Assembly: GCA_001797365.1 (NCBI GenBank)
Contig: MGPH01000011.1
Location: 20,402 to 84,401, forward strand
Direction: 5' to 3'
DNA: 64,000 bases
Source of the DNA: Deltaproteobacteria bacterium GWA2_45_12
GTDB taxonomy: Bacteria; UBA10199
How positions within the stretch are numbered: position 1 is the first letter of the stretch; each line of letters opens with the position of its first letter. Below the pieces are notes generated by a model, which saw nothing but the letters and a program-made list of their open reading frames with translations, searched no databases and was not told the DNA's origin. Shown in pieces: positions 1 to 64,000 of this stretch. Both the position numbers and the translations under genes were made by a program.

Positions 1-40
1 TAATTGGGCCAGAGTAATGGGCGCGGCAAGCGAGCCGCCC

Positions 41-721
41 CTACAATGAATTTAAATAATATTCCGCCAATTTCAAATCATCCGGTGTTGTCACCTTGAT
101 GTTTTTGGGATCGCCTTCGACAACAAACACATCCGTCCCCATCCCTTCAACCATCATGGCTTCATCGGTTGAATTCTGGCCTAGGTCCGGATGGGACTTA
201 TACAATGCCGAAAGGATTCTGCAAGAAAAACCCTGGGGGGTTTGAGTGAGCCTTAATTGATTTCTGGGGATGGTTTTTTTAACCTTGTCCCCATCCATTT
301 CTTTTACAGTGTCACTGATAGGAACCACCGGAACCACAGCCCATTTGACTTTGGTTGCCTCAACAATTTTTTTGATGAGATCTACCGAAACCAAGGGCCT
401 CACGGCATCGTGAACAAGAACAGTATCATCGTCTTGGGAATGTAAAAACTCAAAACCCTTTTTGACGGATTCGGCACGGGTGGCTCCACCGGTGATAAAA
501 ATACATGGGTCGGGAAACCCGACCCCTACGGTAGGGGCGGGGTCGCCCCGCCCTTGGGCAGGCAAACACACCACAATCTTCTCAAACAACCCTGTTTTCA
601 CAAATGCTTCCACCGACCATTGAAAAAGGGGTTTACCTTTTAATTCCAAAAATTGTTTGCGTGTTTGGCCGCCAAAACGGATTCCCAAACCTGCAGCGGG
701 GATGATGGCGTAATTGGACAT
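41..721 (-). CDS. ispD: 2-C-methyl-D-erythritol 4-phosphate cytidylyltransferase
   Basis: 226 aa. N-terminal IIPAAGLGIRFG nucleotide-binding motif and overall collinearity with E. coli IspD (VHDAVRP, TPQ motifs). The stop codon is supplied by the CTAC end of an adjacent REP. Confidence 0.85.
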   Translation of the reverse strand: MSNYAIIPAAGLGIRFGGQTRKQFLELKGKPLFQWSVEAFVKTGLFEKIVVCLPAQGRGDPAPTVGVGFPDPCIFITGGATRAESVKKGFEFLHSQDDDTVLVHDAVRPLVSVDLIKKIVEATKVKWAVVPVVPISDTVKEMDGDKVKKTIPRNQLRLTQTPQGFSCRILSALYKSHPDLGQNSTDEAMMVEGMGTDVFVVEGDPKNIKVTTPDDLKLAEYYLNSL

Positions 722-810
722 TGGTTATGTAGGGGCGAATCTTGCCTGCCCGCCTCTGGAGGGTATTCGCCCTTGTAGGGGCACGTTGAAGGGCGATCAC
801 AAGGATCGCC
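722..810. repeat. REP-type palindromic repeat cluster, family A (GTAGGGGCG...CGCCCCTAC)
   Basis: GTAGGGGCGAATCTTG.../...CAAGGATCGCCCCTAC. Related copies at 19-44, 1399-1490, 2950-3008, 12520-12580, 13560-13600, 14290-14350, 25830-25895, 28290-28320, 30090-30115, 31053-31079, 36590-36665 and 48745-48880. Confidence 0.85.
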
Positions 811-811
811 C

Positions 812-1396
812 CTACCTCAAAAAATTCCTCAAAATATCCTTCCCCACCTTTGTTAAAATGGATTCAGGATGAAACTGCACCCCTTCCACACGGTGCTGCT
901 TGTGGCGCACGGCCATAATTTCCCCTTCCTTGGTGGTGGCAGAAATTTCCAATACATCGGGCATCGATTCCGGACGAATCACCAAAGAATGATATCTCGT
1001 TGCCACAAAGGGATTTTCAATTCCTTCAAAAATGGTTTTATTGTCGTGTTTTATTTGCGACGTTTTTCCATGCATCACGCGCGCGGCACGGACAATTTCC
1101 CCTCCAAAAGCAGCGCCAATGGACTGATGCCCCAAACAAACCCCCAAAATGGGAATCATCCCGGTAAATTCTTTGATGAGCGGCACAGAAATACCCGCTT
1201 CTTTCGGGGTACATGGGCCGGGAGAAATGACGATCCATTTTGGATTCATTCCCCGGATATCAGCCAGAGTACATTCGTCATTTCTGAAAACACGAATCTC
1301 CTTTTCGGGGTTTTGTCCTGCATCCTGTAAAATTTCCCCAAAATACTGGACCAGGTTATAGGTAAACGAATCGTAATTATCGATGATTAATAACAT
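812..1396 (-). CDS. trpG: anthranilate synthase component II / glutamine amidotransferase (TrpG/PabA type)
   Basis: 194 aa class-I GATase. Motifs [21 protein letters not shown] catalytic Cys, HPES. Immediately downstream of trpE. Confidence 0.8.
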
Positions 1397-1445
1397 AATT
1401 GTACGGACGAACCTTGCCTGCCCGCCTCAGGAGGGTGTTCGCCCA

Positions 1446-2945
1446 TCAATATTGGCCCATCACGGGCGAACACAAGGTTCGCCCGTACACGTTTTCTAAA
1501 GCCTTTAAAACCCCCCGGGCCTTGTTCTGGCATTCCTTATACTCCAGGCGCGCATCCGAATTAAAAACAATACCGGCGCCCGCTTGAACATAAACTTTCT
1601 TTCCCTTGAAAAAAGCCGTGCGGATGGCAATGGCCGTGTCGCAATTTCCATTAAACCCGATATACCCAACACATCCCCCATAAACCCCACGACGCAAGCC
1701 CTCAAGCTCTTCGATAATTTCCATGGCCCTTATTTTAGGCGCCCCTGTCAGTGTCCCAGCAGGAAAGGTGGCACGGATAAGATCATAGGCATCCCTGCCT
1801 TTTTTTAGCATTCCTGAGACATGCGAAACCAAGTGCATCACATGCGAATACCGCTCCACAATTTCCAACTCATCCACGGTGACACTGCCTATTTCACACA
1901 CCCGTCCCAAATCATTGCGGCCAAGGTCAACCAGCATGATGTGCTCGGCACGTTCTTTGGGATCTTCTCTTAATTCTTCTTCGAGTTCGAGATCCTCTTT
2001 TTCGGTATATCCACGTCTGCGCGTACCTGCAATGGGCCGGAGTTCGGCTCTTTTTCCTTCAAGACGCACCATCACTTCAGGAGAAGCCCCTACCACGGCC
2101 AGATCATCAAAATGTAAAAAGTAAAGGTAAGGGGAAGGATTTAATCGCCTGAGTACGCGATAAAGTTCAAAAGGATCAATGTCCGTTTTAGCTTCGTACC
2201 TCGTAGACAACACCACCTGGAAAACATCTCCTGCCTTGATATACTCACGCGCTTTTTCAACCATGCCCATGAACTCTTTTTCGGTGTGCCTGACACGCGG
2301 GGTTTCCGGGGTTGTCTTCTTCTTTTTGGAAACAGAAGGGATGGGCTTTCTTAATTGGCGAACGAGGGTTTCAATCTTTACACAGGCTTTTTGATACAAG
2401 CCTTTAACAGAAGTCCCATCAAGATAAATATTCACCACAATTTTGATGGTCTGTTTAAAATTATCAAACATTAAAAGCGTATCTGCGATCACAAAAAAAG
2501 CTTCTTCCACGCCAAGGTCATCTAAACTTGCTTCTTTGATTTTTTCAAATGAACGGACAACATCATAACTCAAAAAACCCACCGCTCCCCCAAAAAAACG
2601 GGGCAAACCGGGAACTTCAACCGGTTTAAAAGGTTTCATCACCTCTTTGACTGCCGATAAGGGATCCCCAGAAATTGTTTGAACCGTCTTTTTCTTCCCC
2701 GATAAAAGAGTCAATTGGTCGTTACGAACCTTAAGAACCATTCGTGGATTAGTTCCCAGAAAACTGTACTGCCCCCATTTTTCTCCCCCTGTGGCACTTT
2801 CAAGCAAAAAATCATATTTTCCGGAACGAATTTTTAAAAAAGCAGACACAGGAGTATCAAGATCGGCCGGGATTTCGGCATACAAAGGGATGAGATTCCC
2901 TTTTTTGGCTAATGTTTGAAATTCTTGGAGTGTAAGAGAAAACAT
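1446..2945 (-). CDS. trpE: anthranilate synthase component I
   Basis: 499 aa chorismate-binding enzyme (LLESA..GG..GRYSF-like, GAGIV). Its last ~15 codons are encoded by a REP element at 1446-1490. Confidence 0.85.
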   Translation of the reverse strand: MFSLTLQEFQTLAKKGNLIPLYAEIPADLDTPVSAFLKIRSGKYDFLLESATGGEKWGQYSFLGTNPRMVLKVRNDQLTLLSGKKKTVQTISGDPLSAVKEVMKPFKPVEVPGLPRFFGGAVGFLSYDVVRSFEKIKEASLDDLGVEEAFFVIADTLLMFDNFKQTIKIVVNIYLDGTSVKGLYQKACVKIETLVRQLRKPIPSVSKKKKTTPETPRVRHTEKEFMGMVEKAREYIKAGDVFQVVLSTRYEAKTDIDPFELYRVLRRLNPSPYLYFLHFDDLAVVGASPEVMVRLEGKRAELRPIAGTRRRGYTEKEDLELEEELREDPKERAEHIMLVDLGRNDLGRVCEIGSVTVDELEIVERYSHVMHLVSHVSGMLKKGRDAYDLIRATFPAGTLTGAPKIRAMEIIEELEGLRRGVYGGCVGYIGFNGNCDTAIAIRTAFFKGKKVYVQAGAGIVFNSDARLEYKECQNKARGVLKALENVYGRTLCSPVMGQY

Positions 2946-3008
2946 AAAACCGTACCCGTACGGGCGAACCTTGCCTGCCCGCCTCAGGAGGGTGTTCGCC
3001 CCTTGTAT

Positions 3009-3947
3009 CTACATCCGTTTCAAATAAAATTCATTCGAGTACTGCACCTTGCCATCAATGGTTTCAAGTTTCCACCGAAATTTGCCGTAGGGAAGAACCA
3101 GCTCTGTGGGGTGCATCCAAACCGTATCAACCCTTTCTTGCATACGCCCCAAAGCTTTCATAGGAAGAGTATATTGGGATTGCACCAAACCCAAATTTTG
3201 CGACAGGCCATTTCTGACAACCAAATCGCCGGAGGGAAACCATTTCCCCCTAAAAAAATGTTCCAGCCCCATTTTTTCCCTCACGGAAATTTGTTCGGGA
3301 TTGGTGACAGTAAGGTTCTGAATCTGCCCATCAAAATAAAATAAATAATCCGTCTTCAAATCAAGGGAACATTCCTTATTAAACTCCCCAATATCAGTTC
3401 GATCCGTAAATTCATTTTCCTGCCAGGTATGCACACGCCCCACATCCACATGCACCATCAAAAGATCAGGATAATACCCTACCCCGCCCCGGCCAAGCCT
3501 GCGGACATAATTCACCAATTTTTTCTCGGTGATTTCATCCATGTGAATATCAGAGGCCATCCCCTTTGTGTGATAACTGTTTTTGGCAACATTACGGCCT
3601 TCCGCCCGAAGAGCCTCGTTAAATTCAGGACGCCGATACCCGCTGATAATTTCAAGCGTATCCACTCCAAAGTGATCTGCTAAATGGTCCAAAAGATGAA
3701 TCAAATCCAGGTTCATTCCTGCCACTTCTGCATTATCACGGGAACGTAAAAACTGGCTGACCCTTTTAACAGCCTCTGGATTGGGGACATGATCTTTCTC
3801 ATAGGCAATTTCTAAGGTTTCGTTTAAATGAAAGTTATAAAGCCTCAAGAACCCATCATGTTTTAATTCTGAAGCCTGAGCACTAAAAGACATGATTAAA
3901 ATCAAGAGGTTAATAAAAATGGCCCGGGTATTGACAATGTGCGTCAT
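3009..3947 (-). CDS. peptidase M15A / DUF882 (YcbK/MepK-like) protein with signal peptide and C-terminal extension
   Basis: SGYRRPEFN...HTKGMASDIHMD zinc-peptidase motifs typical of DUF882. Start placed at Met-8 of the listed ORF (MTHIVN..., a hydrophobic signal-like stretch). Confidence 0.6.
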   Translation of the reverse strand: MTHIVNTRAIFINLLILIMSFSAQASELKHDGFLRLYNFHLNETLEIAYEKDHVPNPEAVKRVSQFLRSRDNAEVAGMNLDLIHLLDHLADHFGVDTLEIISGYRRPEFNEALRAEGRNVAKNSYHTKGMASDIHMDEITEKKLVNYVRRLGRGGVGYYPDLLMVHVDVGRVHTWQENEFTDRTDIGEFNKECSLDLKTDYLFYFDGQIQNLTVTNPEQISVREKMGLEHFFRGKWFPSGDLVVRNGLSQNLGLVQSQYTLPMKALGRMQERVDTVWMHPTELVLPYGKFRWKLETIDGKVQYSNEFYLKRM

Positions 3948-4095
3948 ATCGATTATGAGCCTTACCACTTTCTCAAAGTTTTGACTCTTAAAGTGTGAAA
4001 GTACTCATTTTTGTAGCGCATTAAAATAAAAAAATGCCACTTCTCTATAAACAAAAAGCCCTTTATAATTTAACAATCCTTTCATTTCAATTTAT

Positions 4096-5982
4096 ATGAA
4101 TCCAACTCCTACAAATAAACATTTGGAAGAAAAAGATGAGGTCGTCATTCGTTTATGTGGCGACTCCGGTGACGGTATGCAAATAACCGGCAACCGTTTC
4201 ACTGAAACATCCGCCGTCCTGGGAAACGATTTAGCCACTTTCCCCGACTATCCTGCTGAAATCAGGGCTCCTGCAGGGAGCCTGTTCGGTGTTTCCGGCT
4301 TTCAAATCCACTTTTCCTCCAAAGAAATTCGTACCGCAGGGGATGCCCCCGATGTCTTGGTGGCCATGAATCCCGCCGCCCTCAAAACAAACTTAAAAGA
4401 TCTTAAAAAAAAGGGGATGCTCATCCTTAATTTGAATGCCTTCACTGAAGATAATTTAAAGCTGGCCAATTATTCGTCCAACCCACTCGAAGACGGCAGC
4501 TTGAACGATTACGAACTCTATAAAGTCCCCATGACCTTGCTTACTGAAGAAGCACTTAAAGACTCCGGCCTTACCAAAAAAGACATGGCTCGTTGCAAAA
4601 ATTTCTTTGCCCTGGGGCTTATGTATTGGCTCTATCAACGCCCCTTGGACATCACCCTGGATTGGATTGACAAAAAATTCAAATCAAAACCCGAAATCGT
4701 CGATGCCAATAAAAAAGTTCTGAAAAGTGGTTATTATTTTGGCGAAACCACAGAAATTTTTAAATGTTGCTATAAAGTCTCCAAAGCCAAACTCACTCCA
4801 GGCACTTATCGCAATATCACCGGGAACGAAGCCACAGCTCTTGGGTTTATTGCCGCTTCTCAACTGGCCAACAAACCCCTTATCTATTGTAGTTATCCCA
4901 TTACACCCGCTTCCGATATTTTACATGAACTCTCCCGTCATAAAAATTTTGATATCAAAACATGCCAGGCCGAAGATGAAATTGCCGCCATGGGCATGGC
5001 CTTGGGCGTTGCCTTTGCCGGGGGTTTGGGCCTTACCGGCACAAGTGGCCCGGGGCTTGCCTTAAAAAGTGAAGCCTTAAGTTTGGCCATTATGATGGAA
5101 CTTCCCCTTGTGGTCATTAATGTTCAACGGGGGGGGCCATCAACGGGGCTTCCAACCAAAACCGAACAAGCCGATCTGTTTCAGGCCCTTTATGGAAGAC
5201 ATGGCGAAGCTCCCTTGGCGGTTATTGCACCAGCAACACCGGCCGAATGTTTTAGCTTGGCCATCGAAGCCGTTCGTCTATCCATTCAATACATGACCCC
5301 CGTTATTTTCCTTTCCGATGGCTATCTGGCCAATGGTGCTGAACCCTGGAATATTCCTCCCCTGGCTTCCCTTAATCCCATTGTGATTAAACACCCCACT
5401 CAGGCAGACAAATTTCAACCCTACCTCCGCGAGCCGGAAACCCTCGCACGTCCTTGGGCCATTCCCGGTACTCCCGGCTTGGAACACAGAATCGGCGGCA
5501 TTGAAAAGCAGGATATCACCGGGAATATCAGTTATGATCCTGTCAATCACGAGCACATGGTGCACTTACGTGCCGAAAAAATTGGGCGTATCGCTCAAAG
5601 CATTCCTTTAGCCCAGGTTTTTGGAAAAGAATCCGGTGACGTTCTTGTCATCGGTTGGGGGGGGACCTTTGGGGCCATTACCACCGCAGTGGAAACTCTT
5701 CAAAGAGAGGGCCTATCTATTTCAAGCCTTCATTTGCGCTTTTTAAATCCTTTCCCCGCCAATCTCGGGGATGTTCTCTCAAGGTTTAAAAAAATCATCG
5801 TGGCCGAACTCAATACGGGACAGCTAGCCCAGGTATTACGTGGTCAATTCACCGTTGATATAAAATCACTTACCAAAATTCAGGGAAGACCGTTTAATGT
5901 GAAGGAAGTTGTCGACGGGATTCGTACCATTCTCAACGAAGGAAACAATCAATGGAAACTCAAAAAAGCAGTGTCCAACTAA
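4096..5982 (+). CDS. korA: 2-oxoglutarate/2-oxoacid:ferredoxin oxidoreductase alpha subunit (fused gamma-alpha)
   Basis: 628 aa. N-terminal POR gamma-like domain (CGDSGDGMQ), then pyruvate-flavodoxin oxidoreductase core domains. Followed by a TPP-binding beta subunit. Confidence 0.8.
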   Translation: MNPTPTNKHLEEKDEVVIRLCGDSGDGMQITGNRFTETSAVLGNDLATFPDYPAEIRAPAGSLFGVSGFQIHFSSKEIRTAGDAPDVLVAMNPAALKTNLKDLKKKGMLILNLNAFTEDNLKLANYSSNPLEDGSLNDYELYKVPMTLLTEEALKDSGLTKKDMARCKNFFALGLMYWLYQRPLDITLDWIDKKFKSKPEIVDANKKVLKSGYYFGETTEIFKCCYKVSKAKLTPGTYRNITGNEATALGFIAASQLANKPLIYCSYPITPASDILHELSRHKNFDIKTCQAEDEIAAMGMALGVAFAGGLGLTGTSGPGLALKSEALSLAIMMELPLVVINVQRGGPSTGLPTKTEQADLFQALYGRHGEAPLAVIAPATPAECFSLAIEAVRLSIQYMTPVIFLSDGYLANGAEPWNIPPLASLNPIVIKHPTQADKFQPYLREPETLARPWAIPGTPGLEHRIGGIEKQDITGNISYDPVNHEHMVHLRAEKIGRIAQSIPLAQVFGKESGDVLVIGWGGTFGAITTAVETLQREGLSISSLHLRFLNPFPANLGDVLSRFKKIIVAELNTGQLAQVLRGQFTVDIKSLTKIQGRPFNVKEVVDGIRTILNEGNNQWKLKKAVSN

Positions 5983-6974
5983 CCAAAAAAGATTTCACCT
6001 CTGATCAGGATGTGCGTTGGTGCCCCGGTTGCGGTGACTATGCCATCTTGGCTTTCATGCAACGCGTTCTACCAACCTTGGGTATTCCTCGCGAAAAGTT
6101 TGTGTTTGTTTCAGGCATTGGTTGTTCCAGCCGCTTTCCATATTATATGAACACCTATGGCATGCACACCATTCATGGTCGTGCCCCTGCCATTGCCACA
6201 GGCATCAAGGTGGCCAACCCCGATCTGCAGGTGTGGGTTGTCACAGGGGATGGGGATGGCCTTTCCATTGGTGGAAACCACCTCATTCATGCGCTCCGTC
6301 GGAATGTAGACTTGAAAATTCTCTTGTTTAACAACCGCATTTATGGGCTGACCAAAGGGCAATATTCCCCCACCTCCGAGCAGGGGAAAAAGACAAAGTC
6401 GACTCCCCATGGGTCGGTGGACTATCCCTTAAATCCCCTTTCCATTGCTTTGGCTTCAGAAGCCACTTTTGTTGCCCGTTCGGTTGATTCCAATGCAAAA
6501 CACTTAACTGAAGTTTTAACACGCATGGCCCATCACAAAGGAAGTGCGTTTGTTGAAATTCTTCAAAACTGTATTGTTTTTAATGATGGCGCTTTTGACG
6601 ATGCCACAAACCCTGAAGTCCGCGATGACAATGTCTTGATCCTTAAACACGGCAACCCAATGATCTTTGGAAAAACCAAAAACAAGGGCATCAAACAAAA
6701 TGGGATGAATTTGGAAGTGGTCACCCTTGGTGAAAACGGCATTACCGAAAAAGATCTTGTCGTGCATGATGAATTTTTACCCACTTCCTCGTTGGCCTAT
6801 GTTCTTGCCCAAATGGAAAGACCCACCGCCCCCATCCCCATGGGGATATTCCGGTCCATCCAAAAACCCACTTACGAGACAATGATCCATCAACAAGTCG
6901 AACGGGCCCATTCAAAAGGAAAGGGAAACCTGGAAAAACTTATCCATGGTGAAAATACGTGGGTGGTGAATTGA
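5952..6974 (+). CDS. korB: 2-oxoglutarate:ferredoxin oxidoreductase beta subunit (TPP-binding)
   Basis: 340 aa with WCPGCGDY and GDGD..IGGNH TPP-binding motifs. Overlaps korA by 31 nt, suggesting translational coupling. Confidence 0.8.
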   Translation: METQKSSVQLTKKDFTSDQDVRWCPGCGDYAILAFMQRVLPTLGIPREKFVFVSGIGCSSRFPYYMNTYGMHTIHGRAPAIATGIKVANPDLQVWVVTGDGDGLSIGGNHLIHALRRNVDLKILLFNNRIYGLTKGQYSPTSEQGKKTKSTPHGSVDYPLNPLSIALASEATFVARSVDSNAKHLTEVLTRMAHHKGSAFVEILQNCIVFNDGAFDDATNPEVRDDNVLILKHGNPMIFGKTKNKGIKQNGMNLEVVTLGENGITEKDLVVHDEFLPTSSLAYVLAQMERPTAPIPMGIFRSIQKPTYETMIHQQVERAHSKGKGNLEKLIHGENTWVVN

Positions 6975-7067
6975 TGGTCAAACTGTTCAAATACTTAATA
7001 ACCCTGATTGAACAAAAAATCAGGCGTCATAAAACACGCAGGGCCCATTTAAACTTGTATGGCAAAT

Positions 7068-7238
7068 TCAAGATGTCCGACTTTGATCCTTCCGCTTTTT
7101 GATCTCTCTGGATTTAAATTCGATGCATGCGTCCCATTCTACTCGAATGGGGGAAGTTATGTCCCCAACGATGGCTTTCTTTCGAAGTTCTTTAAGCCTT
7201 TTCTGGATATTTTTCTTTTTAGGTTGGTTTACTTTCAT
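7068..7238 (-). CDS. candidate small basic protein (56 aa, MKVNQPKKKNIQKRLKELRKK...), not in ORF track because <60 aa
   Basis: Read by eye on the minus strand of the korB-tyrS spacer. Lys/Arg-rich. No recognisable family. Confidence 0.2.
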   Translation of the reverse strand: MKVNQPKKKNIQKRLKELRKKAIVGDITSPIRVEWDACIEFKSREIKKRKDQSRTS

Positions 7239-7360
7239 GGTTCGATGTTTCCTACTACACCGTCATTCCCGCGAAAGCGGGAATCCACATTGCTCAAAGA
7301 ATGGATTCCCGCTAACTGAACCCCGCATGGCGGGGTCACGTGGCGGGAATGACAAACGGG

Positions 7361-8566
7361 TCATTTAAAAAAAACCCTCTTAAACTTCCTCTTCCCCACC
7401 TGCAAAAGATACTCGCCCTTGCATTCAAGCTTCATCATGGGATCGGAAATTTTCTTTTCGTTGACTGACACCCCCCCTTGGGTGACAAGGCGTCGCGCTT
7501 CGCTATTGCTTGGGGTAAGAGAAAGTTCCGTCAAAAGAGTCTGAAGCCCCCTGGGCTCAGAAGAGACGGGCAGAGTCACCTCTTCGATATCCGAAGGCAA
7601 CCCGTGCTTAGAAAAAACCTTGGCAAATTCCTCTTCCGCTTTATCAGCTTCGGACCGGCTATGAAAACGGGCCACGATCTCTTTGGCCAAATCGGTTTTT
7701 ACTTTTTTTGGATGAAGCCCCCCACTGGTTACAGCCTGTTTCATTCCCTGTATTTCCTGCAAAGACTTTGAGCTAAGCAACTCATAATAGCACCACATCA
7801 GATCATCGGTGATGGACATGACCTTGCCAAAAATATCTTTCGGCGATTCTTTGATGCCGATGTAATTGTTGTAGGACTTGCTCATCTTTTGCACACCGTC
7901 AGTGCCTACAAGAAGCGGCATGGTCAAAACGATTTGCGGGGATTGGCCGGATCTTTTCTGAATGGTACGGCCCATGAGAAGGTTAAATTTTTGGTCCGTC
8001 CCTCCCAATTCTACATCTGCCTTGAGTACCACCGAGTCATGGGCTTGAAAGAGCGGATAGTAAAATTCGAGAATGGAGATATCATGCCCCGCCTTGAATC
8101 TTTTTTTGAAATCATCCCGTTCCAGCATGCGAGCCACCGTTTGTTTGGAACCAAGCATGGTCAATTCCATGGAAGACATTTTGTCAAACCATTCACTGTT
8201 GAAACGCACCTCGGTTTTGGCCCGATCAAGAATCTTAAAAACCTGATCTTGATACGTTTTAGAATTCTTCTGAACTTCCTCTTTCGACAATCCGGGCCTT
8301 GTTTCAGAACGCCCCGTCGGATCCCCAATGGTTGCCGTAAAATCACCGATCAGAAAAACAACCTGATGCCCCAGCTCCTGAAATTGCCGCAGTTTATGCA
8401 AAAGCACCGTATGCCCCAAATGCAAATCGGGCGCTGTTGGATCAAAGCCCGCTTTTACACGCAAGGGCTTCCCCAGTTTAAGCTTTTCGATAAGCCCTTC
8501 TTCTTCAATAAGCTCAACGACTCCCCGTTTAATAACCTCTAATTGTTTTTCAACAGAAATGGACAT
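7361..8566 (-). CDS. tyrS: tyrosyl-tRNA synthetase
   Basis: Class I aaRS with HLGH and KMSKS motifs and a C-terminal S4-like domain. Start placed at MSISVEK (Met-8 of the listed ORF). Confidence 0.85.
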
Positions 8567-8766
8567 AATTTCTCTCCCAATATTCATCCCCCTTTTCCGC
8601 CGAAGGACGGATCAGTCCTTTGGCTGAAAAAAAGGGGGACAAAGGGGGATTTGTTCCCGTGCGTGCTTGCCTTCGAACCTTTAAATATAAACCGGAAACG
8701 GAGATGGGCCCAAATCCCCCCTACCCCCCTTTTTTAAAGGGGGAATGCATCCTCTAAAAAGCCTCT

Positions 8767-9318
8767 TCAAAAAACATATTCCTTCTTTTCAGTCATCACA
8801 TATTGCAATCGGCAATCCCACAAATCAATGGGGATGCTTGGGATCATTTGAAATTCATAAGCCAGGCCCATGGTGGCCCCTGTAAATGAAGTCAAAAAAC
8901 GGTCATAAAAACCCCGGCCATAACCCAGACGAAATCCTTGCGAACTAAACCCGATACCGGGAATGATCACCAAATCCAAACGGGTATTGGGAGGCAAAGT
9001 CACACAACCATGTTTGGGTTCCAAAACCCCCCACGCTCCTTTTTGTAAATCAGCAGGGTCATTAACTTCATAATATTGAACTCCTTGTTCCACACGGGGG
9101 AAATAGACATTTTTGGCTTCTTCCAGCGCCTTGGTAAACAGGAAACGCGTTTCGACCTCATTTTTAACAGGAGAATAAAGCCCCACGCGCTGGGCCTTTT
9201 TCCACAAGGGAAGCAATACAATTTTTTCCTGGATAGTCAAACTGAGGCTGTGAACCCGCTCAAGGCTTAAGGCCAGTCTTTCTTCGAGAATTTTCTTCCT
9301 GAGTTGGTCTTTGGTCAT
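8767..9318 (-). CDS. ygfA: 5-formyltetrahydrofolate cyclo-ligase
   Basis: 183 aa with MTHFS motif GYGRGFYDRFL. Classical position downstream of ssrS and zapA. Confidence 0.75.
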   Translation of the reverse strand: MTKDQLRKKILEERLALSLERVHSLSLTIQEKIVLLPLWKKAQRVGLYSPVKNEVETRFLFTKALEEAKNVYFPRVEQGVQYYEVNDPADLQKGAWGVLEPKHGCVTLPPNTRLDLVIIPGIGFSSQGFRLGYGRGFYDRFLTSFTGATMGLAYEFQMIPSIPIDLWDCRLQYVMTEKKEYVF

Positions 9319-9329
9319 GTCCTACTAGT

Positions 9330-9520
9330 GGCTAGAAAAAACCCCACCATAAGTCGTGAGAAGCTTATCTTGAACCTTAACTAATTAAGGTGGAACCCGT
9401 TATTACCTCTTTAGGCTTCCTCACAAGGAGGCATGCTCACCAAGGTAAGAGATGGACCCCGTTTTGTCATTGTAAGTTCAAAAAATAATGACGTTCACCA
9501 CGAACCAGGCAGGGTTTGTT
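9330..9520 (-). ncRNA. ssrS: putative 6S RNA (ssrS)
   Basis: ~190-nt non-coding gap between zapA stop (9527) and ygfA start (9318) on the same strand. This is the conserved zapA-ssrS-ygfA synteny. On the minus strand the gap ends in GGTGGGGTTTTTT. Secondary structure not verified. Confidence 0.45.
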
Positions 9521-9526
9521 AAAATT

Positions 9527-9814
9527 TTACCTCAACGAAGTTTCCACACGTCGAATCAAATCATCAATCGTCAAAGCCCACTGATTTAAATTATCAGCCT
9601 GTTTTTCTTTAAGACTGACAAAATCATCAGCAATATTTAAGGCAGCCAGAATGGCAACATTGGCTGTTGAGATAGCCTTGTTCTGAGAAACAATCTCATG
9701 CATTTTTCTGTTTACATAATCAGAAACCTTTTTCACATGCTTTTCAGTGGCTTCACTTTTGATGTTAAACTTTTGATTCAAAATGGTTAGATCGTAGGAT
9801 TTTTTTTCTGTCAT
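9527..9814 (-). CDS. zapA: cell division protein ZapA
   Basis: 95 aa from MTEKKSYDLTILNQKFNIKSEA (typical ZapA N-terminus), with a coiled-coil C-terminus. Synteny with ssrS/ygfA. Confidence 0.7.
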   Translation of the reverse strand: MTEKKSYDLTILNQKFNIKSEATEKHVKKVSDYVNRKMHEIVSQNKAISTANVAILAALNIADDFVSLKEKQADNLNQWALTIDDLIRRVETSLR

Positions 9815-9950
9815 GGGGAAATTCCTATAATTTTGCTTGTCCTTCAAGTCAAGAAAAATCACCAAAAATTAGGATGTTAACCAAAAAGCCTCAATTGGAA
9901 CATGACATTATTTTATTAATGTCAATTATCCAACTATCTCCAAATAAGAA

Positions 9951-10643
9951 CTAATCTTTTTCAATCAAGCGCCATCCACGCAAGGGAATCCCCGCTAATG
10001 CATAGGGGCCAAAGTGAGTGCAAATAATTGTTTTGGTGGTCAACCCCACTTTTTCACACATGCGTCTTATCTGGCGTTGGCGTGATTCAATCATGCTCCA
10101 CTCAAACCATGTTGAAAGGGGATTTTCTTGGGCAAATTTTATGGAAACAGGTTGGGTCCTGCGACCATCCAATTCAAACCCTTGTTGTAAGCGGGCAAGC
10201 TGGCGATCATTGGGTTTAGGAGTCACTTTCACATCAAAAACCCTTCTTATCTCCGCTTGGGGATTTTGATATTTTGCAACAAGGCTTGCATCATTGGTTA
10301 AAACCACCAACCCCTCGGCATCATAATCAAGCCTTCCCAGCGGCTTAAAAGAGGCAAATTTTTTGGGCAAAAAATCGTAAACAGCTGAGCGTTCAAGTTC
10401 ATCATTTGAAGACACCACACATTTTTTGGGTTTATGAAAAAGAATGATTTGGACTGTTTGGTGAAGATTGAGTTTTTCTCCTTTGACAGAAATCTTGGCT
10501 GTGGAGGAATCCACTTTTGTCCCGAGCACGGTTACTTTTTTACCGTTTACAAATACATGCCCCTGCTTCATCAGCATTTCGGCTTCACGACGAGAATACA
10601 GCCCTGTTTGACCAATCAGTTTTTGAAGACGTTCAAGAGGCAT
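9951..10643 (-). CDS. S4-domain rRNA pseudouridine synthase (RsuA/RluB family)
   Basis: S4 domain followed by the PLGRLDYDAEGLVVLTND catalytic Asp motif. The listed N-terminal extension is encoded by a REP, so the start is placed at MPLERLQ. Confidence 0.75.
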   Translation of the reverse strand: MPLERLQKLIGQTGLYSRREAEMLMKQGHVFVNGKKVTVLGTKVDSSTAKISVKGEKLNLHQTVQIILFHKPKKCVVSSNDELERSAVYDFLPKKFASFKPLGRLDYDAEGLVVLTNDASLVAKYQNPQAEIRRVFDVKVTPKPNDRQLARLQQGFELDGRRTQPVSIKFAQENPLSTWFEWSMIESRQRQIRRMCEKVGLTTKTIICTHFGPYALAGIPLRGWRLIEKD

Positions 10644-10710
10644 GAAAATAGTAAGATGGTTCGACCACCGCATAGCGGGGTCCCGTTTACGGGACGGGGC
10701 TCATGTCCAT

Positions 10711-10738
10711 GTAAGGGCAATTCATGAATTGCCCTTAC
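10711..10738. repeat. REP family B: perfect 28-bp palindrome GTAAGGGCAATTCATGAATTGCCCTTAC
   Basis: Identical or near-identical copies at 14697-14724, 37419-37446, 39707-39748 (1.5 copies), 57553-57580, and variant 32400-32427. All sit in short spacers between genes. Confidence 0.9.
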
Positions 10739-10757
10739 AAAAATAGGACACCCTGAG

Positions 10758-11624
10758 CTAAGTCGAAGGGTCACTCTCATCTTCAACAAAGATATCTTTT
10801 TCCAGATCACGGATGCTTTTGATGGAAGATTCAAGTTCATCAATAAGGGCACTTGATTCCAAATCAAGAGCTTCCATAGCCGTACTTTCGGCCGTAAAAT
10901 CATCTTCTATAGGAACCGATTTTTCTTCGGAAGAAGCTTGGGGCTCTATCGTTTCCAAATCTTTAAGTGTAGGCAAATCCGAGAGCGATTTAAGGCTGAA
11001 AATTTCCAAGAATGTTTTGGTGGTTCCATACATGATGGGCTTACCCAGTTCTTCACTGCGGCCCACAATGCGCACCAGATCACGATCGAGCAATGTCTTG
11101 ATCACACCGCCACTGTCGACGCCTCGAATCTCTTCAATCTTTTGGCGGGTGGCAGGTTGTTGGTAGGCCACAATGGCTAAAGTTTCCATGCTGGGATTGG
11201 ACAAGCGGGCTTTGGGAATCTTTTGGAGATTCTTTAAAAAAGAACCCACATGAGCCTTGGTACGAAATTGGAAACCTCCTGCCACTTCCACCAACTCAAA
11301 ACCACGATCGGCAGACATTTGGTATTCGCAGCTAAGCTCACTTAACGCATCCTTGATATCCCCAAGGGAAACTTCCATTTCCATCTGGCTTTGCGCTTCT
11401 TTTAACTGCGCCAAAGGATCCGCTTCTTCCCTTTCTTCCGCATTTTGTTCAATCCCTTCGGCCTCGGGGATTGCTTCACCAGAAGCCTTCTCCACGGAAT
11501 CTTCAATTTTTGCTGTTTCTTTGGGTTCTGTTTTAAGTAATTTTCTTAAATCAGAAGTCGAAAGAGGTTCCGGCGAGACAAAAAGAAGGGCTTCAATAAT
11601 TGATTTGATTTGGGTTTTTTCCAT
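10758..11624 (-). CDS. scpB: segregation and condensation protein B
   Basis: IEALLFVSPEPL winged-helix motif with an acidic C-terminal tail. Adjacent to scpA. Confidence 0.8.
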   Translation of the reverse strand: MEKTQIKSIIEALLFVSPEPLSTSDLRKLLKTEPKETAKIEDSVEKASGEAIPEAEGIEQNAEEREEADPLAQLKEAQSQMEMEVSLGDIKDALSELSCEYQMSADRGFELVEVAGGFQFRTKAHVGSFLKNLQKIPKARLSNPSMETLAIVAYQQPATRQKIEEIRGVDSGGVIKTLLDRDLVRIVGRSEELGKPIMYGTTKTFLEIFSLKSLSDLPTLKDLETIEPQASSEEKSVPIEDDFTAESTAMEALDLESSALIDELESSIKSIRDLEKDIFVEDESDPST

Positions 11625-11736
11625 AAATTATTTACTAAAGTCATGGTTCGACCACCGCGTAGCGGGGTCCCGTTTGCGGGACGGGGCTCACCATGTCCAT
11701 TATTTTTTAATGGACACCCTGAGCATAGTCGAAGGG

Positions 11737-12510
11737 TCACTCGCCATTTACAGCATCCATTACAGGAATCTCACTAACTTCCATTTTCCTGCGCACACGA
11801 ATAACGCCTCGTTCATCGGTCTGAAAAATCTGGACCATCCTGAGTCTACCCATTTCAAGCAAGGCCAAAAAAGTAACCACAATACTATGACGCGTTATTT
11901 CTCCTTCAAACATTTCTTCAAACAGGAGACTTTCAACATTCTGCAGTTTATCCACAATCTGATAAATACGATCGGTGATTGAAACCCGTTCAACCTCTAT
12001 TTGATGGACCGTATGTTTGGGAGCCCGTTTTAAAATTTCACCAAAGGCCTTTAATAAATGAAAGGGCTCAATTTCCACCCATTCCTGGTCTTCTTTGGTT
12101 TCATCAGGAAGTGCCATTTTGGGTCTTTTAAAAACATCGCGCAAAAGCATGGGACGCCCGCTTAACCATCCCGCCGCCCTCTTATATTTTTGATATTCCA
12201 AAAGACGGACCATCAAATCGGCCCGGGGATCGGGTTCTTCTGCTTTTTCTTCGTCATCTTGACGAACCAACAAACGTGACTTGATGTGTGTTAGCTCGGC
12301 GGCTATCAAAATAAACTCCCCCGCCACATCAATGTTGAGGTCTTGCATCAAGTCAAGATATCCCAAATATTCCTTAAGAATGAAAGCAATGGGGATATTG
12401 GCAATATCAAGATCGTTCTTTTTGATTAAATGCAAAAGCAGGTCCAGCGGCCCTTCAAAAAGATCGAGATTGATTCGGTAGTCCTGTGTGTTTTGTGTTT
12501 CGGTTGACAT
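11737..12510 (-). CDS. scpA: segregation and condensation protein A
   Basis: LDLFEGPLDLLLHLI motif characteristic of ScpA. The listed N-terminal 17 aa are REP-encoded, so the start is placed at MSTETQ. Confidence 0.8.
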   Translation of the reverse strand: MSTETQNTQDYRINLDLFEGPLDLLLHLIKKNDLDIANIPIAFILKEYLGYLDLMQDLNIDVAGEFILIAAELTHIKSRLLVRQDDEEKAEEPDPRADLMVRLLEYQKYKRAAGWLSGRPMLLRDVFKRPKMALPDETKEDQEWVEIEPFHLLKAFGEILKRAPKHTVHQIEVERVSITDRIYQIVDKLQNVESLLFEEMFEGEITRHSIVVTFLALLEMGRLRMVQIFQTDERGVIRVRRKMEVSEIPVMDAVNGE

Positions 12511-12572
12511 GTGTTGGTATGGGCGAATCTTGTATTCGCCCCTATACATCAGGGCGATCACGAGGATCGCCC

Positions 12573-13568
12573 CTACGATAATCCCATCGCCTCATTGGCT
12601 TCGGCTAATGTTTGCCCCGCCACCATGCGGGCCTTTTTAGCCCCTTCCGCCAAAATATCACCAATTATTTTTGGATCTTTTTTCAATTCATTTCTTTTCT
12701 CACGAAAAGGCTTAAAAGTTTCCGTCATATTTTTAATGAGAATTTTTTTGCAATCAATGCATCCTATTTTGGCTGTGCGACAATCAAGATTCACCTGTCC
12801 TATCTCCTCTTTTGAAGACACTTCCTTGTGATAAGCATAAATGGGACAAATATCGGGATTTCCAGGATCGGTGCGTCTTTGACGGGCAGGGTCGGTTATA
12901 TGTTTAAGCAGTTTGTCGTTGAATGTTTTTTCATCATCGGAAAGATAAATACAGTTCTGATAACTTTTTGACATTTTTCGCCCGTCGGTTCCAGGAACTT
13001 TGGGAACCGTTGTCAAAAAAGTTTCGGGTTCGGGAAATATATCTTTGTACAAATGATTGAACCGGCGCACCACCTCGCGTGAAAGCTCGATATGCGCCAC
13101 CTGGTCCTGACCCACAGGAACTTTGTGGGCCTTGTAAATGGCCACATCGGCCGTTTGCAAAAGAGGGTACCCTAAAAATCCATACGTGGATAAATCCTTC
13201 CCTGTCAACTGTTGTTGAATTTCTTTGTAACTAGGGACTCGTTCAAGCCATCCAAGTGGAGTGATCATCGAAAAAAGCAGATGCAATTCGGCATGCTCGG
13301 GCACCTTGGATTGAACAAATAAAACGCATTTCTCTGGAGAAACATCACACGCCAGCCAATCAAGCACCATTTCCTTAAGCGAGCTCTGGACAATATCCAC
13401 ATGGTCGTATTCCGTGGTCAAACTATGCCAGTCAGCCACAAAAAAATAACATTGATACTTGTTTTGCAGTACAACCCAATTGCGCAGCACCCCAAAATAA
13501 TGCCCCAAATGGAGCAAGCCCGTAGGGCGCATACCAGAGACGATAATTTGTTTTTGCATAATTTTCAT
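12573..13568 (-). CDS. trpS: tryptophanyl-tRNA synthetase
   Basis: GMRPTGLLHLGHY (HIGH-type) and KMSKS motifs. 331 aa. Confidence 0.85.
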   Translation of the reverse strand: MKIMQKQIIVSGMRPTGLLHLGHYFGVLRNWVVLQNKYQCYFFVADWHSLTTEYDHVDIVQSSLKEMVLDWLACDVSPEKCVLFVQSKVPEHAELHLLFSMITPLGWLERVPSYKEIQQQLTGKDLSTYGFLGYPLLQTADVAIYKAHKVPVGQDQVAHIELSREVVRRFNHLYKDIFPEPETFLTTVPKVPGTDGRKMSKSYQNCIYLSDDEKTFNDKLLKHITDPARQRRTDPGNPDICPIYAYHKEVSSKEEIGQVNLDCRTAKIGCIDCKKILIKNMTETFKPFREKRNELKKDPKIIGDILAEGAKKARMVAGQTLAEANEAMGLS

Positions 13569-13591
13569 GGGGGGCGCGCCAAGGGGCGCCC

Positions 13592-14242
13592 CTACAGCAA
13601 TATTCTCGCAACCATCTGCAAAGGAACGCCCACTAAAATACGGTAAAATCCCGTAAAAAACAACATCAACAAAATGAGAGTCCCATACTGACCCACAAAC
13701 GCATCAAACTTGGAAGCCCAAGGTTGGGGAAGCAATCCAAACATGACTTTGCCCCCGTCTAAAGGATGAATGGGAATCAAATTAAAAAAGAGCAATGCCA
13801 GGTTCAGATAAAAAATCTGGACAATGGCTCCGATAATGGTGAACCCGTTATAGTTTAATGGCAGCATCCATTCAGGCTTAAGAAAAGCAATGACATGTAA
13901 GACTCCTGCCAAGATCAGAGCCAACAAAAAATTGCTCAAAGGCCCCGCGGCGGCGATAAAAAGGCCGTCTTTTTTCCAATTTTTAAGGTTTCGATAGTCA
14001 ACCGGAACCGGCTTCCCCCATCCGATGATAAATCCGCCAAGAAAAAATCCCAAAGCCGGCAACACAACGGTGCCCAAAATATCAATATGGGGCAAGGGAT
14101 TTAAGGTAACGCGCCCCATGGCTTTGGCTGTGTTGTCTCCAAACTTGGAAGCCACCCATCCATGAGCCGCTTCATGAAAGCTGAGCGAAAAAAGAAACCC
14201 AGGAAAAAACAGGATAAAACTGATTAATTTTGATGTTTCCAT
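13592..14242 (-). CDS. peptidase M50 (site-2 protease family) membrane protein
   Basis: HEAAHGW (HExxH) within a polytopic hydrophobic protein. 216 aa. Confidence 0.65.
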   Translation of the reverse strand: METSKLISFILFFPGFLFSLSFHEAAHGWVASKFGDNTAKAMGRVTLNPLPHIDILGTVVLPALGFFLGGFIIGWGKPVPVDYRNLKNWKKDGLFIAAAGPLSNFLLALILAGVLHVIAFLKPEWMLPLNYNGFTIIGAIVQIFYLNLALLFFNLIPIHPLDGGKVMFGLLPQPWASKFDAFVGQYGTLILLMLFFTGFYRILVGVPLQMVARILL

Positions 14243-14357
14243 TTAAAGAAACGAAACGCTAACAAATGGGGTTTGTCTAGGCAATGGGATTATTGATTGG
14301 TCGTTCCGTAGGGGCGCCCCTTGGTGCGCCCTATCTACGCGTTAGCCAGCGGCATCC

Positions 14358-14681
14358 CTACATCACCGGATCCAACGCTCCCACAGGTTCAGGAGATTTA
14401 GAAGGAAGATAAACCAAAACGGGATCAATGGGTTCTATTGGTTTGGAATCCGTAGGGACAATCCTAGGATTGTCCCTACCCGCATCAGAATTATTTGTAG
14501 ATTCATTTGACACCGAAGGTTTGTAAGGCAAATCGTAAACCTGTTTGGAAGATGTGTCTTCAGTCTCACCTTCCAAAGAAGGCGGTGTTGTTTGCGGCCC
14601 CACGGGACCAAGGTCTTGGGCGTGAGCGACTCCATTTAAAAATAAAAGGAATGTTATAATTTTTAATATCGATTCATTCAT
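14358..14681 (-). CDS. small secreted hypothetical protein (REP-containing)
   Basis: Signal-peptide-like N-terminus MNESILKIITFLLFLNGVAHA. A family-C REP lies in frame inside it (encoding DNPRIVPT). Pro/Ser-rich. Confidence 0.35.
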   Translation of the reverse strand: MNESILKIITFLLFLNGVAHAQDLGPVGPQTTPPSLEGETEDTSSKQVYDLPYKPSVSNESTNNSDAGRDNPRIVPTDSKPIEPIDPVLVYLPSKSPEPVGALDPVM

Positions 14682-14720
14682 GACGGACCTGTCCCGGTAA
14701 GGGCAATTCATGAATTGCCC

Positions 14721-15818
14721 CTACGATTCCTGAAATATTTTCACATTCTCCAATTCCTTGGCCAAGCTTGGATCTTTCTCTTTTAGCTTGTTCCATTTAA
14801 CTTTGGCTTGAGCCCATTGCTTCTGGTCAAAATCAACAAGGATTTGATTATAGAGACCCCGAGCCTCTTCCGAATTAAGGGTGCTTACTTTCGCATAAGC
14901 ATTCTCCGCTTTTTCGTATTGCTTTAAATTACGATATAAATTGCCTTCGATCAGCCACAAATCACTTGAATCCCTTACCGCTCTTGCCTTATTTATCCAA
15001 AATAAGGCCCCGTTGGTATCATTGTTTTTGGCATAGACCATGGCTAGCTGCTTCATGAGCAATTCATTGTATCCCCCCATCTCCAAGGCTTTGCGGTAAG
15101 ACTCACTGGCTTCCACCAACAATCCCATTTTTTCATAACAAAAACCCAAATTATGCAGGACAAAAACATTCTCCTGTCCCATGGCACGCATTTTTTTATA
15201 AACTTCGATCGCTTGGGGATAATGGTGAAGATCGCGATACACGTTCCCCAAAAGCCCCAACACTTGCAGATTTGTGGGAGCATGCGCTATCCATTGGGCA
15301 AGATAATTCAAGGCCTGATCGTTCTTCCCTGCTTCCCTGGCCAAAATTGTTTTGGATTTAAGAGAATCAAGAGTTTCTTCAATTTTTATTTCAAAGCGGC
15401 GGCTTAATTCAGGTTGTGAAATAAGTTTTTTGGACCAGTCGGCATAATCACTTCTTAATCCTATCACATGAATCACTTCCCCTTGGGGGCCCTTGTTTTC
15501 AAAAACAACCCGATGGATAGTCAAAGCGGGAAACAAAATTCCTTCAGCCTCAAAAACCATTTTTCTTAAATCTTCTTCGGAAATCAAAGAGTCCTGCAAA
15601 ATTATTTTTGCTTCAAGCGGGAATAATTCAAAAACAAAGAGCCGGAACAATTTTGCTGCAAGATCCGTTTTTATTTTTTCATCGGATACCGTTTGAGGAG
15701 TTTCTTTTATCGGCTCTGCCTGTTTTTGATGTGTGTTTTGAGCTTCATCAAACCACCAATCTTGGAGACGGGCACACCCACAAAACCAAACAAAAAAAAG
15801 GATCCAAAACCATTTCAT
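14721..15818 (-). CDS. TPR-repeat lipoprotein
   Basis: Start at MKWFWILFFVWFCGCA (lipobox-like). Multiple TPR-like helices (AL.YL.QWIA, LG.VY..L..Y..A...Y). Confidence 0.6.
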   Translation of the reverse strand: MKWFWILFFVWFCGCARLQDWWFDEAQNTHQKQAEPIKETPQTVSDEKIKTDLAAKLFRLFVFELFPLEAKIILQDSLISEEDLRKMVFEAEGILFPALTIHRVVFENKGPQGEVIHVIGLRSDYADWSKKLISQPELSRRFEIKIEETLDSLKSKTILAREAGKNDQALNYLAQWIAHAPTNLQVLGLLGNVYRDLHHYPQAIEVYKKMRAMGQENVFVLHNLGFCYEKMGLLVEASESYRKALEMGGYNELLMKQLAMVYAKNNDTNGALFWINKARAVRDSSDLWLIEGNLYRNLKQYEKAENAYAKVSTLNSEEARGLYNQILVDFDQKQWAQAKVKWNKLKEKDPSLAKELENVKIFQES

Positions 15819-15987
15819 ATCTTTGTTTGTATACAGCACTTTTGCGTCCTTGCCAAATGGGGAGACAAACCCCCAATAAGTACCCCCCGAAGTCAAAAAA
15901 CCCCCAACCCCAGGCAAGCCAAGCTTCCTATAATAAAAAAATACTTAATAATTACATATATTTAGATTTGAATTCTCCCTAAGTTTT

Positions 15988-16003
15988 TGGCACTGGGTTT
16001 GCT
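15988..16003 (+). promoter_or_regulatory. sigma-54 (RpoN) -24/-12 promoter
   Basis: TGGCAC-TGGGT-TTGCT matches the TGGCAC-N5-TTGCW consensus. It lies ~50 nt upstream of the 16054 ATG, which has a strong RBS (AAAGGGGAA). Confidence 0.55.
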
Positions 16004-16053
16004 ATTAAACATAACGGACGCATGTATTTTTTTTAAAAAAAGGGGAATTTTTT

Positions 16054-18159
16054 ATGACGCAAGCCATCCACAATGATTCAAACAGAAACTCCGCCACTGA
16101 TTCCGACTACGCCCATACAGATTCTGCGCGTATCAAAAACCTGGGTACCGATGAAAAACGTGTGGCCCGAAGAGATGCCAGCCAGGATTTACGCACGGTA
16201 AACCGGGCCATCCGTGAATTAGAAAACAAGGATTCAGCCGACCAAGCCCGTCGTGAAGCGCTGGAAGAATTAAAAAAAGATATCGAGACTTTTCTTAACG
16301 AACTCACCGAAGCCACGCGTGCTGATCGGGAAAGTGAAAGTGGTGTGGACACATCGGAAGTGGACACAACCACCACCGAAGCTGAAGAAAAATATCCCGT
16401 GACTGTTGGCCCCAATGGGGAAATCGCCCAGGATTTTACCAATGGGGATGATATCCATGTAACAGCCGCTGATTCAACCGAAGACAGGACCTATATTTTA
16501 AATCCAGCCGATCCTGCCCCAGTGCCTGGAGAAGATCCCCAAGAAGCTCAAAAAACACTGGAGCAAAGACTTATTGATGATGGAGTAATTGATCCTGAAA
16601 CAAAGGAAGTGATTCAAGATGTAAATGGAGATGGCGTTCTTACCGAAGCTGACATCGAAGCATATAAAGCAAAAAACAGCCTTGATACAAATTCCAATCT
16701 CGAACAACGCCAAAAAATAACTTTTGATGGCGGTGGAAAAACCAAACTAAGTATTGCTTCCATTGATGAGGGAAATAAACAGCTAACGGTTCGAATTGAA
16801 AACCTTGAAACGGGAGTCATTACTTTTCAAACCATTGTCAATTATGACAAAGCTTCCATTATCTGGTCCAATGCCGAAGTGGATCGTGACGAATTATTGG
16901 CCCTTCCTGAAAATCTGAAAAAAATTATGTCCATTGATAACGGGGCGACCACCATTAGCGCCAATGTGGAAGAATCCGAAGGTGAAGGCAAAGAACTCGA
17001 TGTGACTCGTTCAAACGGCTACAAAGCAGCCACCTCTGATGCGGCCTTTGATGCAAGCCGAAACATGTGGACCATGGCCTCTCGTACAGATTTAAGACCC
17101 TATTGGAAGGAAGCCATTGAAATTTTCTACCAGTTTTACACAAACAATCCCAAGGGGGACTGGAAAAAAGAATTCACCGATAAAATACTGAAGAAATGGG
17201 ACGAAGCCGGTCTTTTGGGTGCCGATAGAAACAACCTTATCATTAGCATGGTGATGACCATGTTCCATTCCACTTCCAAGGAAGTGTTCAGCAGTTTTGC
17301 AGGACCCCTTGTTGAACTTTTTGAAAACCAACTCATGGCCGATTTTGAAGTAATTGATGGAAGAACCAACAAGGCTCAAAAGGACGCCCAAGGAAATATT
17401 GTCATGCGTCATTGGAAAGATCACGAGTCGGCAAGCTATAAAACCGTCATCCTGCTTCTGGAATATCAAACCGGTGGCGGGCAATTTGGGGGTGCCTTAG
17501 CCGCATACGAGCTATTCACCACCAATATTTTGGGCTCGGATGATCCGATCCATCCTGAATCTGAAATACAACGAGGTCGTTGGTGGGATACCCAAACCAA
17601 TAAAGCAGCCCTCGATAAATTTAAGAACTTGCTCAAGGAAAAAGGCAGCGAGATCCCTGACAGTATTAACAAGGTCAGTGCCATGGAAGACACCATGGCC
17701 AGTTCCGAAATGGTTGATTTTGACCAAAAAGACTACGAATCGGTTTACGAAAACCTTGACCTTTACGTCGCAAATTATTGCTGGGATAAAGATGATGTCG
17801 AAGACACAGTGGCCAGCGCCAACAATGAACAAATCGCAAAATTCCAGGAATACTATGAACCAAAAATAGATAGTCTCCTGCAGGCAATCATCACGGATGA
17901 ACCCATGCCCGCCGCCCATATTGTGGCCAAACTCGAAGCGGCCATGAGCGCTCTGGTTCAAACCGATGGAAAAACTTCTTTGGGCGTTCTGGCTGCCATG
18001 TTTTTAATTATTATGGATGGCTCAAAACCCCAAATACTGAACAGCCTAATGAAAGTCCCTGGCTTTAAGGAAGAAGTGAAAGGCTGGCTTGAGGGCTTTG
18101 ACAGTTCATATCAGTTCTACAACCCCGTCATGGAAATTTTAAACAGAAACTATCAATAA
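16054..18159 (+). CDS. large acidic hypothetical protein, paralog A1 (701 aa)
   Basis: No signal peptide or TM segment by eye. N-terminal coiled-coil/low-complexity region. Shares conserved blocks with the next ORF (IENLETGVITFQT vs FENIESGEVCFKT; KPQILNSLMKVPGF vs KPQFLNALLRIPSF). No recognised domains. Confidence 0.7.
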   Translation: MTQAIHNDSNRNSATDSDYAHTDSARIKNLGTDEKRVARRDASQDLRTVNRAIRELENKDSADQARREALEELKKDIETFLNELTEATRADRESESGVDTSEVDTTTTEAEEKYPVTVGPNGEIAQDFTNGDDIHVTAADSTEDRTYILNPADPAPVPGEDPQEAQKTLEQRLIDDGVIDPETKEVIQDVNGDGVLTEADIEAYKAKNSLDTNSNLEQRQKITFDGGGKTKLSIASIDEGNKQLTVRIENLETGVITFQTIVNYDKASIIWSNAEVDRDELLALPENLKKIMSIDNGATTISANVEESEGEGKELDVTRSNGYKAATSDAAFDASRNMWTMASRTDLRPYWKEAIEIFYQFYTNNPKGDWKKEFTDKILKKWDEAGLLGADRNNLIISMVMTMFHSTSKEVFSSFAGPLVELFENQLMADFEVIDGRTNKAQKDAQGNIVMRHWKDHESASYKTVILLLEYQTGGGQFGGALAAYELFTTNILGSDDPIHPESEIQRGRWWDTQTNKAALDKFKNLLKEKGSEIPDSINKVSAMEDTMASSEMVDFDQKDYESVYENLDLYVANYCWDKDDVEDTVASANNEQIAKFQEYYEPKIDSLLQAIITDEPMPAAHIVAKLEAAMSALVQTDGKTSLGVLAAMFLIIMDGSKPQILNSLMKVPGFKEEVKGWLEGFDSSYQFYNPVMEILNRNYQ

Positions 18160-18167
18160 AATAAATT

Positions 18168-20441
18168 ATGGGCATCGAAAATACATCCAACCGAAACGAA
18201 ACATTTAATGTCGACTATAAACAGGCCGACAGTATTGACCTGCAAGGAAAAACGCGTGAAGAATTACGTGCGGCCAAGCGTGAAGCCTTAAACGACAAAA
18301 AAGACCTTCAAAAATACAAGCGCGACTTGGAACGCTTGGAACACAATAGCGAAATTGAGCGCAAGATTGATGAAATTGAAAAAATAATTGCCGCCGATGA
18401 AGCCTTTTTGGAAGACTTGAATGCCGCCATTGACGGTTTGCGTAATGATAGTGAAAACTTGGGCGTTGACACAAGTACCGCCGAAAGCACCCCCGAAGCC
18501 CCACGCACCGATTATAAAGATGGATCCACAGCAAGCATTAACACCATGGGGGACCAAAATATCCAACTGCGCCCTTTTGCCACCAACCCCTTGCTGACAG
18601 AAAAATCGGATACAGATTATTTAAAAGAACGCGGCATTTTGGATGAAAACGGCCACCTCATGCCCGGCAAAACAGTCAAAGATTATGAAAATGCCCTTGA
18701 AACCCGCCGCTCGGATGAACAAACCCAGCTGCAAATGATCAATATTGCCTTCCCTCCAAAAAAATATACTGCTGAAGAACTGACTTTAGAAAATGCCGAA
18801 GCCGCCGTGAATGGGGACCGTCATTATATTGAGATGAGCTTGGCCAGTTATGATGCCGCAACGGGTGCCGTTACTTTTCGTTTTGAAAATATTGAATCGG
18901 GGGAAGTGTGTTTTAAAACTTTTGACAATCTCAAATATGCCTCCATCCTTGTAGACACCAATGCTGTAAAAATCAACAACAACCCCGGTGACCCTGAAGA
19001 AGTATGGAAAAAAGTGAGTGCCGGTGGAAAGCCGGTCATTGAAACAGCCTCTACGCTCACTTCCGATCAAAAACATGGTTTGTATGCCGGCTTTGATACG
19101 GCAACCAGTGATGCCAGTTTTGAAGAAGCTTTAAAACTGGGCATTAACGGCGGTCAAGACACCAGTGATGCAACAAAGGCCAAACTGAAGGATATCAGAA
19201 ACCAGGCTGTTGCCTTGATGATCGACTTTGCCAATGGAGATATTCCCGGCATCACCAACCTGGTTGACTTGTGGAATAAAAAGATAAAACCTTTAATGGA
19301 GGAAGCAGGACTTAATGCCTATGACCAAGGGCAGTTTGTCATTGTCTTATTTTACTCCATTTTCTTTAACAGCCCTTCTTACGCTCCCAAATTAAATGAA
19401 CTCGCTTCAATATTTGAAACCATCCTGACTGAAATACCGGCCAAAGAAGCAGACATCAACGCAAACGGATATCCTCTCCTTTTTGAAAACAGCCCTGAAA
19501 TAAAAACGGCCCTCCTGTTCATGAAAACGGGGCTTGGACAAACCGATTCTGATTTTGCTTATCTCTTTGGCCAATCGATGAAAGCCAAAGCCGATGCCCA
19601 AGGCACTGAATATGTGATGGGGCAATGGGAAAATCACGAAACCAATCTTTTAGCCATCAATGCTTATCTTAAAATCAAAAAAGAAAAGTTTTTGGAACAA
19701 CCCAGCGCCAATATGCAGGATGCCCTGACCATTGAAACCGCCATGATTAATGGCGGCGGAGACATCGGTTTGGCAGGAGACGAAAAACAGTACGCTCATG
19801 ATGCCTTAAGTTCCCAGCTAGACTACGCCCACGGAGAACTTAATGACCTCATGAGACAAATACTGGAACCCCTCCTTAAAAAAATCCTGGAAGGCAATTT
19901 AACAGCTTCCGAAATCACAAAATTAATCACAGAAGACTTGAAAAAAGTTCCTGACCTAACAACAGTGAAGGATCGCCGCGACAAAGGCCGGGAAGTGGAT
20001 TGTTCGGTAAATGGAGTGCGGAGGGCTGCTGCAGGAATCCTTTTGAAAGCCTTGTATGGCACCAAGCCCCAATTTTTGAATGCTTTGTTACGCATCCCCA
20101 GTTTTGTCCGTGATATTCAGGTAATATTAAGAACCGTTGAACCTTATGATAACGATTTACCCTTCGAACAAACTTTGGGTGGTAAAGTGGCTCCTGAAAT
20201 GATCAACATTATCCAGGCCCTTGTGCTGGAAAATAAACTGATTGAAGATTCACAAAGACGGGCCCGTACCGCCCTTGACCAAGAAGCCATGGACAAGGAA
20301 CGTGAGGAAGCTGCACGCCGCTCTCAGGAAAATATGGGCGGTTCCCAAACTCCTCCTCCTGAAGAAGCCCCACCCCCAGAACCACGTGGAGCCGAAGCCA
20401 TTGAAGGTGCCGAAGATGAGCGGGAAGCTGAAGGTCCTTGA
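18168..20441 (+). CDS. large acidic hypothetical protein, paralog A2 (757 aa)
   Basis: Paralog of A1. N-terminal coiled coil and a Glu/Pro-rich C-terminal tail. It starts 8 nt after the A1 stop. Confidence 0.7.
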   Translation: MGIENTSNRNETFNVDYKQADSIDLQGKTREELRAAKREALNDKKDLQKYKRDLERLEHNSEIERKIDEIEKIIAADEAFLEDLNAAIDGLRNDSENLGVDTSTAESTPEAPRTDYKDGSTASINTMGDQNIQLRPFATNPLLTEKSDTDYLKERGILDENGHLMPGKTVKDYENALETRRSDEQTQLQMINIAFPPKKYTAEELTLENAEAAVNGDRHYIEMSLASYDAATGAVTFRFENIESGEVCFKTFDNLKYASILVDTNAVKINNNPGDPEEVWKKVSAGGKPVIETASTLTSDQKHGLYAGFDTATSDASFEEALKLGINGGQDTSDATKAKLKDIRNQAVALMIDFANGDIPGITNLVDLWNKKIKPLMEEAGLNAYDQGQFVIVLFYSIFFNSPSYAPKLNELASIFETILTEIPAKEADINANGYPLLFENSPEIKTALLFMKTGLGQTDSDFAYLFGQSMKAKADAQGTEYVMGQWENHETNLLAINAYLKIKKEKFLEQPSANMQDALTIETAMINGGGDIGLAGDEKQYAHDALSSQLDYAHGELNDLMRQILEPLLKKILEGNLTASEITKLITEDLKKVPDLTTVKDRRDKGREVDCSVNGVRRAAAGILLKALYGTKPQFLNALLRIPSFVRDIQVILRTVEPYDNDLPFEQTLGGKVAPEMINIIQALVLENKLIEDSQRRARTALDQEAMDKEREEAARRSQENMGGSQTPPPEEAPPPEPRGAEAIEGAEDEREAEGP

Positions 20442-20517
20442 CCCGGTCATCAAGACATGAAAAAATATCTTTTGTGACAAGGAGATTAAAATTACCAATT
20501 AAAAACATGAGGTTGCA

Positions 20518-22599
20518 ATGAAAAGTTCCCTTTCTTCTTTATTCTCTCCTTTCATTATTTTTATCAGTCTTCTGACAGCGTGTGCTGAAGCTGTTGTTCC
20601 AACCCCTCCCCCCGCCCCTCCTACTTTAAATATTAGTGGGGAAGCTGTGAGTGACTACACTTTAAGTTTTGTAGCCCCTGATTTTAACGGAGAGGCCCCT
20701 TACTATAAACATACCGAAACCATCGTTTTAAGAAATATTGGGGAAGAAATCCTCACCATCAACAACATCACCATGGACGATTTTAGTGGAGCCAAATGCG
20801 AATTTTCTTTTAATCCTGATGTTAATGACGCTGATTCCGTCACACGATGTTCCAACCCACCCATTGACATGGGCCTACCTCAACATCTTGAAGCGGGACA
20901 ATCCATTGCGTTTGATGTGACCTACACCCAGGACAATTTCGGAAATTTCTCCACAAGCATTGTTATTGAAAGTAATGACCCTGATTTTCCTACTCAGACT
21001 ATTAATGTCACATCTGAAAATTCAGGGTTGGGACAGGCTGAAAGCCCCTTAAGAGCCGAAGAACCGGCACCCAGACAAGCCCACCCAAGAATGGTACTTA
21101 ATCACCATCAGCTTGACTTTGGACATGTTCTTGTAGGCAATCAAATTAACCAACTTGTTTGTATCTTCAACCGTGGGGAAGCTCCTTTAAATATACTAGG
21201 CATCAGATTTTTACCCGAAGGGGAAGGTGCCAACAATCAATATGAATTCCTCCATGTACATTGGATACCCTCTGTCATTCCAGCACCACAGGGATGGGGA
21301 TCTGGAAGATGTCCCATTGATATTCAATATCACCCCAATGTGGTAGGAAATCATAATACAGCCATCGAAATTGTCAGTGATGACCCCATCAATCCTTTGT
21401 TAAGACTTCCCATATTGGGAACCGGGGTCCGTGATAACCCGCAACCACCTCAACCTGCTCCTCAGATGTATGTTTATCCGAGACAAGTCTCTTTTGGAAA
21501 AATTGGCGTGGGTTGGACAAGAACTATTGAAATTACAATCCGCAATCAAGATGCTGGCGTTTTGAGTATACAAGAAATTAGCCTGGCACCAGCAGGTGAG
21601 GGAATTAACGAGCAATATGAACTCATCAATACCCCCGATGCCTGTCGTAATTTGGAAGAAGATAGCAGTGTTCGTTTCAGCATTCGATATCGGCCGCAAA
21701 TTGTTGGTGAGCACAATACTTCTCTTACCATTGTAAGTAATGACCCCTTGGGACAAAACTTTACCATCCCCGTTACAGGAAACGCGGACATTTGGCCGGA
21801 AATTTCTGTGAACACCCAACGCATCAATTTTGGCCATGTAACCCCTGGCAATGCAAGCGACCCTTATACTATTAGAATACGAAGTGACGGTCCCGGGCCC
21901 TTGACCTTACAAAATATAATCCTGACCGCCGAGGCACCAGCCCCCAACAACAACCAATATCAGCTTGATAATATTCCGCTGGAGTGGCCACTGATCCTTG
22001 CCCCTAGAACAGAGCTTGAATTAAACCTTACCTATCTTCCCCAGGTTTATGGAAGCCATAATACCTTCCTTGTCATTTCAAGTGATGATGAAAATGAAAG
22101 CACAATCAGAATCCCCATTTCGGGAAGTGCCAATGCCCGGGAAATTAGTGTTTCAACCGATCAAATTGACTTCGGCGAAGTAAACCAAGGGGCCAACTCA
22201 CCCATTCAAAACATTACCGTGCAAAATGAAGGGAATTTGCCACTCATCCTTCAGAATATCTCTCTTGCCCCGGCAGCTGATCCCATTAATAACCAGTACA
22301 CAATCCATAATATTCCTGCTGCATGGCCCGTTGTATTACCGGCTCACGGACAGCTCATCTTTGGCTTAAGCTATGATCCCGTCATCGTGGGAGAACATGT
22401 AACTTCCATTTCCATTTCAAGCAATGATATCGATGAGCCCATCATCAACATACCCGTCACAGGAACAAGTCGGATCCAAACCGGGCCATCCAAAGAAGAT
22501 CAGGAAAATGATGAACCTTCTAAAAAGCCACCCCCAGAAAAAACCAAACCTCCAAAAACGACTTACCCCCCAACAAACAAGGAAAAATCAAATGGATAA
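20518..22599 (+). CDS. lipoprotein with ~6 tandem Ig-like (ASH / choice-of-anchor-D / DUF1573-like) domains, paralog B1
   Basis: Signal/lipobox ISLLTAC, a PPPAPPTL linker, then repeated ~100-aa modules with the pattern FG.V..G......I.N.G..PL.I..I.L........QY.L.........L......Y.P...G.HNT.L.I.SND...P...IP.TG. Confidence 0.75.
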   Translation: MKSSLSSLFSPFIIFISLLTACAEAVVPTPPPAPPTLNISGEAVSDYTLSFVAPDFNGEAPYYKHTETIVLRNIGEEILTINNITMDDFSGAKCEFSFNPDVNDADSVTRCSNPPIDMGLPQHLEAGQSIAFDVTYTQDNFGNFSTSIVIESNDPDFPTQTINVTSENSGLGQAESPLRAEEPAPRQAHPRMVLNHHQLDFGHVLVGNQINQLVCIFNRGEAPLNILGIRFLPEGEGANNQYEFLHVHWIPSVIPAPQGWGSGRCPIDIQYHPNVVGNHNTAIEIVSDDPINPLLRLPILGTGVRDNPQPPQPAPQMYVYPRQVSFGKIGVGWTRTIEITIRNQDAGVLSIQEISLAPAGEGINEQYELINTPDACRNLEEDSSVRFSIRYRPQIVGEHNTSLTIVSNDPLGQNFTIPVTGNADIWPEISVNTQRINFGHVTPGNASDPYTIRIRSDGPGPLTLQNIILTAEAPAPNNNQYQLDNIPLEWPLILAPRTELELNLTYLPQVYGSHNTFLVISSDDENESTIRIPISGSANAREISVSTDQIDFGEVNQGANSPIQNITVQNEGNLPLILQNISLAPAADPINNQYTIHNIPAAWPVVLPAHGQLIFGLSYDPVIVGEHVTSISISSNDIDEPIINIPVTGTSRIQTGPSKEDQENDEPSKKPPPEKTKPPKTTYPPTNKEKSNG

Positions 22600-23542
22600 A
22601 AAACTTGAAAGAACCAAATTATTGTACACGAGCCTTTCTGCTCCCATGATTATCCTTCTCGGCTGTGCCTACGGTGTTTTACCCACCGGCTGTGCCGAAG
22701 CCGTTATACCCAATCCTCCTCCAGCGCCTCCTACTTTATCCATTCAGCCAAACAATCTGGTTTTCATAGCCCCTGATTTTAACGGAGAAGCTCCCTATTA
22801 CACACATACCGAATCCATTACTCTCAGAAATATTGGGGAAGAAGTCCTCACTATCACCAACATTACAATGGACGATTTAAGCGGAGCTACCTGCGGATTC
22901 TCTTTTGATGCCAATGTAAACAATGCCGATTCCCCCACGCGATGTTCAAACCCACCGCTCGACAGAAATTTTCCGATTGAACTTGAAGCCCAACAATCCA
23001 CTTCTCTTGATGTGACCTACACGCAAGACAATTACGGCAGCTTCAGTACAAGCATTGTTATCGAAAGTAATGACCCTGAGATCCGTACAAGCAGAATCAA
23101 TATTACATCCGAAAATTCAGGATTGGGACAGGCTGAAAATCCTTTAGTCCCAGCACCTGCCCCAGAAGCAGGGTCTCCCGAAATCACGGTATCTCCTTTA
23201 AGCATTGCCTTCGTATCCATACCAACAGGTCGTTCTGCCACGCGGATTGTTACCCTCCGTAACGAGGGAAACGGGCCGCTGCATATAAACAATATTGCGC
23301 TTGCGGCACCGGCGGCTCCTGCTGCCGATGGAAGCAATCAATATCAATTGGCGGGGCTTCCCCCATTTCCTTTTGAGCTTGCTGCCGGAGTGGGCATTGA
23401 ATATTCTTTTCAAATTAATTACCGACCCAATGCCGTGGGGAATCATCAAACCTCCATTGTCATTTCAAGTGATGATGTTGATGAAGCCACTGTCACAATT
23501 CCTGTCACGGGAAATGCAAGGATGAATACAGGGCCTCAGTAA
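22592..23542 (+). CDS. lipoprotein with tandem Ig-like domains, paralog B2
   Basis: Start ATG overlaps the B1 stop (ATGGATAA). Lipobox LLGCAYG. The first ~170 aa are ~75% identical to B1, indicating a recent duplication. Confidence 0.7.
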   Translation: MDKKLERTKLLYTSLSAPMIILLGCAYGVLPTGCAEAVIPNPPPAPPTLSIQPNNLVFIAPDFNGEAPYYTHTESITLRNIGEEVLTITNITMDDLSGATCGFSFDANVNNADSPTRCSNPPLDRNFPIELEAQQSTSLDVTYTQDNYGSFSTSIVIESNDPEIRTSRINITSENSGLGQAENPLVPAPAPEAGSPEITVSPLSIAFVSIPTGRSATRIVTLRNEGNGPLHINNIALAAPAAPAADGSNQYQLAGLPPFPFELAAGVGIEYSFQINYRPNAVGNHQTSIVISSDDVDEATVTIPVTGNARMNTGPQ

Positions 23543-23567
23543 TTTAAGGCCTGTAGGAAAAATCAAT

Positions 23568-23662
23568 GGTATGCACCCCAGGGCAAGCCCTGGACCCAAG
23601 ATTCTCCGCCTAAGGCGGAGGGTTTTGACCCAGCAAGGCTCGTCCCCGAAGCCAACGAGCGT
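23568..23662. repeat. ~98-bp dispersed composite element, family E
   Basis: GGTATGMACCCCAGGGCAAGCCCTGGACCCAAGATTCTCCGCCTAAGGCGGAGGGTTTTGACCCAGCAAGGCKCGTCCCCGAAGCCAACGAGCGTAGGGGA. Other copies at 35657-35758 (same orientation) and 30953-31050 (inverted). Over 90% identical. Contains two hairpins and a T-run. Confidence 0.9.
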
Positions 23663-23676
23663 AGGGGATAAAATTT

Positions 23677-25047
23677 ATGCCTAGAAAAAATAGCTTCTTA
23701 ATTTTTACAGGATTTTTTCTATTGGCTGTGGGAATAAGCCCCGTGGGGCAATCTCGTATTCCCATTCCATCCCAAAAGTTTCCTCAGCAAATTCAACTTA
23801 AAGATCCAGGCCCTGTGCAGGTTCATTTACCACCCGGCCCGCCACCCCCACCCCCCACCAGTTTGATGTTGGGGATATCAATGGATGGTTATGCAAGCCG
23901 TGACACCCCTATAAACGCCGGAATCCGCATCCCCAATATCAATTTTGGGGAAGTGCGCCTTACAAATAGACGCTATGTCAATCTTTACATTCAGAATTAT
24001 GGAGAAGCCCCACTCTTTTTGCAAAGAATCTCACTGAATCCTGCCAATGATCAATACAGATTGGTGTACATCAATAATCGATATGAAGAAATTTCTCTTC
24101 AAGAAATAAGCTGGCCGCTGGTTCTTGAAAACGGACATCGAAGAAGCAGCATTCGATTTCGTCTGAGCTACAATCCCCAAAACCTTGGTGAACATAATAC
24201 GGGAATTATCATACGAAGTAATGATAACGACTTTCCCTCTTTTACCATCCCTGTTACAGCCTCAGCCATAGCGGCTTTACCCGCCAATCTTGTTGTTTAT
24301 GATTCTTACCGTTACACCGTTGGCAGAGGGAGAAGACCCGTTGAAAATATTAATTTTAGGCGAGTTTCGTCAGGAAATACACATAACCAAAGAATTTATA
24401 TCTCTAACATAGGAGAAGCAACATTGAACGTGCAGAGCATTACCTTCGAAAACCCTGATGACGCCCAGTTTCAGCTTCATGTTGACGACATTTATAATCA
24501 TTTAGACGATGATAACAATAACCCCGTTGATGGTTTTGCCCTTCAAGGGCATGACAGGGATGTGGCTTTTATAGTCAGTTTTACCCCGGTAGCTGTCGGA
24601 AATTACAATACAAGCTTGAACATTGTCAGCGATAATCCCGACCAACCCCATTTTTCCATTCCGATTACCGCAGTTTCCGAGGTATGGTCCGTCATGGAAA
24701 TTTCTACAAACAGAATCAATTTTGGGAGTCGTGCTGTAAACACAGACAGCGACATTTTTACCGTCACCATCGGTAACACGGGTCCGGGACCCTTAAGTAT
24801 CTCCAACATTACCCTGGCCCCGCCAAACGCCGGGGCACGTGATTCCCGTGCCGAATACCAGCTCTATGATCTGCCCATTCAATGGCCACTGATTGTTGAG
24901 GCCCATAGTCAAACAACCTTTGGCCTTAGTTTCAACCCACGAACATGGGGTCGCCATGACACCGCCATTTCCATTACCAGTAATTCAGACAGGGAACCCA
25001 ATCGAATTATTCGTGTCACAGGCTGGGCAGAACAACAGAATCCTTAA
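23677..25047 (+). CDS. secreted protein with tandem Ig-like domains, paralog B3
   Basis: Signal peptide, a poly-Pro stretch (PPGPPPPPPT), then the same repeated module signature (NTGPGPLSISNITLAP...QYQL...G.HDTAISITSN). Good RBS (AGGGGA). Confidence 0.75.
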   Translation: MPRKNSFLIFTGFFLLAVGISPVGQSRIPIPSQKFPQQIQLKDPGPVQVHLPPGPPPPPPTSLMLGISMDGYASRDTPINAGIRIPNINFGEVRLTNRRYVNLYIQNYGEAPLFLQRISLNPANDQYRLVYINNRYEEISLQEISWPLVLENGHRRSSIRFRLSYNPQNLGEHNTGIIIRSNDNDFPSFTIPVTASAIAALPANLVVYDSYRYTVGRGRRPVENINFRRVSSGNTHNQRIYISNIGEATLNVQSITFENPDDAQFQLHVDDIYNHLDDDNNNPVDGFALQGHDRDVAFIVSFTPVAVGNYNTSLNIVSDNPDQPHFSIPITAVSEVWSVMEISTNRINFGSRAVNTDSDIFTVTIGNTGPGPLSISNITLAPPNAGARDSRAEYQLYDLPIQWPLIVEAHSQTTFGLSFNPRTWGRHDTAISITSNSDREPNRIIRVTGWAEQQNP

Positions 25048-25056
25048 AGGGATTGT

Positions 25057-25824
25057 TTAGTACATCACCTTCTTCAACACCAACCCATACGCCGGCGCGG
25101 TCATTCCGGCTTTTTTTCGGTCGCGGCTTTTGAGGATTTTTTGAATGTCTTTTTCGGTGAGTTTACCCCGGCCCACATCTACAAGAGTCCCCACCATGTT
25201 TCGCACCATGTGTTTTAAAAAGCCGGGGCCGGTGAAGGTGAGGGTGATGATGGCCCCACCCGTGCTGTATGGGCGAACACAAGGTTCGCCCGTACGGATC
25301 AAAATATTATCCACCCTCCTCACTGTCGTCTTTACATTGCTGTCAGAAGCACAAAAGGACTTGAAATCATGCCTGCCCACCAACACCTTGGCCGCACGCC
25401 TCATGGCAGGAATATTTAACGGATAAGGAACTCGCCAGGAATATTCGGTTAAAAAGGGGGAAGGGATGGATGAATTAAAAATGGTGTATTGATAAACTTT
25501 TTTCTTCACGGACCTTTGCGCATGAAAACTTGAAGGAACAATTTGAACTTTCAAAACAGAGATATCCGCGGGCAATGAGGAATTAAGCCCCATCAACAAA
25601 TTGATGGGCTTCATTGAAAAAGGCTCAACATCAAAATGGGCCACTTGGAAAAGCGCATGCACTCCGGCATCGGTACGGCCAGAAACATTGGTTATTATTT
25701 TTTTTTTGAAAATGGCGGAAAGTTTTTCTTCCAAAACAGATTGAACCGTGGGGCCCTGGGGTTGGACTTGCCAACCGAGATAGTTGGTTCCTTTGTATTG
25801 GAGGGTAAGTTTGATGCGTGGCAT
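25057..25824 (-). CDS. truA: tRNA pseudouridine(38-40) synthase
   Basis: KLTLQYKGTNYLGWQVQ and GRTDAGVHA catalytic Asp motif, plus HHMVRN-like FLKHMVRN. Contains an in-frame REP at 25266-25294. Confidence 0.8.
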   Translation of the reverse strand: MPRIKLTLQYKGTNYLGWQVQPQGPTVQSVLEEKLSAIFKKKIITNVSGRTDAGVHALFQVAHFDVEPFSMKPINLLMGLNSSLPADISVLKVQIVPSSFHAQRSVKKKVYQYTIFNSSIPSPFLTEYSWRVPYPLNIPAMRRAAKVLVGRHDFKSFCASDSNVKTTVRRVDNILIRTGEPCVRPYSTGGAIITLTFTGPGFLKHMVRNMVGTLVDVGRGKLTEKDIQKILKSRDRKKAGMTAPAYGLVLKKVMY

Positions 25825-25895
25825 GGGAGGTAGGGGCGCTGCTTGCTGCGCCCTTATTTATGGTACCGCCCCATAGGGCGCAGCAAGCGGCGCCC

Positions 25896-26909
25896 CTACG
25901 AAATCAATTTCTCCGCAATCTGCACGGCATTTAGTGCGGCGCCTTTCAAAATTTGGTCACCACAGACAAAAAGATTGATCCCGTTTTCAATCCATAAATC
26001 CTTGCGAATGCGGCCCACATAAACTTCGTCCTTGCCGGAAACGTCAACGGGCATGGGGAAATAATTTTCTTTGGGGGAATCCACCACCTTCACTCCCGGC
26101 ATTTTGGCCAGGGCCTGCCTTACTTTTTCAACGGAAACGGGTTTCCCCAATTCCAGATGAATGGCCTCGGCATGCGCCCTAAAAATGGGGACGCGCACGC
26201 AAGTTGGCGAGACAAGGATTTCCTTGTCATGAAAAATCTTGCGGGTTTCATGGACCACCTTCATTTCTTCCTGAGAATACCCTTCTTCGCCAACAGCAGA
26301 ATCATGGGAAAATAAGTTAAAGGCAATGGGATGTTTGAAAATAGCGCCCCTTGCAACGGGTTTTCCTTCCAGATAAGCACGGGTTTGGCTTTCCAACTCA
26401 TCAATGGCCTTGGCCCCGGCACCGGACACGGCCTGGTAGGTGGCAATGGTCATTCTTTTGATGGGGGCCAGGCAATGAATGGGCCATATCGCCATGGCCG
26501 CGATAATGGTGGTGCAGTTGGGGTTGGCAATAATCCCCTTATGCTTGGCTATATCTTCCGGATTGACTTCAGGCACCACCAAGGGAACATTGGGATCCAT
26601 ACGGTAGACACTTGAATTATCAACCACCACGGCTCCCGCCTTCACCGCAGATGGAGCAAATTCAAGGCTTCTGGCCCCTCCTGCAGAAAAAAGAGCGATA
26701 TCAATGTTTTTGAAAGAATCGTGGGTCAGCAGAGAAACGGGATATTCCTTCCCGCAGAATTTCATTTTTTTACCAACAGATTTTTTTGAAGCCAAAAGAC
26801 GTAATTCCCCGATGGGAAAATTTCTTTTGGCTAAAACACGTAAAAATTCTTCCCCCACCGCACCGGTCGCTCCGGCAATGGCAATGTTGTATTTGGATTT
26901 TTTTTGCAT
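25896..26909 (-). CDS. asd: aspartate-semialdehyde dehydrogenase
   Basis: NIAIAGATGAVG Rossmann N-terminus. 337 aa. Overall Asd architecture. Confidence 0.85.
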   Translation of the reverse strand: MQKKSKYNIAIAGATGAVGEEFLRVLAKRNFPIGELRLLASKKSVGKKMKFCGKEYPVSLLTHDSFKNIDIALFSAGGARSLEFAPSAVKAGAVVVDNSSVYRMDPNVPLVVPEVNPEDIAKHKGIIANPNCTTIIAAMAIWPIHCLAPIKRMTIATYQAVSGAGAKAIDELESQTRAYLEGKPVARGAIFKHPIAFNLFSHDSAVGEEGYSQEEMKVVHETRKIFHDKEILVSPTCVRVPIFRAHAEAIHLELGKPVSVEKVRQALAKMPGVKVVDSPKENYFPMPVDVSGKDEVYVGRIRKDLWIENGINLFVCGDQILKGAALNAVQIAEKLIS

Positions 26910-26938
26910 AATTCATCTACCCCCTCTAACTCCCCCTT

Positions 26939-27040
26939 ATCACCGCGTAGCGGGATTCCGTTTGCGGAACAAAGGGGGAGAGGCAACAAAAAATCTCCCC
27001 TCCTTTGTCCCGCGAAGCGGGATCCCGTTTGCGGGGTAAG
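26939..27040. repeat. REP family D cluster (CGGGGTCCCGTTTACGGGACGGGGCTCA type)
   Basis: Related units at 7262-7345, 10668-10700 and 11651-11690. Inverted GGGATCCCGTTTGCGGG arms. Confidence 0.75.
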
Positions 27041-27064
27041 GAGGGGTTAGGGGAGGTAGGGCCC

Positions 27065-28150
27065 CTACGTTATATTTTTGCAAATCACATCCCCCATCTC
27101 TTTGGTTCCCAACAATTTTGTTCCGGGGGTATAAATATCTCCTGTTCGATAGCCCTCATTTAAGACTTTCTTTACAGCCTCACGAATTTTGCCGCCGGCT
27201 TCCTTTTGTCCAAAGGAATATTCAAGCATCATGGCGGCCGATAAAATAGTGGCAATGGGGTTGGCCTTGTTCTGCCCGGCAATGTCGGGGGCCGAGCCAT
27301 GAATGGGTTCATACATCCCCTTGGAAGTTTCATTAAGTGAAGCGGAAGGAAGCATGCCAATGGAACCGGTAAGCATGGAAGCTTCATCACTTAAAATATC
27401 TCCAAACATGTTTTCAGTCAGGATCACATCAAACTGTTTGGGGTTGCGAATAAGTTGCATGGAACAATTATCTACATACATGTGTGAAAGTTCCACTTCA
27501 GGATAATCTTTATGCATTTGTGTGACCACTTTACGCCACAATTCGGTGCATTCAAGCACATTGGCTTTATCAATGGAACAAAGTTTTTTACGGCGCTTGG
27601 TGGCCAGCTCAAAAGCCACCTTGGCAATACGTTTGATTTCGCTGGTGGTGTAAACAAGAGTGTTGACCCCCTGCTCTTCACCATTGGGGAGCTTAGTCAC
27701 TCCGCGCGGTTTTCCAAAATAAGCACCGCCCGTCAGTTCACGCACGACCATCATGTCAATGCCTTCCACCACTTCACGCTTAAGTGTTGAAGCATCTAAA
27801 AGAGCATCAAAAATAACCGCGGGGCGCAAATTGGCAAACAGATTAAGCTCGGAGCGCAATCCCAACAATGCACGTTCCGGGCGAAGCGAATAATCAAGGG
27901 GTTCCCATTTAGGGCCCCCCACAGCCCCTAAAAGAACAGAGTCAGCCTGCTTGGCCAATTTTAAGGTAGCCGGGGGTAAAGGATGCCCTGTTTGGTCGTA
28001 AGCACAACCTCCCACAAGAGCCTCTTCAAAAGTAAATAAAAGGGAACTGGCCTTTTCAAGAACCTTTAAAACTTTCACGGCTTCCCGGGTGACTTCAACA
28101 CCAATTCCATCACCGGGAAGAACAGCAATTTTGTATGATTTGTTGGACAT
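27065..28150 (-). CDS. leuB: 3-isopropylmalate dehydrogenase
   Basis: Start at [17 protein letters not shown], with the isocitrate/isopropylmalate dehydrogenase signature. The track ORF (484 aa) is extended upstream through REPs and a small ORF, and is trimmed here to 362 aa. Confidence 0.85.
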
Positions 28151-28157
28151 AATTTCT

Positions 28158-28185
28158 GTAGGGACAATCCTAGGATTGTCCCTAC
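28158..28185. repeat. REP family C: palindrome GTAGGGACAATCCTAGGATTGTCCCTAC
   Basis: Copies at 14452-14479 (inside a small CDS) and 28519-28546 (variant). Confidence 0.9.
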
Positions 28186-28229
28186 GTACGGGCGTATCGT
28201 CATAGCGTACGGGCGGGGTAACCCCGCCC

Positions 28230-28514
28230 CTACGTTTTTTTAAAAAACGCCTCCAATTTTTTCCTGGCTTCAGAGACAGGATCCTGTTGTAGGGGCGCTG
28301 CTTGCTGCGCCCCCACGAAATATTCGCAAAAATTGAATTTTTCTTTATCCACCACACGATCAGCCTGGGGTTCACGGCATTCATTGTAGGCCGCACGATC
28401 ATAAAAACCGCAATTAAGACAAATGTGGGCATCCCGCCCACAATGGTCACACACGTCGCGGAAGCCGGGTTTTTCCGAAATCGTGTCTTCTTTTTTGCAG
28501 AAAAAACAAAACAT
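28230..28514 (-). CDS. small Cys-rich (zinc-ribbon-like) hypothetical protein
   Basis: 94 aa with CFFC..x..CDHC..x..CLNC..x..C pattern. Flanked by family-C REPs and contains a family-A REP in frame. Could be REP-generated noise. Confidence 0.3.
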
Positions 28515-28552
28515 ACCAACGTAGGGACAACCCTAGGGTTGTCCCTACAAAT

Positions 28553-30088
28553 TCAAACCCCTCTCCCATCTTTTTTTGTCTGATAATATTCCAGCCGATT
28601 TACAGCCACCAGAAAGGCCATGGCTGAGGCCACGATGATATCGGTGTGGGCCCCACTGCCCCTGACTGTTTTATCTCCTTCTGAAAGAGTCACCACCACT
28701 TCCCCTTGGGCATCGGTTTCACCGGTAATGGCCGTGACCACATATTTTTCCAAATTACCCTTAAACCCTGTAAGCGTGCGAATGGCCTTAAAAACGGAAT
28801 CCACAGGTCCACTGCCGCTTTCAACAACTTCCTTGGGCTTGCCATCAACAAACAAACTGACTTTGGCCTCGGGTTTTTCTTTGTTGCCGCTTTTGACCGA
28901 AAGAGAATCAAGAACATACTTCTGGTCTTTGAGTTCCACCTGGCCTTCAACCAGGGCAAAAATATCTTCGTCATAAACATTCTTTTTTCTGTCAGACAAA
29001 TCTTTAAACGCCTTGAAAGCAGCTTCAAGAGCGGCTCCCTCAAGGGGAATGCCCAAAGCTACCAACCGGTCGCGAAAGGCATGCCTTCCCGAATGTTTCC
29101 CCAACACAAGCTTGTTGCGCGGAATACCCACCGATTCAGGCCGCATGATTTCATAAGTCTGCTGAAATTTAAGAACGCCATCCTGATGGATACCCGATTC
29201 ATGAGCAAAGGCATTATCCCCCACAATGGCTTTATTGGGCTGCACACTAATGCCCGTAATAAACGACAACAATTTGGAAGAGGGATAAATCTGCTCCGTC
29301 TTGATGTTCGTCTTAAAGGGGAGGCTGTCCTGACGCACGTTCAAGGTCATCACAATTTCTTCCATGGAAGCATTACCGGCCCGTTCCCCAATCCCATTGA
29401 CGGTGCATTCCACCTGTCGGGCCCCGGCCTGAATGGCGGCCAGTGAATTAGCAACGGCCAAGCCAAGGTCATTATGGCAATGCACACTGATGCACACACC
29501 CTTGGGCATTTTAAGAACCGACTTCAAATAAGAAATAAGATCATAAAATTCGGAAGGAATGGTGTATCCCACCGTATCCGGCACATTTAAGGTTAACGCA
29601 CCATGGTCAATGGCCACCTGAAACATTTGGGCTAAATAAGCACGGTCGCTGCGGGTAGCGTCCATGGCTGAAAACTCGACATCGTTACAAAGTTTCTTGG
29701 CCAATTTGACGGCCATTTCCACATCATGCAACACTTCTTCCCGTGTTTTCTTCAGCTGATATTGCAAATGGATGTCCGAACTGGAAATGAAGGTGTGTAT
29801 TCTCTTTTTTTCAGCAGGCTCTAAAGCTTGGGCACAACGCTCGATATCCATTTTGTTGGCTCGTGCCAACCCGGCAATCATGGGGCCTTTTACTTCCAGG
29901 GCAATCCGGTTCACCGATTCAAAGTCCCCTTGGGAAACAATGGGGAAACCACCTTCAATAATGTCAATATTCAATTTGGCCAGCTGATGGGCCATGCGCA
30001 GCTTTTCATCGCCGTTCATGCTGCAGCCAGGTGACTGCTCGCCATCACGCAATGTCGTATCAAAAATTTTGACTATTTCTGGTTTCAT
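28553..30088 (-). CDS. leuA: 2-isopropylmalate synthase
   Basis: IFDTTLRDGEQSPG N-terminal HMGL-like motif. 511 aa with a LeuA dimerisation C-terminus. Confidence 0.85.
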   Translation of the reverse strand: MKPEIVKIFDTTLRDGEQSPGCSMNGDEKLRMAHQLAKLNIDIIEGGFPIVSQGDFESVNRIALEVKGPMIAGLARANKMDIERCAQALEPAEKKRIHTFISSSDIHLQYQLKKTREEVLHDVEMAVKLAKKLCNDVEFSAMDATRSDRAYLAQMFQVAIDHGALTLNVPDTVGYTIPSEFYDLISYLKSVLKMPKGVCISVHCHNDLGLAVANSLAAIQAGARQVECTVNGIGERAGNASMEEIVMTLNVRQDSLPFKTNIKTEQIYPSSKLLSFITGISVQPNKAIVGDNAFAHESGIHQDGVLKFQQTYEIMRPESVGIPRNKLVLGKHSGRHAFRDRLVALGIPLEGAALEAAFKAFKDLSDRKKNVYDEDIFALVEGQVELKDQKYVLDSLSVKSGNKEKPEAKVSLFVDGKPKEVVESGSGPVDSVFKAIRTLTGFKGNLEKYVVTAITGETDAQGEVVVTLSEGDKTVRGSGAHTDIIVASAMAFLVAVNRLEYYQTKKDGRGV

Positions 30089-30115
30089 AAATTACGGGCG
30101 CGGCAAGCGGCGCCC

Positions 30116-30943
30116 CTACTCTTTATCCACCACCTTCAATAACTGCCCCTTGTTTTTTTCCTTGTCTGCAATGACCAATTCATGGGGATCCGCCTGAAAA
30201 AAATGTTTCATAAAATCGGCAAATGAACGGATTTTTTTAACCCCTAAAAACATTCCTTTAAGGAGACCAAAAGAAACATAGAGCATCGAAAGTGTAAACA
30301 AGGTGACCTGGGGTTCAACGGCAATGACAAACAAAACCAATACCACCAACACCATCACAAAAAAATGCGCCCGCCTGTTAAATTCCAAAACTTTCAACCC
30401 CCGATAGGGGATATTGCTGACCATAAGCAACCCCACAAGGACTGTCAGCCCCAAAATAAAATAACCAGGAGGGGGCACGTCCCCATTCATGTACTGGTTA
30501 AACACAACGGCTGTCACAATGGTACTGGCCGCTCCCGGGCTTGGCAGCCCCTGGAAATGTTTTTTTTCAACACTGGTTGACTGCACATTAAACCGGGCCA
30601 GACGAAGGGCCCCACAAGCAAAATAGACAAAACAGGCCACCCAACCCACCTTATAAAATTCGTACAAGGACCATTTGTAAGCAAGTAAAGCCGGAGCCAG
30701 GGCAAACGAGGTCAAATCAACCAGGGAATCATATTCCAAACCAAAACCACTCTGGGTTTTGGTCATGCGGGCCACACGACCATCAAGCAAATCAAACACA
30801 CCCGCCAGCATAAGCACCCAGGCTGCTGTGACATAGTCACCATTGATGGTGCGAATAATGGCAAAAAAACCGCAAAACATGTTCGCGGTGGTAATAATGT
30901 TGGGCAATAAATAAATACCCTTTTTGATGCCTTGTCGTTGCAT
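30116..30943 (-). CDS. pssA: CDP-diacylglycerol--serine O-phosphatidyltransferase (CDP-alcohol phosphatidyltransferase family)
   Basis: LPNIITTANMFCGFFAI and D.LDG..AR motif. Adjacent to psd. Confidence 0.8.
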   Translation of the reverse strand: MQRQGIKKGIYLLPNIITTANMFCGFFAIIRTINGDYVTAAWVLMLAGVFDLLDGRVARMTKTQSGFGLEYDSLVDLTSFALAPALLAYKWSLYEFYKVGWVACFVYFACGALRLARFNVQSTSVEKKHFQGLPSPGAASTIVTAVVFNQYMNGDVPPPGYFILGLTVLVGLLMVSNIPYRGLKVLEFNRRAHFFVMVLVVLVLFVIAVEPQVTLFTLSMLYVSFGLLKGMFLGVKKIRSFADFMKHFFQADPHELVIADKEKNKGQLLKVVDKE

Positions 30944-31080
30944 AATTTTTTATCCCCTACGCTCGTTGGCTTCGGGGACGCGCCTTGCCGGGTCAAAACC
31001 CTCCGCCTTAGGCGGAGAATCTTCCAGGGCTTGCCCTGGGGTTCATACCGTTGATGGGCGCGGCAAGCGGCGCCCCTACA

Positions 31081-31725
31081 CTATTTTGATGCCAAAACCG
31101 TTTCCCCTGCTTTCACATTCTGTCCGATCGAAACTTTAACTTCGTAATGCATGGGAAAATAAACATCCATGCGGGATCCAAAACGGATCAACCCATAAAT
31201 AGCCCCGCCCTTTAAAACATCCCCTTCCTTGGCATAACAAACAATACGCCGGGCCAGCCACCCTGCAATCTGGATAAACAAAATTCTTTCACCCCCCTCA
31301 TTTCTCACAACCACGGCATTTTGCTCATTATCAAGGGAGGCTTTTTGGGCGTAAGCCGGGAAAAATTTCCCCTTGTTGTAACTTACTTTTTCCACCAACC
31401 CGGAAACAGGGGCCCGATTAACATGTACATTTGCGGGCGACATAAAAATACACACTCGTTTAACCCTGTCTTTTAAAAACCGGTCTTCTTGTACGGTATC
31501 AATGGAAAGTACTTTACCATCAGCCGGAACAACAAGGATACCATGCTCTTCCGGGCAAGCCCTTTTCGGGTTTCTGAAAAAAGAAACAACAAAAAGAGTT
31601 AATGCCAAAAAAAGAACAAACAAAATCGGATGAATCAACCACCCGACAAGGACCAAGCCAAATCCCAAGGCAATAAAAGGAAAGCCTTCACGGGCAATTA
31701 TATCTTTGTTGGTGGTTTGAAGCAT
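31081..31725 (-). CDS. psd: phosphatidylserine decarboxylase proenzyme (short form)
   Basis: 214 aa ending with an FGSRMD self-cleavage-type motif. Upstream of pssA. Confidence 0.8.
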   Translation of the reverse strand: MLQTTNKDIIAREGFPFIALGFGLVLVGWLIHPILFVLFLALTLFVVSFFRNPKRACPEEHGILVVPADGKVLSIDTVQEDRFLKDRVKRVCIFMSPANVHVNRAPVSGLVEKVSYNKGKFFPAYAQKASLDNEQNAVVVRNEGGERILFIQIAGWLARRIVCYAKEGDVLKGGAIYGLIRFGSRMDVYFPMHYEVKVSIGQNVKAGETVLASK

Positions 31726-31808
31726 TTATTTATTAAAGCGGAATACAGGAGTCAGTATTCAGTAGCCAGTAGTCAGAATTAAAAAAATTTCTCCTGACTC
31801 CTGACTTC

Positions 31809-32297
31809 TCAAAACTCCTCTTCCTTCCCCCTTGGGATACAAATATTCCCCGTTTGTGCAAAATCGAGAATGCCGTAGGGTTTGAGCAGATTAAGGGTCG
31901 ATCCTATTTTTTCTTCATCGCCCCTCACTTCAACGACGCAGTAGGTTTCTTCTACATCCAAAACTTCGCCCCCAATCGTTTCAACGGCTTTAATGACTTC
32001 ATTGCGGTTTGTTTCATTCAGTTTTACTTTGACCAATGCCAAAATCCGGTTGATGGCCCGCTCTGAAGTCATGTCACGCACTTTAATCACATTGACCAGC
32101 TTGCTTAACTGCTTGTTAATCTGGTCAATGACGGCATCATTACCGGAAGTCACAATGGTCATACGCGAAACATGGGGGTCGAGTGTTTCAGCCACCGTTA
32201 AACTTTGAATATTATACCCGCGACCTGAAAAAAGACCGGCAATGCGGGTAAGAACGCCAAATTCGTTTTCAACTAAAGCAGAAATTGTATGTTTCAT
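31809..32297 (-). CDS. ilvH: acetolactate synthase small (regulatory, ACT-domain) subunit
   Basis: HTISALVENEFGVLTRIAGLFSGRGYNI ACT motif typical of IlvH/IlvN. No large subunit gene adjacent. Confidence 0.75.
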   Translation of the reverse strand: MKHTISALVENEFGVLTRIAGLFSGRGYNIQSLTVAETLDPHVSRMTIVTSGNDAVIDQINKQLSKLVNVIKVRDMTSERAINRILALVKVKLNETNRNEVIKAVETIGGEVLDVEETYCVVEVRGDEEKIGSTLNLLKPYGILDFAQTGNICIPRGKEEEF

Positions 32298-32437
32298 AAA
32301 AAGTTATGAGTTATGGGTTATGCGTTATGAGACCAACTATTAAGAAAAAAGTCATATCCCATCTTAAGGTCCGCAATCAAGGGTGTTTTAAGTTTTGTTG
32401 TAAGGGCGGTTCATGAACCGCCCTTACAAAATAAGTT

Positions 32438-33097
32438 CTAATTCTTATTTATCCCCAGATCAGGATCAAGGAGGTAGGAAATTTTAAGTTCATCAACAAC
32501 GCTTGGCTGAAAACGCCCTGTGAACGCCAATTCCCCCAAATGACGAGCTAAAGGAATAATATCCGCTCCCACGGGGACAGTTTTTGCCCCGGCCATCAAT
32601 TCCAGCCCCGGACCAAAAGCGCTAACTATTCGATAATAATTGATTTTTTCTGAAAATTTCTCGGCACTTAATACAAAGGGGCCTTCAAGAAGGTTCACCC
32701 CTTCCTGAGTGGCGTTGTAAAAAGCCGCATAAAGCTGCCCCCTGCCGGCAAGTAAAGTAGGAGCCAGGATACCTCCTTTTTCTCTTAAACCGTGGACCAT
32801 GCTTTCTAAAGAAGACAATCCAAAAACAGTAAAAGAGGCCCCTGCACTTAATCCCATGATGGTGGCCAAACCGATGCGCAAACTCGTAAAAGAACCGGGA
32901 CCTGTCGATAAGGCCACGTGCGTCAGCGAGCCCAGGGTAAGGTTGTTTCTGGAAAGAATCTGACTTATTTCAGGAAGAATTTTTTCAGCCAGAGTGATTG
33001 TGGAAGGAAGAACAATTTTTTCTTCCAGCAATACCTTGTTTTCAAACAGGGCCAAACTCAAAACCTTGGTGGAACATTCAACAGCCAAAAGAATCAT
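32438..33097 (-). CDS. tsaB: tRNA threonylcarbamoyladenosine biosynthesis protein TsaB
   Basis: Start at MILLAVECSTKVLSLAL (YeaZ-type N-terminus). About 220 aa. Confidence 0.7.
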   Translation of the reverse strand: MILLAVECSTKVLSLALFENKVLLEEKIVLPSTITLAEKILPEISQILSRNNLTLGSLTHVALSTGPGSFTSLRIGLATIMGLSAGASFTVFGLSSLESMVHGLREKGGILAPTLLAGRGQLYAAFYNATQEGVNLLEGPFVLSAEKFSEKINYYRIVSAFGPGLELMAGAKTVPVGADIIPLARHLGELAFTGRFQPSVVDELKISYLLDPDLGINKN

Positions 33098-33102
33098 AAA
33101 AA

Positions 33103-34494
33103 CTACCTCAAAACACCGCGCACCCATTCCCAAATTTGGGTCAACCCCCATACACGGTCAATATCATTGGCTGTAACCACAAGCATAAGCCCCACCAAAA
33201 AAACCATGCCCAAAATCGCCGCTGCATGGCGTATGCGGTAGGAAAGCGGTTTGCCTCGAAGTACTTCTATCCCCAAAAATAAAACATGCCCCCCATCCAC
33301 CACGGGAATGGGCAAAAGATTTAAAATACCCAGCTGCATGCTTAAGAAGGACAAAAAATACAGAAAATCGCTCAATCCCTGCCTCCCGGCAGCTGCGCTG
33401 GCTTGGGCTATTTGAATGGGCCCGCCCAAGGCTTTGTAAGACAATTGAAAACTAAAAAGCCTTTTTAAAACATCATAGGTCATCCCCAACAATTTTAAAT
33501 TTTCCTGAGTCCCCTCTTTAAAGGCTTCAAAAAAACCATACCGTTTTTTCACCACAGAAGAAGGATCAAAATATTTGGTGATGCCAATCACCCAGGCTTT
33601 CATACCTTCATGATATTGGGGTGTAATTTCGGCCTTTAAGGCTTGCCCCTCTCGCATGTAATCAACAAGCATTTTTTTACCTTCGCTTGAACGAATGATC
33701 GCCGTCAGTTCTTCCCAGGAATTAATGGGCTTGTTATCGATGGCCTGGATTTGATCTTTTTCCTTTAACCCCGCCTGAAAAGCCGGTCCATTGGCAGAGA
33801 CCATGCCCAAAACAGGTTCATTATTGACAAAAAAGAGGGGCTCAAAGCCGGCATAGCCCACTGTTTCCTTCATGTAAGGAGAAGTGGTTGTTTCAAGCAG
33901 TAAACTGAAATTTTGCCCCTGGCGCTCGACGAGAACCTGGGCTTTTTCCTGCGGATGTAACAACACCCATTGAAAAACCGAATCCCATTCAGAGAATTTT
34001 TTCCCATCAATTTCCAAAATAAGATCCCCTTTTTTAAATCCCGCTTTTTCACCCGGAGAATTTTCTTTAACCCCTAAAATAACGGGAGGTTTTTCAAGAA
34101 TAGCAGGAACTGTCTTCCCCAACATAAAAACAACGGGCATGATCAGCACGCAAAAAACAAGATTCATCACGGGCCCACCCAAAACAACTCCCAAACGCTG
34201 TAGCACCGTTTTTGAGGCATAAGCATCAGGCGATTTTCTGATGGCTTCAGCTTTTTTGGGATCTCCCTCGGATTCTTCATCGGGATCCTGGCCATGAATC
34301 CGGACAAAACCCCCAAAAGGCAAAAGCGAAAATAGGTATTCAGTTTGTTTGCTTTTGTAAGAAAAAAGCTTGGGCCCAAACCCGATTGAAAATTGATCCA
34401 CCCGGATACCCGCCCTGCGAGCCATGATAAAATGGCCCCATTCGTGGACCACCACCAAAATACCCAAGGCAACAATAAAATAAATAATTGTCAT
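33103..34494 (-). CDS. rseP: RIP zinc metalloprotease RseP (M50 with PDZ)
   Basis: HEWGHF HExxH near the N-terminus, PDZ region, and C-terminal LDGG motif. Conserved position after dxr. Confidence 0.8.
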   Translation of the reverse strand: MTIIYFIVALGILVVVHEWGHFIMARRAGIRVDQFSIGFGPKLFSYKSKQTEYLFSLLPFGGFVRIHGQDPDEESEGDPKKAEAIRKSPDAYASKTVLQRLGVVLGGPVMNLVFCVLIMPVVFMLGKTVPAILEKPPVILGVKENSPGEKAGFKKGDLILEIDGKKFSEWDSVFQWVLLHPQEKAQVLVERQGQNFSLLLETTTSPYMKETVGYAGFEPLFFVNNEPVLGMVSANGPAFQAGLKEKDQIQAIDNKPINSWEELTAIIRSSEGKKMLVDYMREGQALKAEITPQYHEGMKAWVIGITKYFDPSSVVKKRYGFFEAFKEGTQENLKLLGMTYDVLKRLFSFQLSYKALGGPIQIAQASAAAGRQGLSDFLYFLSFLSMQLGILNLLPIPVVDGGHVLFLGIEVLRGKPLSYRIRHAAAILGMVFLVGLMLVVTANDIDRVWGLTQIWEWVRGVLR

Positions 34495-35654
34495 AATTTT
34501 GTACCAAAAATCAAATTCTCACAATATTCCCTGGCCCAACGGTCTGCTTCCAAAAGGACTTCCAAAGAGGCCACTTCTTGGGGAATATGCGCATCAAGAA
34601 CCAAGCTTATCAGCCGTATCATCTCCAGAAAAGCTATTTTCTTTTTTAAAAAAGCCGCAACAACAATTTCGTTGGCTGCATTCAAAACTGCGGGATAGGT
34701 CTTTCCTTTCTTGGCCACCTCAAACGCAAGTTTAAGGGAAGGAAATTTTTCCATGTCAGGCTTTAAAAAAGTCAATTGCCCCAAGCTTGCCAAATCAAGG
34801 GGAGCCACCCCTGTTTGGAAGCGTTCCGGAAAACTTAAGGCATACGCAATGGGGACACGCATGTCCGGTAAACCCATGTGGGCCATGACCGAGCCGTCTT
34901 GGTAGGAAACCATTGAATGAATAATGCTTTGCGGATGCACACACACATCAATTTTATCCAGGGGCATATCAAACAACCATCGGGCTTCCATCACCTCTAG
35001 CCCCTTGTTCATCATGCTGGCCGAGTCAATCGTGATTTTGGCTCCCATACTCCAATTGGGATGTTTAAGCGCTTCCTCCACTGTAATTTTCGAAAAATCT
35101 TCACGGGGTTTATTTAAAAAAGGACCCCCCGACGCCGTTAAAACAAGTTTTTGGACATCTTCCTTTTTTCCTGCCTGCAAACATTGAAACAGGGCTGAAT
35201 GCTCACTATCAACCGGGAAAATAGTCCCACCGTATTTCTTTTTTTCACGGCTCATCAGTTCACCGGCAATGACCATGCTTTCTTTATTGGCTAAGGCCAC
35301 TGTCTTTGAAGCTTGGAGCGCCGCCAAGGTGGGCAAAAGCCCCGCAGCCCCGACAATAGCCGAAACCACGGTATGAACCTCGGGCAAAGTGGCAATGCTG
35401 ACCACCCCATCCGAACCAAATAAAATTTCCGGAGATTTTGGGCCCAAAATTTTCTTTAATTTGTAAACTTCAGCTTCTGATTTAACAGAAACAACACGAG
35501 GGGAAAAAGCGTTGATCTGTCGCGCCAACACTTCAATATTGGAACCTGCCGCCAATCCAACAACCTGAAATTTGTCAGGATGCCTGGCCACAAAATCGAG
35601 TGTAGAAACACCGACTGAACCCGTGGAACCCAAAATTGAAATTTTTTTAATCAT
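34491..35654 (-). CDS. dxr: 1-deoxy-D-xylulose 5-phosphate reductoisomerase
   Basis: Start at MIKKISILGSTGSVG. 388 aa. The listed 56-aa N-terminal extension is encoded by a 98-bp repeat. Confidence 0.85.
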   Translation of the reverse strand: MIKKISILGSTGSVGVSTLDFVARHPDKFQVVGLAAGSNIEVLARQINAFSPRVVSVKSEAEVYKLKKILGPKSPEILFGSDGVVSIATLPEVHTVVSAIVGAAGLLPTLAALQASKTVALANKESMVIAGELMSREKKKYGGTIFPVDSEHSALFQCLQAGKKEDVQKLVLTASGGPFLNKPREDFSKITVEEALKHPNWSMGAKITIDSASMMNKGLEVMEARWLFDMPLDKIDVCVHPQSIIHSMVSYQDGSVMAHMGLPDMRVPIAYALSFPERFQTGVAPLDLASLGQLTFLKPDMEKFPSLKLAFEVAKKGKTYPAVLNAANEIVVAAFLKKKIAFLEMIRLISLVLDAHIPQEVASLEVLLEADRWAREYCENLIFGTKL

Positions 35655-35778
35655 CAATGGTATGAACCCCAGGGCAAGCCCTGGACCCAAGATTCTCCGC
35701 CTAAGGCGGAGGGTTTTGACCCAGCAAGGCGCGTCCCCGAAGCCAACGAGCGTAGGGGATGAATTCTCTGGAGATTTT

Positions 35779-36576
35779 TCAACCAAAATATCTGGCAAAA
35801 TAATAGACAGCAGGAGCCGCAAACAAAAGGGCGTCCAAACGGTCGAGAATACCTCCGTGGCCGGGAATAAGATTGCCTGAATCTTTCACACCAAAACCTC
35901 TTTTTAAGAAGGACTCACTTAAATCTCCCACGGGTCCTATAATGCCCACAAGCAGCGCCACCAGCACAAGTAAAGAAAGTGGGTACCCTGGATAGAAAAA
36001 AGCTCTCACAATGAACGCCGCCACTATCGAAGCAACAAGCCCTCCCACAAAACCTTCCACTGTTTTTCCAGGAGAAAGAAGGGGTGCCAATTTGTGTCTT
36101 CCCCATTGATGCCCTGCTATATAAGCTCCGGTGTCACTGGCAAAGGTGCAAGCCAGCAGTAAAAAAATCCAGAAAAGATAATGAGGAAGCCCTAGAGCCC
36201 ACCCTACATGAGTAAAAAGGAGAACAATGTAGAAAAAGCCGATAAAATGATATCCCAAACCAACAACGCGTTTTTCAAAAGGATCCTTCCCACCAAACTG
36301 AAGAATAAAAAGAGAACCTAGCGATGCGGCCAAAACCCGAAGCACATCCTCGGCAGAATAAGCCAAGAAAACAAAGTAGCCGGTGGCAATAAAAACGATA
36401 CCGATAAGCACCCAATGTTTTAAAAATTTTCTTCGGGAACCTGCAATTAAAAGAAACTCATCCATGGCCACAGCCGCCACCAGCACCACAATGCCTTTGA
36501 TAAGAAAAGGGGAACCCCACAAAAGGAGGCAAACAAGAAAAAAAGCAAGGATGATTCCTGAAATCCAACGTAGCAT
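35779..36576 (-). CDS. cdsA: phosphatidate cytidylyltransferase
   Basis: Polytopic protein with C-terminal KR..G.KDSG.L.PGHGG..DR.D signature. The listed N-terminal 15 aa are REP-derived, so the start is placed at MLRWIS. Confidence 0.75.
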   Translation of the reverse strand: MLRWISGIILAFFLVCLLLWGSPFLIKGIVVLVAAVAMDEFLLIAGSRRKFLKHWVLIGIVFIATGYFVFLAYSAEDVLRVLAASLGSLFILQFGGKDPFEKRVVGLGYHFIGFFYIVLLFTHVGWALGLPHYLFWIFLLLACTFASDTGAYIAGHQWGRHKLAPLLSPGKTVEGFVGGLVASIVAAFIVRAFFYPGYPLSLLVLVALLVGIIGPVGDLSESFLKRGFGVKDSGNLIPGHGGILDRLDALLFAAPAVYYFARYFG

Positions 36577-36661
36577 TGATTCTCCCGTAGGGGCAGCTCG
36601 CTTGGCTAGCGCCCTTCTCATTGGATGTTTCCCATTTACAGGCGCTAGCCAAGCGGCGCCC

Positions 36662-37402
36662 CTACATTAATTGTTCACTGGTCTTCCCATACCGTCTCTC
36701 CCGTTTTTGATATTCTGCAATCGCAGCCATGAAATGATGCTGATCAAAATCGGGCCACAAGCATTCCTCAAAAATAAACTCGGCATAGGCTCCCTGCCAC
36801 AACAAGAAATTGCTGATACGGGACTCTCCACTGGTACGAATGATAAGATCGGGGTCGGGCATTAAGGCTGTGTCTAAAAAAGAAGCCAAAATCTCTTCAT
36901 TGACACTACTTGTCTCCAAACCGGCACTAAACATGGCACGCACAGCTCTTATGATTTCATCGCGTGAGCCATAACTTAAAGCCAGGGTGAGCATCATTTT
37001 TTCCCCGTGGGCTGTTTCCTTCTTCACCATGGCAATGGTCTCTTGCACATCCTGGGGCAGTTTTAAAATATCCCCAATGGTATTAAAGCGAATCCCCTTG
37101 TCGAGCATTTTCTGTTTTTTCTCAAGGAGGAAAGCTTTAAGCAACCCCATCAAAGCGTGGACCTCTTCAGGGGGACGCTGCCAATTTTCCTTGGAAAAAG
37201 CATAAAGGGTCAGATAACCAATGCCCACATCGTGGGCAACTTCAATAATATCCTCCGACACCTTCACCCCACGCGCATGCCCTTCAACCCGGTGCAAGCC
37301 CCGGGCCTTGGCCCAACGCCCATTGCCGTCCATGATGATGGCGATATGTTTAGGAAGATTGACTCGAGTCAATGGGGACATAAGATTGACGAAAGAATCC
37401 AA
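36662..37402 (-). CDS. uppS: undecaprenyl diphosphate synthase
   Basis: HIAIIMDGNGRWA motif. Alternative start at Met-8 (37381). Confidence 0.85.
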   Translation of the reverse strand: MDSFVNLMSPLTRVNLPKHIAIIMDGNGRWAKARGLHRVEGHARGVKVSEDIIEVAHDVGIGYLTLYAFSKENWQRPPEEVHALMGLLKAFLLEKKQKMLDKGIRFNTIGDILKLPQDVQETIAMVKKETAHGEKMMLTLALSYGSRDEIIRAVRAMFSAGLETSSVNEEILASFLDTALMPDPDLIIRTSGESRISNFLLWQGAYAEFIFEECLWPDFDQHHFMAAIAEYQKRERRYGKTSEQLM

Positions 37403-37493
37403 AAGTTATCCTGTTTTTGTAAGGGCAATTCATGAATTGCCCTTACTGGATATGGTGAATGCAAAAGGGACACCTTGACGACACGTCAAGCCA

Positions 37494-38051
37494 TTAAACT
37501 TGGAGGATTTCTTTTTCTTTGTTGGCTACCACAGCATCTATTTTAGCCACAAAATCATCTGTCAATTTTTGAATTTGAGTGGAAAGTTTTTTGGAATCAT
37601 CCTCCGTCATTTTTCCTTCTTTTTCGAGTTTTTTGGCAACATCTAAGGCCTCACGACGCGACTGGCGGATGGCCACACGGGATTCCTCCCCATGGCTCTT
37701 GAGCATTTTTACGAAATCACGGCGACGCTCTTCTGTAAGGGTAGGGATGGGCAAACGAATCGCCTTACCATCATTGACGGGGTTTAACCCTATATTGGCT
37801 TTTTCAATGGCTTTTTCAATGGCGGGAATAATGTTGGATTCCCAAGGAGTCACCATGATCATGCGTGGCTCCGGAACTCCCAAAGTGGCCACCTGGTTTA
37901 GAGGTAAATACTGGCCATAATACTCAACCCGAATATCATCCAACAAATTCAAGGAAGCCCGACCGGTACGCATTTTGGACACTTCCCGCTGAAAAGCTTC
38001 CAGTGCTTTTTCCATGTGACCTTGGGCATCTTTAAAAATCTTGTCGCTCAT
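37494..38051 (-). CDS. frr: ribosome recycling factor
   Basis: 185 aa with canonical Frr sequence (RTGRASLNLLD..V.YYG). Conserved pyrH-frr order. Confidence 0.9.
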   Translation of the reverse strand: MSDKIFKDAQGHMEKALEAFQREVSKMRTGRASLNLLDDIRVEYYGQYLPLNQVATLGVPEPRMIMVTPWESNIIPAIEKAIEKANIGLNPVNDGKAIRLPIPTLTEERRRDFVKMLKSHGEESRVAIRQSRREALDVAKKLEKEGKMTEDDSKKLSTQIQKLTDDFVAKIDAVVANKEKEILQV

Positions 38052-38059
38052 AAAAAATT

Positions 38060-39689
<1,630 letters not shown>

Positions 39690-39768
39690 GGTAATTTTGC
39701 CTTTGCGTAAGGGCAATTCATGAATTGCCCTTACTGAATTGCCCTTACATAAGGACATTCTCAATCCC

Positions 39769-40635
39769 TCACGAAGCATCCGCAGTGGGTTCTACAGTTG
39801 CTGAAAAACTATCAACCTGAGCTCCGCCCTCAAAAGAATCTTTTTTGGCGACATAGGCCTTGCCGGTTCCTTCAACCACCGTTGAACGGCGACGCTTGCC
39901 CTCCGGCTTTTTGGAATCGGTATCGTTACCGGCCTTCAAAGCCATGGCTTCACGTTTTTCCAGGCCACTCAAACACGCATCAGCTGCTTTGGTAATAAAC
40001 ACCTGAATACTGCGCTGAGCATCATCATTGGCGGGAATAACATGGTCAATGGGGTCGGGATTGCAATTGGTATCCGTGATGGCAATGACAGAAATCCCCA
40101 GAATATTGGCTTCATGAACGGGAATTTTTTCTACATGGGGGTCAACAACAAAAATGGCTCCGGGTAAACCGTTCATTTTTTTGATACCGCTTAAAACTTC
40201 CTGCAGTTTTGCTATTTCACGGTCAAAACCCAAACGTTCTTTTTTGGTGTATCCCGTGAAATCATTTTTTTCACGACGTGTTTCCAGTTCAATAAGACGT
40301 TCAACACTGTGACGAATGGTGGAAAAATTGGTCAACATGCCACCCAGCCAGCGTTTGGTCACAAAGGGCATTTTGGCACGAATGGCTTCCTGTTCAACAA
40401 TGCCCTGAGCTTGGGCTTTGGTTCCGACAAACAAGACATCCCGGCCTTCAGAAACAATTTTTTCAAGGGCATTGAATGCTTTTTGAGCCAGCCCTTGGGT
40501 TTGCTGCAAATCAATAATATGGATCCCCGAACGCACACCATAAATATAAGGTTTCATTTTGGGGTTCCAACGACGTGTTTGATGCCCAAAATGGCAACCG
40601 GCATCCAACATTTCTTCAATCAAGATATCAGACAT
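39769..40635 (-). CDS. rpsB: 30S ribosomal protein S2
   Basis: MLDAGCHFGHQTRRWNPKM canonical S2 N-terminus with an acidic/basic C-terminal extension. Confidence 0.9.
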   Translation of the reverse strand: MSDILIEEMLDAGCHFGHQTRRWNPKMKPYIYGVRSGIHIIDLQQTQGLAQKAFNALEKIVSEGRDVLFVGTKAQAQGIVEQEAIRAKMPFVTKRWLGGMLTNFSTIRHSVERLIELETRREKNDFTGYTKKERLGFDREIAKLQEVLSGIKKMNGLPGAIFVVDPHVEKIPVHEANILGISVIAITDTNCNPDPIDHVIPANDDAQRSIQVFITKAADACLSGLEKREAMALKAGNDTDSKKPEGKRRRSTVVEGTGKAYVAKKDSFEGGAQVDSFSATVEPTADAS

Positions 40636-40854
40636 GCTTTCTCCTTTTTAAATCTGAATAAAAAAATAAAAAGCCCCTTTTCCAGGGCCGCCTTTGTTAA
40701 AGGGCGGTTTTGATAACATAGCGGTTTATGGATGACAATACCTAAAATTTTTATTTATTTCGGCAGTTTATGGGTATACACGCCCTTTCTCAGACACGGA
40801 TCCCCCCATAAATTTATCTTGTTTTCAAAGACCTCTAAGAGATACAAATAAACG

Positions 40855-41622
40855 ATGAAGAATTTTATTCCTTTTTGGTTTCTATTTTTCATTCTTTTTT
40901 CTGCATGGGCTCAGTCTCCAAAAGAGTTTACCACCATGGGAGGATTCGATTTTGATGAATACCAAAAAACCTCCTTTTCCAACCCGGCTTGGGATCCCTT
41001 TGTTCGTGAAGGGTTTGAAGCTTTTGACAAAAATGATTTGCCCACGGCCCTTGAATTTTTACGCAAGGCCACCAACATTGGGTGCCAGTCCCCTTTGGTC
41101 TATGTAAAACTGGCCTTGGCCTATGAAGTACAAGGTGGTTATTATTCGGCCGCCCAATATTATGAGCTGGCTTCTTCACAAATAAAATCAATCCATCCCG
41201 GACATCGTTATGCTGAAAGTTTTGATGAAAACTACGGACGAGCCCTTTATATGATGGGGCAAATGGATATGGCCGTCCCCTTACTTGAAAAAGCCGCGCT
41301 CAAAAACAATACAAGCCCGTGGGTTCTGCAGCTTTTGGGACAACATGCCTTGACACGCGGAGATATCCAAAAAGCGTCTTTCTATTATGAAAAATTACTG
41401 GCTACGGGAGGAGGGCAAATTACCTACCCCGAACAGCTCGATTTATACCTTCAACTGGCCCGAAGTTTCGCCAATGGTAAAAACACGGACAAAGCGATTG
41501 CCTATTATGAATCCGTTTTAAAATTAGATCCCCAAAATCAGGAAGCCGCCCAATTCATAAGCAGCCACAAAAATACGGGAAACATGGATAAGGTTTTTGA
41601 GATGATGGAAAAAGGGAAATAG
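40855..41622 (+). CDS. secreted TPR-repeat protein
   Basis: Signal peptide MKNFIPFWFLFFILFSAWA, followed by TPR-like helices. Confidence 0.6.
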   Translation: MKNFIPFWFLFFILFSAWAQSPKEFTTMGGFDFDEYQKTSFSNPAWDPFVREGFEAFDKNDLPTALEFLRKATNIGCQSPLVYVKLALAYEVQGGYYSAAQYYELASSQIKSIHPGHRYAESFDENYGRALYMMGQMDMAVPLLEKAALKNNTSPWVLQLLGQHALTRGDIQKASFYYEKLLATGGGQITYPEQLDLYLQLARSFANGKNTDKAIAYYESVLKLDPQNQEAAQFISSHKNTGNMDKVFEMMEKGK

Positions 41623-41623
41623 A

Positions 41624-42589
41624 CTACCTTCCTCCGAAACAAATATCCGCCATGAGTTTGTCAACATAGAACCGGTGATTCACCGGGCTGCTTTTAAGCG
41701 AACGATCGGTGATAAGCAGCCGCTGGTAAATTTCCTTGAGCTGGGAAGAAGAATATTGACGGGCCTGAACAAGATAATCTTTCACAAAAAAGGGATGGAC
41801 TCCCAACTGCGAGGCCGCTTCCTGTTCACTTGATTTTTTTCTTAAAGCTTCCTGCGCCAAAAGCAAAAGTTTAAAGTGACGCGCCATCATCGAAACAAGC
41901 CGAACCAAGGGTTCCCCTTGAATTAAAATATTTTCCAGTAAACTCTGGGCCTGGGCCCATTTTTTGGCCCCAATTTGCCCCACGAGATCAAAAATGCTTT
42001 TGCTTAAAAATTGCCCCACCACCGCTTCAACATCACTAGCTTGCACTTCTTTCCGGCTTCCCAAATAAGTTTTAAGTGTTTCAAGGGCTGAAACCTGGGC
42101 CATGAGATGGTTTCCTAAAATATCAACTAAGGCCTGAAGGGCCGGTGGCGTCAGGGCCAGGTCCATCCCTTTGGCTTCCTGGAAAAGCCACCCAGACATT
42201 TGTCGGGGATAAGGAGCTTTAAGCTCTTCAATAAAACCGGCTTTGACCGCTTTTTGCCAAACCTTGATTCGTTTGTCGATTTTGGAAACATGAAGTACCA
42301 AACACGTGGAAGGCGATGGGAATTGCATGTAAGACAACAAAAGATCCAGATCGTTTTTCTTTAAATCATCGCCATCGGAAACCCACACAAAACGGTAACC
42401 AGCCATCATCGGCAATTGAGCGCAGGCAAGAAGGACGTCATGAAGCAAATGATCTTTAAGTGAAAAAGAATTCTCGTTCCATTCATCTTTTTGACTTCCA
42501 AGAATCTGCTCTTTTAATTGGCCCCGTCTTTTTTGAACCAGATAGGCGTCGTCAGAGACAAGGATGGTGATGAGGGGGATAGAAGACAT
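41624..42589 (-). CDS. holA: DNA polymerase III delta subunit
   Basis: 321 aa. Location downstream of leuS (leuS-(lptE)-holA synteny), and a clamp-loader delta-like N-terminus. Confidence 0.6.
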   Translation of the reverse strand: MSSIPLITILVSDDAYLVQKRRGQLKEQILGSQKDEWNENSFSLKDHLLHDVLLACAQLPMMAGYRFVWVSDGDDLKKNDLDLLLSYMQFPSPSTCLVLHVSKIDKRIKVWQKAVKAGFIEELKAPYPRQMSGWLFQEAKGMDLALTPPALQALVDILGNHLMAQVSALETLKTYLGSRKEVQASDVEAVVGQFLSKSIFDLVGQIGAKKWAQAQSLLENILIQGEPLVRLVSMMARHFKLLLLAQEALRKKSSEQEAASQLGVHPFFVKDYLVQARQYSSSQLKEIYQRLLITDRSLKSSPVNHRFYVDKLMADICFGGR

Positions 42590-42697
42590 AATATGTCAAA
42601 ATTTGACCCATCACCTCGACTCCGCTCGGTGACCACTCGACGGTCCCTGAGCGGAGCCTGTGATGAGCCTAGCCGAATCATCGAAGGGCCAAGTACG

Positions 42698-45142
42698 TTA
42701 CACCACAAAACTAACCAATTTTCCGGGGACAAAAATTTCTTTGCGAATGGGTTTACCTTCCAAATAGGTTTTAATCTTGTCATTTTTTTTGACCAAGGTG
42801 ATCACTTCTTCCTGACTGGCCTCGGGGGAAACCATGACCTGAGCCCGCACTTTTCCATTTACCTGAACCACTATCACAATTTCTTTCTTGTTCAATTCAG
42901 CTTCCAAAAAAGAAGGCCACGACATGGATAAAAGGTCCTGATTTGGCGACAAAGAGTTCCCCAATTCCGCAGCAAAATGGGGGACAAAAGGAAACAAAAG
43001 GACAACAAGAGTTTTGAGTGCTTCTTTAAAAGAAGGGGACAGGCCGGATTCAGGAGCCACCTTGTGCAGATAATTCACAAATTCCATAATCGCCGCAATG
43101 GCGGTGTTAAAATGAAAATTTTCAATGTCTTCAGTCACTTTTTTAATGGTTTTGTGAATCCAAAAATTCATTTCCGGATGGGGACTATTTCCGGCCCAAC
43201 GATTGGAAACCGTTTCATAGCACAGGGCCCATACACGATTTAAAAACCGGTAGGCCCCTTCAACCCCAAGATCGGACCAGTCCAAATCGCGCTCCGGAGG
43301 CGAAGCAAACAAGGTAAACAAACGCGCCGTATCGGCTCCGTATTTTTCGATGAGATAATTGGGATCGACCACATTGCCTTTGGACTTGCTCATTTTGGCC
43401 CCATCTTTAATCACCATGCCTTGAGTCAGTAAGCGGCTAAAAGGTTCGCTTAAACGGTGGTAGCCCAAGTCACGCAATACACGTGTGAAAAAACGGGAAT
43501 ATAAAAGATGCAACACGGCGTGCTCAATGCCCCCAATGTATTGGTCGACCGGACTCCAGTAACAGACAAGGTCTTCGGCAAAGGGAGCCTGATTATTGAT
43601 GGGATCGGTGTACCGCAGAAAATACCAGGAAGATTCAACGAAGGTGTCCATGGTATCGGTTTCACGACGGGCCGGCGCCCCACATTTGGGGCATATTGTT
43701 TTTAAAAAAGATTCATGCCGGGCCAGGGGAGAACCGGCCATTCCCGTGAATTCAACATCTTCAGGCAAAACAATCGGCAGATCTTCAACACGTGCCGGAA
43801 CCACACCGCACACCTGGCAATGCACCGCTGGAATGGGAGTACCCCAATAACGCTGGCGAGAAATACCCCAGTCACGCAATTTGTAATGAATGGTTTTTTG
43901 CCCTATTCTTTTTCGTTCCAAAAAATCGGTAATGGCAAGCCTGGCCACCGAACTCTTCATGCCGTTAAACTGGCCCGAGTTGATTAAAATACCCTCTTCT
44001 TCAAAGGCCTGATCCATGCCCCGCGGATCTAGTAACTTTCCGGGAGGATGGATGACCACATTGATGGGCAGATTGTATTTTCTGGCAAATTCAAAATCGC
44101 GCTGGTCATGGGCGGGCACGGCCATCACGGCCCCCGTTCCATAGCCCATCACGACAAAATTGGCCGCATAAATGGGAATTTTTCTGTGCGTGACCGGATT
44201 GATGCAATAGGCCCCCGTAAAAACGCCTTCTTTTTCCTGCTCTGCACTGTATTTTTCTTCCACCTTTTTCTGGGCCATGCGGCTAATAAATTCTTTGACT
44301 TTGGATTCTTGGGGTTTGCCTTCAATTAACTGGGAAAGCCAGGGGTGTTCAGGAGCCATGGAAACAAAAGTGGTTCCAAAAAGAGTATCGGGACGGGTGG
44401 TGAAAATGGTTAGTTTAAGGTCCGTCCCGTCAATGGGAAAATCAATGCTGGCGCCCTCGGAACGGCCAATCCATTCGCGTTGCATGGTAAGCACGCGTTC
44501 GGGCCATCCATTTTTGAGTTCATCCAAACCCTTTAGGAGTTCATCGGCATAGGCTGTAATTTTAAAAAACCATTGCTCCAAGGGTTTTAAGACGACCACC
44601 TGGTCGCATCGCCAGCATTTGCCACCTACGACTTGTTCATTAGCCAATACCGTGGCACAAGTTTCACACCAGTTTACTTGCGATTCTTTGCGATAAACCA
44701 ACCCCTTTTCCCACATTTGCAAAAAGAAAAGCTGTTCCCAGCGATAATAGCCGGGCTTGCTCGTATTGACCTCACGGGCCCAGTCATAGGAAAATCCCAT
44801 ACGTTTAAGCTGTTCACGCATCGTGGCCACGTTTTCATCCGTCCAGCGTGCAGGGTGGCTTTTGTTTTTGATGGCGGCGTTTTCAGCCGGCATCCCAAAA
44901 GCATCCCACCCCATGGGGTGAAGCACATTAAAGCCCTTCATTTTTTTGTAGCGAGCCACAACATCCCCAATGGTGTAATTGCGCACATGCCCCATATGAA
45001 TGCGACCAGAGGGATAAGGAAACATTTCGAGCAGATAATATTTTTCTTTGGAGGAATCTTTAGTGACGGTAAAAATCTGTTTTTCTTCCCAGTGTTTTTG
45101 CCACCGGGGTTCAAGTTCTTGTGGATTGTATTTTTCTTGCAT
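42698..45142 (-). CDS. leuS: leucyl-tRNA synthetase
   Basis: 814 aa. [10 protein letters not shown] (HIGH) and KMSKS motifs, with a CP1 editing domain. Confidence 0.9.
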
Positions 45143-45208
45143 GGGAATGGGTTTCTAGCACAAGGTTTTTTTATGTGACAATGAAAAAGATGAGACTGGG
45201 GCTAAGTA

Positions 45209-45673
45209 TCAAGCCGCCTTTTTGAAAACAACATCAACGGGGCAATCGAGCATCGAAAGAAGTTTCACCATCTGATCGATGGTTTTTCCATAAAAGGTCT
45301 GGTCCAGCAATCGATACAAGTGCGTTGGCGATGTGCCAAGCCTTCTGGCAAGTTCCCTTTTGCTGATTTTTTTGGAGTGTAGCGCTTTTTGCGCTTTCAC
45401 GGTCAATTTGTAGAGGAGCATGTTTTTTAAATAATCCGTATCACCGTTGTATTCCAAGACTTGGTCCATCAAAATCGTCTGTTCACCTCCTTTTTCAAAG
45501 GTATAGGTGAACCCTTCCCTCCCCAATTCTTGATCGACAAAGACGCTTTTAATTTTATTGGCGAAGGTGGGCTTAACCAAAAGCCTTGAATACGGGTATT
45601 CAAACTTACCTTCCTTGGTTTCAATTTCGAAACTTTTTTTACGGTTATTGTAATGCACTTTTTTGATCTTCAT
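45209..45673 (-). CDS. DUF2442-like protein with C-terminal XRE-type HTH (putative antitoxin/regulator)
   Basis: 154 aa with a C-terminal ISKRELARRLGTSPTHLYRLL helix-turn-helix. 4-nt overlap (ATGA) with the upstream DUF4160 gene. Confidence 0.55.
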   Translation of the reverse strand: MKIKKVHYNNRKKSFEIETKEGKFEYPYSRLLVKPTFANKIKSVFVDQELGREGFTYTFEKGGEQTILMDQVLEYNGDTDYLKNMLLYKLTVKAQKALHSKKISKRELARRLGTSPTHLYRLLDQTFYGKTIDQMVKLLSMLDCPVDVVFKKAA

Positions 45674-45861
45674 AATCTTCCTTCTTTTTTCAATATCCTT
45701 ATGAGCTTAAGGATTCTCTTCGTGATTTTTCCTTGAATGGCCTTGCCTTCATCAAGATCCCATTTCAAAACCTGTTTTTCATCCTTATAAACATGAACAT
45801 GATGTCCATGATCGCCGATCCAATCAACAAAAAGATAATTACCCTTCCTGACCTTCCCCAT
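45670..45861 (-). CDS. DUF4160-family small protein (putative toxin-like partner)
   Basis: 63 aa with DHGHHVHVYKDEKQ, matching the DUF4160 ppHvHv core. This family typically pairs with DUF2442. Confidence 0.55.
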   Translation of the reverse strand: MGKVRKGNYLFVDWIGDHGHHVHVYKDEKQVLKWDLDEGKAIQGKITKRILKLIRILKKEGRL

Positions 45862-45867
45862 TTTTTT

Positions 45868-45893
45868 AAATAGTACCTTTTTAGGTACTATTT
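45868..45893. promoter_or_regulatory. perfect inverted repeat AAATAGTACC-N6-GGTACTATTT immediately upstream of the DUF4160/DUF2442-HTH pair
   Basis: 10-bp arms with a 6-bp spacer, 7 nt upstream of the 45861 start codon. Operator-like. Confidence 0.4.
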
Positions 45894-46055
45894 CTCAACA
45901 AGTTATTTTTAAAACTTCACGCAAACATTCGATAAGCAAAGAAGATGCCAAAGCAGATTTAAAGATAAGCTATTGAAAAATATGGTGGAGAAGGAACAGT
46001 GCGAGATTTTACTTCAAGACAATCGTCCGAAAATAGGACGGTGGGGGAGCTTGGA

Positions 46056-47561
46056 TTATATCCCCTCAGCCGTATCGTATTCCTTGTGTTCCTTGCCGTC
46101 GAAGGCGTAGATTTTGAAACGATCGGAAGCGCGGGTTTCAATGAGGACGGGACGTTTCCAGAGGACATGGAGATTTTTTAAAACCTCCTTGGCGTAGGGT
46201 TCATCTAGCTCAACCCCCTCGTATTTGTGCTTGAGCATGAGCTCAGTACGATTGGAATGGTTGGCATCGACTACTTCAATCATGGGTTGGCCAAAATTGG
46301 TAAGTTGAGAAAGGAGTTTCGCCTTGATTATTTTAAAGTCTCGGGAGGAAATTTCGTGCCTGGCATTTTGTTTGTTGTAGTCGAAGGCAAAAAGTTTGTA
46401 CTGTTCACAGAATTCTTGGGTTAAAAAAGTGTCCAAAAAAGTAACATCATTGTAGATTTTTCTTACTTCAAAAATTTTCTGCCGCCCCAACCCCAAATTT
46501 TTGTTCCAGCGCGCTTTTTCAACCATGTTGTCACACTCGTCATATTCCTTCCCGAATTTCCCCTTGTTCCATCGGTCTTCAATATCACGAAAAAGCTCAA
46601 TCCCGATTTTATAAGGGTTTAACCGGCCCGGCTGCATGGAAACCGTGCCTGAATGATGGTCGGCAAAATCAATCACCTCGGCATCGGTCAGCGCCTTGCC
46701 CGTCATGATTTTGCTGTGCCAGTAGCTGGCCCAACCTTCGTTCATGATCTTGGTCTGGGCCTGGGGGGCAAAGTAATAGGCTTCATCACGAATAATGGCC
46801 AACACATCCTGTTGCCAACGTTCCAAGGGGCCAAATTGCAGCAAAAACAACATGACATCCCGGTAAGGTTCCAGGGGAATTTTTTCGTTTTTCTTCGATT
46901 TTTCGAGAAAATTTTTCTTTTGTTCATCCAGAAAATCTTTCGGGTTTACAAATTTATCAAGGTACTGATGTTCGGTGTGAAGCCTTGTAATGGGGATTTC
47001 GGGGTCTTCCTCCTCACCATCCTCGTTTAAAACCGGCGGTTTTGGAGTCTCGAAACGCTTGATCAGCGGGGAATAAATATCGATGAGATTGTCGATAGAA
47101 AGGCATACGTCAATGAATGACTCAACCCGCTCATACCCGTATTTATTGACATAGCGCTGTATCTTCGTCTTATGGTTGGCCATGATGTCCACCATGTGCC
47201 GGTTGGTATGTGCAAAAAAGATGTTGTTCTTGAAAAAATCGCAATGCCCAAACACATGGGCCATCACCATTTTTTGGTCGACAACGGAGTTACTGTATAA
47301 AAGATAGGCGTAGCAAGGGTCGTTGTTAATGACCATTTCATAAATTTTGGAAAGCCCATAAGCATAACTTTTGGAAAGTTGCTCGTATTCCATGCCAAAA
47401 CGCCAATGGGGATAACGATTGGGAAACCCCCCATAGGCAGCGACTTCATTCATTTGCTTGAAGTCGAGCATCTCGAAAATGGTTTCAAAAAAATCCAAAC
47501 CACATTCGCGGGCATATCCCTCAATACGTACACGCCAATTTTCGAGTTCAGGTGATAACAT
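46056..47561 (-). CDS. SpoVR-family protein
   Basis: 501 aa. Third gene of the conserved prkA-yeaH(DUF444)-spoVR/ycgB triad. Confidence 0.8.
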   Translation of the reverse strand: MLSPELENWRVRIEGYARECGLDFFETIFEMLDFKQMNEVAAYGGFPNRYPHWRFGMEYEQLSKSYAYGLSKIYEMVINNDPCYAYLLYSNSVVDQKMVMAHVFGHCDFFKNNIFFAHTNRHMVDIMANHKTKIQRYVNKYGYERVESFIDVCLSIDNLIDIYSPLIKRFETPKPPVLNEDGEEEDPEIPITRLHTEHQYLDKFVNPKDFLDEQKKNFLEKSKKNEKIPLEPYRDVMLFLLQFGPLERWQQDVLAIIRDEAYYFAPQAQTKIMNEGWASYWHSKIMTGKALTDAEVIDFADHHSGTVSMQPGRLNPYKIGIELFRDIEDRWNKGKFGKEYDECDNMVEKARWNKNLGLGRQKIFEVRKIYNDVTFLDTFLTQEFCEQYKLFAFDYNKQNARHEISSRDFKIIKAKLLSQLTNFGQPMIEVVDANHSNRTELMLKHKYEGVELDEPYAKEVLKNLHVLWKRPVLIETRASDRFKIYAFDGKEHKEYDTAEGI

Positions 47562-47623
47562 AGGTGTTCAATGTAGGGGCAGGTCTATGACCTGCCCGAA
47601 TTATGAGCGGTATAAACCCGCCC

Positions 47624-48739
47624 TTACTTCCCCTTCCCCAAAAAAGTTTTGATCGAATCGATGATCTTGTCCTTGCCTTCTATCTTTGAGAGGATGAGGT
47701 TGTCATTGGGTTCACCAAAACGATCTTTTAAATCTTTATAAAATTGCCCGCTGCCATATTCGCTTTCCACCTGGCCATAGCAAAACATGTTTGCCATCGG
47801 GAAAAAATCCTTCTCCAACATGTCAAGACATTCAAGAGTGTCGCTTCCCGACCAGTTGTCCCCATCGGAGAAATGGAACAGATAAATATTCCATTCAGCC
47901 GGATCGTAATGATCATAAATAATCTTGCGGGCTAATTTATAGGCCGATGAAATGATGGTGCCCCCCGATTCACGCGTGTGATAGAAAGTGTCGGCATCCA
48001 CCTCACGGGCGACGGCATCATGAATAATGTAGCGGGTTTCCAGCCCCTGGTAATGGTGCTTAAGCCAGGTATCAATCCAGAATGATTCAATGCGCACAAT
48101 TTCCTTTTGTTCCTGCCCCATGGAACCGGAAACATCCATCATGTAAAGAATGATGGCGCGGCTTGTGGGTTCGCGCACAATCTTGAAACTGCGATACCGC
48201 TTGTCTTCCCCGTAAGGGATGATGATGGGTTTGGCCAGATTGTACTGGCCTGAAATAATCTGTCTTTTGAGGGCCTGTTTGTAGGTACGTTTGAAATGCC
48301 GCAGTGATTCAGGGCCTGCCGTCCTTACTCCCCGATAAGCATATTTGGAGGAAATAATCTTTTCGGAATCCTTGGGTAAAATCTTGGGGAGTTCCAATTC
48401 TTCACCCAGCAACTCGGCAATTTCATCCATGCTCACATCCACTTCCAGAATATGTTGCCCGGGTTGGTCCCCTCCTTGATGTCCCGTTCCTGCTTCATCT
48501 CCATCCCCTGTAGAAACAGGGGTTCCTACATCGCCTGCCCCATTACCCACACCACCACGCTGTTTGTCTGAAAATTTGAAATGGGGGATGTCAATTTGAG
48601 GGAGCGGAATGCTGATAAGCTTTTTACCCTGCTTGCCGATCAGCTCGCCACTAGTAATGAACTTGCGAAGTTCTTTCTTTATTTTGCCGCGAACAATCTG
48701 CTTGAAACGGCTATGGTCTTGTTCGATTTTGAGGATCAA
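47624..48739 (-). CDS. yeaH: DUF444 / YeaH-like vWA-domain protein
   Basis: 371 aa. vWA-like MIDAS region (DVSGSM). Sits between prkA and spoVR. Confidence 0.75.
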
Positions 48740-48884
48740 AGGTGCTTCACAACAGCAATGCCCCTGTAGTAGGGGCGATCCTTGTGATCGCCCTCGATCC
48801 TTATGATCGCCCTAACGTAGGGACACGGCATGCCGTGCCTCTACACGGGGGCGAATACAAGATTCGCCCCTACATGATTTCAAA

Positions 48885-50963
48885 TCAATGTTTCTCCCGA
48901 ATATCCCCCCTGGCAAAAATGGAGGCAACATAGTTAAGCACATCGGTGGCACAAATATCGCAATACCCGTAATTCTTGGTTAAGCGGGCCTTGACCACGT
49001 CAATTTTTTCCTGGGTATCTTTATCAACCACTGAACTGACAAGGCTTGTCAGTTTAATGGTGTCTTTTTGATCTTCAAAAAGTTTCAATTCGAGTGCTTT
49101 GTGCAAACGCTCATTGGTGCGGTAATCAAATTTTTTCCCTTCCAGTGAAAGGGCTCCGATGTAGTTCATAATTTCCCGACGAAAATCGTCCTTTCGCGAT
49201 TCAGGAATATCGATTTTTTCTTCAATGGCGCGCATCAGGCGTTCATCGGGCTCTTCATCCTGCCCCGTATATTTGTTACGCACCCTTTCTTTTTGGGTAT
49301 AGGCCTTGATGTTGTCGACATAATTGGAACACAGCCTTGAAATGGCGTCTTCATCGGCTGCAATAGCACGCTGAACCTCGTTTTTAACGATGTCCTCATA
49401 TTCTTCCTTCACCACCGTCAGCAATTCAATATAGCGTTTCTTCTGTTCATCACTGTTAATCAGCGAATGATGCCTTAACCCTGATTCCAGCTCGTTAATC
49501 ACCATGAAAGGATTGACACACCCTTCTCCCAATTCACTGACCAGCGCATTTGAAATTTTATCCTGAACATAGCGCGGTGAAATGCCTTCCATTCCCTCAC
49601 GTTTGGCTTCTTTACGCAGCTCCTTGACATTGTCTTCGGTAAAACCAGGAAGGGTTTTGCCTTGGTATAATTTCAGTTTTTGCATCAGGGTGAGATTGGC
49701 TTTTTTGGGTTCTTCCAGACGGGTGAGCACCGCCCACATGGAGGCCATTTCAATGGTGTGAGGGGCAATGTGCTTCCCTTTAATTTTGTCGACACTGTAG
49801 TCCTTGTAGTAAATTTTCTGTTCTTCCCCGAGTTTGGTGATGTAGGGCACATCAATTTTAACGGTACGATCCCGAAGGGCTTCCATGTATTCGTTGTTTT
49901 GTAGGCGACGGTATTCGGGTTCGTTTGTGTGTCCGATAATCACCTCGTCAATATCGGTTTGTGCAAATTTTTTGGGTTTGATTTTATGTTCCTGGCTGGC
50001 CCCCAACAAATCGTACAAAAAGGCCACATCCAGTTTAAGCACTTCAATAAATTCAATGATGCCGCGGTTGGCCACATTGAATTCGCCATCAAAATTGAAA
50101 GCACGAGGATCCGATTCTGAACCGTATTCGGCAATCTTCCGATAATTGATATCCCCCGTGAGTTCGGTTGAATCCTGGTTTTTCTCGTCTTTGGGTTGGA
50201 ATGTTCCAATACCAATTCGATCCTGTTCGGAAAGATGGAGTCTTTTGACTTCAATATGCTTAATAAGCTTATCCCAATCCCCTTCGTAAAGATCAAAAAG
50301 GGAGTTATAGATAAAACGGCAGGCAGGGCAAAGCTGGCCTTCGATGACAATTCTTTCATCCAGTCCAAGATGCTTGTTGGCTTCCATCAACAATTTTTTT
50401 CGGGCGGCCATAGGAACAAGGCGCAGGGGATCTTCGTGCATGGGGCAGGGAAGACGGTCCGCACTTCCAAAAATGTTTGCCAAACCCTTGTTGTTTTCAT
50501 CCCCCTTCATCCACGTAAAAGTATAAAGAGCGCCCTCCGGTGTACGCGAATAAGTTTCCAATCCCTTTTTTAAGAGGCGCGCAATCGTCGATTTTGAACT
50601 GCCCACCGGTCCGTGCAACAAAAGCACACGCTTTTCCGTCCCATAGTGCTTGGAGGCCGCCTTAAAAACATTCACCAATTTCATCAAATGAATATCCAGA
50701 CCAAAAATGGCATCACGCCCCTGTTCATAGGGATCTTCAAAAAACTTGAAATGAACGATCTTTTTTTTGTGTTCCTTGTATTCTTCGGTGCCGTGGGAAA
50801 GGATCATGTCGTAAACACGCTGGAACGCATTACGTGACACTTTGGGATTTTTTCGGAATATCTCCAGATATTCCTGAAAACTTCCCTTCCAGTTTAGTTC
50901 CTTGAAGTTTTTTATTTCGTCAGAATCTTTGATCCATTTGACTAAGTCTTCGGTACCCATCAT
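48885..50963 (-). CDS. prkA: PrkA-family serine protein kinase (AAA-like)
   Basis: 692 aa. Walker [13 protein letters not shown] and a PrkA C-terminal domain. Confidence 0.85.
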
Positions 50964-51168
50964 GGTATCCTCCCCTTTTAAAATTTATTGGATGTTTTAA
51001 GGCTCGTGAAGTTATGAAAGAGCTTGTTATTTAAAGGCCTTACCAATCTTTAACCTGCTTTAAGAATTGTAGCAGCTATCCTTAATGGCTGGCAACGTTT
51101 AAGTCTTAAAAAAATTATGTGAAATTTGACGCAACAGGCCAAGGCTGTGACGCAAGGAAATTTTTGGA

Positions 51169-51954
51169 TTATTCCTTTTTATTTTCGATAAGTTTTTCTT
51201 CTTTAGTGCCCAAAGTATAACGAATGACCGCCTTCACAAGCTTGTTGCGATTGGCTTTCCCCAAAAGGGTTTTGATGTCATTAAACACGCTGGCATCGTT
51301 GACAAGCGCCCCGAGTGTGCCCTCGCCCCGATTGATTTTCCCCAAAATTTCACCAAAATCCTTGCTGGCCACATTGAGGTTTTGGGAAAGCTCGTCAACA
51401 TCATCAACAATTTTTTCCCCTTTGGGGTCATAAATGATTTCATGGACCAGACCTTTCCCCGTTTCTATTTCTTTAAGAATGGAATTGACCCTTACTAAAG
51501 TTTCATCCCCTTTTTGAACCACTTTGCCAAAATCAACGGGTTTGAGTGTGGGAATAAATTCTCCTTCCTTAAGCGCCGGCTTTTCTGGATTCCCCATGGT
51601 AATAAGAACCACCTTGTCCCCCAACAACCCTTGAGTCACCGTGTTAGCCATTGAATCCTGGCGGATACGGTCCTGATATCTTTTACTGATCATTAATTTT
51701 AAAGTGATTTTATTAACAGCTGCGTCAGGATTGACTTCAATATTGGCCACCGAACCCACAATAATGCCGGCCAAAGAAACCTGGGCCCCCGACCTGATGC
51801 CGCTAATGTCTTCAAACTGGCAGTAGAGATAATATTGGGGATCAAAAAGTTTTTTTTCTCCCCCCAACATGAACATGATCACCATAAAAAGCAGAAGCCC
51901 CATCCCCACAAAGGCCCCTACCTGTAACTGAACCATTTCTCTTGACTGTTTCAT
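51169..51954 (-). CDS. mlaD: MCE-domain protein MlaD
   Basis: N-terminal TM segment followed by an MCE domain. Downstream of mlaF-mlaE. Confidence 0.75.
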   Translation of the reverse strand: MKQSREMVQLQVGAFVGMGLLLFMVIMFMLGGEKKLFDPQYYLYCQFEDISGIRSGAQVSLAGIIVGSVANIEVNPDAAVNKITLKLMISKRYQDRIRQDSMANTVTQGLLGDKVVLITMGNPEKPALKEGEFIPTLKPVDFGKVVQKGDETLVRVNSILKEIETGKGLVHEIIYDPKGEKIVDDVDELSQNLNVASKDFGEILGKINRGEGTLGALVNDASVFNDIKTLLGKANRNKLVKAVIRYTLGTKEEKLIENKKE

Positions 51955-52688
51955 TCGCCAATTTCCCCAAGAATAAAATTTTGAACCAAAGAATTTGTGG
52001 AATGTTTTACTTCCCCAACCGTCCCAATAAATTCAATTTTTTTATTATGCAACAAAGCCATGCGATTGGAAATCTTAAAAGCAAACTCCATGTCATGGCT
52101 TACCACAACCGAGGTCACTTTTAAAACCTCTTGCAAATGGGTGATAAGCTCGCCAATCCGGTTGGTATTGGCAGGGTCCAAACCCGCTGTGGGCTCATCA
52201 TACAAGACGACCTCGGGATCCGTTGCAATGGCCCGGGCCAATCCCACCCTTTTTTTCATCCCCCCCGACAATTCGGAGGGATACAAATCTTCAATTCCAT
52301 CCAACCCCACCAATTCCAACTTGATTTTAACAATTTGGGTTATTTTTTCTTCCGGATAATCAAAATGTTCCCTGATCGGATAGGCCACATTTTCATAAAC
52401 ACTTAAGGAATCAAACAGGGCGGCGCCCTGAAACAACATTCCAACCGAAGACCTCATCTTCATGAGTTCTTCGTCCTGCATCTGGGTGACATCTACCCCT
52501 TTAAAAAGCACATGCCCGGAATCCGGTTCCATCAAACCCAAAAGAAGTTTTAAGGTAAGACTTTTCCCCGTGCCACTCCCTCCGATAATGGTGAGAGTTT
52601 CACCGGGTTTGACTGATAGATTGAGATTTTTCAAAACCTCCTTTTTGCCAAACCTTTTTGAAACATCTTTAAATTCGATCAACGCCAT
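51951..52688 (-). CDS. mlaF: ABC transporter ATP-binding protein MlaF
   Basis: Walker A GGSGTGKS, signature LSGGMKKR, Walker B VVLYDEP. Confidence 0.8.
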   Translation of the reverse strand: MALIEFKDVSKRFGKKEVLKNLNLSVKPGETLTIIGGSGTGKSLTLKLLLGLMEPDSGHVLFKGVDVTQMQDEELMKMRSSVGMLFQGAALFDSLSVYENVAYPIREHFDYPEEKITQIVKIKLELVGLDGIEDLYPSELSGGMKKRVGLARAIATDPEVVLYDEPTAGLDPANTNRIGELITHLQEVLKVTSVVVSHDMEFAFKISNRMALLHNKKIEFIGTVGEVKHSTNSLVQNFILGEIGE

Positions 52689-52710
52689 GAATATTTCCCC
52701 GTGGCCTTCG

Positions 52711-53550
52711 TTATTCCTGCAAAATCAAAATAAGGAATTTGGTTAAAAAATAATCCGCAACAAACACGGCCAAAGCCGAAATAACCACGGAGCGTGTTGT
52801 TGATTGCCCCACTTCCTGGGTGCCTCGAGTCGTTGACAAACCCTGAAAGCAGGCAATACCCCCAATCAAAAAACCAAAAACAAATGTCTTGAGCAGCCCA
52901 TTGAAAAAATCATCGAAACCCACTGTCTTTAATACTTGATCCAAATAAAAACTGGGCCCCACCCCTGCCTCAAGAAACGAAACAATCATTCCTCCAAAAA
53001 TGCCCACAACATCGGCAATAATGGTGAGTAACGGGGTGATAAGGGTGGTCACCAAAATACGGGGCAAGACAAGCTTGATAATCGGGTTTGCCCCCATGGC
53101 CTGAATGGCCATCACCTGTTCTGAAACAGCCATCGATCCAAGCTCTGCCGCAATGCCGGACCCCACTCTTGCGGCAATCATGATGGCTGTAAGCACCGGC
53201 CCCAACTCACGTACAATGGCAATCCCCACCACCTGGCCGGTGTATAGCTCAATCCCAAATCTTCTTAACCCCACAATGAATTGCAACGCCAGCACCATAC
53301 CCGTAAAAAGGGCCACAATATTGGTCAGAGCCAGCGACTTGACTCCCAACTGACTCATCTGGTCTAACACCGACCGCCATTCAATCTTTCCCCTTAAGGC
53401 CAAGAGGCAGGCCTGGTAGGACAGCATGGCCACTCCACCGATGTAATTCATGTAGACCATCACCGTTTTCCCAATGCCCTGAAAAAAACGGGCGGCCCTT
53501 TTTTCAAAAAGGGCCGATGTCTCAGGGATAGAATGTGGGAGTTGATCCAT
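52711..53550 (-). CDS. mlaE: ABC transporter permease MlaE
   Basis: 279 aa polytopic permease of the MlaE/YrbE family. Confidence 0.8.
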   Translation of the reverse strand: MDQLPHSIPETSALFEKRAARFFQGIGKTVMVYMNYIGGVAMLSYQACLLALRGKIEWRSVLDQMSQLGVKSLALTNIVALFTGMVLALQFIVGLRRFGIELYTGQVVGIAIVRELGPVLTAIMIAARVGSGIAAELGSMAVSEQVMAIQAMGANPIIKLVLPRILVTTLITPLLTIIADVVGIFGGMIVSFLEAGVGPSFYLDQVLKTVGFDDFFNGLLKTFVFGFLIGGIACFQGLSTTRGTQEVGQSTTRSVVISALAVFVADYFLTKFLILILQE

Positions 53551-53562
53551 GGTTACCTGTTA

Positions 53563-54114
53563 TCACTTTTTACCGGGTGATTTAAGCGTGTGGAAATTTT
53601 TCCAGAATTTTGAGAAATCCACTTTGTCTTTTTCAAAATTTACGGGTTTGGATGTATGAACAAAATCATAGACACAGGAGTCTTTCTTAAGAACAACCGT
53701 TTCCAAGGCTAACGAGACCCCATCTAGTTTGGCACTGACACGTGTATAAAGCGCTTCCCGTTGGTCCAAACCGACAATTTTCTGTTCCAAATTTTTAAAC
53801 TCAGTAAACCCATAGAAAAGCTGGCTGGTTAATGCGGCAAGCGGGGCATCATCAAAAGCCCCATTGCAAAAAACATCCAATGAAATACTTGAGTTTGTCC
53901 GTGTATTTTGAAACAGCAGGGCCCGATATTTAAACCTTTGTTTCTGCCAGGGAGTTGGCAAAACACCCACCCTAAACAGGCCGTTTCCCTCTGTGTGAAC
54001 CAAACCATTGTTGTAGCGGGCAATACTTCCCAAGGAGTCCACTTTTCCAAAACAGGCAGGCAGCAAGAAAAAAACAAAAAAGCACTTTACCAACCTCCGC
54101 AAAATCGTCAGCAT
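53563..54114 (-). CDS. hypothetical lipoprotein
   Basis: Start placed at MLTILRRLVKCFFVFFLLPACFG (lipobox). The listed longer ORF would overlap the maf start. Confidence 0.4.
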   Translation of the reverse strand: MLTILRRLVKCFFVFFLLPACFGKVDSLGSIARYNNGLVHTEGNGLFRVGVLPTPWQKQRFKYRALLFQNTRTNSSISLDVFCNGAFDDAPLAALTSQLFYGFTEFKNLEQKIVGLDQREALYTRVSAKLDGVSLALETVVLKKDSCVYDFVHTSKPVNFEKDKVDFSKFWKNFHTLKSPGKK

Positions 54115-54142
54115 AGGTTTTAAAGGATAACTGAAACAGACC

Positions 54143-54781
54143 ATGCCCGACAATAAGATAATTGTGGAATCCCGAAGGCTTATATTGGCCTCGGCTTCGC
54201 CCCGCCGCAGCCAGCTTTTGGCAGAGGCTGGTTTCACCTTTGAAATCATCCCTTCAACCATAGATGAAAAATGGGACCCAAAGCTTTCACCAGAAGAGAA
54301 TGTGAAGAAAATCGCGCTGGAGAAGGCAACGGATGTGGCAAGAAAAACCCCTCGACCCTTCGATCACCGCGTAGCGGTGGTCGAACCATCTACCCTTATC
54401 TTAGCTGCCGACACCATCGTCGTTTTGGGAACTCGCATCCTCGAGAAACCCAGAGACAAAGCTGAAGCCAGCCAGTTTCTCAAACTGCTTTCAGGCCGGA
54501 CCCACAGCGTTTTAACAGGGTACACAATACTGGAAGGTTCTGGTACAATAGCGGCACATGGCGTGGAAGAATCCAAAGTGAGTTTTAAAATTTTAAATGA
54601 TGATCAAATAGGAAAATACATTCAAACCGGCGAGCCCATGGACAAGGCTGGGGCGTACGCGGCACAAGGCATCGGCAGCCAATTCATCGAAAAAATTGAA
54701 GGGTCTTTAAGTAATGTGATTGGGTTACCGATGGAAGTAGTGGCACCTATTTTGAAAACAGTTATGAGTTATGAGTTATGA
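54143..54781 (+). CDS. maf: Maf-like nucleoside triphosphate pyrophosphatase
   Basis: ILASASPRRSQLL N-terminal motif. 212 aa. The C-terminus MSYEL is encoded by a heptamer tandem repeat. Confidence 0.8.
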   Translation: MPDNKIIVESRRLILASASPRRSQLLAEAGFTFEIIPSTIDEKWDPKLSPEENVKKIALEKATDVARKTPRPFDHRVAVVEPSTLILAADTIVVLGTRILEKPRDKAEASQFLKLLSGRTHSVLTGYTILEGSGTIAAHGVEESKVSFKILNDDQIGKYIQTGEPMDKAGAYAAQGIGSQFIEKIEGSLSNVIGLPMEVVAPILKTVMSYEL

Positions 54782-54795
54782 GTTATGAGTTATGA
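54761..54795. repeat. tandem heptanucleotide repeat (GTTATGA)x5 spanning maf stop and next-gene start
   Basis: Five perfect direct copies read directly from the sequence. Encodes MSYEL-*-MSYEN across the gene junction. Confidence 0.9.
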
Positions 54796-55711
54796 GAATA
54801 TGAAAAAATTCATCAAGATAAAAGAATTCTTACGCAAGCTTTATCAAAAAAAAGGGATTCGGTTTGCCATTTATTCACTGATGATTCTGGGGATTCCCTT
54901 TGCCGGGGCCTATGCTCATTTTGTTGAACCCCGCCGCATTAGCATTACCAAACTTAGAATTCCCATCAAAAAACTTCCCAAACCGTTTCATCGGTTCAAG
55001 ATCATCCAGATTAGCGATCTTCATTTTGGCCCTACCAACAAATCCATTTCATTCCTTGAAAAATGCATCCGCAAAATGAATGAACTAAAACCCGATATTG
55101 TGGCCATGACGGGGGATTTTATGCAGTGGGATTCACACCACGCCAAACCCCTGGCCCAGATTCTTTCAAAAATAAAATCCACCTTCGGGCTGTTTGCCAT
55201 TTTGGGAAACCACGACTATGGCGTGTGCCACAAAGGGCATCCAGCCACAGACCCCGTCAATCACAAGGAAGTCATTGACGCCTTTGAGGCCCATAAAATT
55301 CAGGTGTTGCATAATAAAAAAATCATCCTGGAAAAAGATGGCCACAAAATAAATGTGGCGGGGCTGGGAGATTTTTGGACGGAACATTTCAAGCCGGCCG
55401 ATGTCTTGAAAAAGAAACACGAACAAGATCATCCCACCATTTTACTTTCACATAATCCGGACAGCATTGACGAACTGAAAGATTATTTTTTTGATTTGAT
55501 GCTTTCAGGCCATGTGCACGGGGGACAAATCAATTTTCCCTTCATCGGCCCGCTGACTGTTCCTGTAAAACACCGGCATTTGCGCCGCGGCTTGCACCAT
55601 GTGCACAACCGCTGGATTTACACCAACCGCGGCCTGGGCCACATCTTTAAAGCGCGGTTCAATTCCCTCCCTGAAATCACCTGCATGGAATTGGTGGAGA
55701 GTACGGGCTAA
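54785..55711 (+). CDS. calcineurin-like metallophosphoesterase (YkuE-like) membrane-anchored
   Basis: N-terminal TM segment, then DLHFG, GDF..W, GNHD, and GHVHGGQ phosphoesterase motifs. Confidence 0.7.
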
Positions 55712-56089
55712 AACCTTATGAGAGCTAACCACAGTGCGGAGACGGACAAAGGCTCTCACAATTTCAGTACTTAGCTTAATGGCTCGTGGGCTCCGAAGAA
55801 CCGCTGATAACATCGCGATACCTTGTTCGGTAAAAGCGTAAGGATGAGCGCGACGCAAACCTCCCCAACTTGAAGTCACAATCTGTGACTTCAAGATTTC
55901 AAACTCTTCATTAGTAAGTTGAAACATAAAGTCGGAAGGGAATCGTTCAATATTCCGTTTAACAGCTTGTACGAGTACTTTTGGCTCTACCTGATAGAGA
56001 TCCGCCAAATGCACACTCAACATAACTTTTTGTCCCCGAATGAGATAAATATGACTTTCAATTCGCTCGGATGGAATAACTTGGTTCAT
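55505..56089 (-). CDS. ORF6N/KilA-N-like DNA-binding domain protein (probably truncated)
   Basis: N-terminal 125 aa match the ORF6N pattern ([39 protein letters not shown]...L.SQ......[25 protein letters not shown]). The C-terminal 69 aa overlap the convergent phosphoesterase gene and look like read-through. Confidence 0.5.
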
Positions 56090-56669
56090 GAACTTATTCT
56101 ATGCAATTGTAAGGCCATTTTTTAGACTTGAATTTTAAGGAGAAAAATAGAGTGCTTTAAAAAAACCGTCCAATTTTCGGACTATGCACGACCGAAATTC
56201 AGATGGTGGATGTGAACTTTTGAGAAACCTAATTATTTAAGGAATCGGCCCACCCCAAATGAGGGTACCCGCTCTTAATCTTTCATTCATACGCTCTGTC
56301 GCTTGTCCCATGCGGGCCAAGTAGGGAGCTTCTCCTGCTTCAAAGATTCTATGTTCTTCGAGGAAAAGCGAAAAGCGAGCCCGTTCCCACAAGGGAACAA
56401 AACCTTCGTTTTCAACCTCATTCAAATTGCAAGACAAGCCCATACCCCTTACATAGCGGGCATACCTTAGACTCCAACATGATTTCCATTCTTCGCTGAA
56501 GGGTGGAAATTATCGGGGGAGGGGCTCTAGCCCCTCCCCCACCTCCTTTAAGAAAGGGAAAAATGAATCGCAGAATATCTACTTATCATCCAGCTTGTTT
56601 ATGTTAATAAAATCAACCGGTTAAGGTAATTATTTTAAAGCCTTTTTTAAGGCAACTTTTAGGGGGTTT

Positions 56670-57515
56670 ATGCCGAAAATACTTAACGTGAATTTAGGTG
56701 ATACCATTAATATCTTCCAATATTTGGATTATCGACTCTTTCTAAAAGATTGGTTTGATTTGATTAAAAAGAAAAGGCCCCATTTTTCTTACCGCAGCTT
56801 TTCAAGGCTGGCTGGTTTTCGTTCCCCCGGCATGCTTCAACGGGTTATCGATGGGGAACGAAATCTGGCCGATGAAAGTGTGACTAAATGCATTGGCGCC
56901 CTAAAGCTTAATTTTCAGGAGGCCGATTATTTTAAAAACCTGGTCAACTATTCCAGGGCTGAAAACAGCGAGGAGAAAAATTTCCATTATCAAAAACTTC
57001 TTCTTTCCCAAAAATACAATCTTCTCAAACCCGTCAAAGAGTCAAAATACAGTTTTTATTCGGCATGGTACCATCCCATTGTGCGGGAATTAGTCATCGC
57101 CAAGGATTTTGATGGAACCCCTGCCTGGATTGCCAAACGCATCAAACCCAACATCAGTGTGGCCGATGTTGAAAACTCACTTCACATTCTGGAGCGTTTG
57201 GGCTTTATTGCCAAAATCGGCAAGAACAAGTGGAAACAAACCTTTCCACTCACAACAACGGGCTCGGATGTCCAATCGCTTCTCATTCATGAATATCATC
57301 GCAACCTCTTGCTGATTACCCGGGAAGTGATGTCTAAAATTGATCTTGAAAAAAGGGATATCAGTACACTTGTTTTGGGAATTCAAAAAAGTGAGGTTTC
57401 CAAACTCAAGGAAAAAATCCGCGAGTTTAGGAAAGAAATATTAAAACTGGTGGCCAATGAAGCCCCCACCGAAGAAGTATATTTGATGAATATCCAACTT
57501 CTTCCAGTGACGTAG
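56670..57515 (+). CDS. TIGR02147/DUF4423-like protein (putative HTH regulator)
   Basis: 281 aa. Recalled family pattern: Y..FLKDWF...KKK.P.FSYR.F...AGF.SP..L..VI.G.RNL......K...ALKLN..EADYF.NLV. Confidence 0.55.
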   Translation: MPKILNVNLGDTINIFQYLDYRLFLKDWFDLIKKKRPHFSYRSFSRLAGFRSPGMLQRVIDGERNLADESVTKCIGALKLNFQEADYFKNLVNYSRAENSEEKNFHYQKLLLSQKYNLLKPVKESKYSFYSAWYHPIVRELVIAKDFDGTPAWIAKRIKPNISVADVENSLHILERLGFIAKIGKNKWKQTFPLTTTGSDVQSLLIHEYHRNLLLITREVMSKIDLEKRDISTLVLGIQKSEVSKLKEKIREFRKEILKLVANEAPTEEVYLMNIQLLPVT

Positions 57516-57618
57516 GGAAAAATTTGATGGTTTGACCAAGGCTCATCTCCATGTAAGGGCAATTCATGAATTGCCCTTACAAAAAGGACATACTTAAGCC
57601 AGGTCGAAGGTACCTTTT

Positions 57619-58347
57619 ATGAAAACAATTTTAAATATACTCAATGTGTTTTTCTTCCTGTTCATCCTTGCCTCGTGCGGTGGAGGAGGCGGCAGCAAAT
57701 CAAGGGCCAATTTTGGCGGCTCTGAAATCGGGAACGCCCTTGTCATCGGCCATGTTGCTGGCAATGATTGTGAAGTCGAAACCATCTTTGTCTGGGATGA
57801 AGTGGATCTTTTGGCTTTTAGCCCCGATGATAACTGCAACTTCAGCTTGGATGTCCCCGCAAACAAGGTTTATACGCTTGTCTTTAAATTTAAGGATGGA
57901 AGTGAATCTCCTTTACGTGTTCAAAATGACCAGAACATGCCCCAAACCTATTCCTTCTTTGTGGGAGATGAAGGCATTAGCATCAATTTGGGTGAAGTTG
58001 CCCGCGAAAATCAGGGGGGGCCCCAAGCCTTGATCATGCAATTCCTAGGTGGTGGTGTCGATCTTATCCCTGAAAACCAGCCGGCCAAACAAACCGATAT
58101 TGACAAAGATGGAACTGTTGACTTCTTTGATGCCGATGATGACGGCGATGGTCTTGAGGACAAGTCTGACAACTGCCCCTTCGTTTCAAACGCCGATCAA
58201 AAAGATTCTGATCATGATGGTCAGGGGGATGTTTGTGACAACAATCTGGATTTTTCTGAATGTGAGGTTGAAAACCCGCCCACCCATCAGGTCTGCGACC
58301 CAGACACCAACAAGTGCCTTGATTTTTGCGACTTGAAATATTTGTAA
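57619..58347 (+). CDS. lipoprotein with thrombospondin type-3 (Ca-binding) repeats
   Basis: Lipobox LFILASCGGGGG, followed by DKDGTVDFFDADDDGDGLEDKSDNCPFVSNADQKDSDHDGQGDVCDNN (D.D.DG..D..DNCP...N..Q.D.D pattern). Cys-rich C-terminus. Confidence 0.65.
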   Translation: MKTILNILNVFFFLFILASCGGGGGSKSRANFGGSEIGNALVIGHVAGNDCEVETIFVWDEVDLLAFSPDDNCNFSLDVPANKVYTLVFKFKDGSESPLRVQNDQNMPQTYSFFVGDEGISINLGEVARENQGGPQALIMQFLGGGVDLIPENQPAKQTDIDKDGTVDFFDADDDGDGLEDKSDNCPFVSNADQKDSDHDGQGDVCDNNLDFSECEVENPPTHQVCDPDTNKCLDFCDLKYL

Positions 58348-58428
58348 AAAAATAAAAAACAACTTTGGCAGGATTAAAACCGATAAATCCCCTGTAAGGG
58401 GACATGAGGGACATTCAGAAATAATGCC

Positions 58429-61400
58429 ATGCGTCAAAATAAAACTTTAATCCTTCATAGCTTTTTAATCTTGTTTCTCGTTTTTCCTTTCCTTGCTTCA
58501 TCGCAAACTCATCACCCTCATCCTCAAGAAAGAAAAACCATTTCGGATTCACGAAAAGATTCTGCACGACACAAAAAACCTGACAGGGCAAACAAAATCA
58601 CTCCATCCAAGGAACAAAAATATATTTCAAAACCAGAAAGAAGAGGAAAAGTTCCAAAACCAGGAAAAACCTTCACTCCCAAACCCGACAAACCACACAA
58701 ACCAAGATATCGTCCGGTTTGGTATACCCAAATCAAAAACAAACTTCTTGAACTTGCAAGAAAGCGTCATACCCCAAGAATCAAGGGGATAGAAAAAGTT
58801 TGGGTATCTCTCCCTTCTCAAGCAGATTTCACATGCCCCGTGGGCCCACCACAAATCGAATTCCAGGAAGGCTACACAACACCCGAGGAACAACAAAGAA
58901 TCACCTCTTTTTTAACAAGCGCTGAAGATTCATTGCGCCTGATAAACCCCAATATTCTCTGCAATTTCGATGGATGGGTGATTGAAGACATCCGGGCCAC
59001 ACGGGGAATCGCGGGTTATTATGACGGGCATTATGCTTATGTGGACAAAACCCTCCATGCTTGGGCCCATGAATTGAGCCACTACATATCGCATGACACG
59101 CCCATGGATCTTCCTGAATATCAGGAGGGAATTCGGGAAAGGGAAGAATGGAGGCAAGAAGCGCTAGCCAGGGGGGACGACCCTGAAATTGTCGATCTTA
59201 CTGTCGATATCAATACAAACCACTACTTGCTGGGAAAAGATTATCTTTGTTGGATCAACCCGGATAGACCCGAGGACTGCATTGCCATCGTTACTGAGTA
59301 TTATCGCGACCGACTCAACGAACAGTTTGCAGAAGCTCTTAGCAAGGTCATATCAAATCCTTTGGGAGGAATTCTTAAACATTCTGGTAACGAGTCCACC
59401 TGTCAAATGGCTCAATGGTTTGCCCGGATCCTTCTTAATGACCCCGAAAGCAATCTGGTAGCGCCCTTCACTTTTCAAATCGACGCTCCCCATGACCTGT
59501 ATGTATCTGGAGAAAACGTGAGTGTGGAAGAAGAGAATGCTTCGCAAAAACGCTTTCATCCGCTAAGCCAGGGCGCCTTTGCCTTAACCTCTAGGGAATC
59601 CTTGATTATCCACATCCCTCAAGAGGGTCTCCAGCCTTGGAGACAAGTGAGCCTTCCCCTTCCCCAAGATTTCAATTACGGAGCCGAAGCAATCCGAACA
59701 ACCAGTGACCCAACAACACTCTTCGCCTCCGATTACACGGGAATTTGGGCAGAAACATCTAAAAACTATTGGTACCGCAACGTTGCCGATTATGATGGGG
59801 ATTGGTTCCTCTTCCATCAAAAGTCAGCAGGAGATGGCGGAAGTTTTTTCCGTCGCCTTCGCGTCAATGCTGCAGAACCAACCTGGCAGGACATCGCCAC
59901 GGGATCGTTATTTGATGATGAAGGCTTTACGAGTTTCATCGATGGAAGGATCAGCTTTTTAACGCAAGAGGGGTATTGGATTCATTCCGGTGATTTTTCA
60001 AACCAGCCCATTGTATCGGAAAACAATCTCATCCCTTACCCGCAATTTATCCGGGAACAGATTCAAAACTCAAAAAAAATGGAGATCGTCCATGCAGAAG
60101 GCAGGAACAGAACTTATTTATGGATCGACGGCATTCCCAATTACCCACGGGGCTTCATTTCGCGCTTATTTGAAATGAGCATTAACAATGAGAATCATAT
60201 CTATTTCAGACAAGTCTTTGAAATTCCCACGACACACACGACATCCCGGCCTTTTTTATATGATGATGATTGGCATGTCTTTGAAATGATCGTGAATGGG
60301 CGCCAATATAGTTGGCCCCCTGACGAAGGGAACTATGAGTTCCCGACTTACGACCGGGTTCTTATCAAAATTAATCGTGACGGCTCTTTCACCCCCCATC
60401 CCCTGATTTATGATTCACACCTTGACCGGATGAAAGGTATGCTCCATTGCAATCAGTCCAGCCTCCATGTTTCGGGTGGAAGGGTGGTCTGCCAGAGACA
60501 ATGGGCTGGGCCAAGATCCATCTTTGGGGCCTTGGCGGCGTTTGAATTTGATGAGCCGGTGGGGGATTTTCCCGAAGTGAGTTTACAACCCATTATCGAA
60601 CTTCAGTCCTCCCAATTGGAGGGTGAGGGGCCAGGATATGTTTATGAATTGCAAGCCCAGATGTATGATCCCTATGAGCGGGTGATTCTCAACTCAGAGA
60701 TCGGGGAAGATGGGGAGATCATCGTTTCTTGGATATTTCCCGATGGGACAATCTTGGAGCAAAGGAGAAATAAAGATCACGCCAATCAACGTTATGATTA
60801 CGACTTAGGCACCATCCGGCACCGATTTTCAGAGCTAGGGGACAACCCTTTTAGGATCCGCGTTCAAGATGGAAATCGCACCCGGTCTTTTGAAATCCCC
60901 TATTTCATCAGCATTTCGGATTTCGACAACCACACGGAAATCCTTGAGGCTTCAGTCCCGCCCACGGTGCGCCAAGGAGAAGCTTTCAACATTGTCTTCA
61001 GCGCAGAAAACCGCCTCCGCATACCTCTCCAATTCGTCATTAGATTTGGCGGCAATGGCCAGGAAGTTCTGACGGAACTCATTCCTTATGAAACCTATTC
61101 TCGTGGAGTAGAAGTGACTCACACCTATGGCTACGGCATTTTTGTGGGAGAAAAAAGTATACGGATACAAACTGAAAACGTGCCCGTAGTTCCCTATGAT
61201 ATGGAAACGGAGTTGGTTTTTGCAAACGCTCCTCCTCAAATCTCACACTTGCGTTTTGTGGGGAATAATCTCGAACCCGGGCAGCCCATCCAGTTCTATG
61301 CCGATGTGACCGACCCCAACCAATTGCCTTCCTGGGATCCCAATTATGATGTCACTCCCCCCGATCCCCTTACCTACCAATGGATTTTCAGTGATGGAGT

Positions 61401-61581
61401 CATCGTTGATAACGTCCAAGAGGCCCAAATCATCCACACCTTCTATGAAGATGGCGGTGAAGGCCCCATGGAGGTAACCCTTGTCGTCACCGATAGCCAT
61501 GGCGCCGAAGTTCAAGCCAGCCTCGAGGTCACTCCCGCAAACAGGGCTCTTGGAATCAGGGTGGAAGAGATTCCATTTTAA
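58429..61581 (+). CDS. large secreted hypothetical protein (1050 aa) with Lys/Pro-rich N-terminal region, HExxH motif and C-terminal PKD-like domain
   Basis: Signal peptide MRQNKTLILHSFLILFLVFPFLASS, KP-rich repeats (PKPGKTFTPKPDKPHKPRYRP), and HELSHYISHD. The C-terminal YQWIFSDG...HTFYEDGGEGPMEVTLVVTDSHG fits the PKD signature. Confidence 0.65.
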   Translation: MRQNKTLILHSFLILFLVFPFLASSQTHHPHPQERKTISDSRKDSARHKKPDRANKITPSKEQKYISKPERRGKVPKPGKTFTPKPDKPHKPRYRPVWYTQIKNKLLELARKRHTPRIKGIEKVWVSLPSQADFTCPVGPPQIEFQEGYTTPEEQQRITSFLTSAEDSLRLINPNILCNFDGWVIEDIRATRGIAGYYDGHYAYVDKTLHAWAHELSHYISHDTPMDLPEYQEGIREREEWRQEALARGDDPEIVDLTVDINTNHYLLGKDYLCWINPDRPEDCIAIVTEYYRDRLNEQFAEALSKVISNPLGGILKHSGNESTCQMAQWFARILLNDPESNLVAPFTFQIDAPHDLYVSGENVSVEEENASQKRFHPLSQGAFALTSRESLIIHIPQEGLQPWRQVSLPLPQDFNYGAEAIRTTSDPTTLFASDYTGIWAETSKNYWYRNVADYDGDWFLFHQKSAGDGGSFFRRLRVNAAEPTWQDIATGSLFDDEGFTSFIDGRISFLTQEGYWIHSGDFSNQPIVSENNLIPYPQFIREQIQNSKKMEIVHAEGRNRTYLWIDGIPNYPRGFISRLFEMSINNENHIYFRQVFEIPTTHTTSRPFLYDDDWHVFEMIVNGRQYSWPPDEGNYEFPTYDRVLIKINRDGSFTPHPLIYDSHLDRMKGMLHCNQSSLHVSGGRVVCQRQWAGPRSIFGALAAFEFDEPVGDFPEVSLQPIIELQSSQLEGEGPGYVYELQAQMYDPYERVILNSEIGEDGEIIVSWIFPDGTILEQRRNKDHANQRYDYDLGTIRHRFSELGDNPFRIRVQDGNRTRSFEIPYFISISDFDNHTEILEASVPPTVRQGEAFNIVFSAENRLRIPLQFVIRFGGNGQEVLTELIPYETYSRGVEVTHTYGYGIFVGEKSIRIQTENVPVVPYDMETELVFANAPPQISHLRFVGNNLEPGQPIQFYADVTDPNQLPSWDPNYDVTPPDPLTYQWIFSDGVIVDNVQEAQIIHTFYEDGGEGPMEVTLVVTDSHGAEVQASLEVTPANRALGIRVEEIPF

Positions 61582-61632
61582 CAAATAATCGTGGTAAAAA
61601 TTTCCTGAACTTGATGCCACCGCCTTAACAAA

Positions 61633-63228
61633 TCAAACAACCGGTCCCGCTTTACGGATTTCTTCTGCCACTCCATCAGCGTATTGCTTGAAATTATCGT
61701 GGAACAACTGGGCCAAATGCTTGGCTTTGGCATCATAGGCCGCTTTGTCAGCCCATGTGTTTTTTGGATTTAAAATAGTGGGAGAAGAAATGCCCGGACA
61801 TTGGCTAGGCACTTCCAACCCGAAGAAGGGATCTTTCTGGAAGGAAACTTCCATAAGCTGCCCACTTAAGGCTGCCTTAATGATGGCGCGGGAATCGGCG
61901 ATGGACACGCGTTTGCCGACGCCATAAGGGCCGCCGCTCCAACCTGTATTGACCAACCAGCAATTGACTTTGTGCTTGGCAATTTTTTCACCCAATAATT
62001 TTGCATAGACTCCCGGATGAAGCGCCATGAAAGGGCCTCCAAAACAGGGGCTAAAGGTGGCCTGGGGTTCTTTAATGCCGCGTTCTGTCCCGGCCACTTT
62101 GGCCGTGTATCCTGAAAGAAAATGATACATGGCTTGCGCTGAAGTCAGGCGAGCTACAGGGGGAAGTACGCCAAAGGCATCACAGGTGAGCATGATCACA
62201 TTTTTAGGGTGCCCGCCGGTTCCACTTTCAACCGTGTTCGGAATGAAACCGATGGGATAAGAAGCCCGTGTATTTTCAGTGAGGGCCTCACTATCAAGAT
62301 CAATCTTGCGTGTGGCTTGGTCAAAGACAACGTTTTCGAGCACGGTGCCAAAACGCTGCGTGGTCGCATAAATTTCGGGTTCAGCGGATTTTGATAATTT
62401 GATCACCTTGGCATAACAACCGCCTTCAAAATTAAACACCCCATTGTCGCTCCATCCATGCTCGTCATCTCCGATCAGATTACGTTCGGGGTCGGCTGAC
62501 AAGGTTGTTTTCCCTGTGCCGGACAAACCAAAGAACACGGCGGCATCGCCACGAGGGCCAATATTGGCCGAGCAATGCATGGACATCACCCCTTTTTGGG
62601 GAAGCAAATAATTCAAAAGAGTGAAAATGGATTTTTTGGTTTCACCCGCATAATTGGTTCCCCCAATCAAAATGATTTTTTTGCCAAAATTGGGAAGGAT
62701 AAAAGCCTCGGAATTGGTGCCATCAACGGCTGGATCGGCCTTAAAATTGGGAACATTGATGAGAATATATTCCGGCTTGTGATTTTTGAGTTGGTCTTTG
62801 TCTTTTATAGGCACAAACATGTTTTGTGCAAAAAGACTGTGCCAGGCAAATTCAGTGATGACACGGATGGGCACACGAAACTGGGGGTCACAACCGGCAT
62901 AGCAGTCTTGAACAAAAACATCTTTCCCCTGCAGATACTGTAAAACCTTGGCATAAAGGGCATCAAATTGGGCAGGCTCGATGGATTTATTGACCTTCCC
63001 CCACCACACTTTGGAGGAGGGTTCTTTAACGATGAATTTGTCGTTGGGGGAACGTCCGGTGTATTTTCCGGTATGAACAATGAAAGGGCCATCAGCAGCA
63101 ATAAAGCCTTCGTTACGGCACACAGCTTCTTCATAAAGCCTGGGGGCGCTTAAATCCCAGTAAATCTTCCGGGTCCCTTTGATCCCATTATCTTCAAGAG
63201 AGAACTTTTTAGCTTGGTCTGTAGACAT
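61633..63228 (-). CDS. pckA: phosphoenolpyruvate carboxykinase (ATP)
   Basis: 531 aa. GLSGTGKTTLS kinase-1a motif and overall PckA collinearity. Confidence 0.9.
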   Translation of the reverse strand: MSTDQAKKFSLEDNGIKGTRKIYWDLSAPRLYEEAVCRNEGFIAADGPFIVHTGKYTGRSPNDKFIVKEPSSKVWWGKVNKSIEPAQFDALYAKVLQYLQGKDVFVQDCYAGCDPQFRVPIRVITEFAWHSLFAQNMFVPIKDKDQLKNHKPEYILINVPNFKADPAVDGTNSEAFILPNFGKKIILIGGTNYAGETKKSIFTLLNYLLPQKGVMSMHCSANIGPRGDAAVFFGLSGTGKTTLSADPERNLIGDDEHGWSDNGVFNFEGGCYAKVIKLSKSAEPEIYATTQRFGTVLENVVFDQATRKIDLDSEALTENTRASYPIGFIPNTVESGTGGHPKNVIMLTCDAFGVLPPVARLTSAQAMYHFLSGYTAKVAGTERGIKEPQATFSPCFGGPFMALHPGVYAKLLGEKIAKHKVNCWLVNTGWSGGPYGVGKRVSIADSRAIIKAALSGQLMEVSFQKDPFFGLEVPSQCPGISSPTILNPKNTWADKAAYDAKAKHLAQLFHDNFKQYADGVAEEIRKAGPVV

Positions 63229-63579
63229 GATGAAAACTCCTTATGAAATAATTTGAATTTAAAATAACCAACCCCTTTTACATTTAAAAGGGGCCCTTTT
63301 AAAATCAGCTAGCATGGCCAAAATCGCTTGAAAAGTGGTTTTTTAGACCTTTTCCAACTCGTTTCTTTACATGCTCCCATTAAAATTACTGGAAAATTAA
63401 AGATGGGTTCTATAAACAATGGGACTGATAGTTACAGGGAATAATTTTCATACCAAAAACTTAATAAGCGCCCGCGACTAAGCCCGGGTACCTGGTACTC
63501 CAGGTGGGCGATGAAGTGGTTCCAAGCCGAGAGGCGCAAACCATAGCGATAGCGGAGGGCAACCAAAAAAATTTAATAG

Positions 63580-63656
63580 GCGCCCGTAGCTCATTTGGAT
63601 AGAGCATCGCCCTTCTAAGGCGAGGGTAGCAGGTTCGAGTCCTGCCGGGCGCACCA
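63580..63656 (+). tRNA. tRNA-Arg (anticodon TCT), CCA encoded
   Basis: Manual cloverleaf: acceptor GCGCCCG/CGGGCGC, D-arm GCTC..GAGC, anticodon stem TCGCC/GGCGA with loop CTTCTAA (TCT), T-arm GCAGG-TTCGAGT-CCTGC, then discriminator A plus CCA. Confidence 0.8.
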
Positions 63657-64000
63657 ATTGGACGAAGAGGCCATTTCGGAGAGAATCCGGAATGGCTTTT
63701 TCATTTCATATCGCACACTTGGTGCGTCAAAAACTCGGTTCGAAAGTATCTTTTCTAGGAAGTCTCGCTTCTCCTCTGCAGTACGAGACATCCATAATGT
63801 TTTCGCGCTTGTAGCCAGTTCTAAAACTTTTTTCGCAGTAGTGAGATAAGCGCCATCAATGTCCCTTTGTGCTTGTGCCATGAGGAGAGTAAACCGTTCT
63901 CTCTCTTCCCGAATGCGTTGAATCTGGCGCTTGTAACCTTCCACATCAAGTAATTCATTGCGATGGTCGTCGTAAATTCGGTCTTCTGCATTTTCGAGAG
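63615..64000 (-). CDS. C-terminal part of a putative large serine recombinase (gene continues beyond window)
   Basis: In-frame read from the window edge. The coiled-coil region and W..RTAEEKRDFLEKILSNRVF-DAPSVRYEMKKPF resemble the conserved C-terminal tail of large serine recombinases. The last 14 codons overlap the 3' end of tRNA-Arg. Confidence 0.4.
   Translation of the reverse strand, partial: LENAEDRIYDDHRNELLDVEGYKRQIQRIREERERFTLLMAQAQRDIDGAYLTTAKKVLELATSAKTLWMSRTAEEKRDFLEKILSNRVFDAPSVRYEMKKPFRILSEMASSSNWCARQDSNLLPSP

Follow-up and report, generated by a model that had tools for sequence, protein, structure and literature searches.

GTAG-footed REP palindromes and a truncated RAYT gene in the genome of Deltaproteobacteria bacterium GWA2_45_12

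Short palindromes that begin with GTAG recur throughout a 64,000-nt stretch of contig MGPH01000011.1 (positions 20,402-84,401, forward strand) from Deltaproteobacteria bacterium GWA2_45_12, an uncultured organism from groundwater. This stretch, termed the window here, raises the question of what these palindromes are and which enzyme, if any, spread them. They are very probably GTAG-footed REPs of the type linked to TnpA-REP subclass 2.4 (RAYT Group 4), given their anatomy, excess, positional bias, genome-wide spread and absence from the same junctions of relatives, together with a RAYT gene in the same metagenome-assembled genome (MAG) that shares a REP family with the window and the linkage of the 28-mers to RAYTs elsewhere.

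Excess, anatomy and families of the repeats

The repeats are real and occur far above chance. The pentamer GTAGG is found 83 times in the window (47.6 ± 6.7 in shuffles), and the 8-base REP head GTAVGGRC occurs 53 times, compared to 5.0 ± 2.6 expected and 14 in the highest shuffle, confirming the very high density of GTAG-ended palindromes proposed in the initial annotation. Nor are they confined to this region: other contigs of the organism have 0.57-0.78 heads per kb vs 0.83 in the window, and family B has ~11 copies in ~300 kb of the genome. Curation yielded 36 REP units in at least seven families, where at least five had been proposed, and the foot is GTAG or GTAA in 30 units and GTAC or GTAT in six. 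The hallmarks of GTAG REPs are all present, namely, a 5′ GT[AG]G at the base of a 20-40 nt stem-loop, dispersed copies far in excess of chance, mostly extragenic locations downstream of genes, and inverted dimers (REPINs) as well as BIME-like clusters.

Two forms can be distinguished. Long REPs of 24-25 nt consist of a GTAG foot and an 8-9-bp hairpin with three G-C pairs at its base, while 28-nt double-foot palindromes run from GT[AG]G to C[TC]AC. Double-foot palindromes include families B (GTAAGGGCAATTCATGAATTGCCCTTAC) and D (GTAGGGACAATCCTAGGATTGTCCCTAC); the other families are R1 (GTAGGGGCGATCCTTGTGATCGCCC), R2 (GTAGGGGCGCCGCTTGCCGCGCCC), R5 (44 nt, with a long loop), R6 (GTAGGGGCAGGTCTATGACCTGCCC) and R7 (GGGCGGGG..CCCCGCCC), beside which stands a single example of an odd double-foot unit. 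A further family, E, has three copies of ~105 nt. In predicted single-strand folds, the foot pairs with CTAC in B and D and stays free in R1, R2, R5 and R6, the stems of double-foot units extend over the full 12 bp, and z-scores of B, D, R1 and R6 range from -5 to -6.7.

Family B had been described as a perfect 28-bp palindrome present six times. Four copies are indeed perfect and identical (10711-10738, 37419-37446, the palindrome at the start of 39707-39748, and 57553-57580), and a fifth, at 32400-32427, is also perfect but differs by two compensated pairs (GCGGTT...AACCGC); the remainder comprises a one-sided hybrid at 14697-14724 (GTAAGGGC...GCCCCTAC) and a half copy (39735-39748) next to the 39707 palindrome. 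A larger hairpin, of family F, carries the 10711 copy in its apical loop, and a second, family F-like hairpin contains the copy at 57553. Family D is represented by palindromes at 14452-14479, in a 478-nt spacer where a 117-aa ORF has no Pfam match, and 28158-28185, and by a variant at 28521-28548 in which one pair is compensated (AAC CCTAGG GTT). Base-identical copies in the window number four for B, two for D and two for R2.

Positions of the units relative to genes

Spacers make up 11.7% of the window DNA and hold 30 of the 36 units, all of them between genes of the same direction. Among spacers of at least 10 nt, 17 of 44 are occupied (17/36 tandem, 0/5 divergent and 0/3 convergent, the last class being few and short). 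A preference for sites 3′ of genes, put forward as a test in the initial annotation, is borne out, and the statement that almost every intergenic spacer carries a palindrome was exaggerated.

The foot often supplies a stop codon: 10 of the 21 TAG stop codons read GTAGGGGC, so that the foot's TAG ends 10 genes. Such stops are provided by an imperfect R2-like REP at 19-44 (minus strand; ispD), by R2 REPs at 13572-13595 (minus; an M50 peptidase gene) and 30096-30119 (minus; gene 30116-30943), by the B hybrid at 14697 (TPR gene 14721-15917), and by an element at 775-815 with the ends GTAGGGGC...GCCCCTAC, which joins a partial head (775-790) to a minus-strand R1 REP (791-815) and terminates the GATase gene 812-1396. 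Inverted pairs do the same for three further genes. The R1 pair at 12517-12576 (12517-12541, plus, with a GTAT foot; 12552-12576, minus) ends trpS; the REPIN-like R2 pair at 25830-25899, with a 22-nt spacer between the curated units and a predicted fold of -36 kcal/mol (z -9.4), ends asd; and the R2-like pair at 36587-36665, between uppS and cdsA, ends uppS. A fourth inverted pair, at 47573-47627, combines an R6 unit (GTAGGGGCAGGTCTATGACCTGCCC) with a degenerate GGGCGGGTTTA-type unit.

Other units lie within genes. An R1 REP at 25271-25295 (minus) is in frame in truA, where it encodes a 10-aa insert (GEPCVRPYST) that E. coli TruA does not have, and an R7 REP at 531-553 (plus) is read in frame in ispD as GRGDPAPT; an R1 REP with a GTAC foot at 1464-1488 (minus) occupies part of the final 24 codons of trpE. 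Both foot-supplied stop codons and in-frame REPs are behaviors already published for REPs. Single units are also found at 729-772 (R5, plus, 44 nt with a long loop), 1401-1444 (R5, plus, GTAC foot), 2958-3001 (R5, plus), 14308-14331 (R2, plus) and 31056-31079 (R2, minus, adjoining a family E copy). Two clusters complete the set. The first, BIME-like, is opened by the D palindrome at 28158 in the 408-nt leuA-leuB spacer and extends to 28548 through an R7 double-foot palindrome (GTACGGGCGGGGTAACCCCGCCCCTAC, 28207-28233), an R2 double-foot unit (GTAG...CCAC, 28289-28316) and the D variant; the second, at 48769-48873, contains a plus-strand R1, a partial R1 duplicate, a double-foot GTAGGGACACGGCATGCCGTGCCTCTAC and a minus-strand R1.

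Within the rpsB-to-rseP gene string, where REPs had been noted in the initial annotation, they occur at rpsB/tsf (39707-39748), frr/uppS (37419-37446) and uppS/cdsA. These three REP-bearing spacers measure 75-112 nt, compared to -4 to +12 nt at the same junctions of three relatives whose Frr proteins are 62-69% identical (-4 to +4 nt at frr/uppS), suggesting that the REP-bearing junctions are the derived state.

RAYT genes and the origin of the repeats

As had been claimed, the window itself contains no RAYT transposase: a family HMM search against all six-frame ORF pieces of at least 40 aa returned none. The prediction that one lies elsewhere in the genome was correct, with the qualification that the gene is truncated. 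A RAYT-family ORF of 154 aa (locus L149, 2021-2485, minus strand) is identical to OGP09663.1, from Deltaproteobacteria bacterium GWA2_45_12, and to HBF12553.1, from GCA_003501025.1, and both of these MAGs also carry the window's proteins. Its sequence (...VIMPNHVHGII...VWQRNYYEHIIRNE...REYIENNP...) includes PNHVH, WQ and YIENNP, in agreement with the motifs NH[IFV]H, WQ and YIxNNP that define subclass 2.4, or Group 4. An R6-type REP is located 5′ of the ORF and two REP types are located inside it (GTAGGGGCGGGTTTACAACCCGCCC and ...GGGCAGGTCACAGACCTGCCCCTAC), with no REP on its 3′ side; the inverted pair at 47573-47627 holds both REP types found at and inside this gene. The gene and its REPs are a candidate REPtron, in which a REP family shares the genome with its own RAYT. 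The Y1_Tnp profile PF01797 scores 33.0 bits (cut-off, 23 bits) and matches only at profile positions 64-121, NF047646 (the NCBIfam REP_Tyr_transpos RAYT equivalog) scores 59.8 bits, below its 80-bit cut-off, and the family HMM aligns over positions 48-192 of 224, so that ~45 N-terminal positions, including the N-terminal strand, are missing. Judged from the loss of this N-terminal part, the only RAYT found in the organism is probably inactive. In the ~300 kb of genome inspected, no cognate RAYT was found for B and D, the most abundant families, or for R1, R2 or R5; RAYTs carrying D were found in other organisms only.

Beyond this organism, the same 28-mers (GTAGGGGCAATTCATGAATTGCCCCTAC and close variants) show almost no change across more than 20 phylum-level groups, and a structural module of a phage holds nine copies in 14.8 kb, observations that go further than the initial annotation. 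For a B-like pattern in genomes, a RAYT either encloses the palindrome or is located no more than 172 nt away at 5 of 120 loci. For the D pattern in metagenomes, a RAYT is present at 17 of 65 loci, and at 14 of these the palindrome falls within the ORF, in the segment that separates the HUH motif from the Tyr motif. Sixteen RAYTs of other organisms likewise hold REPs inside. Every 28-mer type has a separate RAYT clade of subclass 2.4 to go with it. Across hosts with a G+C content of 37-65%, these RAYTs have diverged to 40-58% amino acid identity, while no fewer than 27 of the 28 bases of the DNA element are identical; within the RAYT gene the element occupies one loop, in two different reading frames. 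This suggests that REPs land repeatedly in the RAYT gene, or that the gene gives the REP a safe harbor and takes it along at gene transfer, and phages with many copies could be one vehicle. The double-foot 28-mers may not be lineage-specific repeats but pan-bacterial REP "alleles", a tentative proposal that we consider somewhat doubtful. If it were true, the RAYT-REP recognition code of subclass 2.4 would be unusually frozen, and horizontal spread would proceed as a gene-plus-seed package, unlike in Pseudomonas and E. coli, where REPIN-RAYT pairs are inherited vertically.

By analogy with work on E. coli TnpA-REP and IS200/IS605, a Y1 (HUH/Tyr) enzyme would bind the REP once it has folded into a hairpin within single-stranded DNA, such as the lagging-strand template, and then recognize the GTAG foot; cutting and rejoining of single strands would copy or move REPs in trans, and copies would survive where harm is small, that is, right after stop codons, between codirectional genes or in protein surface loops. 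That a RAYT moved these copies is what we infer, as is the present activity of any RAYT in this genome.

The strongest competing explanation, although a less likely one, is that the repeats are a fossil population, spread in the past by RAYTs that are now lost or dead and kept by vertical descent, perhaps with some use to the host. The sole recovered RAYT gene is truncated and riddled with REPs, and some genomes retain REPs after loss of tnpA-REP (Quentin et al., PMC6006769). No insertion polymorphism was seen among the available assemblies of the species, which are essentially identical and whose apparent indels are NN scaffold gaps. However, the base-identical copies of B, D and R2 point to recent copying or homogenization, and intact RAYTs may lie outside the ~300 kb sampled.

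Hairpins that arose in place as host regulatory devices (terminators, stabilizers of mRNA 3′ ends or elements of translation coupling) with no transposase are very unlikely. The location downstream of genes in codirectional strings and the 10 stop-codon overlaps would suit such devices, as would the reported effects of E. coli REPs on mRNA decay and translation. An in-place origin is nevertheless refuted by sequence identity across sites, since identical 24-28-mers occur at unrelated positions, within coding regions (truA and ispD) and across the many phylum-level groups; the hairpins are also missing at the same junctions of relatives and elsewhere are tightly linked to RAYT genes. They have no T-run, and terminator-like sites at 25001-45000 number 40 vs 32.6 ± 5.6. 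As candidate Rho-independent terminators, B, D and R1 units were not called by the scan, and the two REP units that were called (R7 at 28211 and R2 at 30096) owe this to chance flanking T. The REPs may nonetheless have a secondary regulatory role.

Mobilization as MITEs by a DDE transposase is less probable still. About 6 kb past the left end of the window lie a DUF772 gene and a transposase gene of the IS66 family, and some units form inverted pairs; however, the units are 24-28 nt long and lack target-site duplications, what they have in common is the GTAG foot and not a set of IS-specific terminal repeats, and elsewhere they adjoin or lie inside Y1 genes, not DDE genes. Neisseria uptake sequences frequently form inverted pairs downstream of genes, and the common head GTAGGGGC (~0.8 per kb and commonly paired in inverted orientation 3′ of genes) resembles them, but an uptake sequence or other short over-represented genomic signature has a negligible probability, given that the whole hairpin is conserved in several discrete families, that the same sequences span phyla with no known common uptake system and that the linkage is with RAYT genes. 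Copies are 2-18 kb apart and palindromic, with families mixed, and do not constitute a CRISPR array.

Comparison with known systems

The interpretation of the palindromes as REPs of a RAYT system is supported by foot, hairpin, copy number, position and inverted pairs, and further by a sequence match to subclass 2.4 (Quentin, Siguier, Chandler & Fichant 2018, PMC6006769), which corresponds to RAYT Group 4 of Bertels et al. 2017 (PMC5581495). The consensus listed for C. chlorochromatii in Table S1 of PMC6006769, GTAGGGGCAATTCATGAATTGCCCCTAC, is one compensated pair from family B, and the subclass shares with the window the GT[AG]G foot, long REPs with three G-C pairs at the stem base and 28-nt double-foot REPs; its protein motifs (PMC6006769, Table 1) recur in the RAYT-family ORF of the MAG, and its taxonomic spread is likewise broad and patchy. 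Families D, R1, R2 and R6 are absent from that table. The present case differs in its host, an uncultured "Deltaproteobacteria" MAG outside both surveys, in its truncated local RAYT, and in a density that looks much higher (~11 copies of family B in ~300 kb vs ~14 reported occurrences of the commonest flanking 16-mer in Group 4).

The GTAG-tagged REP super-family surveyed in ~80 cultured species (Di Nocera, De Gregorio & Rocco 2013, PMC3733652) likewise has several families per genome, head-to-head and tail-to-tail dimers, clusters, positions between unidirectional genes, stop codons formed by the foot's TAG and in-frame REPs, and none of its supplementary lists includes the window's sequences. 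The coexistence of several families is documented, and of the earlier suggestion that such coexistence at this density is unusual, only the density, which looks high for the RAYT group, stands.

REP/BIME elements of E. coli with TnpA-REP (subclass 2.2) and Pseudomonas REPINs with Group 3 RAYTs have in common with the window a GTAG foot and hairpin, inverted pairs, an HUH/Tyr enzyme that acts in trans on single-stranded DNA, and sites just after stop codons. In contrast, they belong with other RAYT subclasses, their stems are bulged or short, they have neither a double-foot form nor REPs inside the RAYT gene, and they are largely restricted to Gammaproteobacteria and regarded as vertically inherited. 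IS200/IS605 elements (TnpA Y1) share the enzyme fold and chemistry and the recognition of subterminal hairpins in single-stranded DNA, but an IS transposes as one unit, with the transposase gene enclosed by its own hairpin ends, whereas here the hairpins are scattered by themselves (~0.6 per kb) and the gene itself is rare. A familiar kind of repeat with a damaged RAYT in the same genome thus makes a real but ordinary finding: the REP kind, the foot stop codons, in-frame REPs and multi-family genomes were all known before.

Palindrome families and their placement among genes

The repeat excess reported in the initial annotation was borne out when the window was compared with shuffled sequence: GTAGG occurs 83 times (47.6 ± 6.7 in shuffles), and the REP head motif GTAVGGRC 53 times (5.0 ± 2.6 expected). 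A general count of perfect hairpins and their 4-nt feet, in which chance hairpins dominated the 237 found and GTAG ranked second to TTTT, was superseded by the head-motif census and by the curation of 36 units from repeat finders and a head-plus-hairpin scan. Two families are 28-nt double-foot palindromes. Family B (GTAAGGGCAATTCATGAATTGCCCTTAC) had been described as a perfect palindrome present six times; the perfect 28-mer does recur, but in four identical copies, the others being a variant with two compensated pairs, a hybrid, and a half copy. Family D (GTAGGGACAATCCTAGGATTGTCCCTAC) has two identical copies and one compensated variant. The remaining families are long REPs, each with a GTAG foot and a hairpin: R1 (GTAGGGGCGATCCTTGTGATCGCCC), R2 (GTAGGGGCGCCGCTTGCCGCGCCC), R5 (44 nt, with a long loop), R6 (GTAGGGGCAGGTCTATGACCTGCCC), and R7. 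Folded as single strands, B and D are predicted to form complete 12-bp stems (z-scores of -5 to -6.7), R1 and R6 an 8-9-bp stem with the GTAG foot unpaired beneath it, and the inverted R2 pair at 25830-25899 a fold of -36 kcal/mol. Rfam returned nothing for the REPs or for the longer repeat family E; its only matches in the window at the gathering threshold were 6S RNA and a tRNA, and lower ones were noise.

Spacers were counted after gene starts had been adjusted from Pfam matches and from gene calls on sister contigs. They make up 11.7% of the window, yet hold 30 of the 36 REP units. REPs occupy 17 of 36 spacers between same-direction genes and none of the five divergent or three convergent ones, indicating that the earlier description of palindromes in almost every spacer was an overstatement, and that the REPs clearly favor the 3′ side of genes. 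The window has 21 TAG stop codons; ten of them read GTAGGGGC, and a clear hairpin follows eight of these ten, indicating that the REP foot supplies the stop codon; such a foot ends about one in five window genes. Terminator-like sites are not enriched (40, compared with 32.6 ± 5.6 expected), and a T-run is absent from most REPs. A 13-nt mini double-foot palindrome at 27056-27068 (GTAGGGCCCCTAC), the TAG of which is the leuB stop codon, may be a collapsed REP.

Three units lie within genes. An R1 unit inside truA encodes a 10-residue insert, GEPCVRPYST, that is not in E. coli TruA; R7 is read in frame within ispD as GRGDPAPT; and another R1 falls within the last 24 codons of trpE. In the leuB ORF, 129 residues precede the Pfam domain and span a 408-nt cluster of five REP units, while a 117-aa ORF at 14358-14711 has no family match. 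The starts of leuB, tsf, and this 117-aa ORF are inflated by REP-filled spacers. For annotation, the useful points are thus the stop codons in REP feet, the inflated ORF starts, and the in-frame REP peptides of truA and ispD.

Other repeats accompany the REPs. Family E, about 105 nt long, has three window copies that are about 95% alike, at 23562-23679 (+), 35653-35770 (+), and 30950-31050 (-), with an extra copy on another contig of the same organism (L154). It holds two perfect small hairpins, CCAGGGCAAGCCCTGG and CTCCGCCTAAGGCGGAG, ends in ...GCGTAGGGGAT, and has a weak predicted fold (z -2.3); one copy adjoins an R2 REP, and the cdsA-dxr spacer is taken up by another. A further, composite element, family F, forms a long hairpin around CACCGCGTAGCGGGGTCCCGTTTGCGGGAC, with full copies at 10656-10757, 11643-11724, and 57516-57600, related cores at 26932-26978, 26999-27045, and 54362-54390, and a core fragment within a Maf-like ORF. 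Two of the three full copies carry a B palindrome in the apical loop and the third a plain TTATTTTTTAA loop; these were rejected as a clean empty/filled-site pair for B, since their loops show differences outside the insertion as well. At 7262-7360, an inverted repeat some 95 nt long (GTCATTCCCGCGAAAGCGGGAATCC ... GGCGGGAATGAC) has no GTAG foot and lies in the convergent spacer after 2-oxoacid:ferredoxin oxidoreductase genes; a motif resembling it flanks a palindrome in a Thermodesulfovibrionia locus (L010). Tandem heptamers, (A/G)GTTATG, in three to four copies stand directly upstream of start codons at 32298-32330 and 54762-54784, one on each strand, and related low-complexity runs occupy 31745-31800. 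Two segments of about 385 nt, 20667-21051 and 22762-23146, are 79% identical, belong to the large ORF at 20518-22599 and the region downstream, and are more suggestive of a domain repeated within a surface protein than of mobile elements.

The 6S RNA gene (9337-9518, (-) strand; RF00013, 95 bits) lies downstream of a ZapA-like gene and upstream of a 5-formyltetrahydrofolate cyclo-ligase gene, and the tRNA gene is at the window edge (63580-63653, (+) strand). Beyond the right end, after the tRNA, other assemblies (L129 and L130, 1-7850) contain a phage-like or integrative block. Its genes encode a YqaJ exonuclease, an S24 repressor, and replication-organiser-like and IstB-like proteins, and one of the assemblies adds a large serine recombinase.

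The host genome and its RAYT

The window (45% G+C) comes from an uncultured bacterium. Three of its proteins, RpsB, LeuRS, and PEPCK, are identical to OGP10390.1, OGP10393.1, and OGP10407.1 of GWA2_45_12, and also to HBF11791.1, HBF11794.1, and HBF11810.1 of the UBA MAG GCA_003501025.1. The same DNA is present in JGI, ENA, and Logan assemblies, so the repeats are not an artefact of a single assembly; when strains were compared for gained or lost REPs, the other assemblies proved 99.9-100% identical and showed no polymorphism. Stretches of 220, 190, and 61 nt that appeared to be missing from the UBA MAG proved to be NN scaffold gaps rather than deletions. These gaps lie exactly at REP or family E sites (L002 at about 2806; L128 at about 7382 and about 8256), where the short-read assemblies are broken by REPs, and they shorten gene calls, leaving ispD at 153 aa and creating a 606-aa fusion ORF.

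A RAYT profile built from 120 family members was searched against all six-frame ORF pieces of at least 40 aa and found no RAYT in the window, as claimed from the sequence alone. One metagenome scan with family D as the query returned 65 loci; D was rejected as a lineage-specific probe because it mostly matched other organisms' RAYT genes. Of these loci, about 230 kb were assigned to the organism of the window, based on Ga0154362 and Ga0209211 contigs that are 99.9-100% identical to each other and that share families B, R1, E, and F and G+C content with the window. The repeats are not confined to the window.

One such contig encodes a RAYT-family ORF of 154 aa (L149, 2021-2485, (-) strand), identical to OGP09663.1 of GWA2_45_12 and to HBF12553.1 of GCA_003501025.1, with neighbors OGP09664.1/HBF12555.1 and OGP09684.1/HBF12554.1; two independent binnings thus assign the ORF and the window to one genome. 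It matches Pfam Y1_Tnp at 33 bits (cut-off, 23 bits), contains the motifs VIMPNHVHGII ... WQRNYYEHIIRNE ... YIENNP, and has relatives annotated by JGI as "REP element-mobilizing transposase RayT." A GTAGGGGCGGGTCTGTGACCCGCCC unit lies directly upstream, and two REP types lie within the ORF, between the HUH and Tyr motifs; both of these are paired in the window at 47573-47627. However, the ORF covers only profile positions 48-192 of 224, the first 45 or so being missing, and its 59.8 bits fall under the NCBIfam RAYT cut-off of 80 bits; it is probably a dead copy. Thus, the RAYT predicted to lie elsewhere in the genome was found, albeit in this truncated form, and the interpretation of the palindromes as RAYT-type REPs is supported. 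For families B, D, R1, R2, and R5, no RAYT was found in the roughly 300 kb of the organism inspected.

A second candidate from the same sample (L166, with features at 2060-2140 and 2820-2880) is absent from both NCBI MAGs and hence was not assigned to the organism. It is an intact 186-aa RAYT with an internal double-foot REP, GTAGGGGCGCGCGGCCGCGCGCCCCTAC; a palindrome of family D follows 33 nt downstream. Direct repeats some 60 nt long (...ATGTGAAGTTGATTGCCGTAAAAAATAAATTTT) bracket it, an arrangement that would fit insertion or duplication of the entire cassette.

REP sequences in relatives, other phyla, and viral contigs

In three relatives whose Frr is 62-69% identical to that of the window, the frr/uppS and uppS/cdsA junctions measure -4 to +4 nt, and the rpsB/tsf junction is 12 nt in the single relative sampled. 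The window spacers at these three junctions are 75-112 nt long and hold B or R2 units. One relative (GCA_016183175.1; 55% G+C, Frr 62%) carries an inverted pair of exactly the two R1 variants of the window (L198, 5225-5282). This pair is at tsf/pyrH, where the window has no hairpin REP, indicating that REP sequence is conserved and position is not.

The 28-mers extend much further. A pattern covering B and D (42 bits over 596 Gb, with about 0.1 chance matches expected) was found at 120 or more loci of the genome collection. The matches listed span >20 phylum-level groups, including cultured cyanobacteria, Chloroflexota, Planctomycetota, Patescibacteria, Omnitrophota, Acidobacteriota, Spirochaetota, and Firmicutes, and the flanks of the 28-mers are unrelated. 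Among these matches, GTAGGGGCAATTCATGAATTGCCCCTAC occurs at least 68 times, the GCGATT...AATCGC variant at least 20 times, and the window's own B at least eight times outside this species; in at least five, a RAYT contains the palindrome or lies no more than 172 nt away.

In the family D metagenome scan, 17 of the 65 loci included a RAYT, and in 14 of the 17 the palindrome lies inside the ORF, where it is read in two frames as VGT[TI]LGLSL or RDNPR[VI]VPT. The D-carrying RAYTs form one clade, from loci of 37-65% G+C, and are distinct from RAYTs linked to B-like palindromes (31-45% identity). Since they are only 40-58% identical to one another while the 28-mer is near-invariant, conservation is much stronger in the DNA element than in the enzyme.

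The same 28-mers were found in 28 stretches of IMG/VR viral contigs, with no RAYT in any of these stretches. For instance, UViG_3300029959_001594 (L213) includes a phage structural module in which PHROGs identify tail, tail-assembly, tape-measure, neck, and major head proteins; nine double-foot REPs with the pan-bacterial sequence stand between its genes at 402-11595 (1.75 heads per kb). Near-invariance across phyla and in a phage is relevant to the question of whether RAYT-REP systems have become domesticated and pass vertically or continue to move from one genome to another; no outright statement of this cross-phylum invariance was found in the literature.

Comparison with described REP-RAYT systems

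Subclass 2.4 of TnpA-Y1, the equivalent of Bertels' RAYT Group 4, was described by Quentin et al. 2018 (PMC6006769) as having the motifs NH[IFV]H (HuH), WQ, and YIxNNP, as occurring in Cyanobacteria, Bacteroidetes, and scattered other phyla, and as associated with "long" REPs that have three G-C pairs at the stem base and with "double-foot" REPs bearing GT[AG]G and C[TC]AC. Their Table S1 gives GTAGGGGCAATTCATGAATTGCCCCTAC, marked as double foot, for Chlorobium chlorochromatii ABB27827.1, and many 25-nt REPs styled like R1 and R6 of the window; the sequences of families D, R1, R2, and R6 do not appear in it. No paper turned up when the literature was searched for the 28-mers and the peptides they encode; the match came from this supplementary table.

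Di Nocera et al. 2013 (PMC3733652) reported GTAG REPs in eight phyla, as dimers, in clusters, and between unidirectional genes, with the foot TAG serving as a stop codon and with in-frame intragenic REPs; several families share a genome, each with its own REPtron (a REP family with its RAYT), and some are present in distant organisms. Together, the two descriptions cover each feature of the window, all of which is thus published REP behavior. The coexistence of several families, which the initial annotation had considered unusual at this density, is likewise already published (PMC3733652), and it is the abundance alone that stands out. For the window itself the significance is therefore small, this being a textbook case of a described system. 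The genome could nevertheless be well suited to asking if double-foot REPs are in fact moved by subclass 2.4 enzymes: it is rich in REPs, and few repeats are said to accompany its RAYT group. In Bertels et al. 2017 (PMC5581495), the commonest 16-mer flanking Group 4 RAYTs has only about 14 occurrences, while family B reaches about 11 distinct copies in roughly 300 kb and all heads together 0.6-0.8 per kb.

Follow-up and report, generated by a model that had tools for sequence, protein, structure and literature searches.

Five co-directional genes on the + strand (16054-25047) break up a long minus-strand run of housekeeping genes in the 64,000-nucleotide stretch of DNA analysed here (the window), and raise the question of whether they form a single system. 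The source organism, named 'Deltaproteobacteria bacterium GWA2_45_12' by NCBI, is uncultivated and comes from aquifer groundwater. The first-pass annotation had treated the five genes as one sigma-54-promoted accessory module, made up of two "giant" acidic proteins (A1 and A2) and three Ig-repeat proteins (B1-B3). The interruption of the housekeeping run is real, as the minus-strand genes scpB, scpA, trpS, an M50 peptidase and a TPR lipoprotein lie on one flank, and truA, asd, leuB, leuA, pssA, psd, ilvN, tsaB, rseP, dxr, cdsA, uppS, frr, pyrH, tsf and rpsB, also on the minus strand, lie on the other. The A proteins, at 701 and 757 residues, are large rather than giant. The genes and the region upstream of them are as follows.

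15819..16053, no strand: divergent intergenic region between the TPR gene and A1, 235 bp.
16054..18159, + strand: A1, 701-aa acidic orphan protein (NCBI hypothetical protein OGP10372.1).
18168..20441, + strand: A2, 757-aa acidic paralogue of A1 (NCBI hypothetical protein OGP10373.1).
20518..22599, + strand: B1, 693-aa lipoprotein with 5 choice-of-anchor-D Ig modules.
22592..23542, + strand: B2, 316-aa lipoprotein with 2 Ig modules.
23677..25047, + strand: B3, 456 aa, signal peptide and 3 choice-of-anchor-D Ig modules.

A2 starts 8 nt past the A1 stop, the A2-B1 gap is 76 nt, and the B2 start overlaps the B1 stop by 8 nt. An earlier B2 start at 22424 has been replaced by the ATG at 22592 (316 aa), with which the public gene calls concur. 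B3 and truA are convergent, and truA ends 9 nt from B3.

A1 and A2 are paralogues, as had been claimed, since BLASTP aligns them over their full length at 22% identity (E = 2e-22). Neither has a significant Pfam, NCBIfam or PDB sequence match, searches of PADLOC, PHROGs and PDB profiles returned no characterised family, and no matches were found in phages or plasmids. A search of 1.84 billion representative proteins yielded one non-self relative, P0003, which is the A2 orthologue (A2') of a second uncultivated bacterium, represented by contig L081. These searches bear out the claim of a family with no characterised match. The A family is new, with the novelty sitting at the protein-family level, and it is confined to a single uncultivated clade; in candidate lineages, orphan pairs occur commonly.

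In L081, A2' lies beside an A1 orthologue (A1'), and the pair adjoins the truA-asd-leuB-leuA block, 52 bp from truA, in a seven-gene synteny with the window. No B gene is located between the A pair and truA, and no B homologue was found across the 14-kb L081 locus. Orthologous proteins match with E = 1e-45 (A1/A1') and 3.5e-25 (A2/A2'), as compared to only 1e-4 to 6e-6 for the cross pairs, and the duplication that produced A1 and A2 is older than the split from the L081 lineage. The A orthologues are only 23-25% identical, whereas their housekeeping neighbours are 50-71% identical; the G+C of the pair is host-like in each genome (45% and 35.5%), and the G+C and GC3 of the A/B cluster match those of its neighbours. 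The placement of A1' and A2' beside truA with no B gene between them points to an A pair that is ancestral, vertically inherited and diverging much faster than the surrounding genes. With the same chromosomal position in both genomes and host G+C, the pair is no recent accessory insertion. An A-B partnership is not required, because L081 keeps the A pair without B genes between it and truA, and the B trio is either an add-on or was lost in L081. A single five-gene module is also disfavoured by a sigma-70-like match in the A2-B1 gap and a repeat element that fills the B2-B3 gap, and the evidence does not establish the five as one system, or as a new one. A single comparative genome sets the A pair apart as an ancestral core and the B trio as an add-on specific to this lineage, and corrects the five-gene picture.

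Three non-coding elements bear on how the genes could be expressed.

15988..16003, + strand: sigma-54 (-24/-12) promoter motif TGGCACtgggtTTGCT, an exact TGGCAC-N5-TTGCT.
20438..20466, + strand: sigma-70-like consensus match TTGACC-17-AAAAAT with an extended TG, in the A2-B1 gap.
23565..23668, + strand: structured repeat element of ~105 nt that fills the B2-B3 gap, with three hairpins and the core CTCCGCCTAAGGCGGAG followed by GGTTTTG.

The near-consensus RpoN promoter annotated before the first gene proved to be an exact and well-placed match. The motif TGGCACtgggtTTGCT is the sole exact TGGCAC-N5-TTGCW match in the window, where shuffled sequences lead one to expect 0.10 per 64 kb on both strands. 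It lies inside the 235-bp intergenic region, upstream of and co-oriented with A1, carries the -24 GG and -12 GC at exact spacing, and leaves 51 nt between its -12 element and the A1 ATG. The motif is identical in the same-strain contigs L082, L083, L085 and L086; it was read in GWA2_45_12 contigs, as the L081 contig begins at A1'. In its exact sequence, its suitable distance to the first gene and the A/T-rich tract upstream of it, the motif resembles the RpoN -24/-12 promoters of conditional envelope, motility and stress operons. Unlike those operons, the locus has no activator gene or recognisable dyad nearby, and its A1/A2 products have no assigned function. Neither rpoN nor a gene with a Sigma54_activat domain was found among the scanned window ORFs, no clear activator-binding dyad was found in the TPR gene-A1 intergenic region, and Rfam families gave no match in 15819..16053 at E <= 1. 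Based on the motif, expression of A1 and A2 is probably sigma-54-dependent. The sigma-70-like match may give the B genes a promoter of their own, such matches being no commoner in the A2-B1 region than in shuffles, and no terminator-like fold was found in the A2-B1 gap. The B2-B3 repeat element (fold z = -3.3) occurs in 3 copies in the window at 93-98% identity, the other 2 in housekeeping intergenic regions. An Rfam search gave no credible match to it, and it may function as a partial terminator or RNA-stabilising element.

The B proteins are ordinary members of a known surface-protein class. All three exceed the 45-bit cut-off of NF012200 (choice_anch_D), with 156.4, 62.3 and 88.6 bits for B1, B2 and B3 over 5, 2 and 3 matched stretches, respectively, and the 25.5-bit threshold of the HYDIN/CFA65/VesB-like Ig family PF22544 (108.6, 52.7 and 53.1 bits, respectively). 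The assignment to the choice-of-anchor-D/ASH/DUF1573 type thus holds, with module counts of 5, 2 and 3 in place of the 4-6 proposed. As in other choice-of-anchor-D/HYDIN-VesB-CFA65-like Ig/ASH/DUF1573 proteins (NF012200, PF22544, PF15780, PF07610), a module of ~110-130 residues is repeated in tandem, and as in surface and periplasmic members each protein begins with an N-terminal export signal. Lipoboxes were called by eye and hydropathy scan, as [LVI][ASTVI][GAS]C following positive and hydrophobic regions. By this measure B1 contains ...ISLLTA-C22, with lipobox LLTA-C22, and B2 contains either ...ILLG-C25 or ...LPTG-C34, the latter aligned with the B1 cysteine. B3 has a signal-peptide-like N-terminal region and no cysteine, so it would be secreted or signal-anchored rather than a lipoprotein; of the annotated "lipoproteins or secreted proteins", only B1 and B2 are lipoproteins. 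The Pro-rich linkers that had been described are confined to the stretches that follow the signal peptides and to the junction of modules 2 and 3 in B1. B2 matches modules 1 and 2 of B1 at 50% identity, and B1 ends in a basic Lys/Pro-rich tail. In place of a C-terminal sorting signal, B1 and B2 carry an N-terminal lipid and B3 a plain signal peptide as anchor. The trio is further set apart by a conserved cysteine pair in the first module of B1 and B2, and by identities of only 24-27% to the closest non-self homologues.

The A proteins lack such signals. As annotated, they contain no signal peptide, transmembrane segment or recognisable domain: the maximum Kyte-Doolittle value over 19 residues is only 1.33 in A1 and 1.19 in A2, which argues against a transmembrane segment or signal peptide, and no Sec, Tat or lipoprotein signal is present. 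Both are acidic (pI 4.50 and 4.67), and A2 has an extra acidic, Pro-rich C-terminal tail, so that the C-terminus is not common to the two. The predicted layout of A1 consists of a polar N-terminal motif, a helical hairpin (~32-95), a disordered acidic linker, an EF-hand/dockerin-type loop (189-200), a small beta domain (~220-300) and an all-alpha region (313-700). The domain layouts are weak predictions, because the structure models are unreliable (pLDDT 47 and 49). Across the four A proteins there are 4 cysteines in 2847 residues as compared to 26.8 expected (P = 5.6e-8). The loop D-x-N-x-D-G-x-[IL]-x3-D is found in A1 and A1', as against 0 matches among 13.8k residues of background. A motif scan found no RTX, Walker A, HExxH, GxSxG or WxG motif conserved across the four proteins. 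We propose a provisional family definition from features common to 2-4 of the four aligned sequences (n=2 genomes): ~700 residues, a tandem pair beside truA, the polar N-terminal motif [IV]-x2-3-N-x3-[RH]-N-x5-[DAT]-Y, a helical hairpin, an acidic linker, a beta domain with ENxE[TS]G, and an alpha domain with EAGL..YDQ, G.W.NH.TN and KP..L motifs. Within the N-terminal 95 residues, the paralogues of one genome are 30% identical as compared to 17% for orthologues (Fisher p = 0.005), a signal for which the counts are small, the alignment is uncertain and the A1' N-terminus may be truncated; beyond the first 95 residues, similarity follows orthology. Recent gene conversion of the N-termini is ruled out, as the shared motif is conserved in its amino acids and differs synonymously in its codons.

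The leading reading, to which we assign a probability of about 35%, is of A1 and A2 as a non-enzymatic pair gated by sigma-54. The two would interact via N-terminal helical hairpins that co-evolve and would act at the envelope or surface, with B1-B3 as an add-on. In this mechanism A1 and A2 would be transcribed from the sigma-54 promoter, and both an enhancer-binding activator and a signal should be required for their expression. As no catalytic motif is conserved, they are read as structural or scaffold proteins acting jointly. The within-genome co-evolution of the motif and hairpin points to binding of the hairpins to one another, or to a partner that both share and that is specific to the genome, and A1 and A2 would form a heteromer. 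A1 orthologues carry one conserved loop of the Ca2+ type. Action in the envelope or outside the cell without a Sec signal is slightly more likely than action in the cytoplasm, because of the cysteine depletion, acidity, dockerin-like loop, rapid divergence and neighbouring surface proteins. B1-B3 may be expressed by read-through from the sigma-54 promoter or have a promoter of their own, and could act as stalks, anchored by lipid, on which something is displayed or tethered, perhaps the A complex; we infer this A-B link, as we do the localisation of A1 and A2. The absence of secretion-system genes from the 64-kb window and L081 weighs against an envelope role. If A1 and A2 act as described, a family without a detectable relative in ~1.8 billion representative sequences would be under tight sigma-54 control in a metagenome-only lineage, and could bring to light either an exported structural module of a new kind or an export signal that is new and signal-independent.

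A role as cytoplasmic scaffold comes close in likelihood to this envelope or surface role. A1 and A2 could possibly be a conditional scaffold, polar organiser or stress/differentiation factor, with B1-B3 an unrelated surface-protein operon that lies downstream by chance. This would agree with the lack of an export signal or transmembrane segment, the predicted mostly alpha-helical and charged character of the proteins, the L081 pair standing against truA with no B gene between, the sigma-70-like match ahead of B1 and the absence of secretion genes nearby. The K/E-rich helical composition is also compatible with cytoplasmic scaffolds, which often evolve fast and contain few cysteines. PopZ, HubP/FimV and DivIVA-type organisers are acidic, lineage-restricted, fast-evolving and Cys-poor proteins with a disordered linker and helical interaction modules. 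A1 and A2 share their acidity, linker, helical modules, lineage restriction, rapid evolution and cysteine poverty, though no sequence or domain relationship to them was detected, and such scaffolds are not typically sigma-54-driven tandem paralogues. Against a cytoplasmic location, the extreme cysteine depletion and dockerin-type Ca loop (Asp at position 12) lean extracellular without being diagnostic, the divergence is far above that of the neighbours, and the conserved polar N-terminal motif resembles a recognition peptide. A1 and A2 could also be substrates of a signal-peptide-independent system encoded elsewhere (for example type I or flagellar type III), which we consider rather unlikely. 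Like T1SS/RTX adhesins, Cys-free acidic T1SS proteins and flagellin/hook-associated pairs, A1 and A2 are acidic, nearly Cys-free tandem paralogues with no Sec signal, a Ca2+-type loop, helical termini and a conserved S/N/T-rich polar N-terminus, and sigma-54 promoters drive some flagellar genes, as they putatively drive A1/A2. However, GGxGxD RTX repeats are absent from all four proteins, and Flagellin_N, Flg_bb_rod and other axial Pfam domains (as in flagellin and FlgK/FlgL) gave no match at E <= 0.1 (A1, A2) or E <= 1 (A1', A2'). Neither the window nor L081 contains an ABC/MFP transporter of the T1SS type, and flagellar and T1SS genes are absent from both loci. In addition, the C-terminus is not shared (A2 having its long extra tail), the predicted 400-residue all-alpha C-terminal region is foreign to both classes, and the N-terminus is Asp-rich, which is atypical of type III signals.

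Rapid divergence could also arise in conflict, if one of the pair were a polymorphic toxin/effector and the other its immunity or chaperone partner, or if the two served in anti-phage defence, and the A2' C-terminus has a sub-threshold match to Colicin_immun (E = 0.0021, 19 bits, cut-off 22). This is very unlikely, as A1 and A2 are full-length paralogues rather than a toxin and a small immunity gene, PADLOC returned 0 families at E <= 1 for A1, A2, A1' and A2', a motif scan found no toxin or nuclease motifs, phage and plasmid matches are absent, and the pair keeps its place in the chromosome and has host-like G+C. That the whole cluster is a recently acquired genomic island is highly improbable. 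The inverted strand relative to the flanks and the differing AT skew (+0.195 over the A genes) would suit it, but the skew arises from codons for D, E, N and K, G+C and GC3 equal those of the neighbours, and there is no integrase, tRNA or flanking repeat. For the A pair, a recent-island origin is largely refuted by its host-like G+C and by the shared locus in L081, a genome whose housekeeping proteins are so diverged.

An extended form of the envelope reading, which we regard as distinctly unlikely, would make A1 and A2 the building blocks of an undescribed sigma-54-induced envelope or extracellular structure, exported independently of Sec via recognition of the conserved polar N-terminal motif and the hairpin. 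Ca2+ would stabilise the two proteins and, in this lineage, the lipid-anchored Ig stalks B1-B3 would tether them to the outer membrane. If true, an uncultivated clade labelled Deltaproteobacteria by NCBI would possess its own, new surface or adhesion apparatus. A minor observation concerns the TPR gene on the far side of the promoter region, which probably starts at the ATG at 15818 (- strand) and not at the TTG at 15917; public gene calls give a product of 365 residues.

The locus holds a real, ancestral and fast-evolving pair of orphan genes, A1 and A2, behind a well-placed sigma-54 motif, and downstream of this pair lies a lineage-specific trio of genes, B1, B2 and B3, for Ig-repeat envelope proteins. 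As the first-pass annotation had described, the five genes are co-directional (16054-25047, plus strand) and lie amid housekeeping genes; genes of this kind on the minus strand account for nearly all others within 40 kb around A1-B3. The features of the locus, with two further copies of a repeat, are as follows:

15988-16003, co-oriented with A1: sigma-54 motif TGGCACtgggtTTGCT, an exact match to the -24/-12 consensus TGGCAC-N5-TTGCW
16054-18159, plus strand: A1, ORF of 701 aa
18168-20441, plus strand: A2, ORF of 757 aa
20518-22599, plus strand: B1, ORF of 693 aa
22592-23542, plus strand: B2, ORF of 316 aa
23565-23668, plus strand: structured element, copy 1, B2-B3 intergenic
23677-25047, plus strand: B3, ORF of 456 aa
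~30948-31055, minus strand: structured element, copy 2, pssA-psd intergenic
35653-35760, plus strand: structured element, copy 3, cdsA-dxr intergenic

The B2 start is placed at ATG 22592, as a signal peptide follows it, the resulting ORF shares 8 nt with the end of B1, and public gene calls use it; a 372-aa B2 ORF from 22424 in the mechanical list is an artefact of a frame that is open upstream. The upstream side of A1 carries ispD, trpG/E, tyrS, a 5-formyl-THF cyclo-ligase gene, 6S RNA, an rluB-like gene, scpB, scpA, trpS, and genes for a small M50 peptidase and a TPR lipoprotein, and the downstream side of B3 carries truA, asd, leuB, leuA, pssA, psd, ilvN, tsaB, rseP, dxr, cdsA, uppS, frr, pyrH, tsf and rpsB. 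The 6S RNA gene (9337-9518, minus strand, 95 bits) adjoins the cyclo-ligase gene, the classic ssrS-ygfA arrangement. All five proteins (OGP10372-OGP10376) are annotated as 'hypothetical protein', and exact look-ups found the same five in the TPA MAG GCA_003501025.1; the contigs derive from groundwater metagenomes. Literature searches on the assembly, the organism and 'choice-of-anchor D' returned nothing relevant, and population variation gave no dN/dS signal because every other recovered contig of the organism is 99.9-100% identical.

The RpoN promoter motif claimed before the first gene is borne out by the exact match, the only one to TGGCAC-N5-TTGCW in the window; dinucleotide shuffles yield 0.10 such matches per 64 kb when both strands are counted. 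The motif sits within the 235 bp between A1 and the divergent TPR gene, with the A1 ATG 51 nt downstream of the -12 element and a GGGG Shine-Dalgarno sequence between them, and this placement makes a chance origin very unlikely. Sigma-54 dependence of A1 transcription itself we only infer, because no convincing activator-binding dyads were found upstream of the promoter and neither rpoN nor an activator gene is present among the window ORFs scanned. The A1 5' region contains no riboswitch or known leader RNA. Across the intergenic region, the divergent TPR gene (14721-15818, minus strand) encodes a protein whose likely true N-terminus, MKWFWILFFVWFCGC..., resembles a lipoprotein signal; its match to the Slam N-terminal TPR family is sub-threshold (E = 0.0019) and weaker than its own generic TPR matches. 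Nearby, 232 bp at 14473-14704, overlapping a 117-aa hypothetical gene (14358-14711), are missing from the UBA-type MAG contig of the same organism (L083/L086, GCA_003501025.1), through a strain-level indel or else a difference in assembly.

Only 8 nt separate A1 from A2, and B1 and B2 overlap by 8 nt, so each of these pairs is almost certainly co-transcribed. Co-transcription of all five genes is possible. No terminator-like fold is present in the 76 nt between A2 and B1, where a sigma-70-like match that includes an extended TG occurs, of a kind no commoner than in shuffled sequence. The 134-nt B2-B3 gap is filled by a structured element of ~105 nt (z = -3.3), with a central GC hairpin followed by GGTTTTG, that may attenuate read-through. 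The element (~105-108 nt, three hairpins, palindromic core CTCCGCCTAAGGCGGAG) occurs in three window copies that are 93-98% identical and stand in both orientations relative to transcription. It has no credible Rfam match, is absent from the related locus described below and from the other fetched loci, and looks like an undescribed dispersed repeat resembling REP or MITE elements, or else a structured RNA.

The two A proteins were correctly described as paralogues lacking a signal peptide, transmembrane segment or known domain. They align over their full length (BLASTP E = 2e-22, 22% identity), are acidic (pI 4.50 for A1 and 4.67 for A2), and contain no hydrophobic segment that fits a signal peptide or transmembrane helix. 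Searches against Pfam (E <= 1), NCBIfam, PADLOC and PHROGs gave no significant match, tblastn against phage and plasmid collections gave none, and comparison with PDB sequences, singly or as a four-sequence profile, was negative or noise. When the A1+A2 profile was run exhaustively with HMMER on 1.84 billion representative proteins, three matches came back: P0003 (697 aa, E = 1.8e-7) and two chimeric pieces of A1 and A2 themselves. No relative turned up when GTDB genomes were pattern-scanned with the A1+A2 alignment, or JGI metagenomes with A2+P0003. A TruA-anchored GTDB search recovered 80 loci (the best 54% identical), none with an A, B or TPR homologue. These searches indicate that A1 and A2 form a new protein family with no detectable relatives beyond one clade. 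The first-pass view that the cluster matches no recognised system holds for A1 and A2. The novelty sits at the level of the protein family and is of moderate interest, because lineages of this sort often carry orphan genes and no mechanism is yet indicated.

The gene for P0003 lies on a Logan contig of 20 kb (SRR33375167; locus L081). P0003 is the A2 orthologue, A2', and is preceded there by the A1 orthologue, A1' (692 aa), which begins at the contig edge. After P0003 come 52 bp and then truA, asd, leuB, a small zinc-ribbon ORF, leuA, pssA, psd and ilvN, in the same order and orientation as in the window. The housekeeping proteins of the two loci share 50-71% identity, A1 and A1' share 25% (E = 1e-45), A2 and A2' share 23% (E = 3.5e-25), and the cross pairs reach only E = 1e-4 to 6e-6. 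This synteny and these identities indicate that the A1/A2 duplication predates the split of the two organisms, that the pair has remained at a single chromosomal site, and that it diverges far faster than its neighbours. A-gene G+C is at host level in both genomes (45% in the window, 35.5% in L081), so we discard a recent island as the source of the A pair; as an account of the whole cluster, such an island is very improbable, and no flanking repeats surround the B trio. In L081 the interval from A2' to truA contains no B gene, and its 14 kb from A1' onward are free of B homologues, which indicates that the B trio is not an obligatory partner of the A pair at this locus; B genes could still lie upstream of A1', beyond the contig edge. 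The proposed five-gene module, with its surface, adhesion or predation role, finds no support in L081, the sole comparative evidence available. The 94-aa Cys-rich, zinc-ribbon-like ORF between leuA and leuB (28230-28514, minus strand; 7630-7917, minus strand, in L081) is 55% identical between the two loci, and the mechanical ORF list joins it to leuB as 484 aa. Its JGI metagenome homologues (35-55% identity) show other synteny: of 25 loci, none is syntenic and none has an A match by HMM or tblastn.

B1, B2 and B3 all exceed the curated thresholds of NF012200 (choice-of-anchor D) and PF22544 (HYDIN/VesB/CFA65-like Ig), with weaker matches to ASH, DUF1573 and Cep192. The description of three multi-Ig lipoproteins stands for the Ig type and for the lipoboxes of B1 and B2; B3 has a signal peptide and no Cys, and the proteins have 5, 2 and 3 modules, respectively, not 4-6. 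B1 carries the lipobox LLTA-C and a basic Lys/Pro-rich tail, and B2, whose lipobox Cys aligns with that of B1, is 50% identical to B1 modules 1-2. The closest non-self homologues are generic choice-of-anchor-D proteins (24-27% identity), and B1-B3 are ordinary new members of a known surface or periplasmic class.

AlphaFold2 models of the A proteins, built from two- and three-sequence alignments, are unreliable (pLDDT 47 and 49), and only their coarse secondary-structure layout was used; Foldseek against the PDB returned nothing below E = 1. The predicted layout begins with a polar N-terminus and a helical hairpin (~32-95), in which hydrophobic residues with heptad spacing can be read by eye, and would continue through a disordered acidic linker rich in T/S/E/D and a small beta domain (~220-300) to an all-alpha region (~313 to the end). 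Both proteins share the polar N-terminal motif I-x-N-x-SNRN-x4-5-DY-x3-DS, and its codons differ synonymously between A1 and A2, which argues that selection on the peptide, not recent gene conversion, has kept it. Within the first 95 residues, paralogues within a genome are 30% identical versus 17% for orthologues (Fisher p = 0.005), a comparison with small counts, an uncertain alignment and an A1' that may lack a few N-terminal residues, and the remainder follows orthology (23.5% versus 19.8%). N-terminal modules that bind one another, or a shared genome-specific partner, could give this pattern.

We tentatively favor, at a probability of roughly 35%, a joint non-enzymatic structural role in which A1 and A2 would act together through their N-terminal hairpins, with expression gated by an activator-dependent sigma-54 promoter, at the envelope or surface and not in the cytoplasm. 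The family conserves none of the Walker A, HExxH, GxSxG, RTX, WxG and CxxC motifs. The envelope location is suggested by rapid divergence, acidity, surface-protein neighbors and Cys depletion, the four A proteins having 4 Cys in 2847 residues versus 26.8 expected from 13.8k residues of neighboring proteins (P = 5.6e-8). It is also suggested by a canonical EF-hand/dockerin-type loop, present once in A1 (DVNGDGVLTEAD, residues 189-200) and once in A1' (DYNNDGRINSKD, residues 172-183), not found in A2 or A2' and without a match in the background set. The main rival, doubtful in itself and almost as likely as the envelope reading, is a cytoplasmic scaffold with unrelated B neighbors; the missing export signal, the lack of nearby secretion genes and the B-free interval between the A pair and truA in L081 speak for it, and Cys depletion, the dockerin-type loop and rapid divergence speak against it. 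Dedicated signal-independent secretion of A1 and A2, T1SS- or flagellar-like, is improbable, and a conflict or toxin pair is distinctly more so.

Elsewhere in the window, a complete operon of prkA, DUF444 (yeaH-like) and spoVR (ycgB-like) occupies 46056-50963 (minus strand). A second sigma-54-like site with one mismatch (TGGCATcttctTTGCT, 45935-45950, minus strand) lies between spoVR and a small HTH gene (45673-45209, minus strand), co-oriented with the latter and ~260 nt upstream of it. An accessory-looking cluster (56670-61581, plus strand), with an ORF6N-domain gene (55505-56089, minus strand) just upstream, encodes a DUF4423 protein of 281 aa, a thrombospondin type-3 repeat protein of 242 aa and a 1050-aa protein with C-terminal PKD domains.

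Follow-up and report, generated by a model that had tools for sequence, protein, structure and literature searches.

A tandem pair of fast-evolving acidic proteins with a predicted N-terminal helical hairpin from a groundwater bacterium

The substrates of type VII systems in Gram-positive bacteria (the WXG100/Esx, PE/PPE and LXG proteins) are heterodimeric helical-hairpin proteins and provide an analogy, in layout only, for A1 and A2, the products of the gene pair described here from an uncultured groundwater bacterium deposited as a deltaproteobacterium (Gram-negative). The two groups share tandem paralogous genes, the lack of a signal peptide, a predicted N-terminal hairpin followed by a variable C-terminal body, and partners that co-evolve within a genome. 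In contrast to the type VII substrates, A1 and A2 contain no WxG and no conserved LxG motif (there is one non-conserved LQG in A2), the Pfam models of those families miss them, and no FtsK/EccC-type ATPase is encoded nearby. Type VII systems are not known from such Gram-negative bacteria.

Type I substrates of the RTX type are, like A1 and A2, acidic and Cys-poor proteins with a Ca2+-binding type of motif and no N-terminal signal peptide, but A1 and A2 lack GGxGxD nonapeptide repeats, no ABC transporter/membrane-fusion protein pair is adjacent to their genes, and the C-termini of A1, A2 and their two homologs in a second genome (B1 and B2, below) are not conserved. Type III translocators and effectors resemble them in having a polar unstructured N-terminus, no Sec signal, tandem genes and a TPR neighbor, which here is a protein with a lipoprotein-type N-terminus (…FCGC…) identified with Pfam/NCBIfam and encoded divergently from A1 (14721..15917, minus strand); its match to the SycD/LcrH model is weak (25 bits vs. 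a cut-off of 104.8). However, type III chaperones are cytoplasmic and of about 160 aa while this neighbor has 398 aa and a lipoprotein leader, no apparatus genes occur within ∼80 kb, and A1 and A2 are devoid of translocator-type transmembrane helices. A further tandem acidic pair, C1/C2, is found in the MAG "bacterium STL-UBA1" (L008 10871-14311) and in MAG SJ577 (L007). These are also tandem paralogs without signal peptides (pI 4.5-4.7) that converge on truA and have a broadly similar order of parts (a polar N-terminus, then helices, a low-complexity linker, a beta-rich middle and a helical C-terminus), whereas the remaining surrounding genes are not syntenic. C1/C2 were rejected as relatives of A1/A2 (BLASTP E > 0.05, hmmsearch score < 0, hhalign probability 0.25%), and the likeness is probably a coincidence.

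In the window (the whole 64,000-nucleotide stretch of DNA analyzed here, to which all coordinates refer, on the plus strand unless stated otherwise), gene A1 extends over 16054..18159 (701 aa, pI 4.50, one Cys) and gene A2 over 18168..20441 (757 aa, pI 4.67, two Cys). The preliminary description had placed two ORFs at exactly these coordinates (16054-20441), the peptide strings that it cited are all present, and the acidity that it reported for both proteins is evident from their pI values and D+E contents (18.4% in A1 and 17.4% in A2). The proteins are deposited as OGP10372.1/HBF13496.1 (A1) and OGP10373.1/HBF13497.1 (A2), all labeled hypothetical protein. Because a gap of only 8 nt separates the A1 stop from the A2 start, and A2 is not preceded by an obvious Shine-Dalgarno sequence, translation of A2 is probably coupled to that of A1. 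The AT-rich intergenic region between A1 and the divergent TPR-lipoprotein gene (15918..16053, plus strand, by sequence inspection) has a GGGG purine run ∼9 nt upstream of the A1 ATG and presumably contains the A1 promoter and ribosome-binding region, although a promoter scan of this region gave nothing better than shuffled sequence and Rfam gave no match. Neither A1 nor A2 has a signal peptide, lipobox, Tat motif or transmembrane segment. Cys is depleted in the pair (3 observed vs. 13.7 expected, P = 6e-4) and a single Cys is present in B1 and B2 together, but this is a weak signal of location since ScpA and Frr, which are plainly cytoplasmic and are encoded within the window, likewise contain none.

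A1 and A2 are paralogous along nearly their full length, as previously noted, with a BLASTP match (A1 4-688/A2 2-666, 22% identity, E = 2e-22) that is far beyond chance. When 1.84 billion representatives were scanned exhaustively with HMMER, a single relative came up. It adjoins another family member in L006, a second genome with lower GC. These two proteins, B1 (L006:3-2081) and B2 (P0004), are encoded in tandem in the same slot as A1/A2, truA-asd-leuB-leuA-pssA-psd-ilvN, and they have 692 and 697 codons in the same order as A1 and A2 (B1 starts 2 nt from the contig end, and its first residues may be missing). The A1-B1 (E = 1e-45) and A2-B2 (E = 3.5e-25) matches are each better than either within-genome paralog comparison, and by these scores A1-B1 and A2-B2 are one-to-one orthologous pairs. 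The duplication is therefore older than the split between the genomes, so that the age assigned to it earlier is independently confirmed. The orthologs are only ∼25% identical, compared to ∼70% for the flanking asd, leuA and leuB products; judged from this comparison and the scan, the family is fast-evolving, very small and lineage-restricted. Alignment reveals conserved blocks common to all four proteins, and the maintenance of long ORFs, of their length and order at ∼75% amino acid divergence, and of these blocks means that the reading frames must be under purifying selection.

The N-terminal 100 residues depart from this pattern of orthology. Here the paralogs are the more similar (z = 10.3 and 9.9 vs. 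z = 3.8 and 2.2 for the orthologs; 31% vs. 17% identity, Fisher p = 0.002-0.0065), such that A1 matches A2 with z = 10.3 but its ortholog B1 with z = 3.8, whereas over the rest of the proteins the trend is the opposite (orthologs z = 55.7 and 33.1, paralogs z = 27.9 and 10.7). The pattern of similarity in the alignments is a mosaic, and the N-terminal module evolves in concert between the paralogs of one genome. Rather than reflecting a partner or interface that the two have in common, this could be the trace of gene conversion that took place long ago between the adjacent genes.

The domain layout of the two proteins is a sketch at the level of secondary structure only, because the AF2 models of A1 and A2 are of low confidence (pLDDT 46 and 50.5, respectively). 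The N-terminal module, residues 1-100 in both A1 (16054..16353) and A2 (18168..18467), consists of a polar leader common to the two, I.N.SNRN....DY...DS, and a predicted helical hairpin with heptad-like spacing (A1: helices 32-57 and 64-96, pLDDT 58-81, heptad-like segments 38-100; A2: helices 19-57 and 64-96, heptad-like segments 30-108). In A1 this is followed by an acidic Thr/Glu/Asp-rich linker (aa 97-160; 16342..16533) that is predicted to be disordered, with pLDDT 23-30, no secondary structure and a net charge of -10 to -11 per 50 residues. Beyond the acidic linker, the models predict a small beta domain and then a helical body of ∼400 aa. The small beta-strand domain of A1 (aa 220-295; 16711..16938; AF2 strands 220-272, pLDDT 51-71) contains the best-conserved block of the family, [EN]N.E[TS]G....[FY]....N, whose residues N250, E252, G254 and N263 do not vary among the four aligned proteins, and its all-alpha C-terminal body (aa 313-700; 16990..18153; low-confidence AF2 and alignment) holds the conserved blocks W.EAGL..D and G.KPQ.LN.L..P.F. 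The corresponding parts of A2 are a small beta-strand domain (aa 221-285; 18828..19022; AF2 strands 221-285, pLDDT 57-79) and an all-alpha body (aa 299-723; 19062..20336; AF2 and alignment) that ends in a long terminal helix, which A1 does not have, followed by a disordered Glu/Pro-rich tail (aa 724-757; 20337..20438; AF2, composition and alignment) that has no conserved counterpart in A1, B1 or B2. The most confident part of the A2 model (pLDDT 81-82) is an aligned block, L.ERGILDENGHLMPG (aa 152-167; 18621..18668), which is almost identical in B2 (LIEKGILDENGKLKAG).

In all four proteins heptad-like segments are essentially limited to about residues 20-108, and the few short ones beyond residue 108 are not conserved between members. 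Hence the term coiled coil, which had been applied to the proteins, fits only the helical N-terminal seventh, and with a heptad-like sequence of only ∼80 residues there is no long rod of the kind that cytoskeletal proteins have, a cytoskeletal or scaffold pair having been one earlier suggestion. The rest of that characterization, of a novel, paralogous, acidic and old pair, holds up. Searches of Pfam and NCBIfam with A1 and A2 gave no curated family above threshold, that of the PDB no significant match, PADLOC no matches and PHROGs only noise, in line with the statement that no domains are recognizable, and a viral-contig scan was negative. By sequence the family is new, in that neither protein has an annotated relative, though no new mechanism is demonstrated. 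The gene pair is real, but with no likeness to known proteins and a single other genome that has it, any function proposed for it is a guess.

Dockerin type I and EF-hand proteins (PF00404, PF13202) have a 12-residue loop of the form D-x-N-x-D-G-x-[IV]-x-x-x-D followed by a helix, and the same is seen in A1 and B1. The A1 loop, DVNGDGVLTEAD (aa 189-200; 16618..16653; regex match), aligns with DYNNDGRINSKD in B1 and is absent from A2 and B2, and the A2 block described above lies just before the alignment position of this loop. The Dockerin_1 model (Pfam) gave 21.9 bits with the isolated A1 segment, below its cut-off of 22.9 (E = 2e-4), and E = 0.0098 with that of B1. While a dockerin comprises two duplicated 22-residue segments, A1 and B1 have a single canonical loop with a sub-threshold score, the motif is missing from A2 and B2, and A1 has no known cohesin-like partner. 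The A1-type loop may bind Ca2+, but with 12 of about 700 residues it does not classify the protein.

Downstream of A2 and co-directional with the pair are three genes for choice-of-anchor-D/ASH-type Ig-repeat envelope proteins (20518-22599, 22592-23542 and 23677-25047, all on the plus strand, from Pfam and NCBIfam matches), two with lipoboxes and one with a signal peptide. They are not obligate partners of A1/A2, as they are missing from the orthologous locus, where B2 directly abuts truA; at its other end the L006 contig stops at the site matching the TPR gene. The housekeeping genes around A1/A2 include scpA, scpB and zapA. It had been proposed to look for homologs adjacent to secretion systems, but neither pair has such neighbors: secretion-system genes are lacking from roughly -26 kb to +52 kb around A1/A2 (∼80 kb) and in the 14 kb available from L006, and both pairs are inside a conserved housekeeping block.

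Several explanations of the pair can be weighed against these data. That the ORFs are spurious or decaying would accord with the absence of known domains and of a clear Shine-Dalgarno sequence before A2, but frames of 701 and 757 codons are uninterrupted and their similar length and order are kept in L006; the orthologous pair B1/B2 effectively refutes this idea, to which we assign almost no probability. It is also very improbable that A1 and A2 are cargo of a mobile element, a phage or an anti-phage defense system. Orphan, fast-evolving tandem genes such as these are common in such settings, and a prophage-like segment (YqaJ, a phage replication protein and an S24 repressor) is present ∼45 kb from the pair, past the end of the window, but the PADLOC, PHROGs and viral-contig results speak against it, the GC content of the A1/A2 region (0.44-0.45) equals that of its surroundings, the pair is not bordered by an integrase or transposase gene or by repeat boundaries, and the same slot is filled in L006, with housekeeping proteins of just ∼70% identity. 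The constant, syntenic position on the chromosome, with GC like that of the host and no island, likewise argues against a further, unlikely explanation, in which A1 and A2 would be cargo (as toxins, effectors or translocator-like proteins) for a specialized secretion system, for instance of type I, III, IV or VI, encoded elsewhere in the genome, and the shared N-terminal module would be a secretion or chaperone-binding signal. The missing Sec signal, the Ser/Thr/Asn-rich polar N-termini, acidic pI, few Cys and fast evolution are all consistent with cargo, as is a concerted N-terminal module in otherwise diverged proteins, which is expected if one machine recognizes both. Against it are the absence of secretion-system genes within ∼80 kb of A1/A2 and in the 14 kb from L006, of RTX repeats, a WxG motif, translocator-type helices and any toxin or enzyme domain, and the lipoprotein leader of the adjacent TPR protein, unlike cytoplasmic class II chaperones.

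A more serious alternative, if still a doubtful one, is a cytoplasmic scaffold or adaptor in which A1 and A2 dimerize via their N-terminal coiled-coil hairpins and are never exported, with a role in some intracellular process such as polar or division-site organization or chromosome or envelope biogenesis. The proteins have none of the export or membrane signals sought and no secretion system nearby, their high E, D, K and helix content is that of soluble cytoplasmic proteins, and the setting is a housekeeping one. Polar-hub proteins combine an acidic disordered linker with oligomerization helices, an arrangement that A1 and A2 may recall by analogy. However, the heptad-like stretch is short, Cys is depleted, a dockerin-type Ca2+ loop is not usually seen in the cytoplasm, the pair has diverged very fast compared with its neighbors, and core cell-biology scaffolds are usually more widespread than a family found in two genomes. 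Loops of the dockerin type are found typically in extracellular proteins. We counted the loop, few Cys, acidity and very fast divergence toward an extracytoplasmic site, together with the flanking lipoprotein and secreted Ig-repeat genes (the latter not conserved in L006); the loop counts for less in that there is only one, it scores below threshold and A2-type subunits lack it. A cytoplasmic location is at least as parsimonious since A1 and A2 lack the export and membrane signals listed above and have no secretion apparatus within ∼80 kb.

The explanation that we tentatively put forward, as a possible one, is that A1 and A2 form a hetero-oligomer joined or targeted by the N-terminal hairpin, possibly at the cell envelope. 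That the two oligomerize, what the hairpin does, that Ca2+ is bound and where in the cell the proteins reside are matters of inference. The two proteins would be co-expressed and act together as a two-subunit complex, in which the leader and heptad hairpin would join A1 to A2, perhaps in a four-helix bundle, or alternatively would present both to one shared partner. The acidic disordered linker would tether the globular body, made up of the small beta domain and the ∼400-residue helical domain, and this body would carry the subunit-specific function, to which A1-type subunits would add the dockerin/EF-hand-type Ca2+ loop. With less confidence, the complex may be situated at the cell envelope or beyond it, arriving there independently of a Sec signal, and be structural or adhesive rather than an enzyme. 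That both copies have been kept through such a long divergence argues for a non-redundant, joint function of the pair.

The genes A1 (16054..18159, + strand, 701 aa) and A2 (18168..20441, + strand, 757 aa) are co-directional ORFs separated by a gap of 8 nt, a spacing that suggests coupled translation. A preliminary description of 16054-20441 had proposed an acidic, paralogous pair of about 700 residues each, and this is borne out by the two ORFs at exactly those coordinates, by their pI values of 4.50 (A1) and 4.67 (A2), and by a BLASTP alignment (E = 2e-22, 22% identity) that joins A1 4-688 to A2 2-666 and contains the conserved blocks that had been quoted. Both products are deposited as 'hypothetical protein' (OGP10372.1/OGP10373.1, and HBF13496.1/HBF13497.1 in GCA_003501025.1) from Deltaproteobacteria bacterium GWA2_45_12, a groundwater MAG, and the sequence is identical in all assemblies of the locus, leaving no variants for pN/pS. 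The listed start of each gene is the first start codon past an in-frame stop, such that upstream extension is impossible, and hence there is no hidden upstream signal peptide. Neither protein contains a stretch hydrophobic enough to span a membrane (top 19-mer Kyte-Doolittle mean 1.3), nor a lipobox or a Tat motif. Promoter and terminator scans of the region were no better than those of shuffled sequence, and an Rfam scan gave no match.

An exhaustive HMMER search with an A1+A2 profile, covering 1.84 billion cluster representatives that stand for about 15 billion proteins, yielded three sequences, namely a fragment of A1, a fragment of A2 and one genuine but distant relative, P0004 (697 aa; E = 2.3e-8). 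P0004, here termed B2, is encoded on a 20-kb Logan contig (L006) with a GC content of 35.5% versus 45% in the window, and the 692-codon ORF directly upstream of it, B1, is also a family member (only 2 nt separate its start from the end of the contig, so that a few N-terminal residues may be missing). On the 3' side of B2 the genes truA-asd-leuB-(95 aa)-leuA-pssA-psd-ilvN follow in the same order as in the window at 25057..32297. The orthologs A1-B1 (E = 1e-45, 25% identity) and A2-B2 (E = 3.5e-25, 23%) match with better E-values than do the paralogs A1-A2 (E = 2e-22, 22%) and B1-B2 (E = 3e-11, 22%), and this one-to-one orthology fits the features specific to each subunit, a Ca2+-type loop exclusive to A1 and B1 and a GILDENG block exclusive to A2 and B2. 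The duplication is therefore older than the split of the two lineages, in keeping with the old age that the preliminary description had read from the divergence of the copies. Each genome has retained the two copies in the same order and chromosomal slot, and at similar lengths (701/692 aa for A1/B1 and 757/697 aa for A2/B2). Identity between the window and L006 is about 70% for Asd, LeuA and LeuB and about 50% for TruA; the pair has diverged far faster than these neighbors, yet its reading frames and lengths are preserved, which is good evidence of functional genes under selection. A1 and A2 are thus firmly established as real genes and as an ancient tandem paralog pair.

In sequence, these proteins are separate from everything that has been catalogued, the novelty being one of protein family and not of mechanism. 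The best Pfam matches for A1, A2, B1 and B2 score 14-19 bits against cut-offs of 22-27, NCBIfam holds nothing relevant for A1, A2 or their relatives, PADLOC gave zero matches and PHROGs only noise (E of at least 0.048), so that the earlier statement of no recognizable domain stands for all four collections. A four-sequence profile run against all PDB sequences gave only coiled-coil noise (best E = 0.26), and a Foldseek comparison of the A1 and A2 models with the PDB (best E = 0.42) is uninformative either way given the low confidence of the models. The literature yielded nothing on the proteins of this organism, nor a functional link with choice-of-anchor-D proteins. Scans by family pattern revealed no further members in 185,579 species genomes, JGI metagenome contigs (scanned twice) or viral contigs; the four-sequence alignment is itself too divergent for deriving a search pattern. 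Word-seeded homology searches with A1, A2 and a three-sequence profile, whose limit of 8000 candidates was filled up by low-complexity words, returned nothing, or A2 alone. The search seeded with A1 missed even A1 because its 90% cluster representative (P0002) is a chimeric fragment of 299 aa from a 2.4-kb ENA contig, in which A1 residues ~1-255 are joined to unrelated sequence; P0003 is likewise chimeric and has the first ~102 residues of A2.

A synteny-guided search, in which the family HMM was run over all 2411 ORFs of 80 truA loci from GTDB species genomes, recovered only the family's own members. The closest truA in that collection is 46% identical to that of the window, and the host lineage, a deep-branching 'deltaproteobacterial' one, is therefore barely represented. 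Rarity of the family is thus at least in part an effect of sampling; lineages with little sampling often contain orphan families, and the lack of a homolog among 15 billion proteins can merely mirror such a lineage. It is firm that this is a new, lineage-restricted and fast-evolving family without a detectable known domain.

The anatomy of the proteins was predicted with AlphaFold2 from alignments of only 2-3 sequences, and the models, with mean pLDDT values of 45.8 (A1) and 50.5 (A2), were used for secondary structure only. A1 and A2 share the same predicted order of parts. A polar leader of ~20 residues, with the pattern I.N.SNRN....DY...DS in both proteins, precedes two long helices joined by a short turn (32-57 and 64-96 in A1, 19-57 and 64-96 in A2) and then a disordered linker of 50-60 residues with a strongly acidic character and a high content of Thr, Glu and Asp. 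Next is a short helical segment that carries the loop D-x-N-x-D-G-x-[IV]-x-x-x-D in A1/B1 and the block GILDENGxLxxG in A2/B2, followed by a small beta domain of ~70 residues that holds the most conserved block of the family, [EN]N.E[TS]G....[FY]....N, in which N250, E252, G254 and N263 are invariant. An all-alpha body of ~400 residues completes the shared part; A2 continues beyond it with a long terminal helix and a tail rich in Glu and Pro. According to a crude and uncalibrated scan of our own, heptad-like segments are essentially confined to residues ~22-108 in all four proteins, the short isolated ones outside this range in A1 and B2 lack conservation across the family, and beta structure and short helices are predicted outside the N-terminal region. 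The designation 'coiled-coil proteins' therefore holds for the N-terminal ~100 residues and not for the remainder.

The loop in A1 and B1 was located with the strict pattern D.[DN].[DNG]G.[ILV]...[DE], which occurs once in A1 (from residue 189, DVNGDGVLTEAD) and once in B1 (from residue 172, DYNNDGRINSKD), at the same alignment position, and is absent from A2 and B2. When segments of 47 residues were isolated, Dockerin_1 matched that of A1 with 21.9 bits (E = 2e-4) and that of B1 with 16.5 bits (E = 0.0098) against a cut-off of 22.9, and there were weaker EF-hand matches too. A conserved, if sub-threshold, loop of this kind suggests that the A1-type subunit may bind Ca2+. It does not make A1 a dockerin; type I dockerins have two tandem segments of ~22 residues, each a 12-residue Ca2+ loop plus a helix, whereas A1 and B1 have one canonical loop, and no cohesin-domain protein is found in the window annotation.

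The N-terminal module has a history that differs from that of the rest of the protein. In the first 100 aa the paralogs are the more alike (z = 10.3 for A1-A2 and 9.9 for B1-B2, in local alignment against shuffles, versus 3.8 for A1-B1 and 2.2 for A2-B2), while in the remainder it is the orthologs (z = 55.7 for A1-B1 and 33.1 for A2-B2, versus 27.9 for A1-A2 and 10.7 for B1-B2). A multiple alignment gives the same picture, with identities in the N-terminal region of 31% for paralogs and 17% for orthologs (Fisher p = 0.002-0.0065). Within a genome, then, the two copies of the module evolve in concert, as would be expected if the two hairpins pair together or share one co-evolving partner. Ancient gene conversion from one tandem copy to the other would be an alternative source of this likeness. 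Over their first 300 nt the A1 and A2 genes share no extended DNA identity, so that any gene conversion at the 5' ends was not recent.

The window and about 18 kb past its ends are almost wholly housekeeping in nature (trpE/G, ispD/F, cysS, tyrS, trpS, scpA/B, zapA, truA, asd, leuA/B, pssA, psd, rpsB-tsf-pyrH-frr, dxr, rseP, leuS, prkA and mlaDEF), and the GC content of the A1/A2 region is that of its surroundings. The immediate neighbors of the pair are envelope proteins. They include a TPR protein, divergently transcribed from A1 and equipped with a leader of the lipoprotein type, a secreted protein of 117 aa that is rich in Pro (14358-14711, - strand) and, downstream of A2 on the same strand, three choice-of-anchor-D/ASH-type Ig-repeat proteins. 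In L006 B2 directly adjoins truA, and the three Ig-repeat genes are therefore not a conserved partner. Two of them, the lipoproteins at 20518-22599 and 22592-23542, are tandem duplicates (50% identical, E = 4e-82) whose N-terminal ~170 residues are near-identical and whose genes overlap by 8 nt; the second is a mechanical ORF from 22424 and a called gene with a lipobox from 22592. Low-complexity stretches rich in Pro, Glu and Lys recur in the 117-aa secreted protein, at the C-terminus of 20518-22599, the tail of which contains KKPPPEKTKPPKTTYPP, and at 20337-20438, the A2 tail containing TPPPEEAPPPEP.

Further away, the window carries a PrkA/DUF444/SpoVR-like three-gene operon (46056-50963, - strand), a widespread and conserved set of debated function, and another envelope/surface gene pair, made up of an acidic, Cys-rich (3.7%) lipoprotein that weakly matches the thrombospondin type-3 repeat (57619-58347) and a secreted protein of 1050 aa in which the PKD matches are faint (58429-61581). 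Beyond window position 64000 and past the PEP carboxykinase gene is a prophage-like or mobile segment (L087 1-7431) that encodes an S24 repressor, HTH regulators, a YqaJ exonuclease, a phage replication-organizer N-domain protein, an IstB-like ATPase and a YhcG/DUF1016 nuclease.

Because both copies have been retained in order and with a spacing of 8 nt, and their N-termini evolve in concert, we lean toward the view that A1 and A2 act together, the simplest arrangement being a hetero-oligomer in which the two N-terminal hairpins would join the subunits. Where such a complex would act is a more doubtful matter. The four proteins have very few Cys residues (one in A1, two in A2, one in B1 and none in B2); at the average of 0.94% in other window proteins, 13.7 would be expected in A1 and A2 together versus the 3 observed (Poisson P = 6e-4). 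Such depletion is typical of proteins that are exported unfolded or live extracellularly, and is a hint that A1 and A2 do so, although some cytoplasmic proteins of the window also lack Cys. Cys depletion, together with the acidity, the dockerin-type loop, the fast evolution and the envelope-protein neighbors, leads us to propose tentatively that the A1/A2 complex acts at or beyond the envelope, using Ca2+. Against this count the lack of an export signal and of nearby machinery, and a cytoplasmic scaffold, ranked just below, is nearly as likely. The cytoskeletal coiled-coil proteins, whether intermediate-filament-like or DivIVA-like, are built on a long dominant heptad rod, which the crude heptad scan does not find in A1, A2, B1 or B2. 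That A1 and A2 are secreted effector cargo, as also raised in the preliminary description, is possible but without support from genomic context, as the proposed search for an adjacent secretion system was negative, no component of a specialized apparatus being encoded within about 80 kb (window plus extended contig context). Phage, defense-system or pseudogene readings are unlikely. The conserved Walker A motif of P-loop NTPases, among them the bacterial dynamin-like pairs, is absent; the sole match is a string in A2 (GHLMPGKT, residues 162-169, window 18651-18674) that reads GKLKAGLS in B2, is absent from A1 and B1, and is a chance match.

Comparison with known export systems gives analogies, and the defining features that were tested (WxG, GGxGxD and linked machinery) are absent. 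A1 and A2 resemble the heterodimeric helical-hairpin substrates (ESX, PE/PPE and LXG) in layout, with WXG100/ESX sharing tandem genes, a predicted helical hairpin and the lack of a signal peptide; WXG100 proteins have WxG in the turn of a ~100-aa hairpin, whereas W.G occurs nowhere in A1, A2, B1 or B2, and type VII machinery (an FtsK/SpoIIIE-type EccC ATPase) is missing from the window and extended contig context. The likeness to type I secretion substrates is one of composition, but the GGxGxD nonapeptide repeats of RTX proteins are absent from all four, no ABC transporter with a membrane-fusion protein adjoins A1/A2, and the only ABC genes of the window are a MlaDEF-type set about 31 kb away. 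As for type III secretion, no gene of the apparatus lies within about 80 kb and A1/A2 have no translocator-type transmembrane helices, and while its class II TPR chaperones are cytoplasmic, the TPR neighbor of A1 carries a leader of the lipoprotein type and reaches only 25 bits with the SycD/LcrH model, which has a cut-off of 104.8 bits.

The truA slot of two other lineages, each of about 62% GC, is also occupied by acidic paralogs (pI 4.5-4.7, 75% identical mutually) that lack a signal peptide and are convergent on truA, in the same place as B1/B2. These C1/C2-type genes lie at L008 10871-12418(-) and 12614-14311(-) in the MAG 'bacterium STL-UBA1' and at L007 3101-3931(-) in the Deltaproteobacteria MAG SJ577. 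Their gross part order is similar to that of the A1/A2 family and includes a linker rich in Gly, Gln and Pro and a strand, VTDPATGTQAVYFVHNYD, resembling IENLETGVITFQTIVNYD. As a diverged homolog the C1/C2/D set was rejected on statistics (hhalign probability 0.25%), no relationship being demonstrable. It would be a long shot, and a speculation that we think improbable, that A1/A2-type pairs are substrates or building blocks of an unrecognized Sec-independent export or surface-assembly route, the leader plus hairpin serving as a common recognition and pairing module, such that they would do in a Gram-negative what the heterodimeric ESX-type substrates do elsewhere, with C1/C2 as an extremely diverged counterpart.

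The new family is well delimited, with four proteins in two genomes, clear domain boundaries and conserved blocks, and the hypothesis of a heterodimer that uses Ca2+ is testable. If A1 and A2 do form a calcium-dependent, Sec-independent complex of the envelope or surface, they would represent a cell-surface system peculiar to a groundwater lineage that has no cultured relatives, and a clear case of co-evolution of an N-terminal module between two subunits.

What the first reader, a model, noticed from the sequence alone, without database searches (positions are those of the whole stretch)
25266..25294. REP elements inserted in frame inside protein-coding genes (truA, ispD, trpE tail, small proteins)
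In truA the sequence GTATGGGCGAACACAAGGTTCGCCCGTAC encodes an extra ~10 aa (..EPCVRPYSTGG..) between conserved blocks that are directly adjacent in E. coli TruA. In ispD, 518-568 (CCCGACCCCTACGGTAGGGGCGGGGTCGCCCCGCC) encodes GRGDPAPTVGVGFPDP in a variable loop. The last 15 codons of trpE and the ispD stop codon are supplied by REPs. A family-C REP encodes DNPRIVPT inside ORF 14358-14681. This parallels Rickettsia palindromic elements, which add in-frame peptide segments to housekeeping proteins, and it is rarely reported outside that group.
Basis: partly seen in the sequence, partly recalled or inferred. Interest (0 to 1): 0.65.

Follow-up and report, generated by a model that had tools for sequence, protein, structure and literature searches.

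The report
REP palindromes inside housekeeping genes
Short mobile DNA hairpins (GTAG-type REP elements) that normally sit between genes have landed in frame inside truA, ispD, the end of trpE and a small secreted-protein gene of an uncultured bacterium, adding or replacing a few amino acids in surface loops; this is real, but it is a further example of a phenomenon already described in other bacteria.

Summary
A 29-nt palindrome at 25267-25295 (one base right of the stated coordinates) lies inside an intact truA gene. It is identical over 25 nt to a second copy in the trpE tail. It belongs to a GTAG-headed REP population: 58 head motifs in the window against about 7 expected. It encodes RTGEPCVRPY at the tip of a beta-hairpin, exactly where E. 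coli TruA shows a 10-residue gap.

The ispD, trpE-tail, ispD-stop and small-ORF claims are also correct. Two corrections apply. In ispD the REP pair occupies a variable segment and adds only 3-8 residues net. The small ORF is a real, conserved secreted protein.

Only 5 of 32 REP units lie inside coding sequence, although 91% of the window is coding. About 10 of 56 stop codons are the TAG of a REP head.

Relatives carry five different palindromic elements at the same TruA loop, and orthologs 87-91% identical differ by presence or absence.

In-frame GTAG/CGTC REPs and donated TAG stops were described by Di Nocera et al. 2013 (PMC3733652). So this is a new member of a known kind. RAYT mobilisation is inferred, not shown.

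The parts
25267..25295 (-). 29-nt REP palindrome inside truA. The coding strand reads GTACGGGCGAACCTTGTGTTCGCCCATAC. With the preceding C it forms 10 codons, R177-Y186 (RTGEPCVRPY).
   Evidence: an exact 25-nt twin at 1464-1488, with 0 expected by chance. RNA hairpin of -19.8 kcal/mol.
25057..25824 (-). truA, 255 aa, intact. All residues invariant across the family are present, including the GRTDAGVHA motif.
   Evidence: Pfam match; alignment A1; AF2 model, pLDDT 92.2; TM 0.91 to 1vs3/1dj0.
507..553 (-). Pair of REP hairpins inside ispD with their GTAG heads facing each other 1 nt apart (...CCCCTAC C GTAGGGG...). They encode residues 57-72 (GRGDPAPTVGVGFPDP).
41..721 (-). ispD, 226 aa.
   Evidence: Pfam IspD, E 3.1e-58; 100% identical to the MAG's own IspD.
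20..44 (-). REP whose GTAG head contains the ispD TAG stop codon (41-43).
1401..1488 (.). REP doublet between trpE and trpG. Its part 1446-1488 is read as the last 14-15 codons and the stop of trpE (NVYGRTLCSPVMGQY*). Its head is GTAC, so the frame that gives TAG in other copies reads Tyr here.
1446..2945 (-). trpE, 499 aa. Homology to solved TrpE structures ends at residue 484.
791..815 (-). REP whose GTAG head contains the trpG TAG stop codon (812-814).
14452..14479 (.). Perfect 28-nt palindrome GTAGGGACAATCCTAGGATTGTCCCTAC inside the small secreted-protein gene. It encodes [11 protein letters not shown].
   Evidence: Identical copy at 28158-28185; near-identical copy (two compensating base changes) at 28521-28548.
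14358..14681 (-). Gene for a 107-aa protein with a signal peptide. It belongs to a small conserved family with the motifs GPVGP, DLPYKPS and IPSKSPEP.GA.DP.
   Evidence: 11 homologs, E 5.6e-6 to 8.4e-4.
14697..14724 (.). REP between the TPR gene and the small gene. Its head supplies the TAG stop of ORF 14721..15917. Its inner ATG creates the spurious longer ORF start at 14711.
25830..25899 (.). REP doublet between asd and truA. The head at 25899 supplies the asd TAG stop (25896-25898).
   Evidence: (I2).
54359..54385 (+). 27-nt hairpin from a different repeat family inside maf. The wider 54350-54391 stretch encodes ..RPFDHRVAVVEPS... One arm is identical to intergenic copies at 10655 and 11642.

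Best explanation
These are classical GTAG-headed REP elements: a GTAG-like head followed by a hairpin of 8-10 bp, such as GGGCGAAC-CTTGT-GTTCGCCC. They form a dense population in this genome and normally lie between genes, typically butted against the upstream gene so that the head's TAG serves as its stop codon.

Occasionally a copy ends up inside a gene. It is tolerated under three conditions. First, the element has no stop codon in 5 of its 6 reading frames; the GTAC-headed subfamily found in truA and the trpE tail has none in any frame. Second, the added length is a multiple of three; in truA it is 30 nt. Third, it falls in a structurally permissive place: the tip of a beta-hairpin in TruA, a variable loop in IspD, a low-complexity linker in the small protein, or the C-terminal tail of TrpE.

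The encoded peptide is a by-product, not a designed domain. Purifying selection removes all other intragenic insertions.

What is shown: family membership, in-frame position, loop location, depletion from coding sequence, and presence/absence between close orthologs in relatives.

What is inferred: mobilisation by a RAYT (Y1/HUH) transposase acting on single-stranded hairpin DNA, and that the proteins remain functional.
For: Family membership:
- The truA copy is identical over 25 nt to the trpE-tail copy, with four more copies at 3 mismatches or fewer, against 0 expected.
- There are 58 GTANGGRC heads against 6.75 expected. 43 of them are followed by a hairpin.

Insertion in truA:
- There is a 10-residue gap against E. 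coli TruA, and the 245-aa orthologs lack those residues.
- Removing the 30 nt leaves NILI-STGG-AIITL, a 4-residue turn like that of the short orthologs.

Structure:
- The AF2 model has pLDDT 92.2. The insert lies between strands 173-179 and 191-199, and residues 181-190 form the only low-confidence block, with mean pLDDT 60.
- The rest superposes on TruA crystal structures with TM 0.91.

Selection filter:
- Only 5 of 32 REP units lie wholly inside coding sequence, although 90.9% of the window is coding (binomial P = 9e-24).

Stop-codon donation:
- 21 of 56 stop codons are TAG, and 10 of them are the TAG of GTAGGGGC.

Mobility in the lineage:
- Orthologs 91% identical (L007 vs L006) differ by a REP doublet in TruA loop 1, a net gain of 27 nt.
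- Orthologs 87% identical (L003 vs L008) differ by a 79-nt REP doublet.
- P0005, 81% identical to P0002, lacks the loop-2 doublet.
- Five different palindromic elements occupy the same TruA hairpin tip in five lineages.

Transposase in relatives:
- A relative's contig carries a Y1_Tnp gene about 2 kb from truA. Sources annotate its homologs as 'REP element-mobilizing transposase RayT'.

Prior description of the kind: PMC3733652.
Against: - No near-identical ortholog with an empty site exists for the window's own truA. The closest is 58% identical. For this copy, insertion is therefore inferred from family membership plus the protein indel, not from a nucleotide-level empty site.
- No RAYT gene is present in the 64-kb window (tblastn). 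None of the top 120 RayT-like proteins is labelled as coming from this MAG.
- No target-site duplication is visible.
- In ispD, in the small protein and in L007 loop 1, the element replaces native residues rather than simply adding to them. A plain cut-and-paste insertion does not explain that by itself.
- Expression and activity of the decorated proteins are untested.
Confidence: 0.85

Rival explanations
1. Exaptation. The REP-derived segments are kept because they do something useful. The extra peptide might alter tRNA or partner binding. Alternatively the in-gene RNA hairpin might act as a translational pause, an RNase site or an mRNA stabiliser.
For: The same TruA hairpin tip is occupied by palindromic elements in at least five lineages. 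The truA hairpin is perfect and stable (-19.8 kcal/mol, z -2.3). Di Nocera et al. speculate about effects on pseudouridine synthases.
Against: The inserted sequences differ completely between lineages in family, length and peptide. So no peptide is conserved. Orthologs without any insert are common within the same clade (P0005, P0012, P0014, P0020). The insert is the only low-confidence, unstructured part of the model. Recurrence is expected if only a few loops tolerate insertions.
Confidence: 0.08
2. Templated patch rather than transposition. REP sequence is copied into the gene by recombination, gene conversion or template switching at stalled forks, using another REP copy as donor. It overwrites the native loop sequence rather than being inserted by a RAYT.
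For: In ispD, in the small protein and in L007 TruA loop 1, REP sequence replaces native residues. In L007, about 48 nt stand where L006 has about 21 nt. No target-site duplication is seen. No RAYT gene is in the window.
Against: The truA case is a clean gain of 30 nt with plausible ancestral flanks. REP/RAYT association is well established for GTAG REPs (PMC3733652), and RayT-like genes occur in relatives. Insertion followed by compensating deletion in a loop whose length is under selection explains the replacements equally well.
Confidence: 0.15
3. Artefact or pseudogene. On this reading the palindrome in truA reflects a MAG misassembly at a repeat, or the genes that carry REPs are decaying.
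For: The sequence comes from a metagenome-assembled genome, and REPs are repeats that can confuse assemblers.
Against: The repeat is only 25-29 nt, shorter than sequencing reads and typical assembly k-mers. Both flanks continue the same TruA reading frame. The ORFs are intact, with all family-invariant residues. The model is confident. Independent assemblies of relatives show the same kind of in-frame elements.
Confidence: 0.03

Closest known systems
Intragenic GTAG-tagged REPs (Di Nocera, De Gregorio and Rocco 2013, BMC Genomics 14:522; PMC3733652)
   Same: Both are short stem-loops with a terminal GTAG, sometimes degenerate. Both occur as singletons and as head-head or tail-tail dimers. [quoted passage not shown] Pseudouridine synthase genes are among the hosts.
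   Different: The host is a different, uncultured lineage. The S. maltophilia truA case in that paper is at residues 15-22, an N-terminal position possibly upstream of the true start. Here the REP is internal, at residues 177-186, at a beta-hairpin tip. That paper does not report recurrent colonisation of one TruA loop across a clade.
Rickettsia palindromic elements (RPEs; Ogata et al. 2000, as cited in PMC3733652)
   Same: Both are palindromic repeats inserted in frame in housekeeping genes whose products probably remain functional. In both, the inserts lie in permissive regions.
   Different: RPE-1 elements are much longer. RPE-4 and RPE-6 correspond to CGTC-type repeats according to PMC3733652. 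The elements here are 25-29-nt GTAG-type REPs of a family shared with many phyla. There is no sequence relationship to RPEs.
REPIN/RAYT systems (Bertels and Rainey 2011, PMC3116915; Nunvar et al. 2010, PMC2817692)
   Same: Both have a GTAG head plus a hairpin, frequent inverted doublets and high copy number. A RayT-like Y1 transposase is present in relatives.
   Different: No RAYT was found in this window. The truA copy is a single hairpin, not a REPIN doublet. REPINs are described as extragenic.
E. coli REPs within 15 nt of stop codons (study cited as ref. 17 in PMC12306157)
   Same: In both, REPs abut the 3' end of genes.
   Different: Here the stop codon itself lies inside the REP head in about 18% of genes. 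This matches what PMC3733652 describes for GTAG REPs.

Membership tests
GTAG-type REP (repetitive extragenic palindrome) | Short (about 20-40 bp) stem-loop or imperfect palindrome | tested here: met
   The stem is 8-10 bp (up to 13-15 bp in the perfect 28-nt palindromes) and the loop 2-5 nt in most units. The truA copy folds at -19.8 kcal/mol.
GTAG-type REP (repetitive extragenic palindrome) | GTAG tetranucleotide, or a degenerate form of it, at one terminus | tested here: met
   GTANGGRC occurs 58 times against 6.75 expected. Most heads are GTAG. The truA and trpE-tail copies carry GTAC/GTAT. PMC3733652 describes degeneracy at the second and third positions (GYAG, GYRG, GTRG, GTMG) and GTGG; the fourth-position variants GTAC/GTAT seen here are not among the forms it lists.
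GTAG-type REP (repetitive extragenic palindrome) | High copy number, dispersed in the genome | tested here: met
   There are 32 units at about 24 loci in 64 kb. A whole-genome count could not be made.
GTAG-type REP (repetitive extragenic palindrome) | Predominantly extragenic, downstream of ORFs, often as inverted dimers | tested here: met
   27 of 32 units lie outside coding sequence although 91% of the window is coding. There are dimers at 729-815, 1401-1488, 12517-12576, 25830-25899 and 36587-36665.
GTAG-type REP (repetitive extragenic palindrome) | Cognate RAYT (Y1 transposase) gene in the same genome | tested here: inconclusive
   None is in the window (tblastn, best E 1.3). RayT-like genes are present in relatives. 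The rest of the MAG could not be searched.
Rickettsia palindromic elements (RPE) | Membership of the RPE sequence families (RPE-1 long elements; RPE-4/6 of CGTC type) | tested here: not met
   The elements here are 25-29 nt and GTAG-headed. RPE-4/6 are classed as CGTC repeats in PMC3733652.
Rickettsia palindromic elements (RPE) | In-frame presence inside intact genes at permissive positions | tested here: met
   truA hairpin tip, ispD variable loop, trpE tail, linker of the small protein.
REPIN (mobile inverted REP doublet) | Two inverted REPs separated by a conserved spacer and moving as one unit | tested here: not met
   The truA element is a single hairpin. The ispD element is a doublet with a 1-nt spacer. 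Intergenic doublets exist but their spacers differ. Mobility as a unit was not tested.
MITE | Terminal inverted repeats flanking an internal region, with target-site duplication | tested here: not met
   No target-site duplication or internal region is present. The whole element is the hairpin.

The most novel reading that the evidence does not exclude
In this uncultured clade, palindromic repeats may be a systematic engine of loop evolution in core enzymes, at a density that may rival Rickettsia. In one 64-kb window, 5 of 56 genes carry repeat-encoded residues. The tip of one TruA beta-hairpin has been colonised independently by at least five different palindromic elements from several families in different lineages. 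This may reflect genuine mutational targeting of particular sites, for example local single-stranded or hairpin-prone DNA, and not only a selection filter for permissive loops.
Probability: 0.2. Interest if true: 0.55.

Novelty: new member of a known kind. Interest (0 to 1): 0.35.

Why it matters
It documents, with presence/absence evidence between close orthologs, that REP hairpins lengthen or rewrite surface loops and C-termini of essential enzymes in an uncultured lineage. It also shows that they supply roughly one stop codon in five there.

There are two practical consequences. REPs inflate ORF calls: leuB, tsf, scpA and cdsA are all over-extended through upstream REPs in a naive ORF list. 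They also seed recurring 'VGA..', 'GRP..', 'GDH..SPL' peptides in protein databases, which can mislead homology searches and gene-start annotation in MAGs.

Biologically it extends the RPE-like phenomenon, but it does not change the concept.

Tried and rejected
1. k-mer repeat maps with k = 10 and k = 12 were swamped by chance matches and were abandoned. I used the head-motif scan and the hairpin scan instead.

2. I looked for an empty-site ortholog of the window's own truA. The nearest homolog is only 58% identical, so no nucleotide-level empty site exists for this copy. Filled/empty pairs were found only among relatives.

3. DNA for P0005, the ortholog empty at both loops, could not be fetched because the sample file is too large. 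That comparison is therefore at the protein level only.

4. I searched for a RAYT in the window by tblastn and found none. I then searched the protein database with a relative's RayT to find one labelled with this MAG's name. None appeared in the top 120, so the result is inconclusive.

It could not give a genome-wide count for this MAG.

6. GTANGGRC heads inside trpE (2093), mlaD (51921) and at 16118, 20269, 43234, 48328, 55701 and 56445 have no hairpin. Together with the other hairpin-less heads their number is close to the chance expectation of about 7, so I rejected them as REPs.

7. REPs apparently inside leuB, tsf, scpA and cdsA were rejected as intragenic. The Pfam domains start well downstream of them, so the ORFs are over-extended.

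8. The S. maltophilia truA REP from the literature is at residues 15-22, not at the same loop.

Full report
**What is at the coordinates**

The window comes from the MAG 'Deltaproteobacteria bacterium GWA2_45_12'. Its TruA and IspD are 100% identical to that record's proteins. The palindrome GTATGGGCGAACACAAGGTTCGCCCGTAC is at 25267-25295, one base to the right of the stated coordinates. It lies inside ORF 25057..25824 on the minus strand. That ORF is an intact 255-aa TruA: Pfam PseudoU_synth_1 at E 4.4e-42, with every family-invariant residue present.

On the coding strand the element reads GTAC-GGGCGAAC-CTTGT-GTTCGCCC-ATAC. With the preceding C it makes ten codons, R177-Y186 (RTGEPCVRPY).

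**Is it a repeat, and is it more than chance?**

The 25-mer GTACGGGCGAACCTTGTGTTCGCCC occurs twice exactly, once in truA and once in the trpE tail at 1464-1488. It occurs four more times with three mismatches. No shuffle of the window gave any match.

All copies share one architecture: a GTAG-like head followed by a hairpin. The head motif GTANGGRC occurs 58 times against 6.75 +/- 2.5 expected. 43 heads are followed by a stem of 8-11 bp. Several subfamilies coexist:
- GGGCGAxxC-TTGT-GxxTCGCCC
- GGGCGCCGC-TT-GCCGCGCCC
- GGGCGGGG-N3-CCCCGCCC
- the perfect 28-nt palindromes GTAAGGGCAATTCATGAATTGCCCTTAC and GTAGGGACAATCCTAGGATTGTCCCTAC.

This is the anatomy of classical GTAG-type REPs.

**Is the truA copy an insertion?**

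phmmer against E. coli TruA (1dj0, 2nqp) opens a gap of exactly ten residues opposite GEPCVRPYST. T. thermophilus TruA is six residues shorter at that point. In an alignment of 34 homologs, the common 245-aa TruAs and several members of the window's own clade (P0005, P0012, P0014, P0020) have only a 2-4-residue turn there.

Removing the 30 nt leaves ...NILI-STGG-AIITL..., which looks like those short turns. That step is inference.

An AlphaFold2 model built on that alignment is confident (pLDDT 92.2, pTM 0.87). It places the insert between strands 173-179 and 191-199. Residues 181-190 form the only low-confidence block, with mean pLDDT 60. The model superposes on TruA crystal structures with TM 0.91. 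So the REP lengthens the tip of a beta-hairpin.

The closest ortholog is only 58% identical. For this particular copy there is therefore no nucleotide-level empty site.

*ispD (41..721, minus strand).* The quoted string is at 518-552. It sits within two hairpins, 507-525 and 535-553, whose heads face each other one base apart (...CCCCTAC C GTAGGGG...). They encode GRGDPAPTVGVGFPDP, residues 57-72.

This segment lies between the strand VVCLP and the conserved GG.TR motif, a region that varies naturally. The protein is only 3-8 residues longer there than its closest relatives, 4 longer than M. tuberculosis IspD and about 2 longer than E. coli IspD. So REP sequence has replaced native residues, or insertion was followed by deletion. 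It is not a clean 16-residue addition.

*trpE (1446..2945, minus strand).* Homology to solved TrpE structures ends at residue 484 (...GVLKALE). Residues 485-499 (NVYGRTLCSPVMGQY) and the stop codon are read from the REP doublet 1401-1488.

This tail is read in the frame that gives G|TAG in most copies. This copy has a GTAC head, so the frame reads Tyr and translation runs on for 13 more codons. The GTAC subfamily has no stop codon in any of its six frames. GTAG copies are open in five of six. Both statements come from reading the sequences.

*ispD stop codon.* The TAG at 41-43 is the TAG of a REP head.

*The small ORF.* With its start at 14681 it encodes a 107-aa protein with a signal peptide. 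An exhaustive phmmer search finds 11 homologs sharing the motifs GPVGP, DLPYKPS and IPSKSPEP.GA.DP. So it is a real gene. Its 28-nt palindrome (14452-14479, [11 protein letters not shown]) lies in the variable linker, and the total linker length is within the family's range.

**The picture across the window**

The window holds 32 REP units at about 24 loci. Only five lie wholly inside coding sequence: two in ispD and one each in the trpE tail, the small gene and truA. Yet 90.9% of the window is coding, which gives a binomial P of 9e-24.

Apparent REPs inside leuB, tsf, scpA and cdsA are artefacts of ORFs that run upstream through stop-free REPs. The Pfam domains in those proteins start well downstream.

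TAG is the commonest stop codon: 21 TAG, 18 TGA and 17 TAA among 56 ORFs. Ten of the TAGs are the TAG of GTAGGGGC, including those of ispD, trpG, trpS, asd and uppS.

A fifth gene, maf, carries a 27-nt hairpin from a different repeat family, within a stretch that encodes RPFDHRVAVVEPS. One of its arms is identical to intergenic copies: 3 matches against 0.01 expected. Maf is about 6 residues longer there than a solved homolog.

**Evidence from relatives**

TruA orthologs from the same clade vary from 243 to 288 aa. The variation is concentrated at two loops. I examined the DNA of six of them.

- L007 and L006 are 91% identical in protein. They differ at loop 1 by a head-out REP doublet, GTAGGGGCGCGGTTTCCGCGCCC-GGGCGGGGAAACCCCGCCCCTAC. 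It stands where the other has about 21 unrelated nucleotides, a net gain of 27 nt.
- Both L007 and L006 carry another doublet at loop 2, encoding VGAPFMAPGFDESNPY. That doublet is absent from P0005, which is 81% identical to P0002.
- L003 and L008 are 87% identical. They differ by a 79-nt REP doublet at loop 1.

At loop 2, the hairpin tip hit in the window, five lineages carry five different palindromic elements:
- a GTAC singlet in the window;
- a heads-in dimer in L001;
- a heads-out dimer in L006 and L007;
- CCCCCCTTATTTTAAGGGGGG in L003 and L008;
- a hairpin of about 75 nt in L004.

IspD orthologs that are 90% identical (P0137 and P0138) likewise differ by a CCCCTCTCCC...GGGAGAGGGG palindromic element in the same loop that holds the REP pair in the window.

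**Mechanism**

The best-supported account has three parts. REPs spread between genes. Rare copies land in genes. Only those that are in frame, free of stop codons and located in permissive loops or tails survive.

The depletion from coding sequence, the open frames and the loop positions are shown. Mobilisation by a RAYT is inferred. The window has no RAYT gene. A relative's contig has a Y1_Tnp gene about 2 kb from truA, and sources annotate its homologs as 'REP element-mobilizing transposase RayT'. None of the top 120 homologs is labelled with this MAG's name.

The cases where REP sequence replaces native residues (ispD, the small protein, L007 loop 1) leave room for a templated-patch route, or for insertion followed by deletion.

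The inserted sequences are completely different between lineages, and orthologs without inserts are common. Both facts argue against a selected function for the peptide.

**Comparison with what is known**

Di Nocera, De Gregorio and Rocco (BMC Genomics 2013; PMC3733652) sorted prokaryotic REPs into GTAG- and CGTC-tagged superfamilies. [quoted passage not shown] They report that REPs lie entirely within ORFs in several species, most numerously in O. terrae and R. conorii. They report that more than half of such inserts are dimers encoding 20-30 residues. They also report that several tRNA pseudouridine synthase genes carry REPs. Their S. maltophilia truA case is at residues 15-22, not at the loop seen here.

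The elements in the window meet the structural definition of GTAG REPs. They are not members of the RPE sequence families, although they behave like RPEs.

**Verdict**

Two corrections apply: ispD is a replacement rather than a clean addition, and the phenomenon is already documented outside Rickettsia. This is a new member of a known kind.

What is mildly new is the density in this lineage and the repeated, independent colonisation of one TruA hairpin tip by different palindromic families. I could not separate true targeting from a selection filter.

Noticed in passing
window: stops at 41, 812, 12573, 13592, 14721, 25896, 27065, 30116, 36662, 38793 (TAG) and 47624 (TAA): About one stop codon in five is supplied by the head of a REP (xxG TAG GGGC...). 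TAG is the commonest stop in the window (21 TAG, 18 TGA, 17 TAA). The REP at 31056-31079 begins one base after the psd stop. PMC3733652 describes this behaviour for GTAG REPs.
   Followed up: partly
window 54350-54391 (maf, 54143..54781 +): A 27-nt hairpin, TTCGATCACCGC-GTA-GCGGTGGTCGAA, lies in frame in maf within a stretch (54350-54391) that encodes RPFDHRVAVVEPS. Its arm GATGGTTCGACCACCGC is identical to intergenic copies at 10655 and 11642. Maf is about 6 residues longer in this loop than a solved homolog. This is a fifth gene with repeat-encoded residues, from a different repeat family.
   Followed up: partly
window 10654-10790 and 11640-11742 (partial copy at 57535-57620): A composite repeat of about 100-140 nt (GGTTCGACCACCGCrTAGCGGGGTCCCGTTTrCGGGACGGGGCTCA ... 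GGACACCCTGAGC..AGTCGAAGGGTCAC). One copy has the 28-nt palindrome GTAAGGGCAATTCATGAATTGCCCTTAC nested in its middle.
   Followed up: partly
window ORFs 27065..28519, 38793..39779, 11737..12561, 35779..36621, 14358..14711: Naive ORFs for leuB, tsf, scpA, cdsA and the small protein are over-extended at the 5' end because they read through stop-free REPs. Homologs of the small protein in public databases (P0242, P0246, P0252) show similar REP-like N-terminal extensions. This is an annotation hazard for MAGs.
   Followed up: partly
window 54760-54796: A perfect tandem array of 5.3 copies of the heptamer AGTTATG spans the maf stop codon and the start of the next gene (54785). A 7-nt unit could shift the reading frame by slippage.
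   Followed up: no
window 28145-28552: The 400-nt spacer between leuA and leuB holds at least five REP units from three subfamilies (28158-28185, 28207-28233, 28289-28313, 28521-28548, plus a head at 28186). It is the densest cluster in the window.
   Followed up: no
L004 3512-4495 and L005 3428-4174: A RayT-like Y1 transposase gene lies about 2 kb from truA in a relative, among several toxin-antitoxin pairs (PIN/PhdYeFM, PIN/VapB, HicB). Many homologs of this transposase also carry a C-terminal DnaA-like domain (PF08299).
   Followed up: partly
L009-L088 (genome-contig scan): The REP core GGGCGAWYCTTGTRWTCGCCC occurs in MAGs labelled Armatimonadota, Geobacter, Thermodesulfobacteriota, Chloroflexi, Acidobacteriota, Nitrospira, Planctomycetes, Microbulbifer and even a Promethearchaeota (Asgard) bin (L035). 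Either the REP family is very ancient and widespread, or some bins are contaminated.
   Followed up: no
window 8725-8743 and 56515-56540: C-run/G-run palindromes (CCCCCTTTTTTAAAGGGGG and GGGGGAGGGGCTCTAGCCCCTCCCCC) lie between genes here. They resemble elements found in frame in relatives: the first resembles CCCCCCTTATTTTAAGGGGGG in TruA of L003/L008, the second the CCCCTCTCCC...GGGAGAGGGG element in IspD of L129.
   Followed up: no
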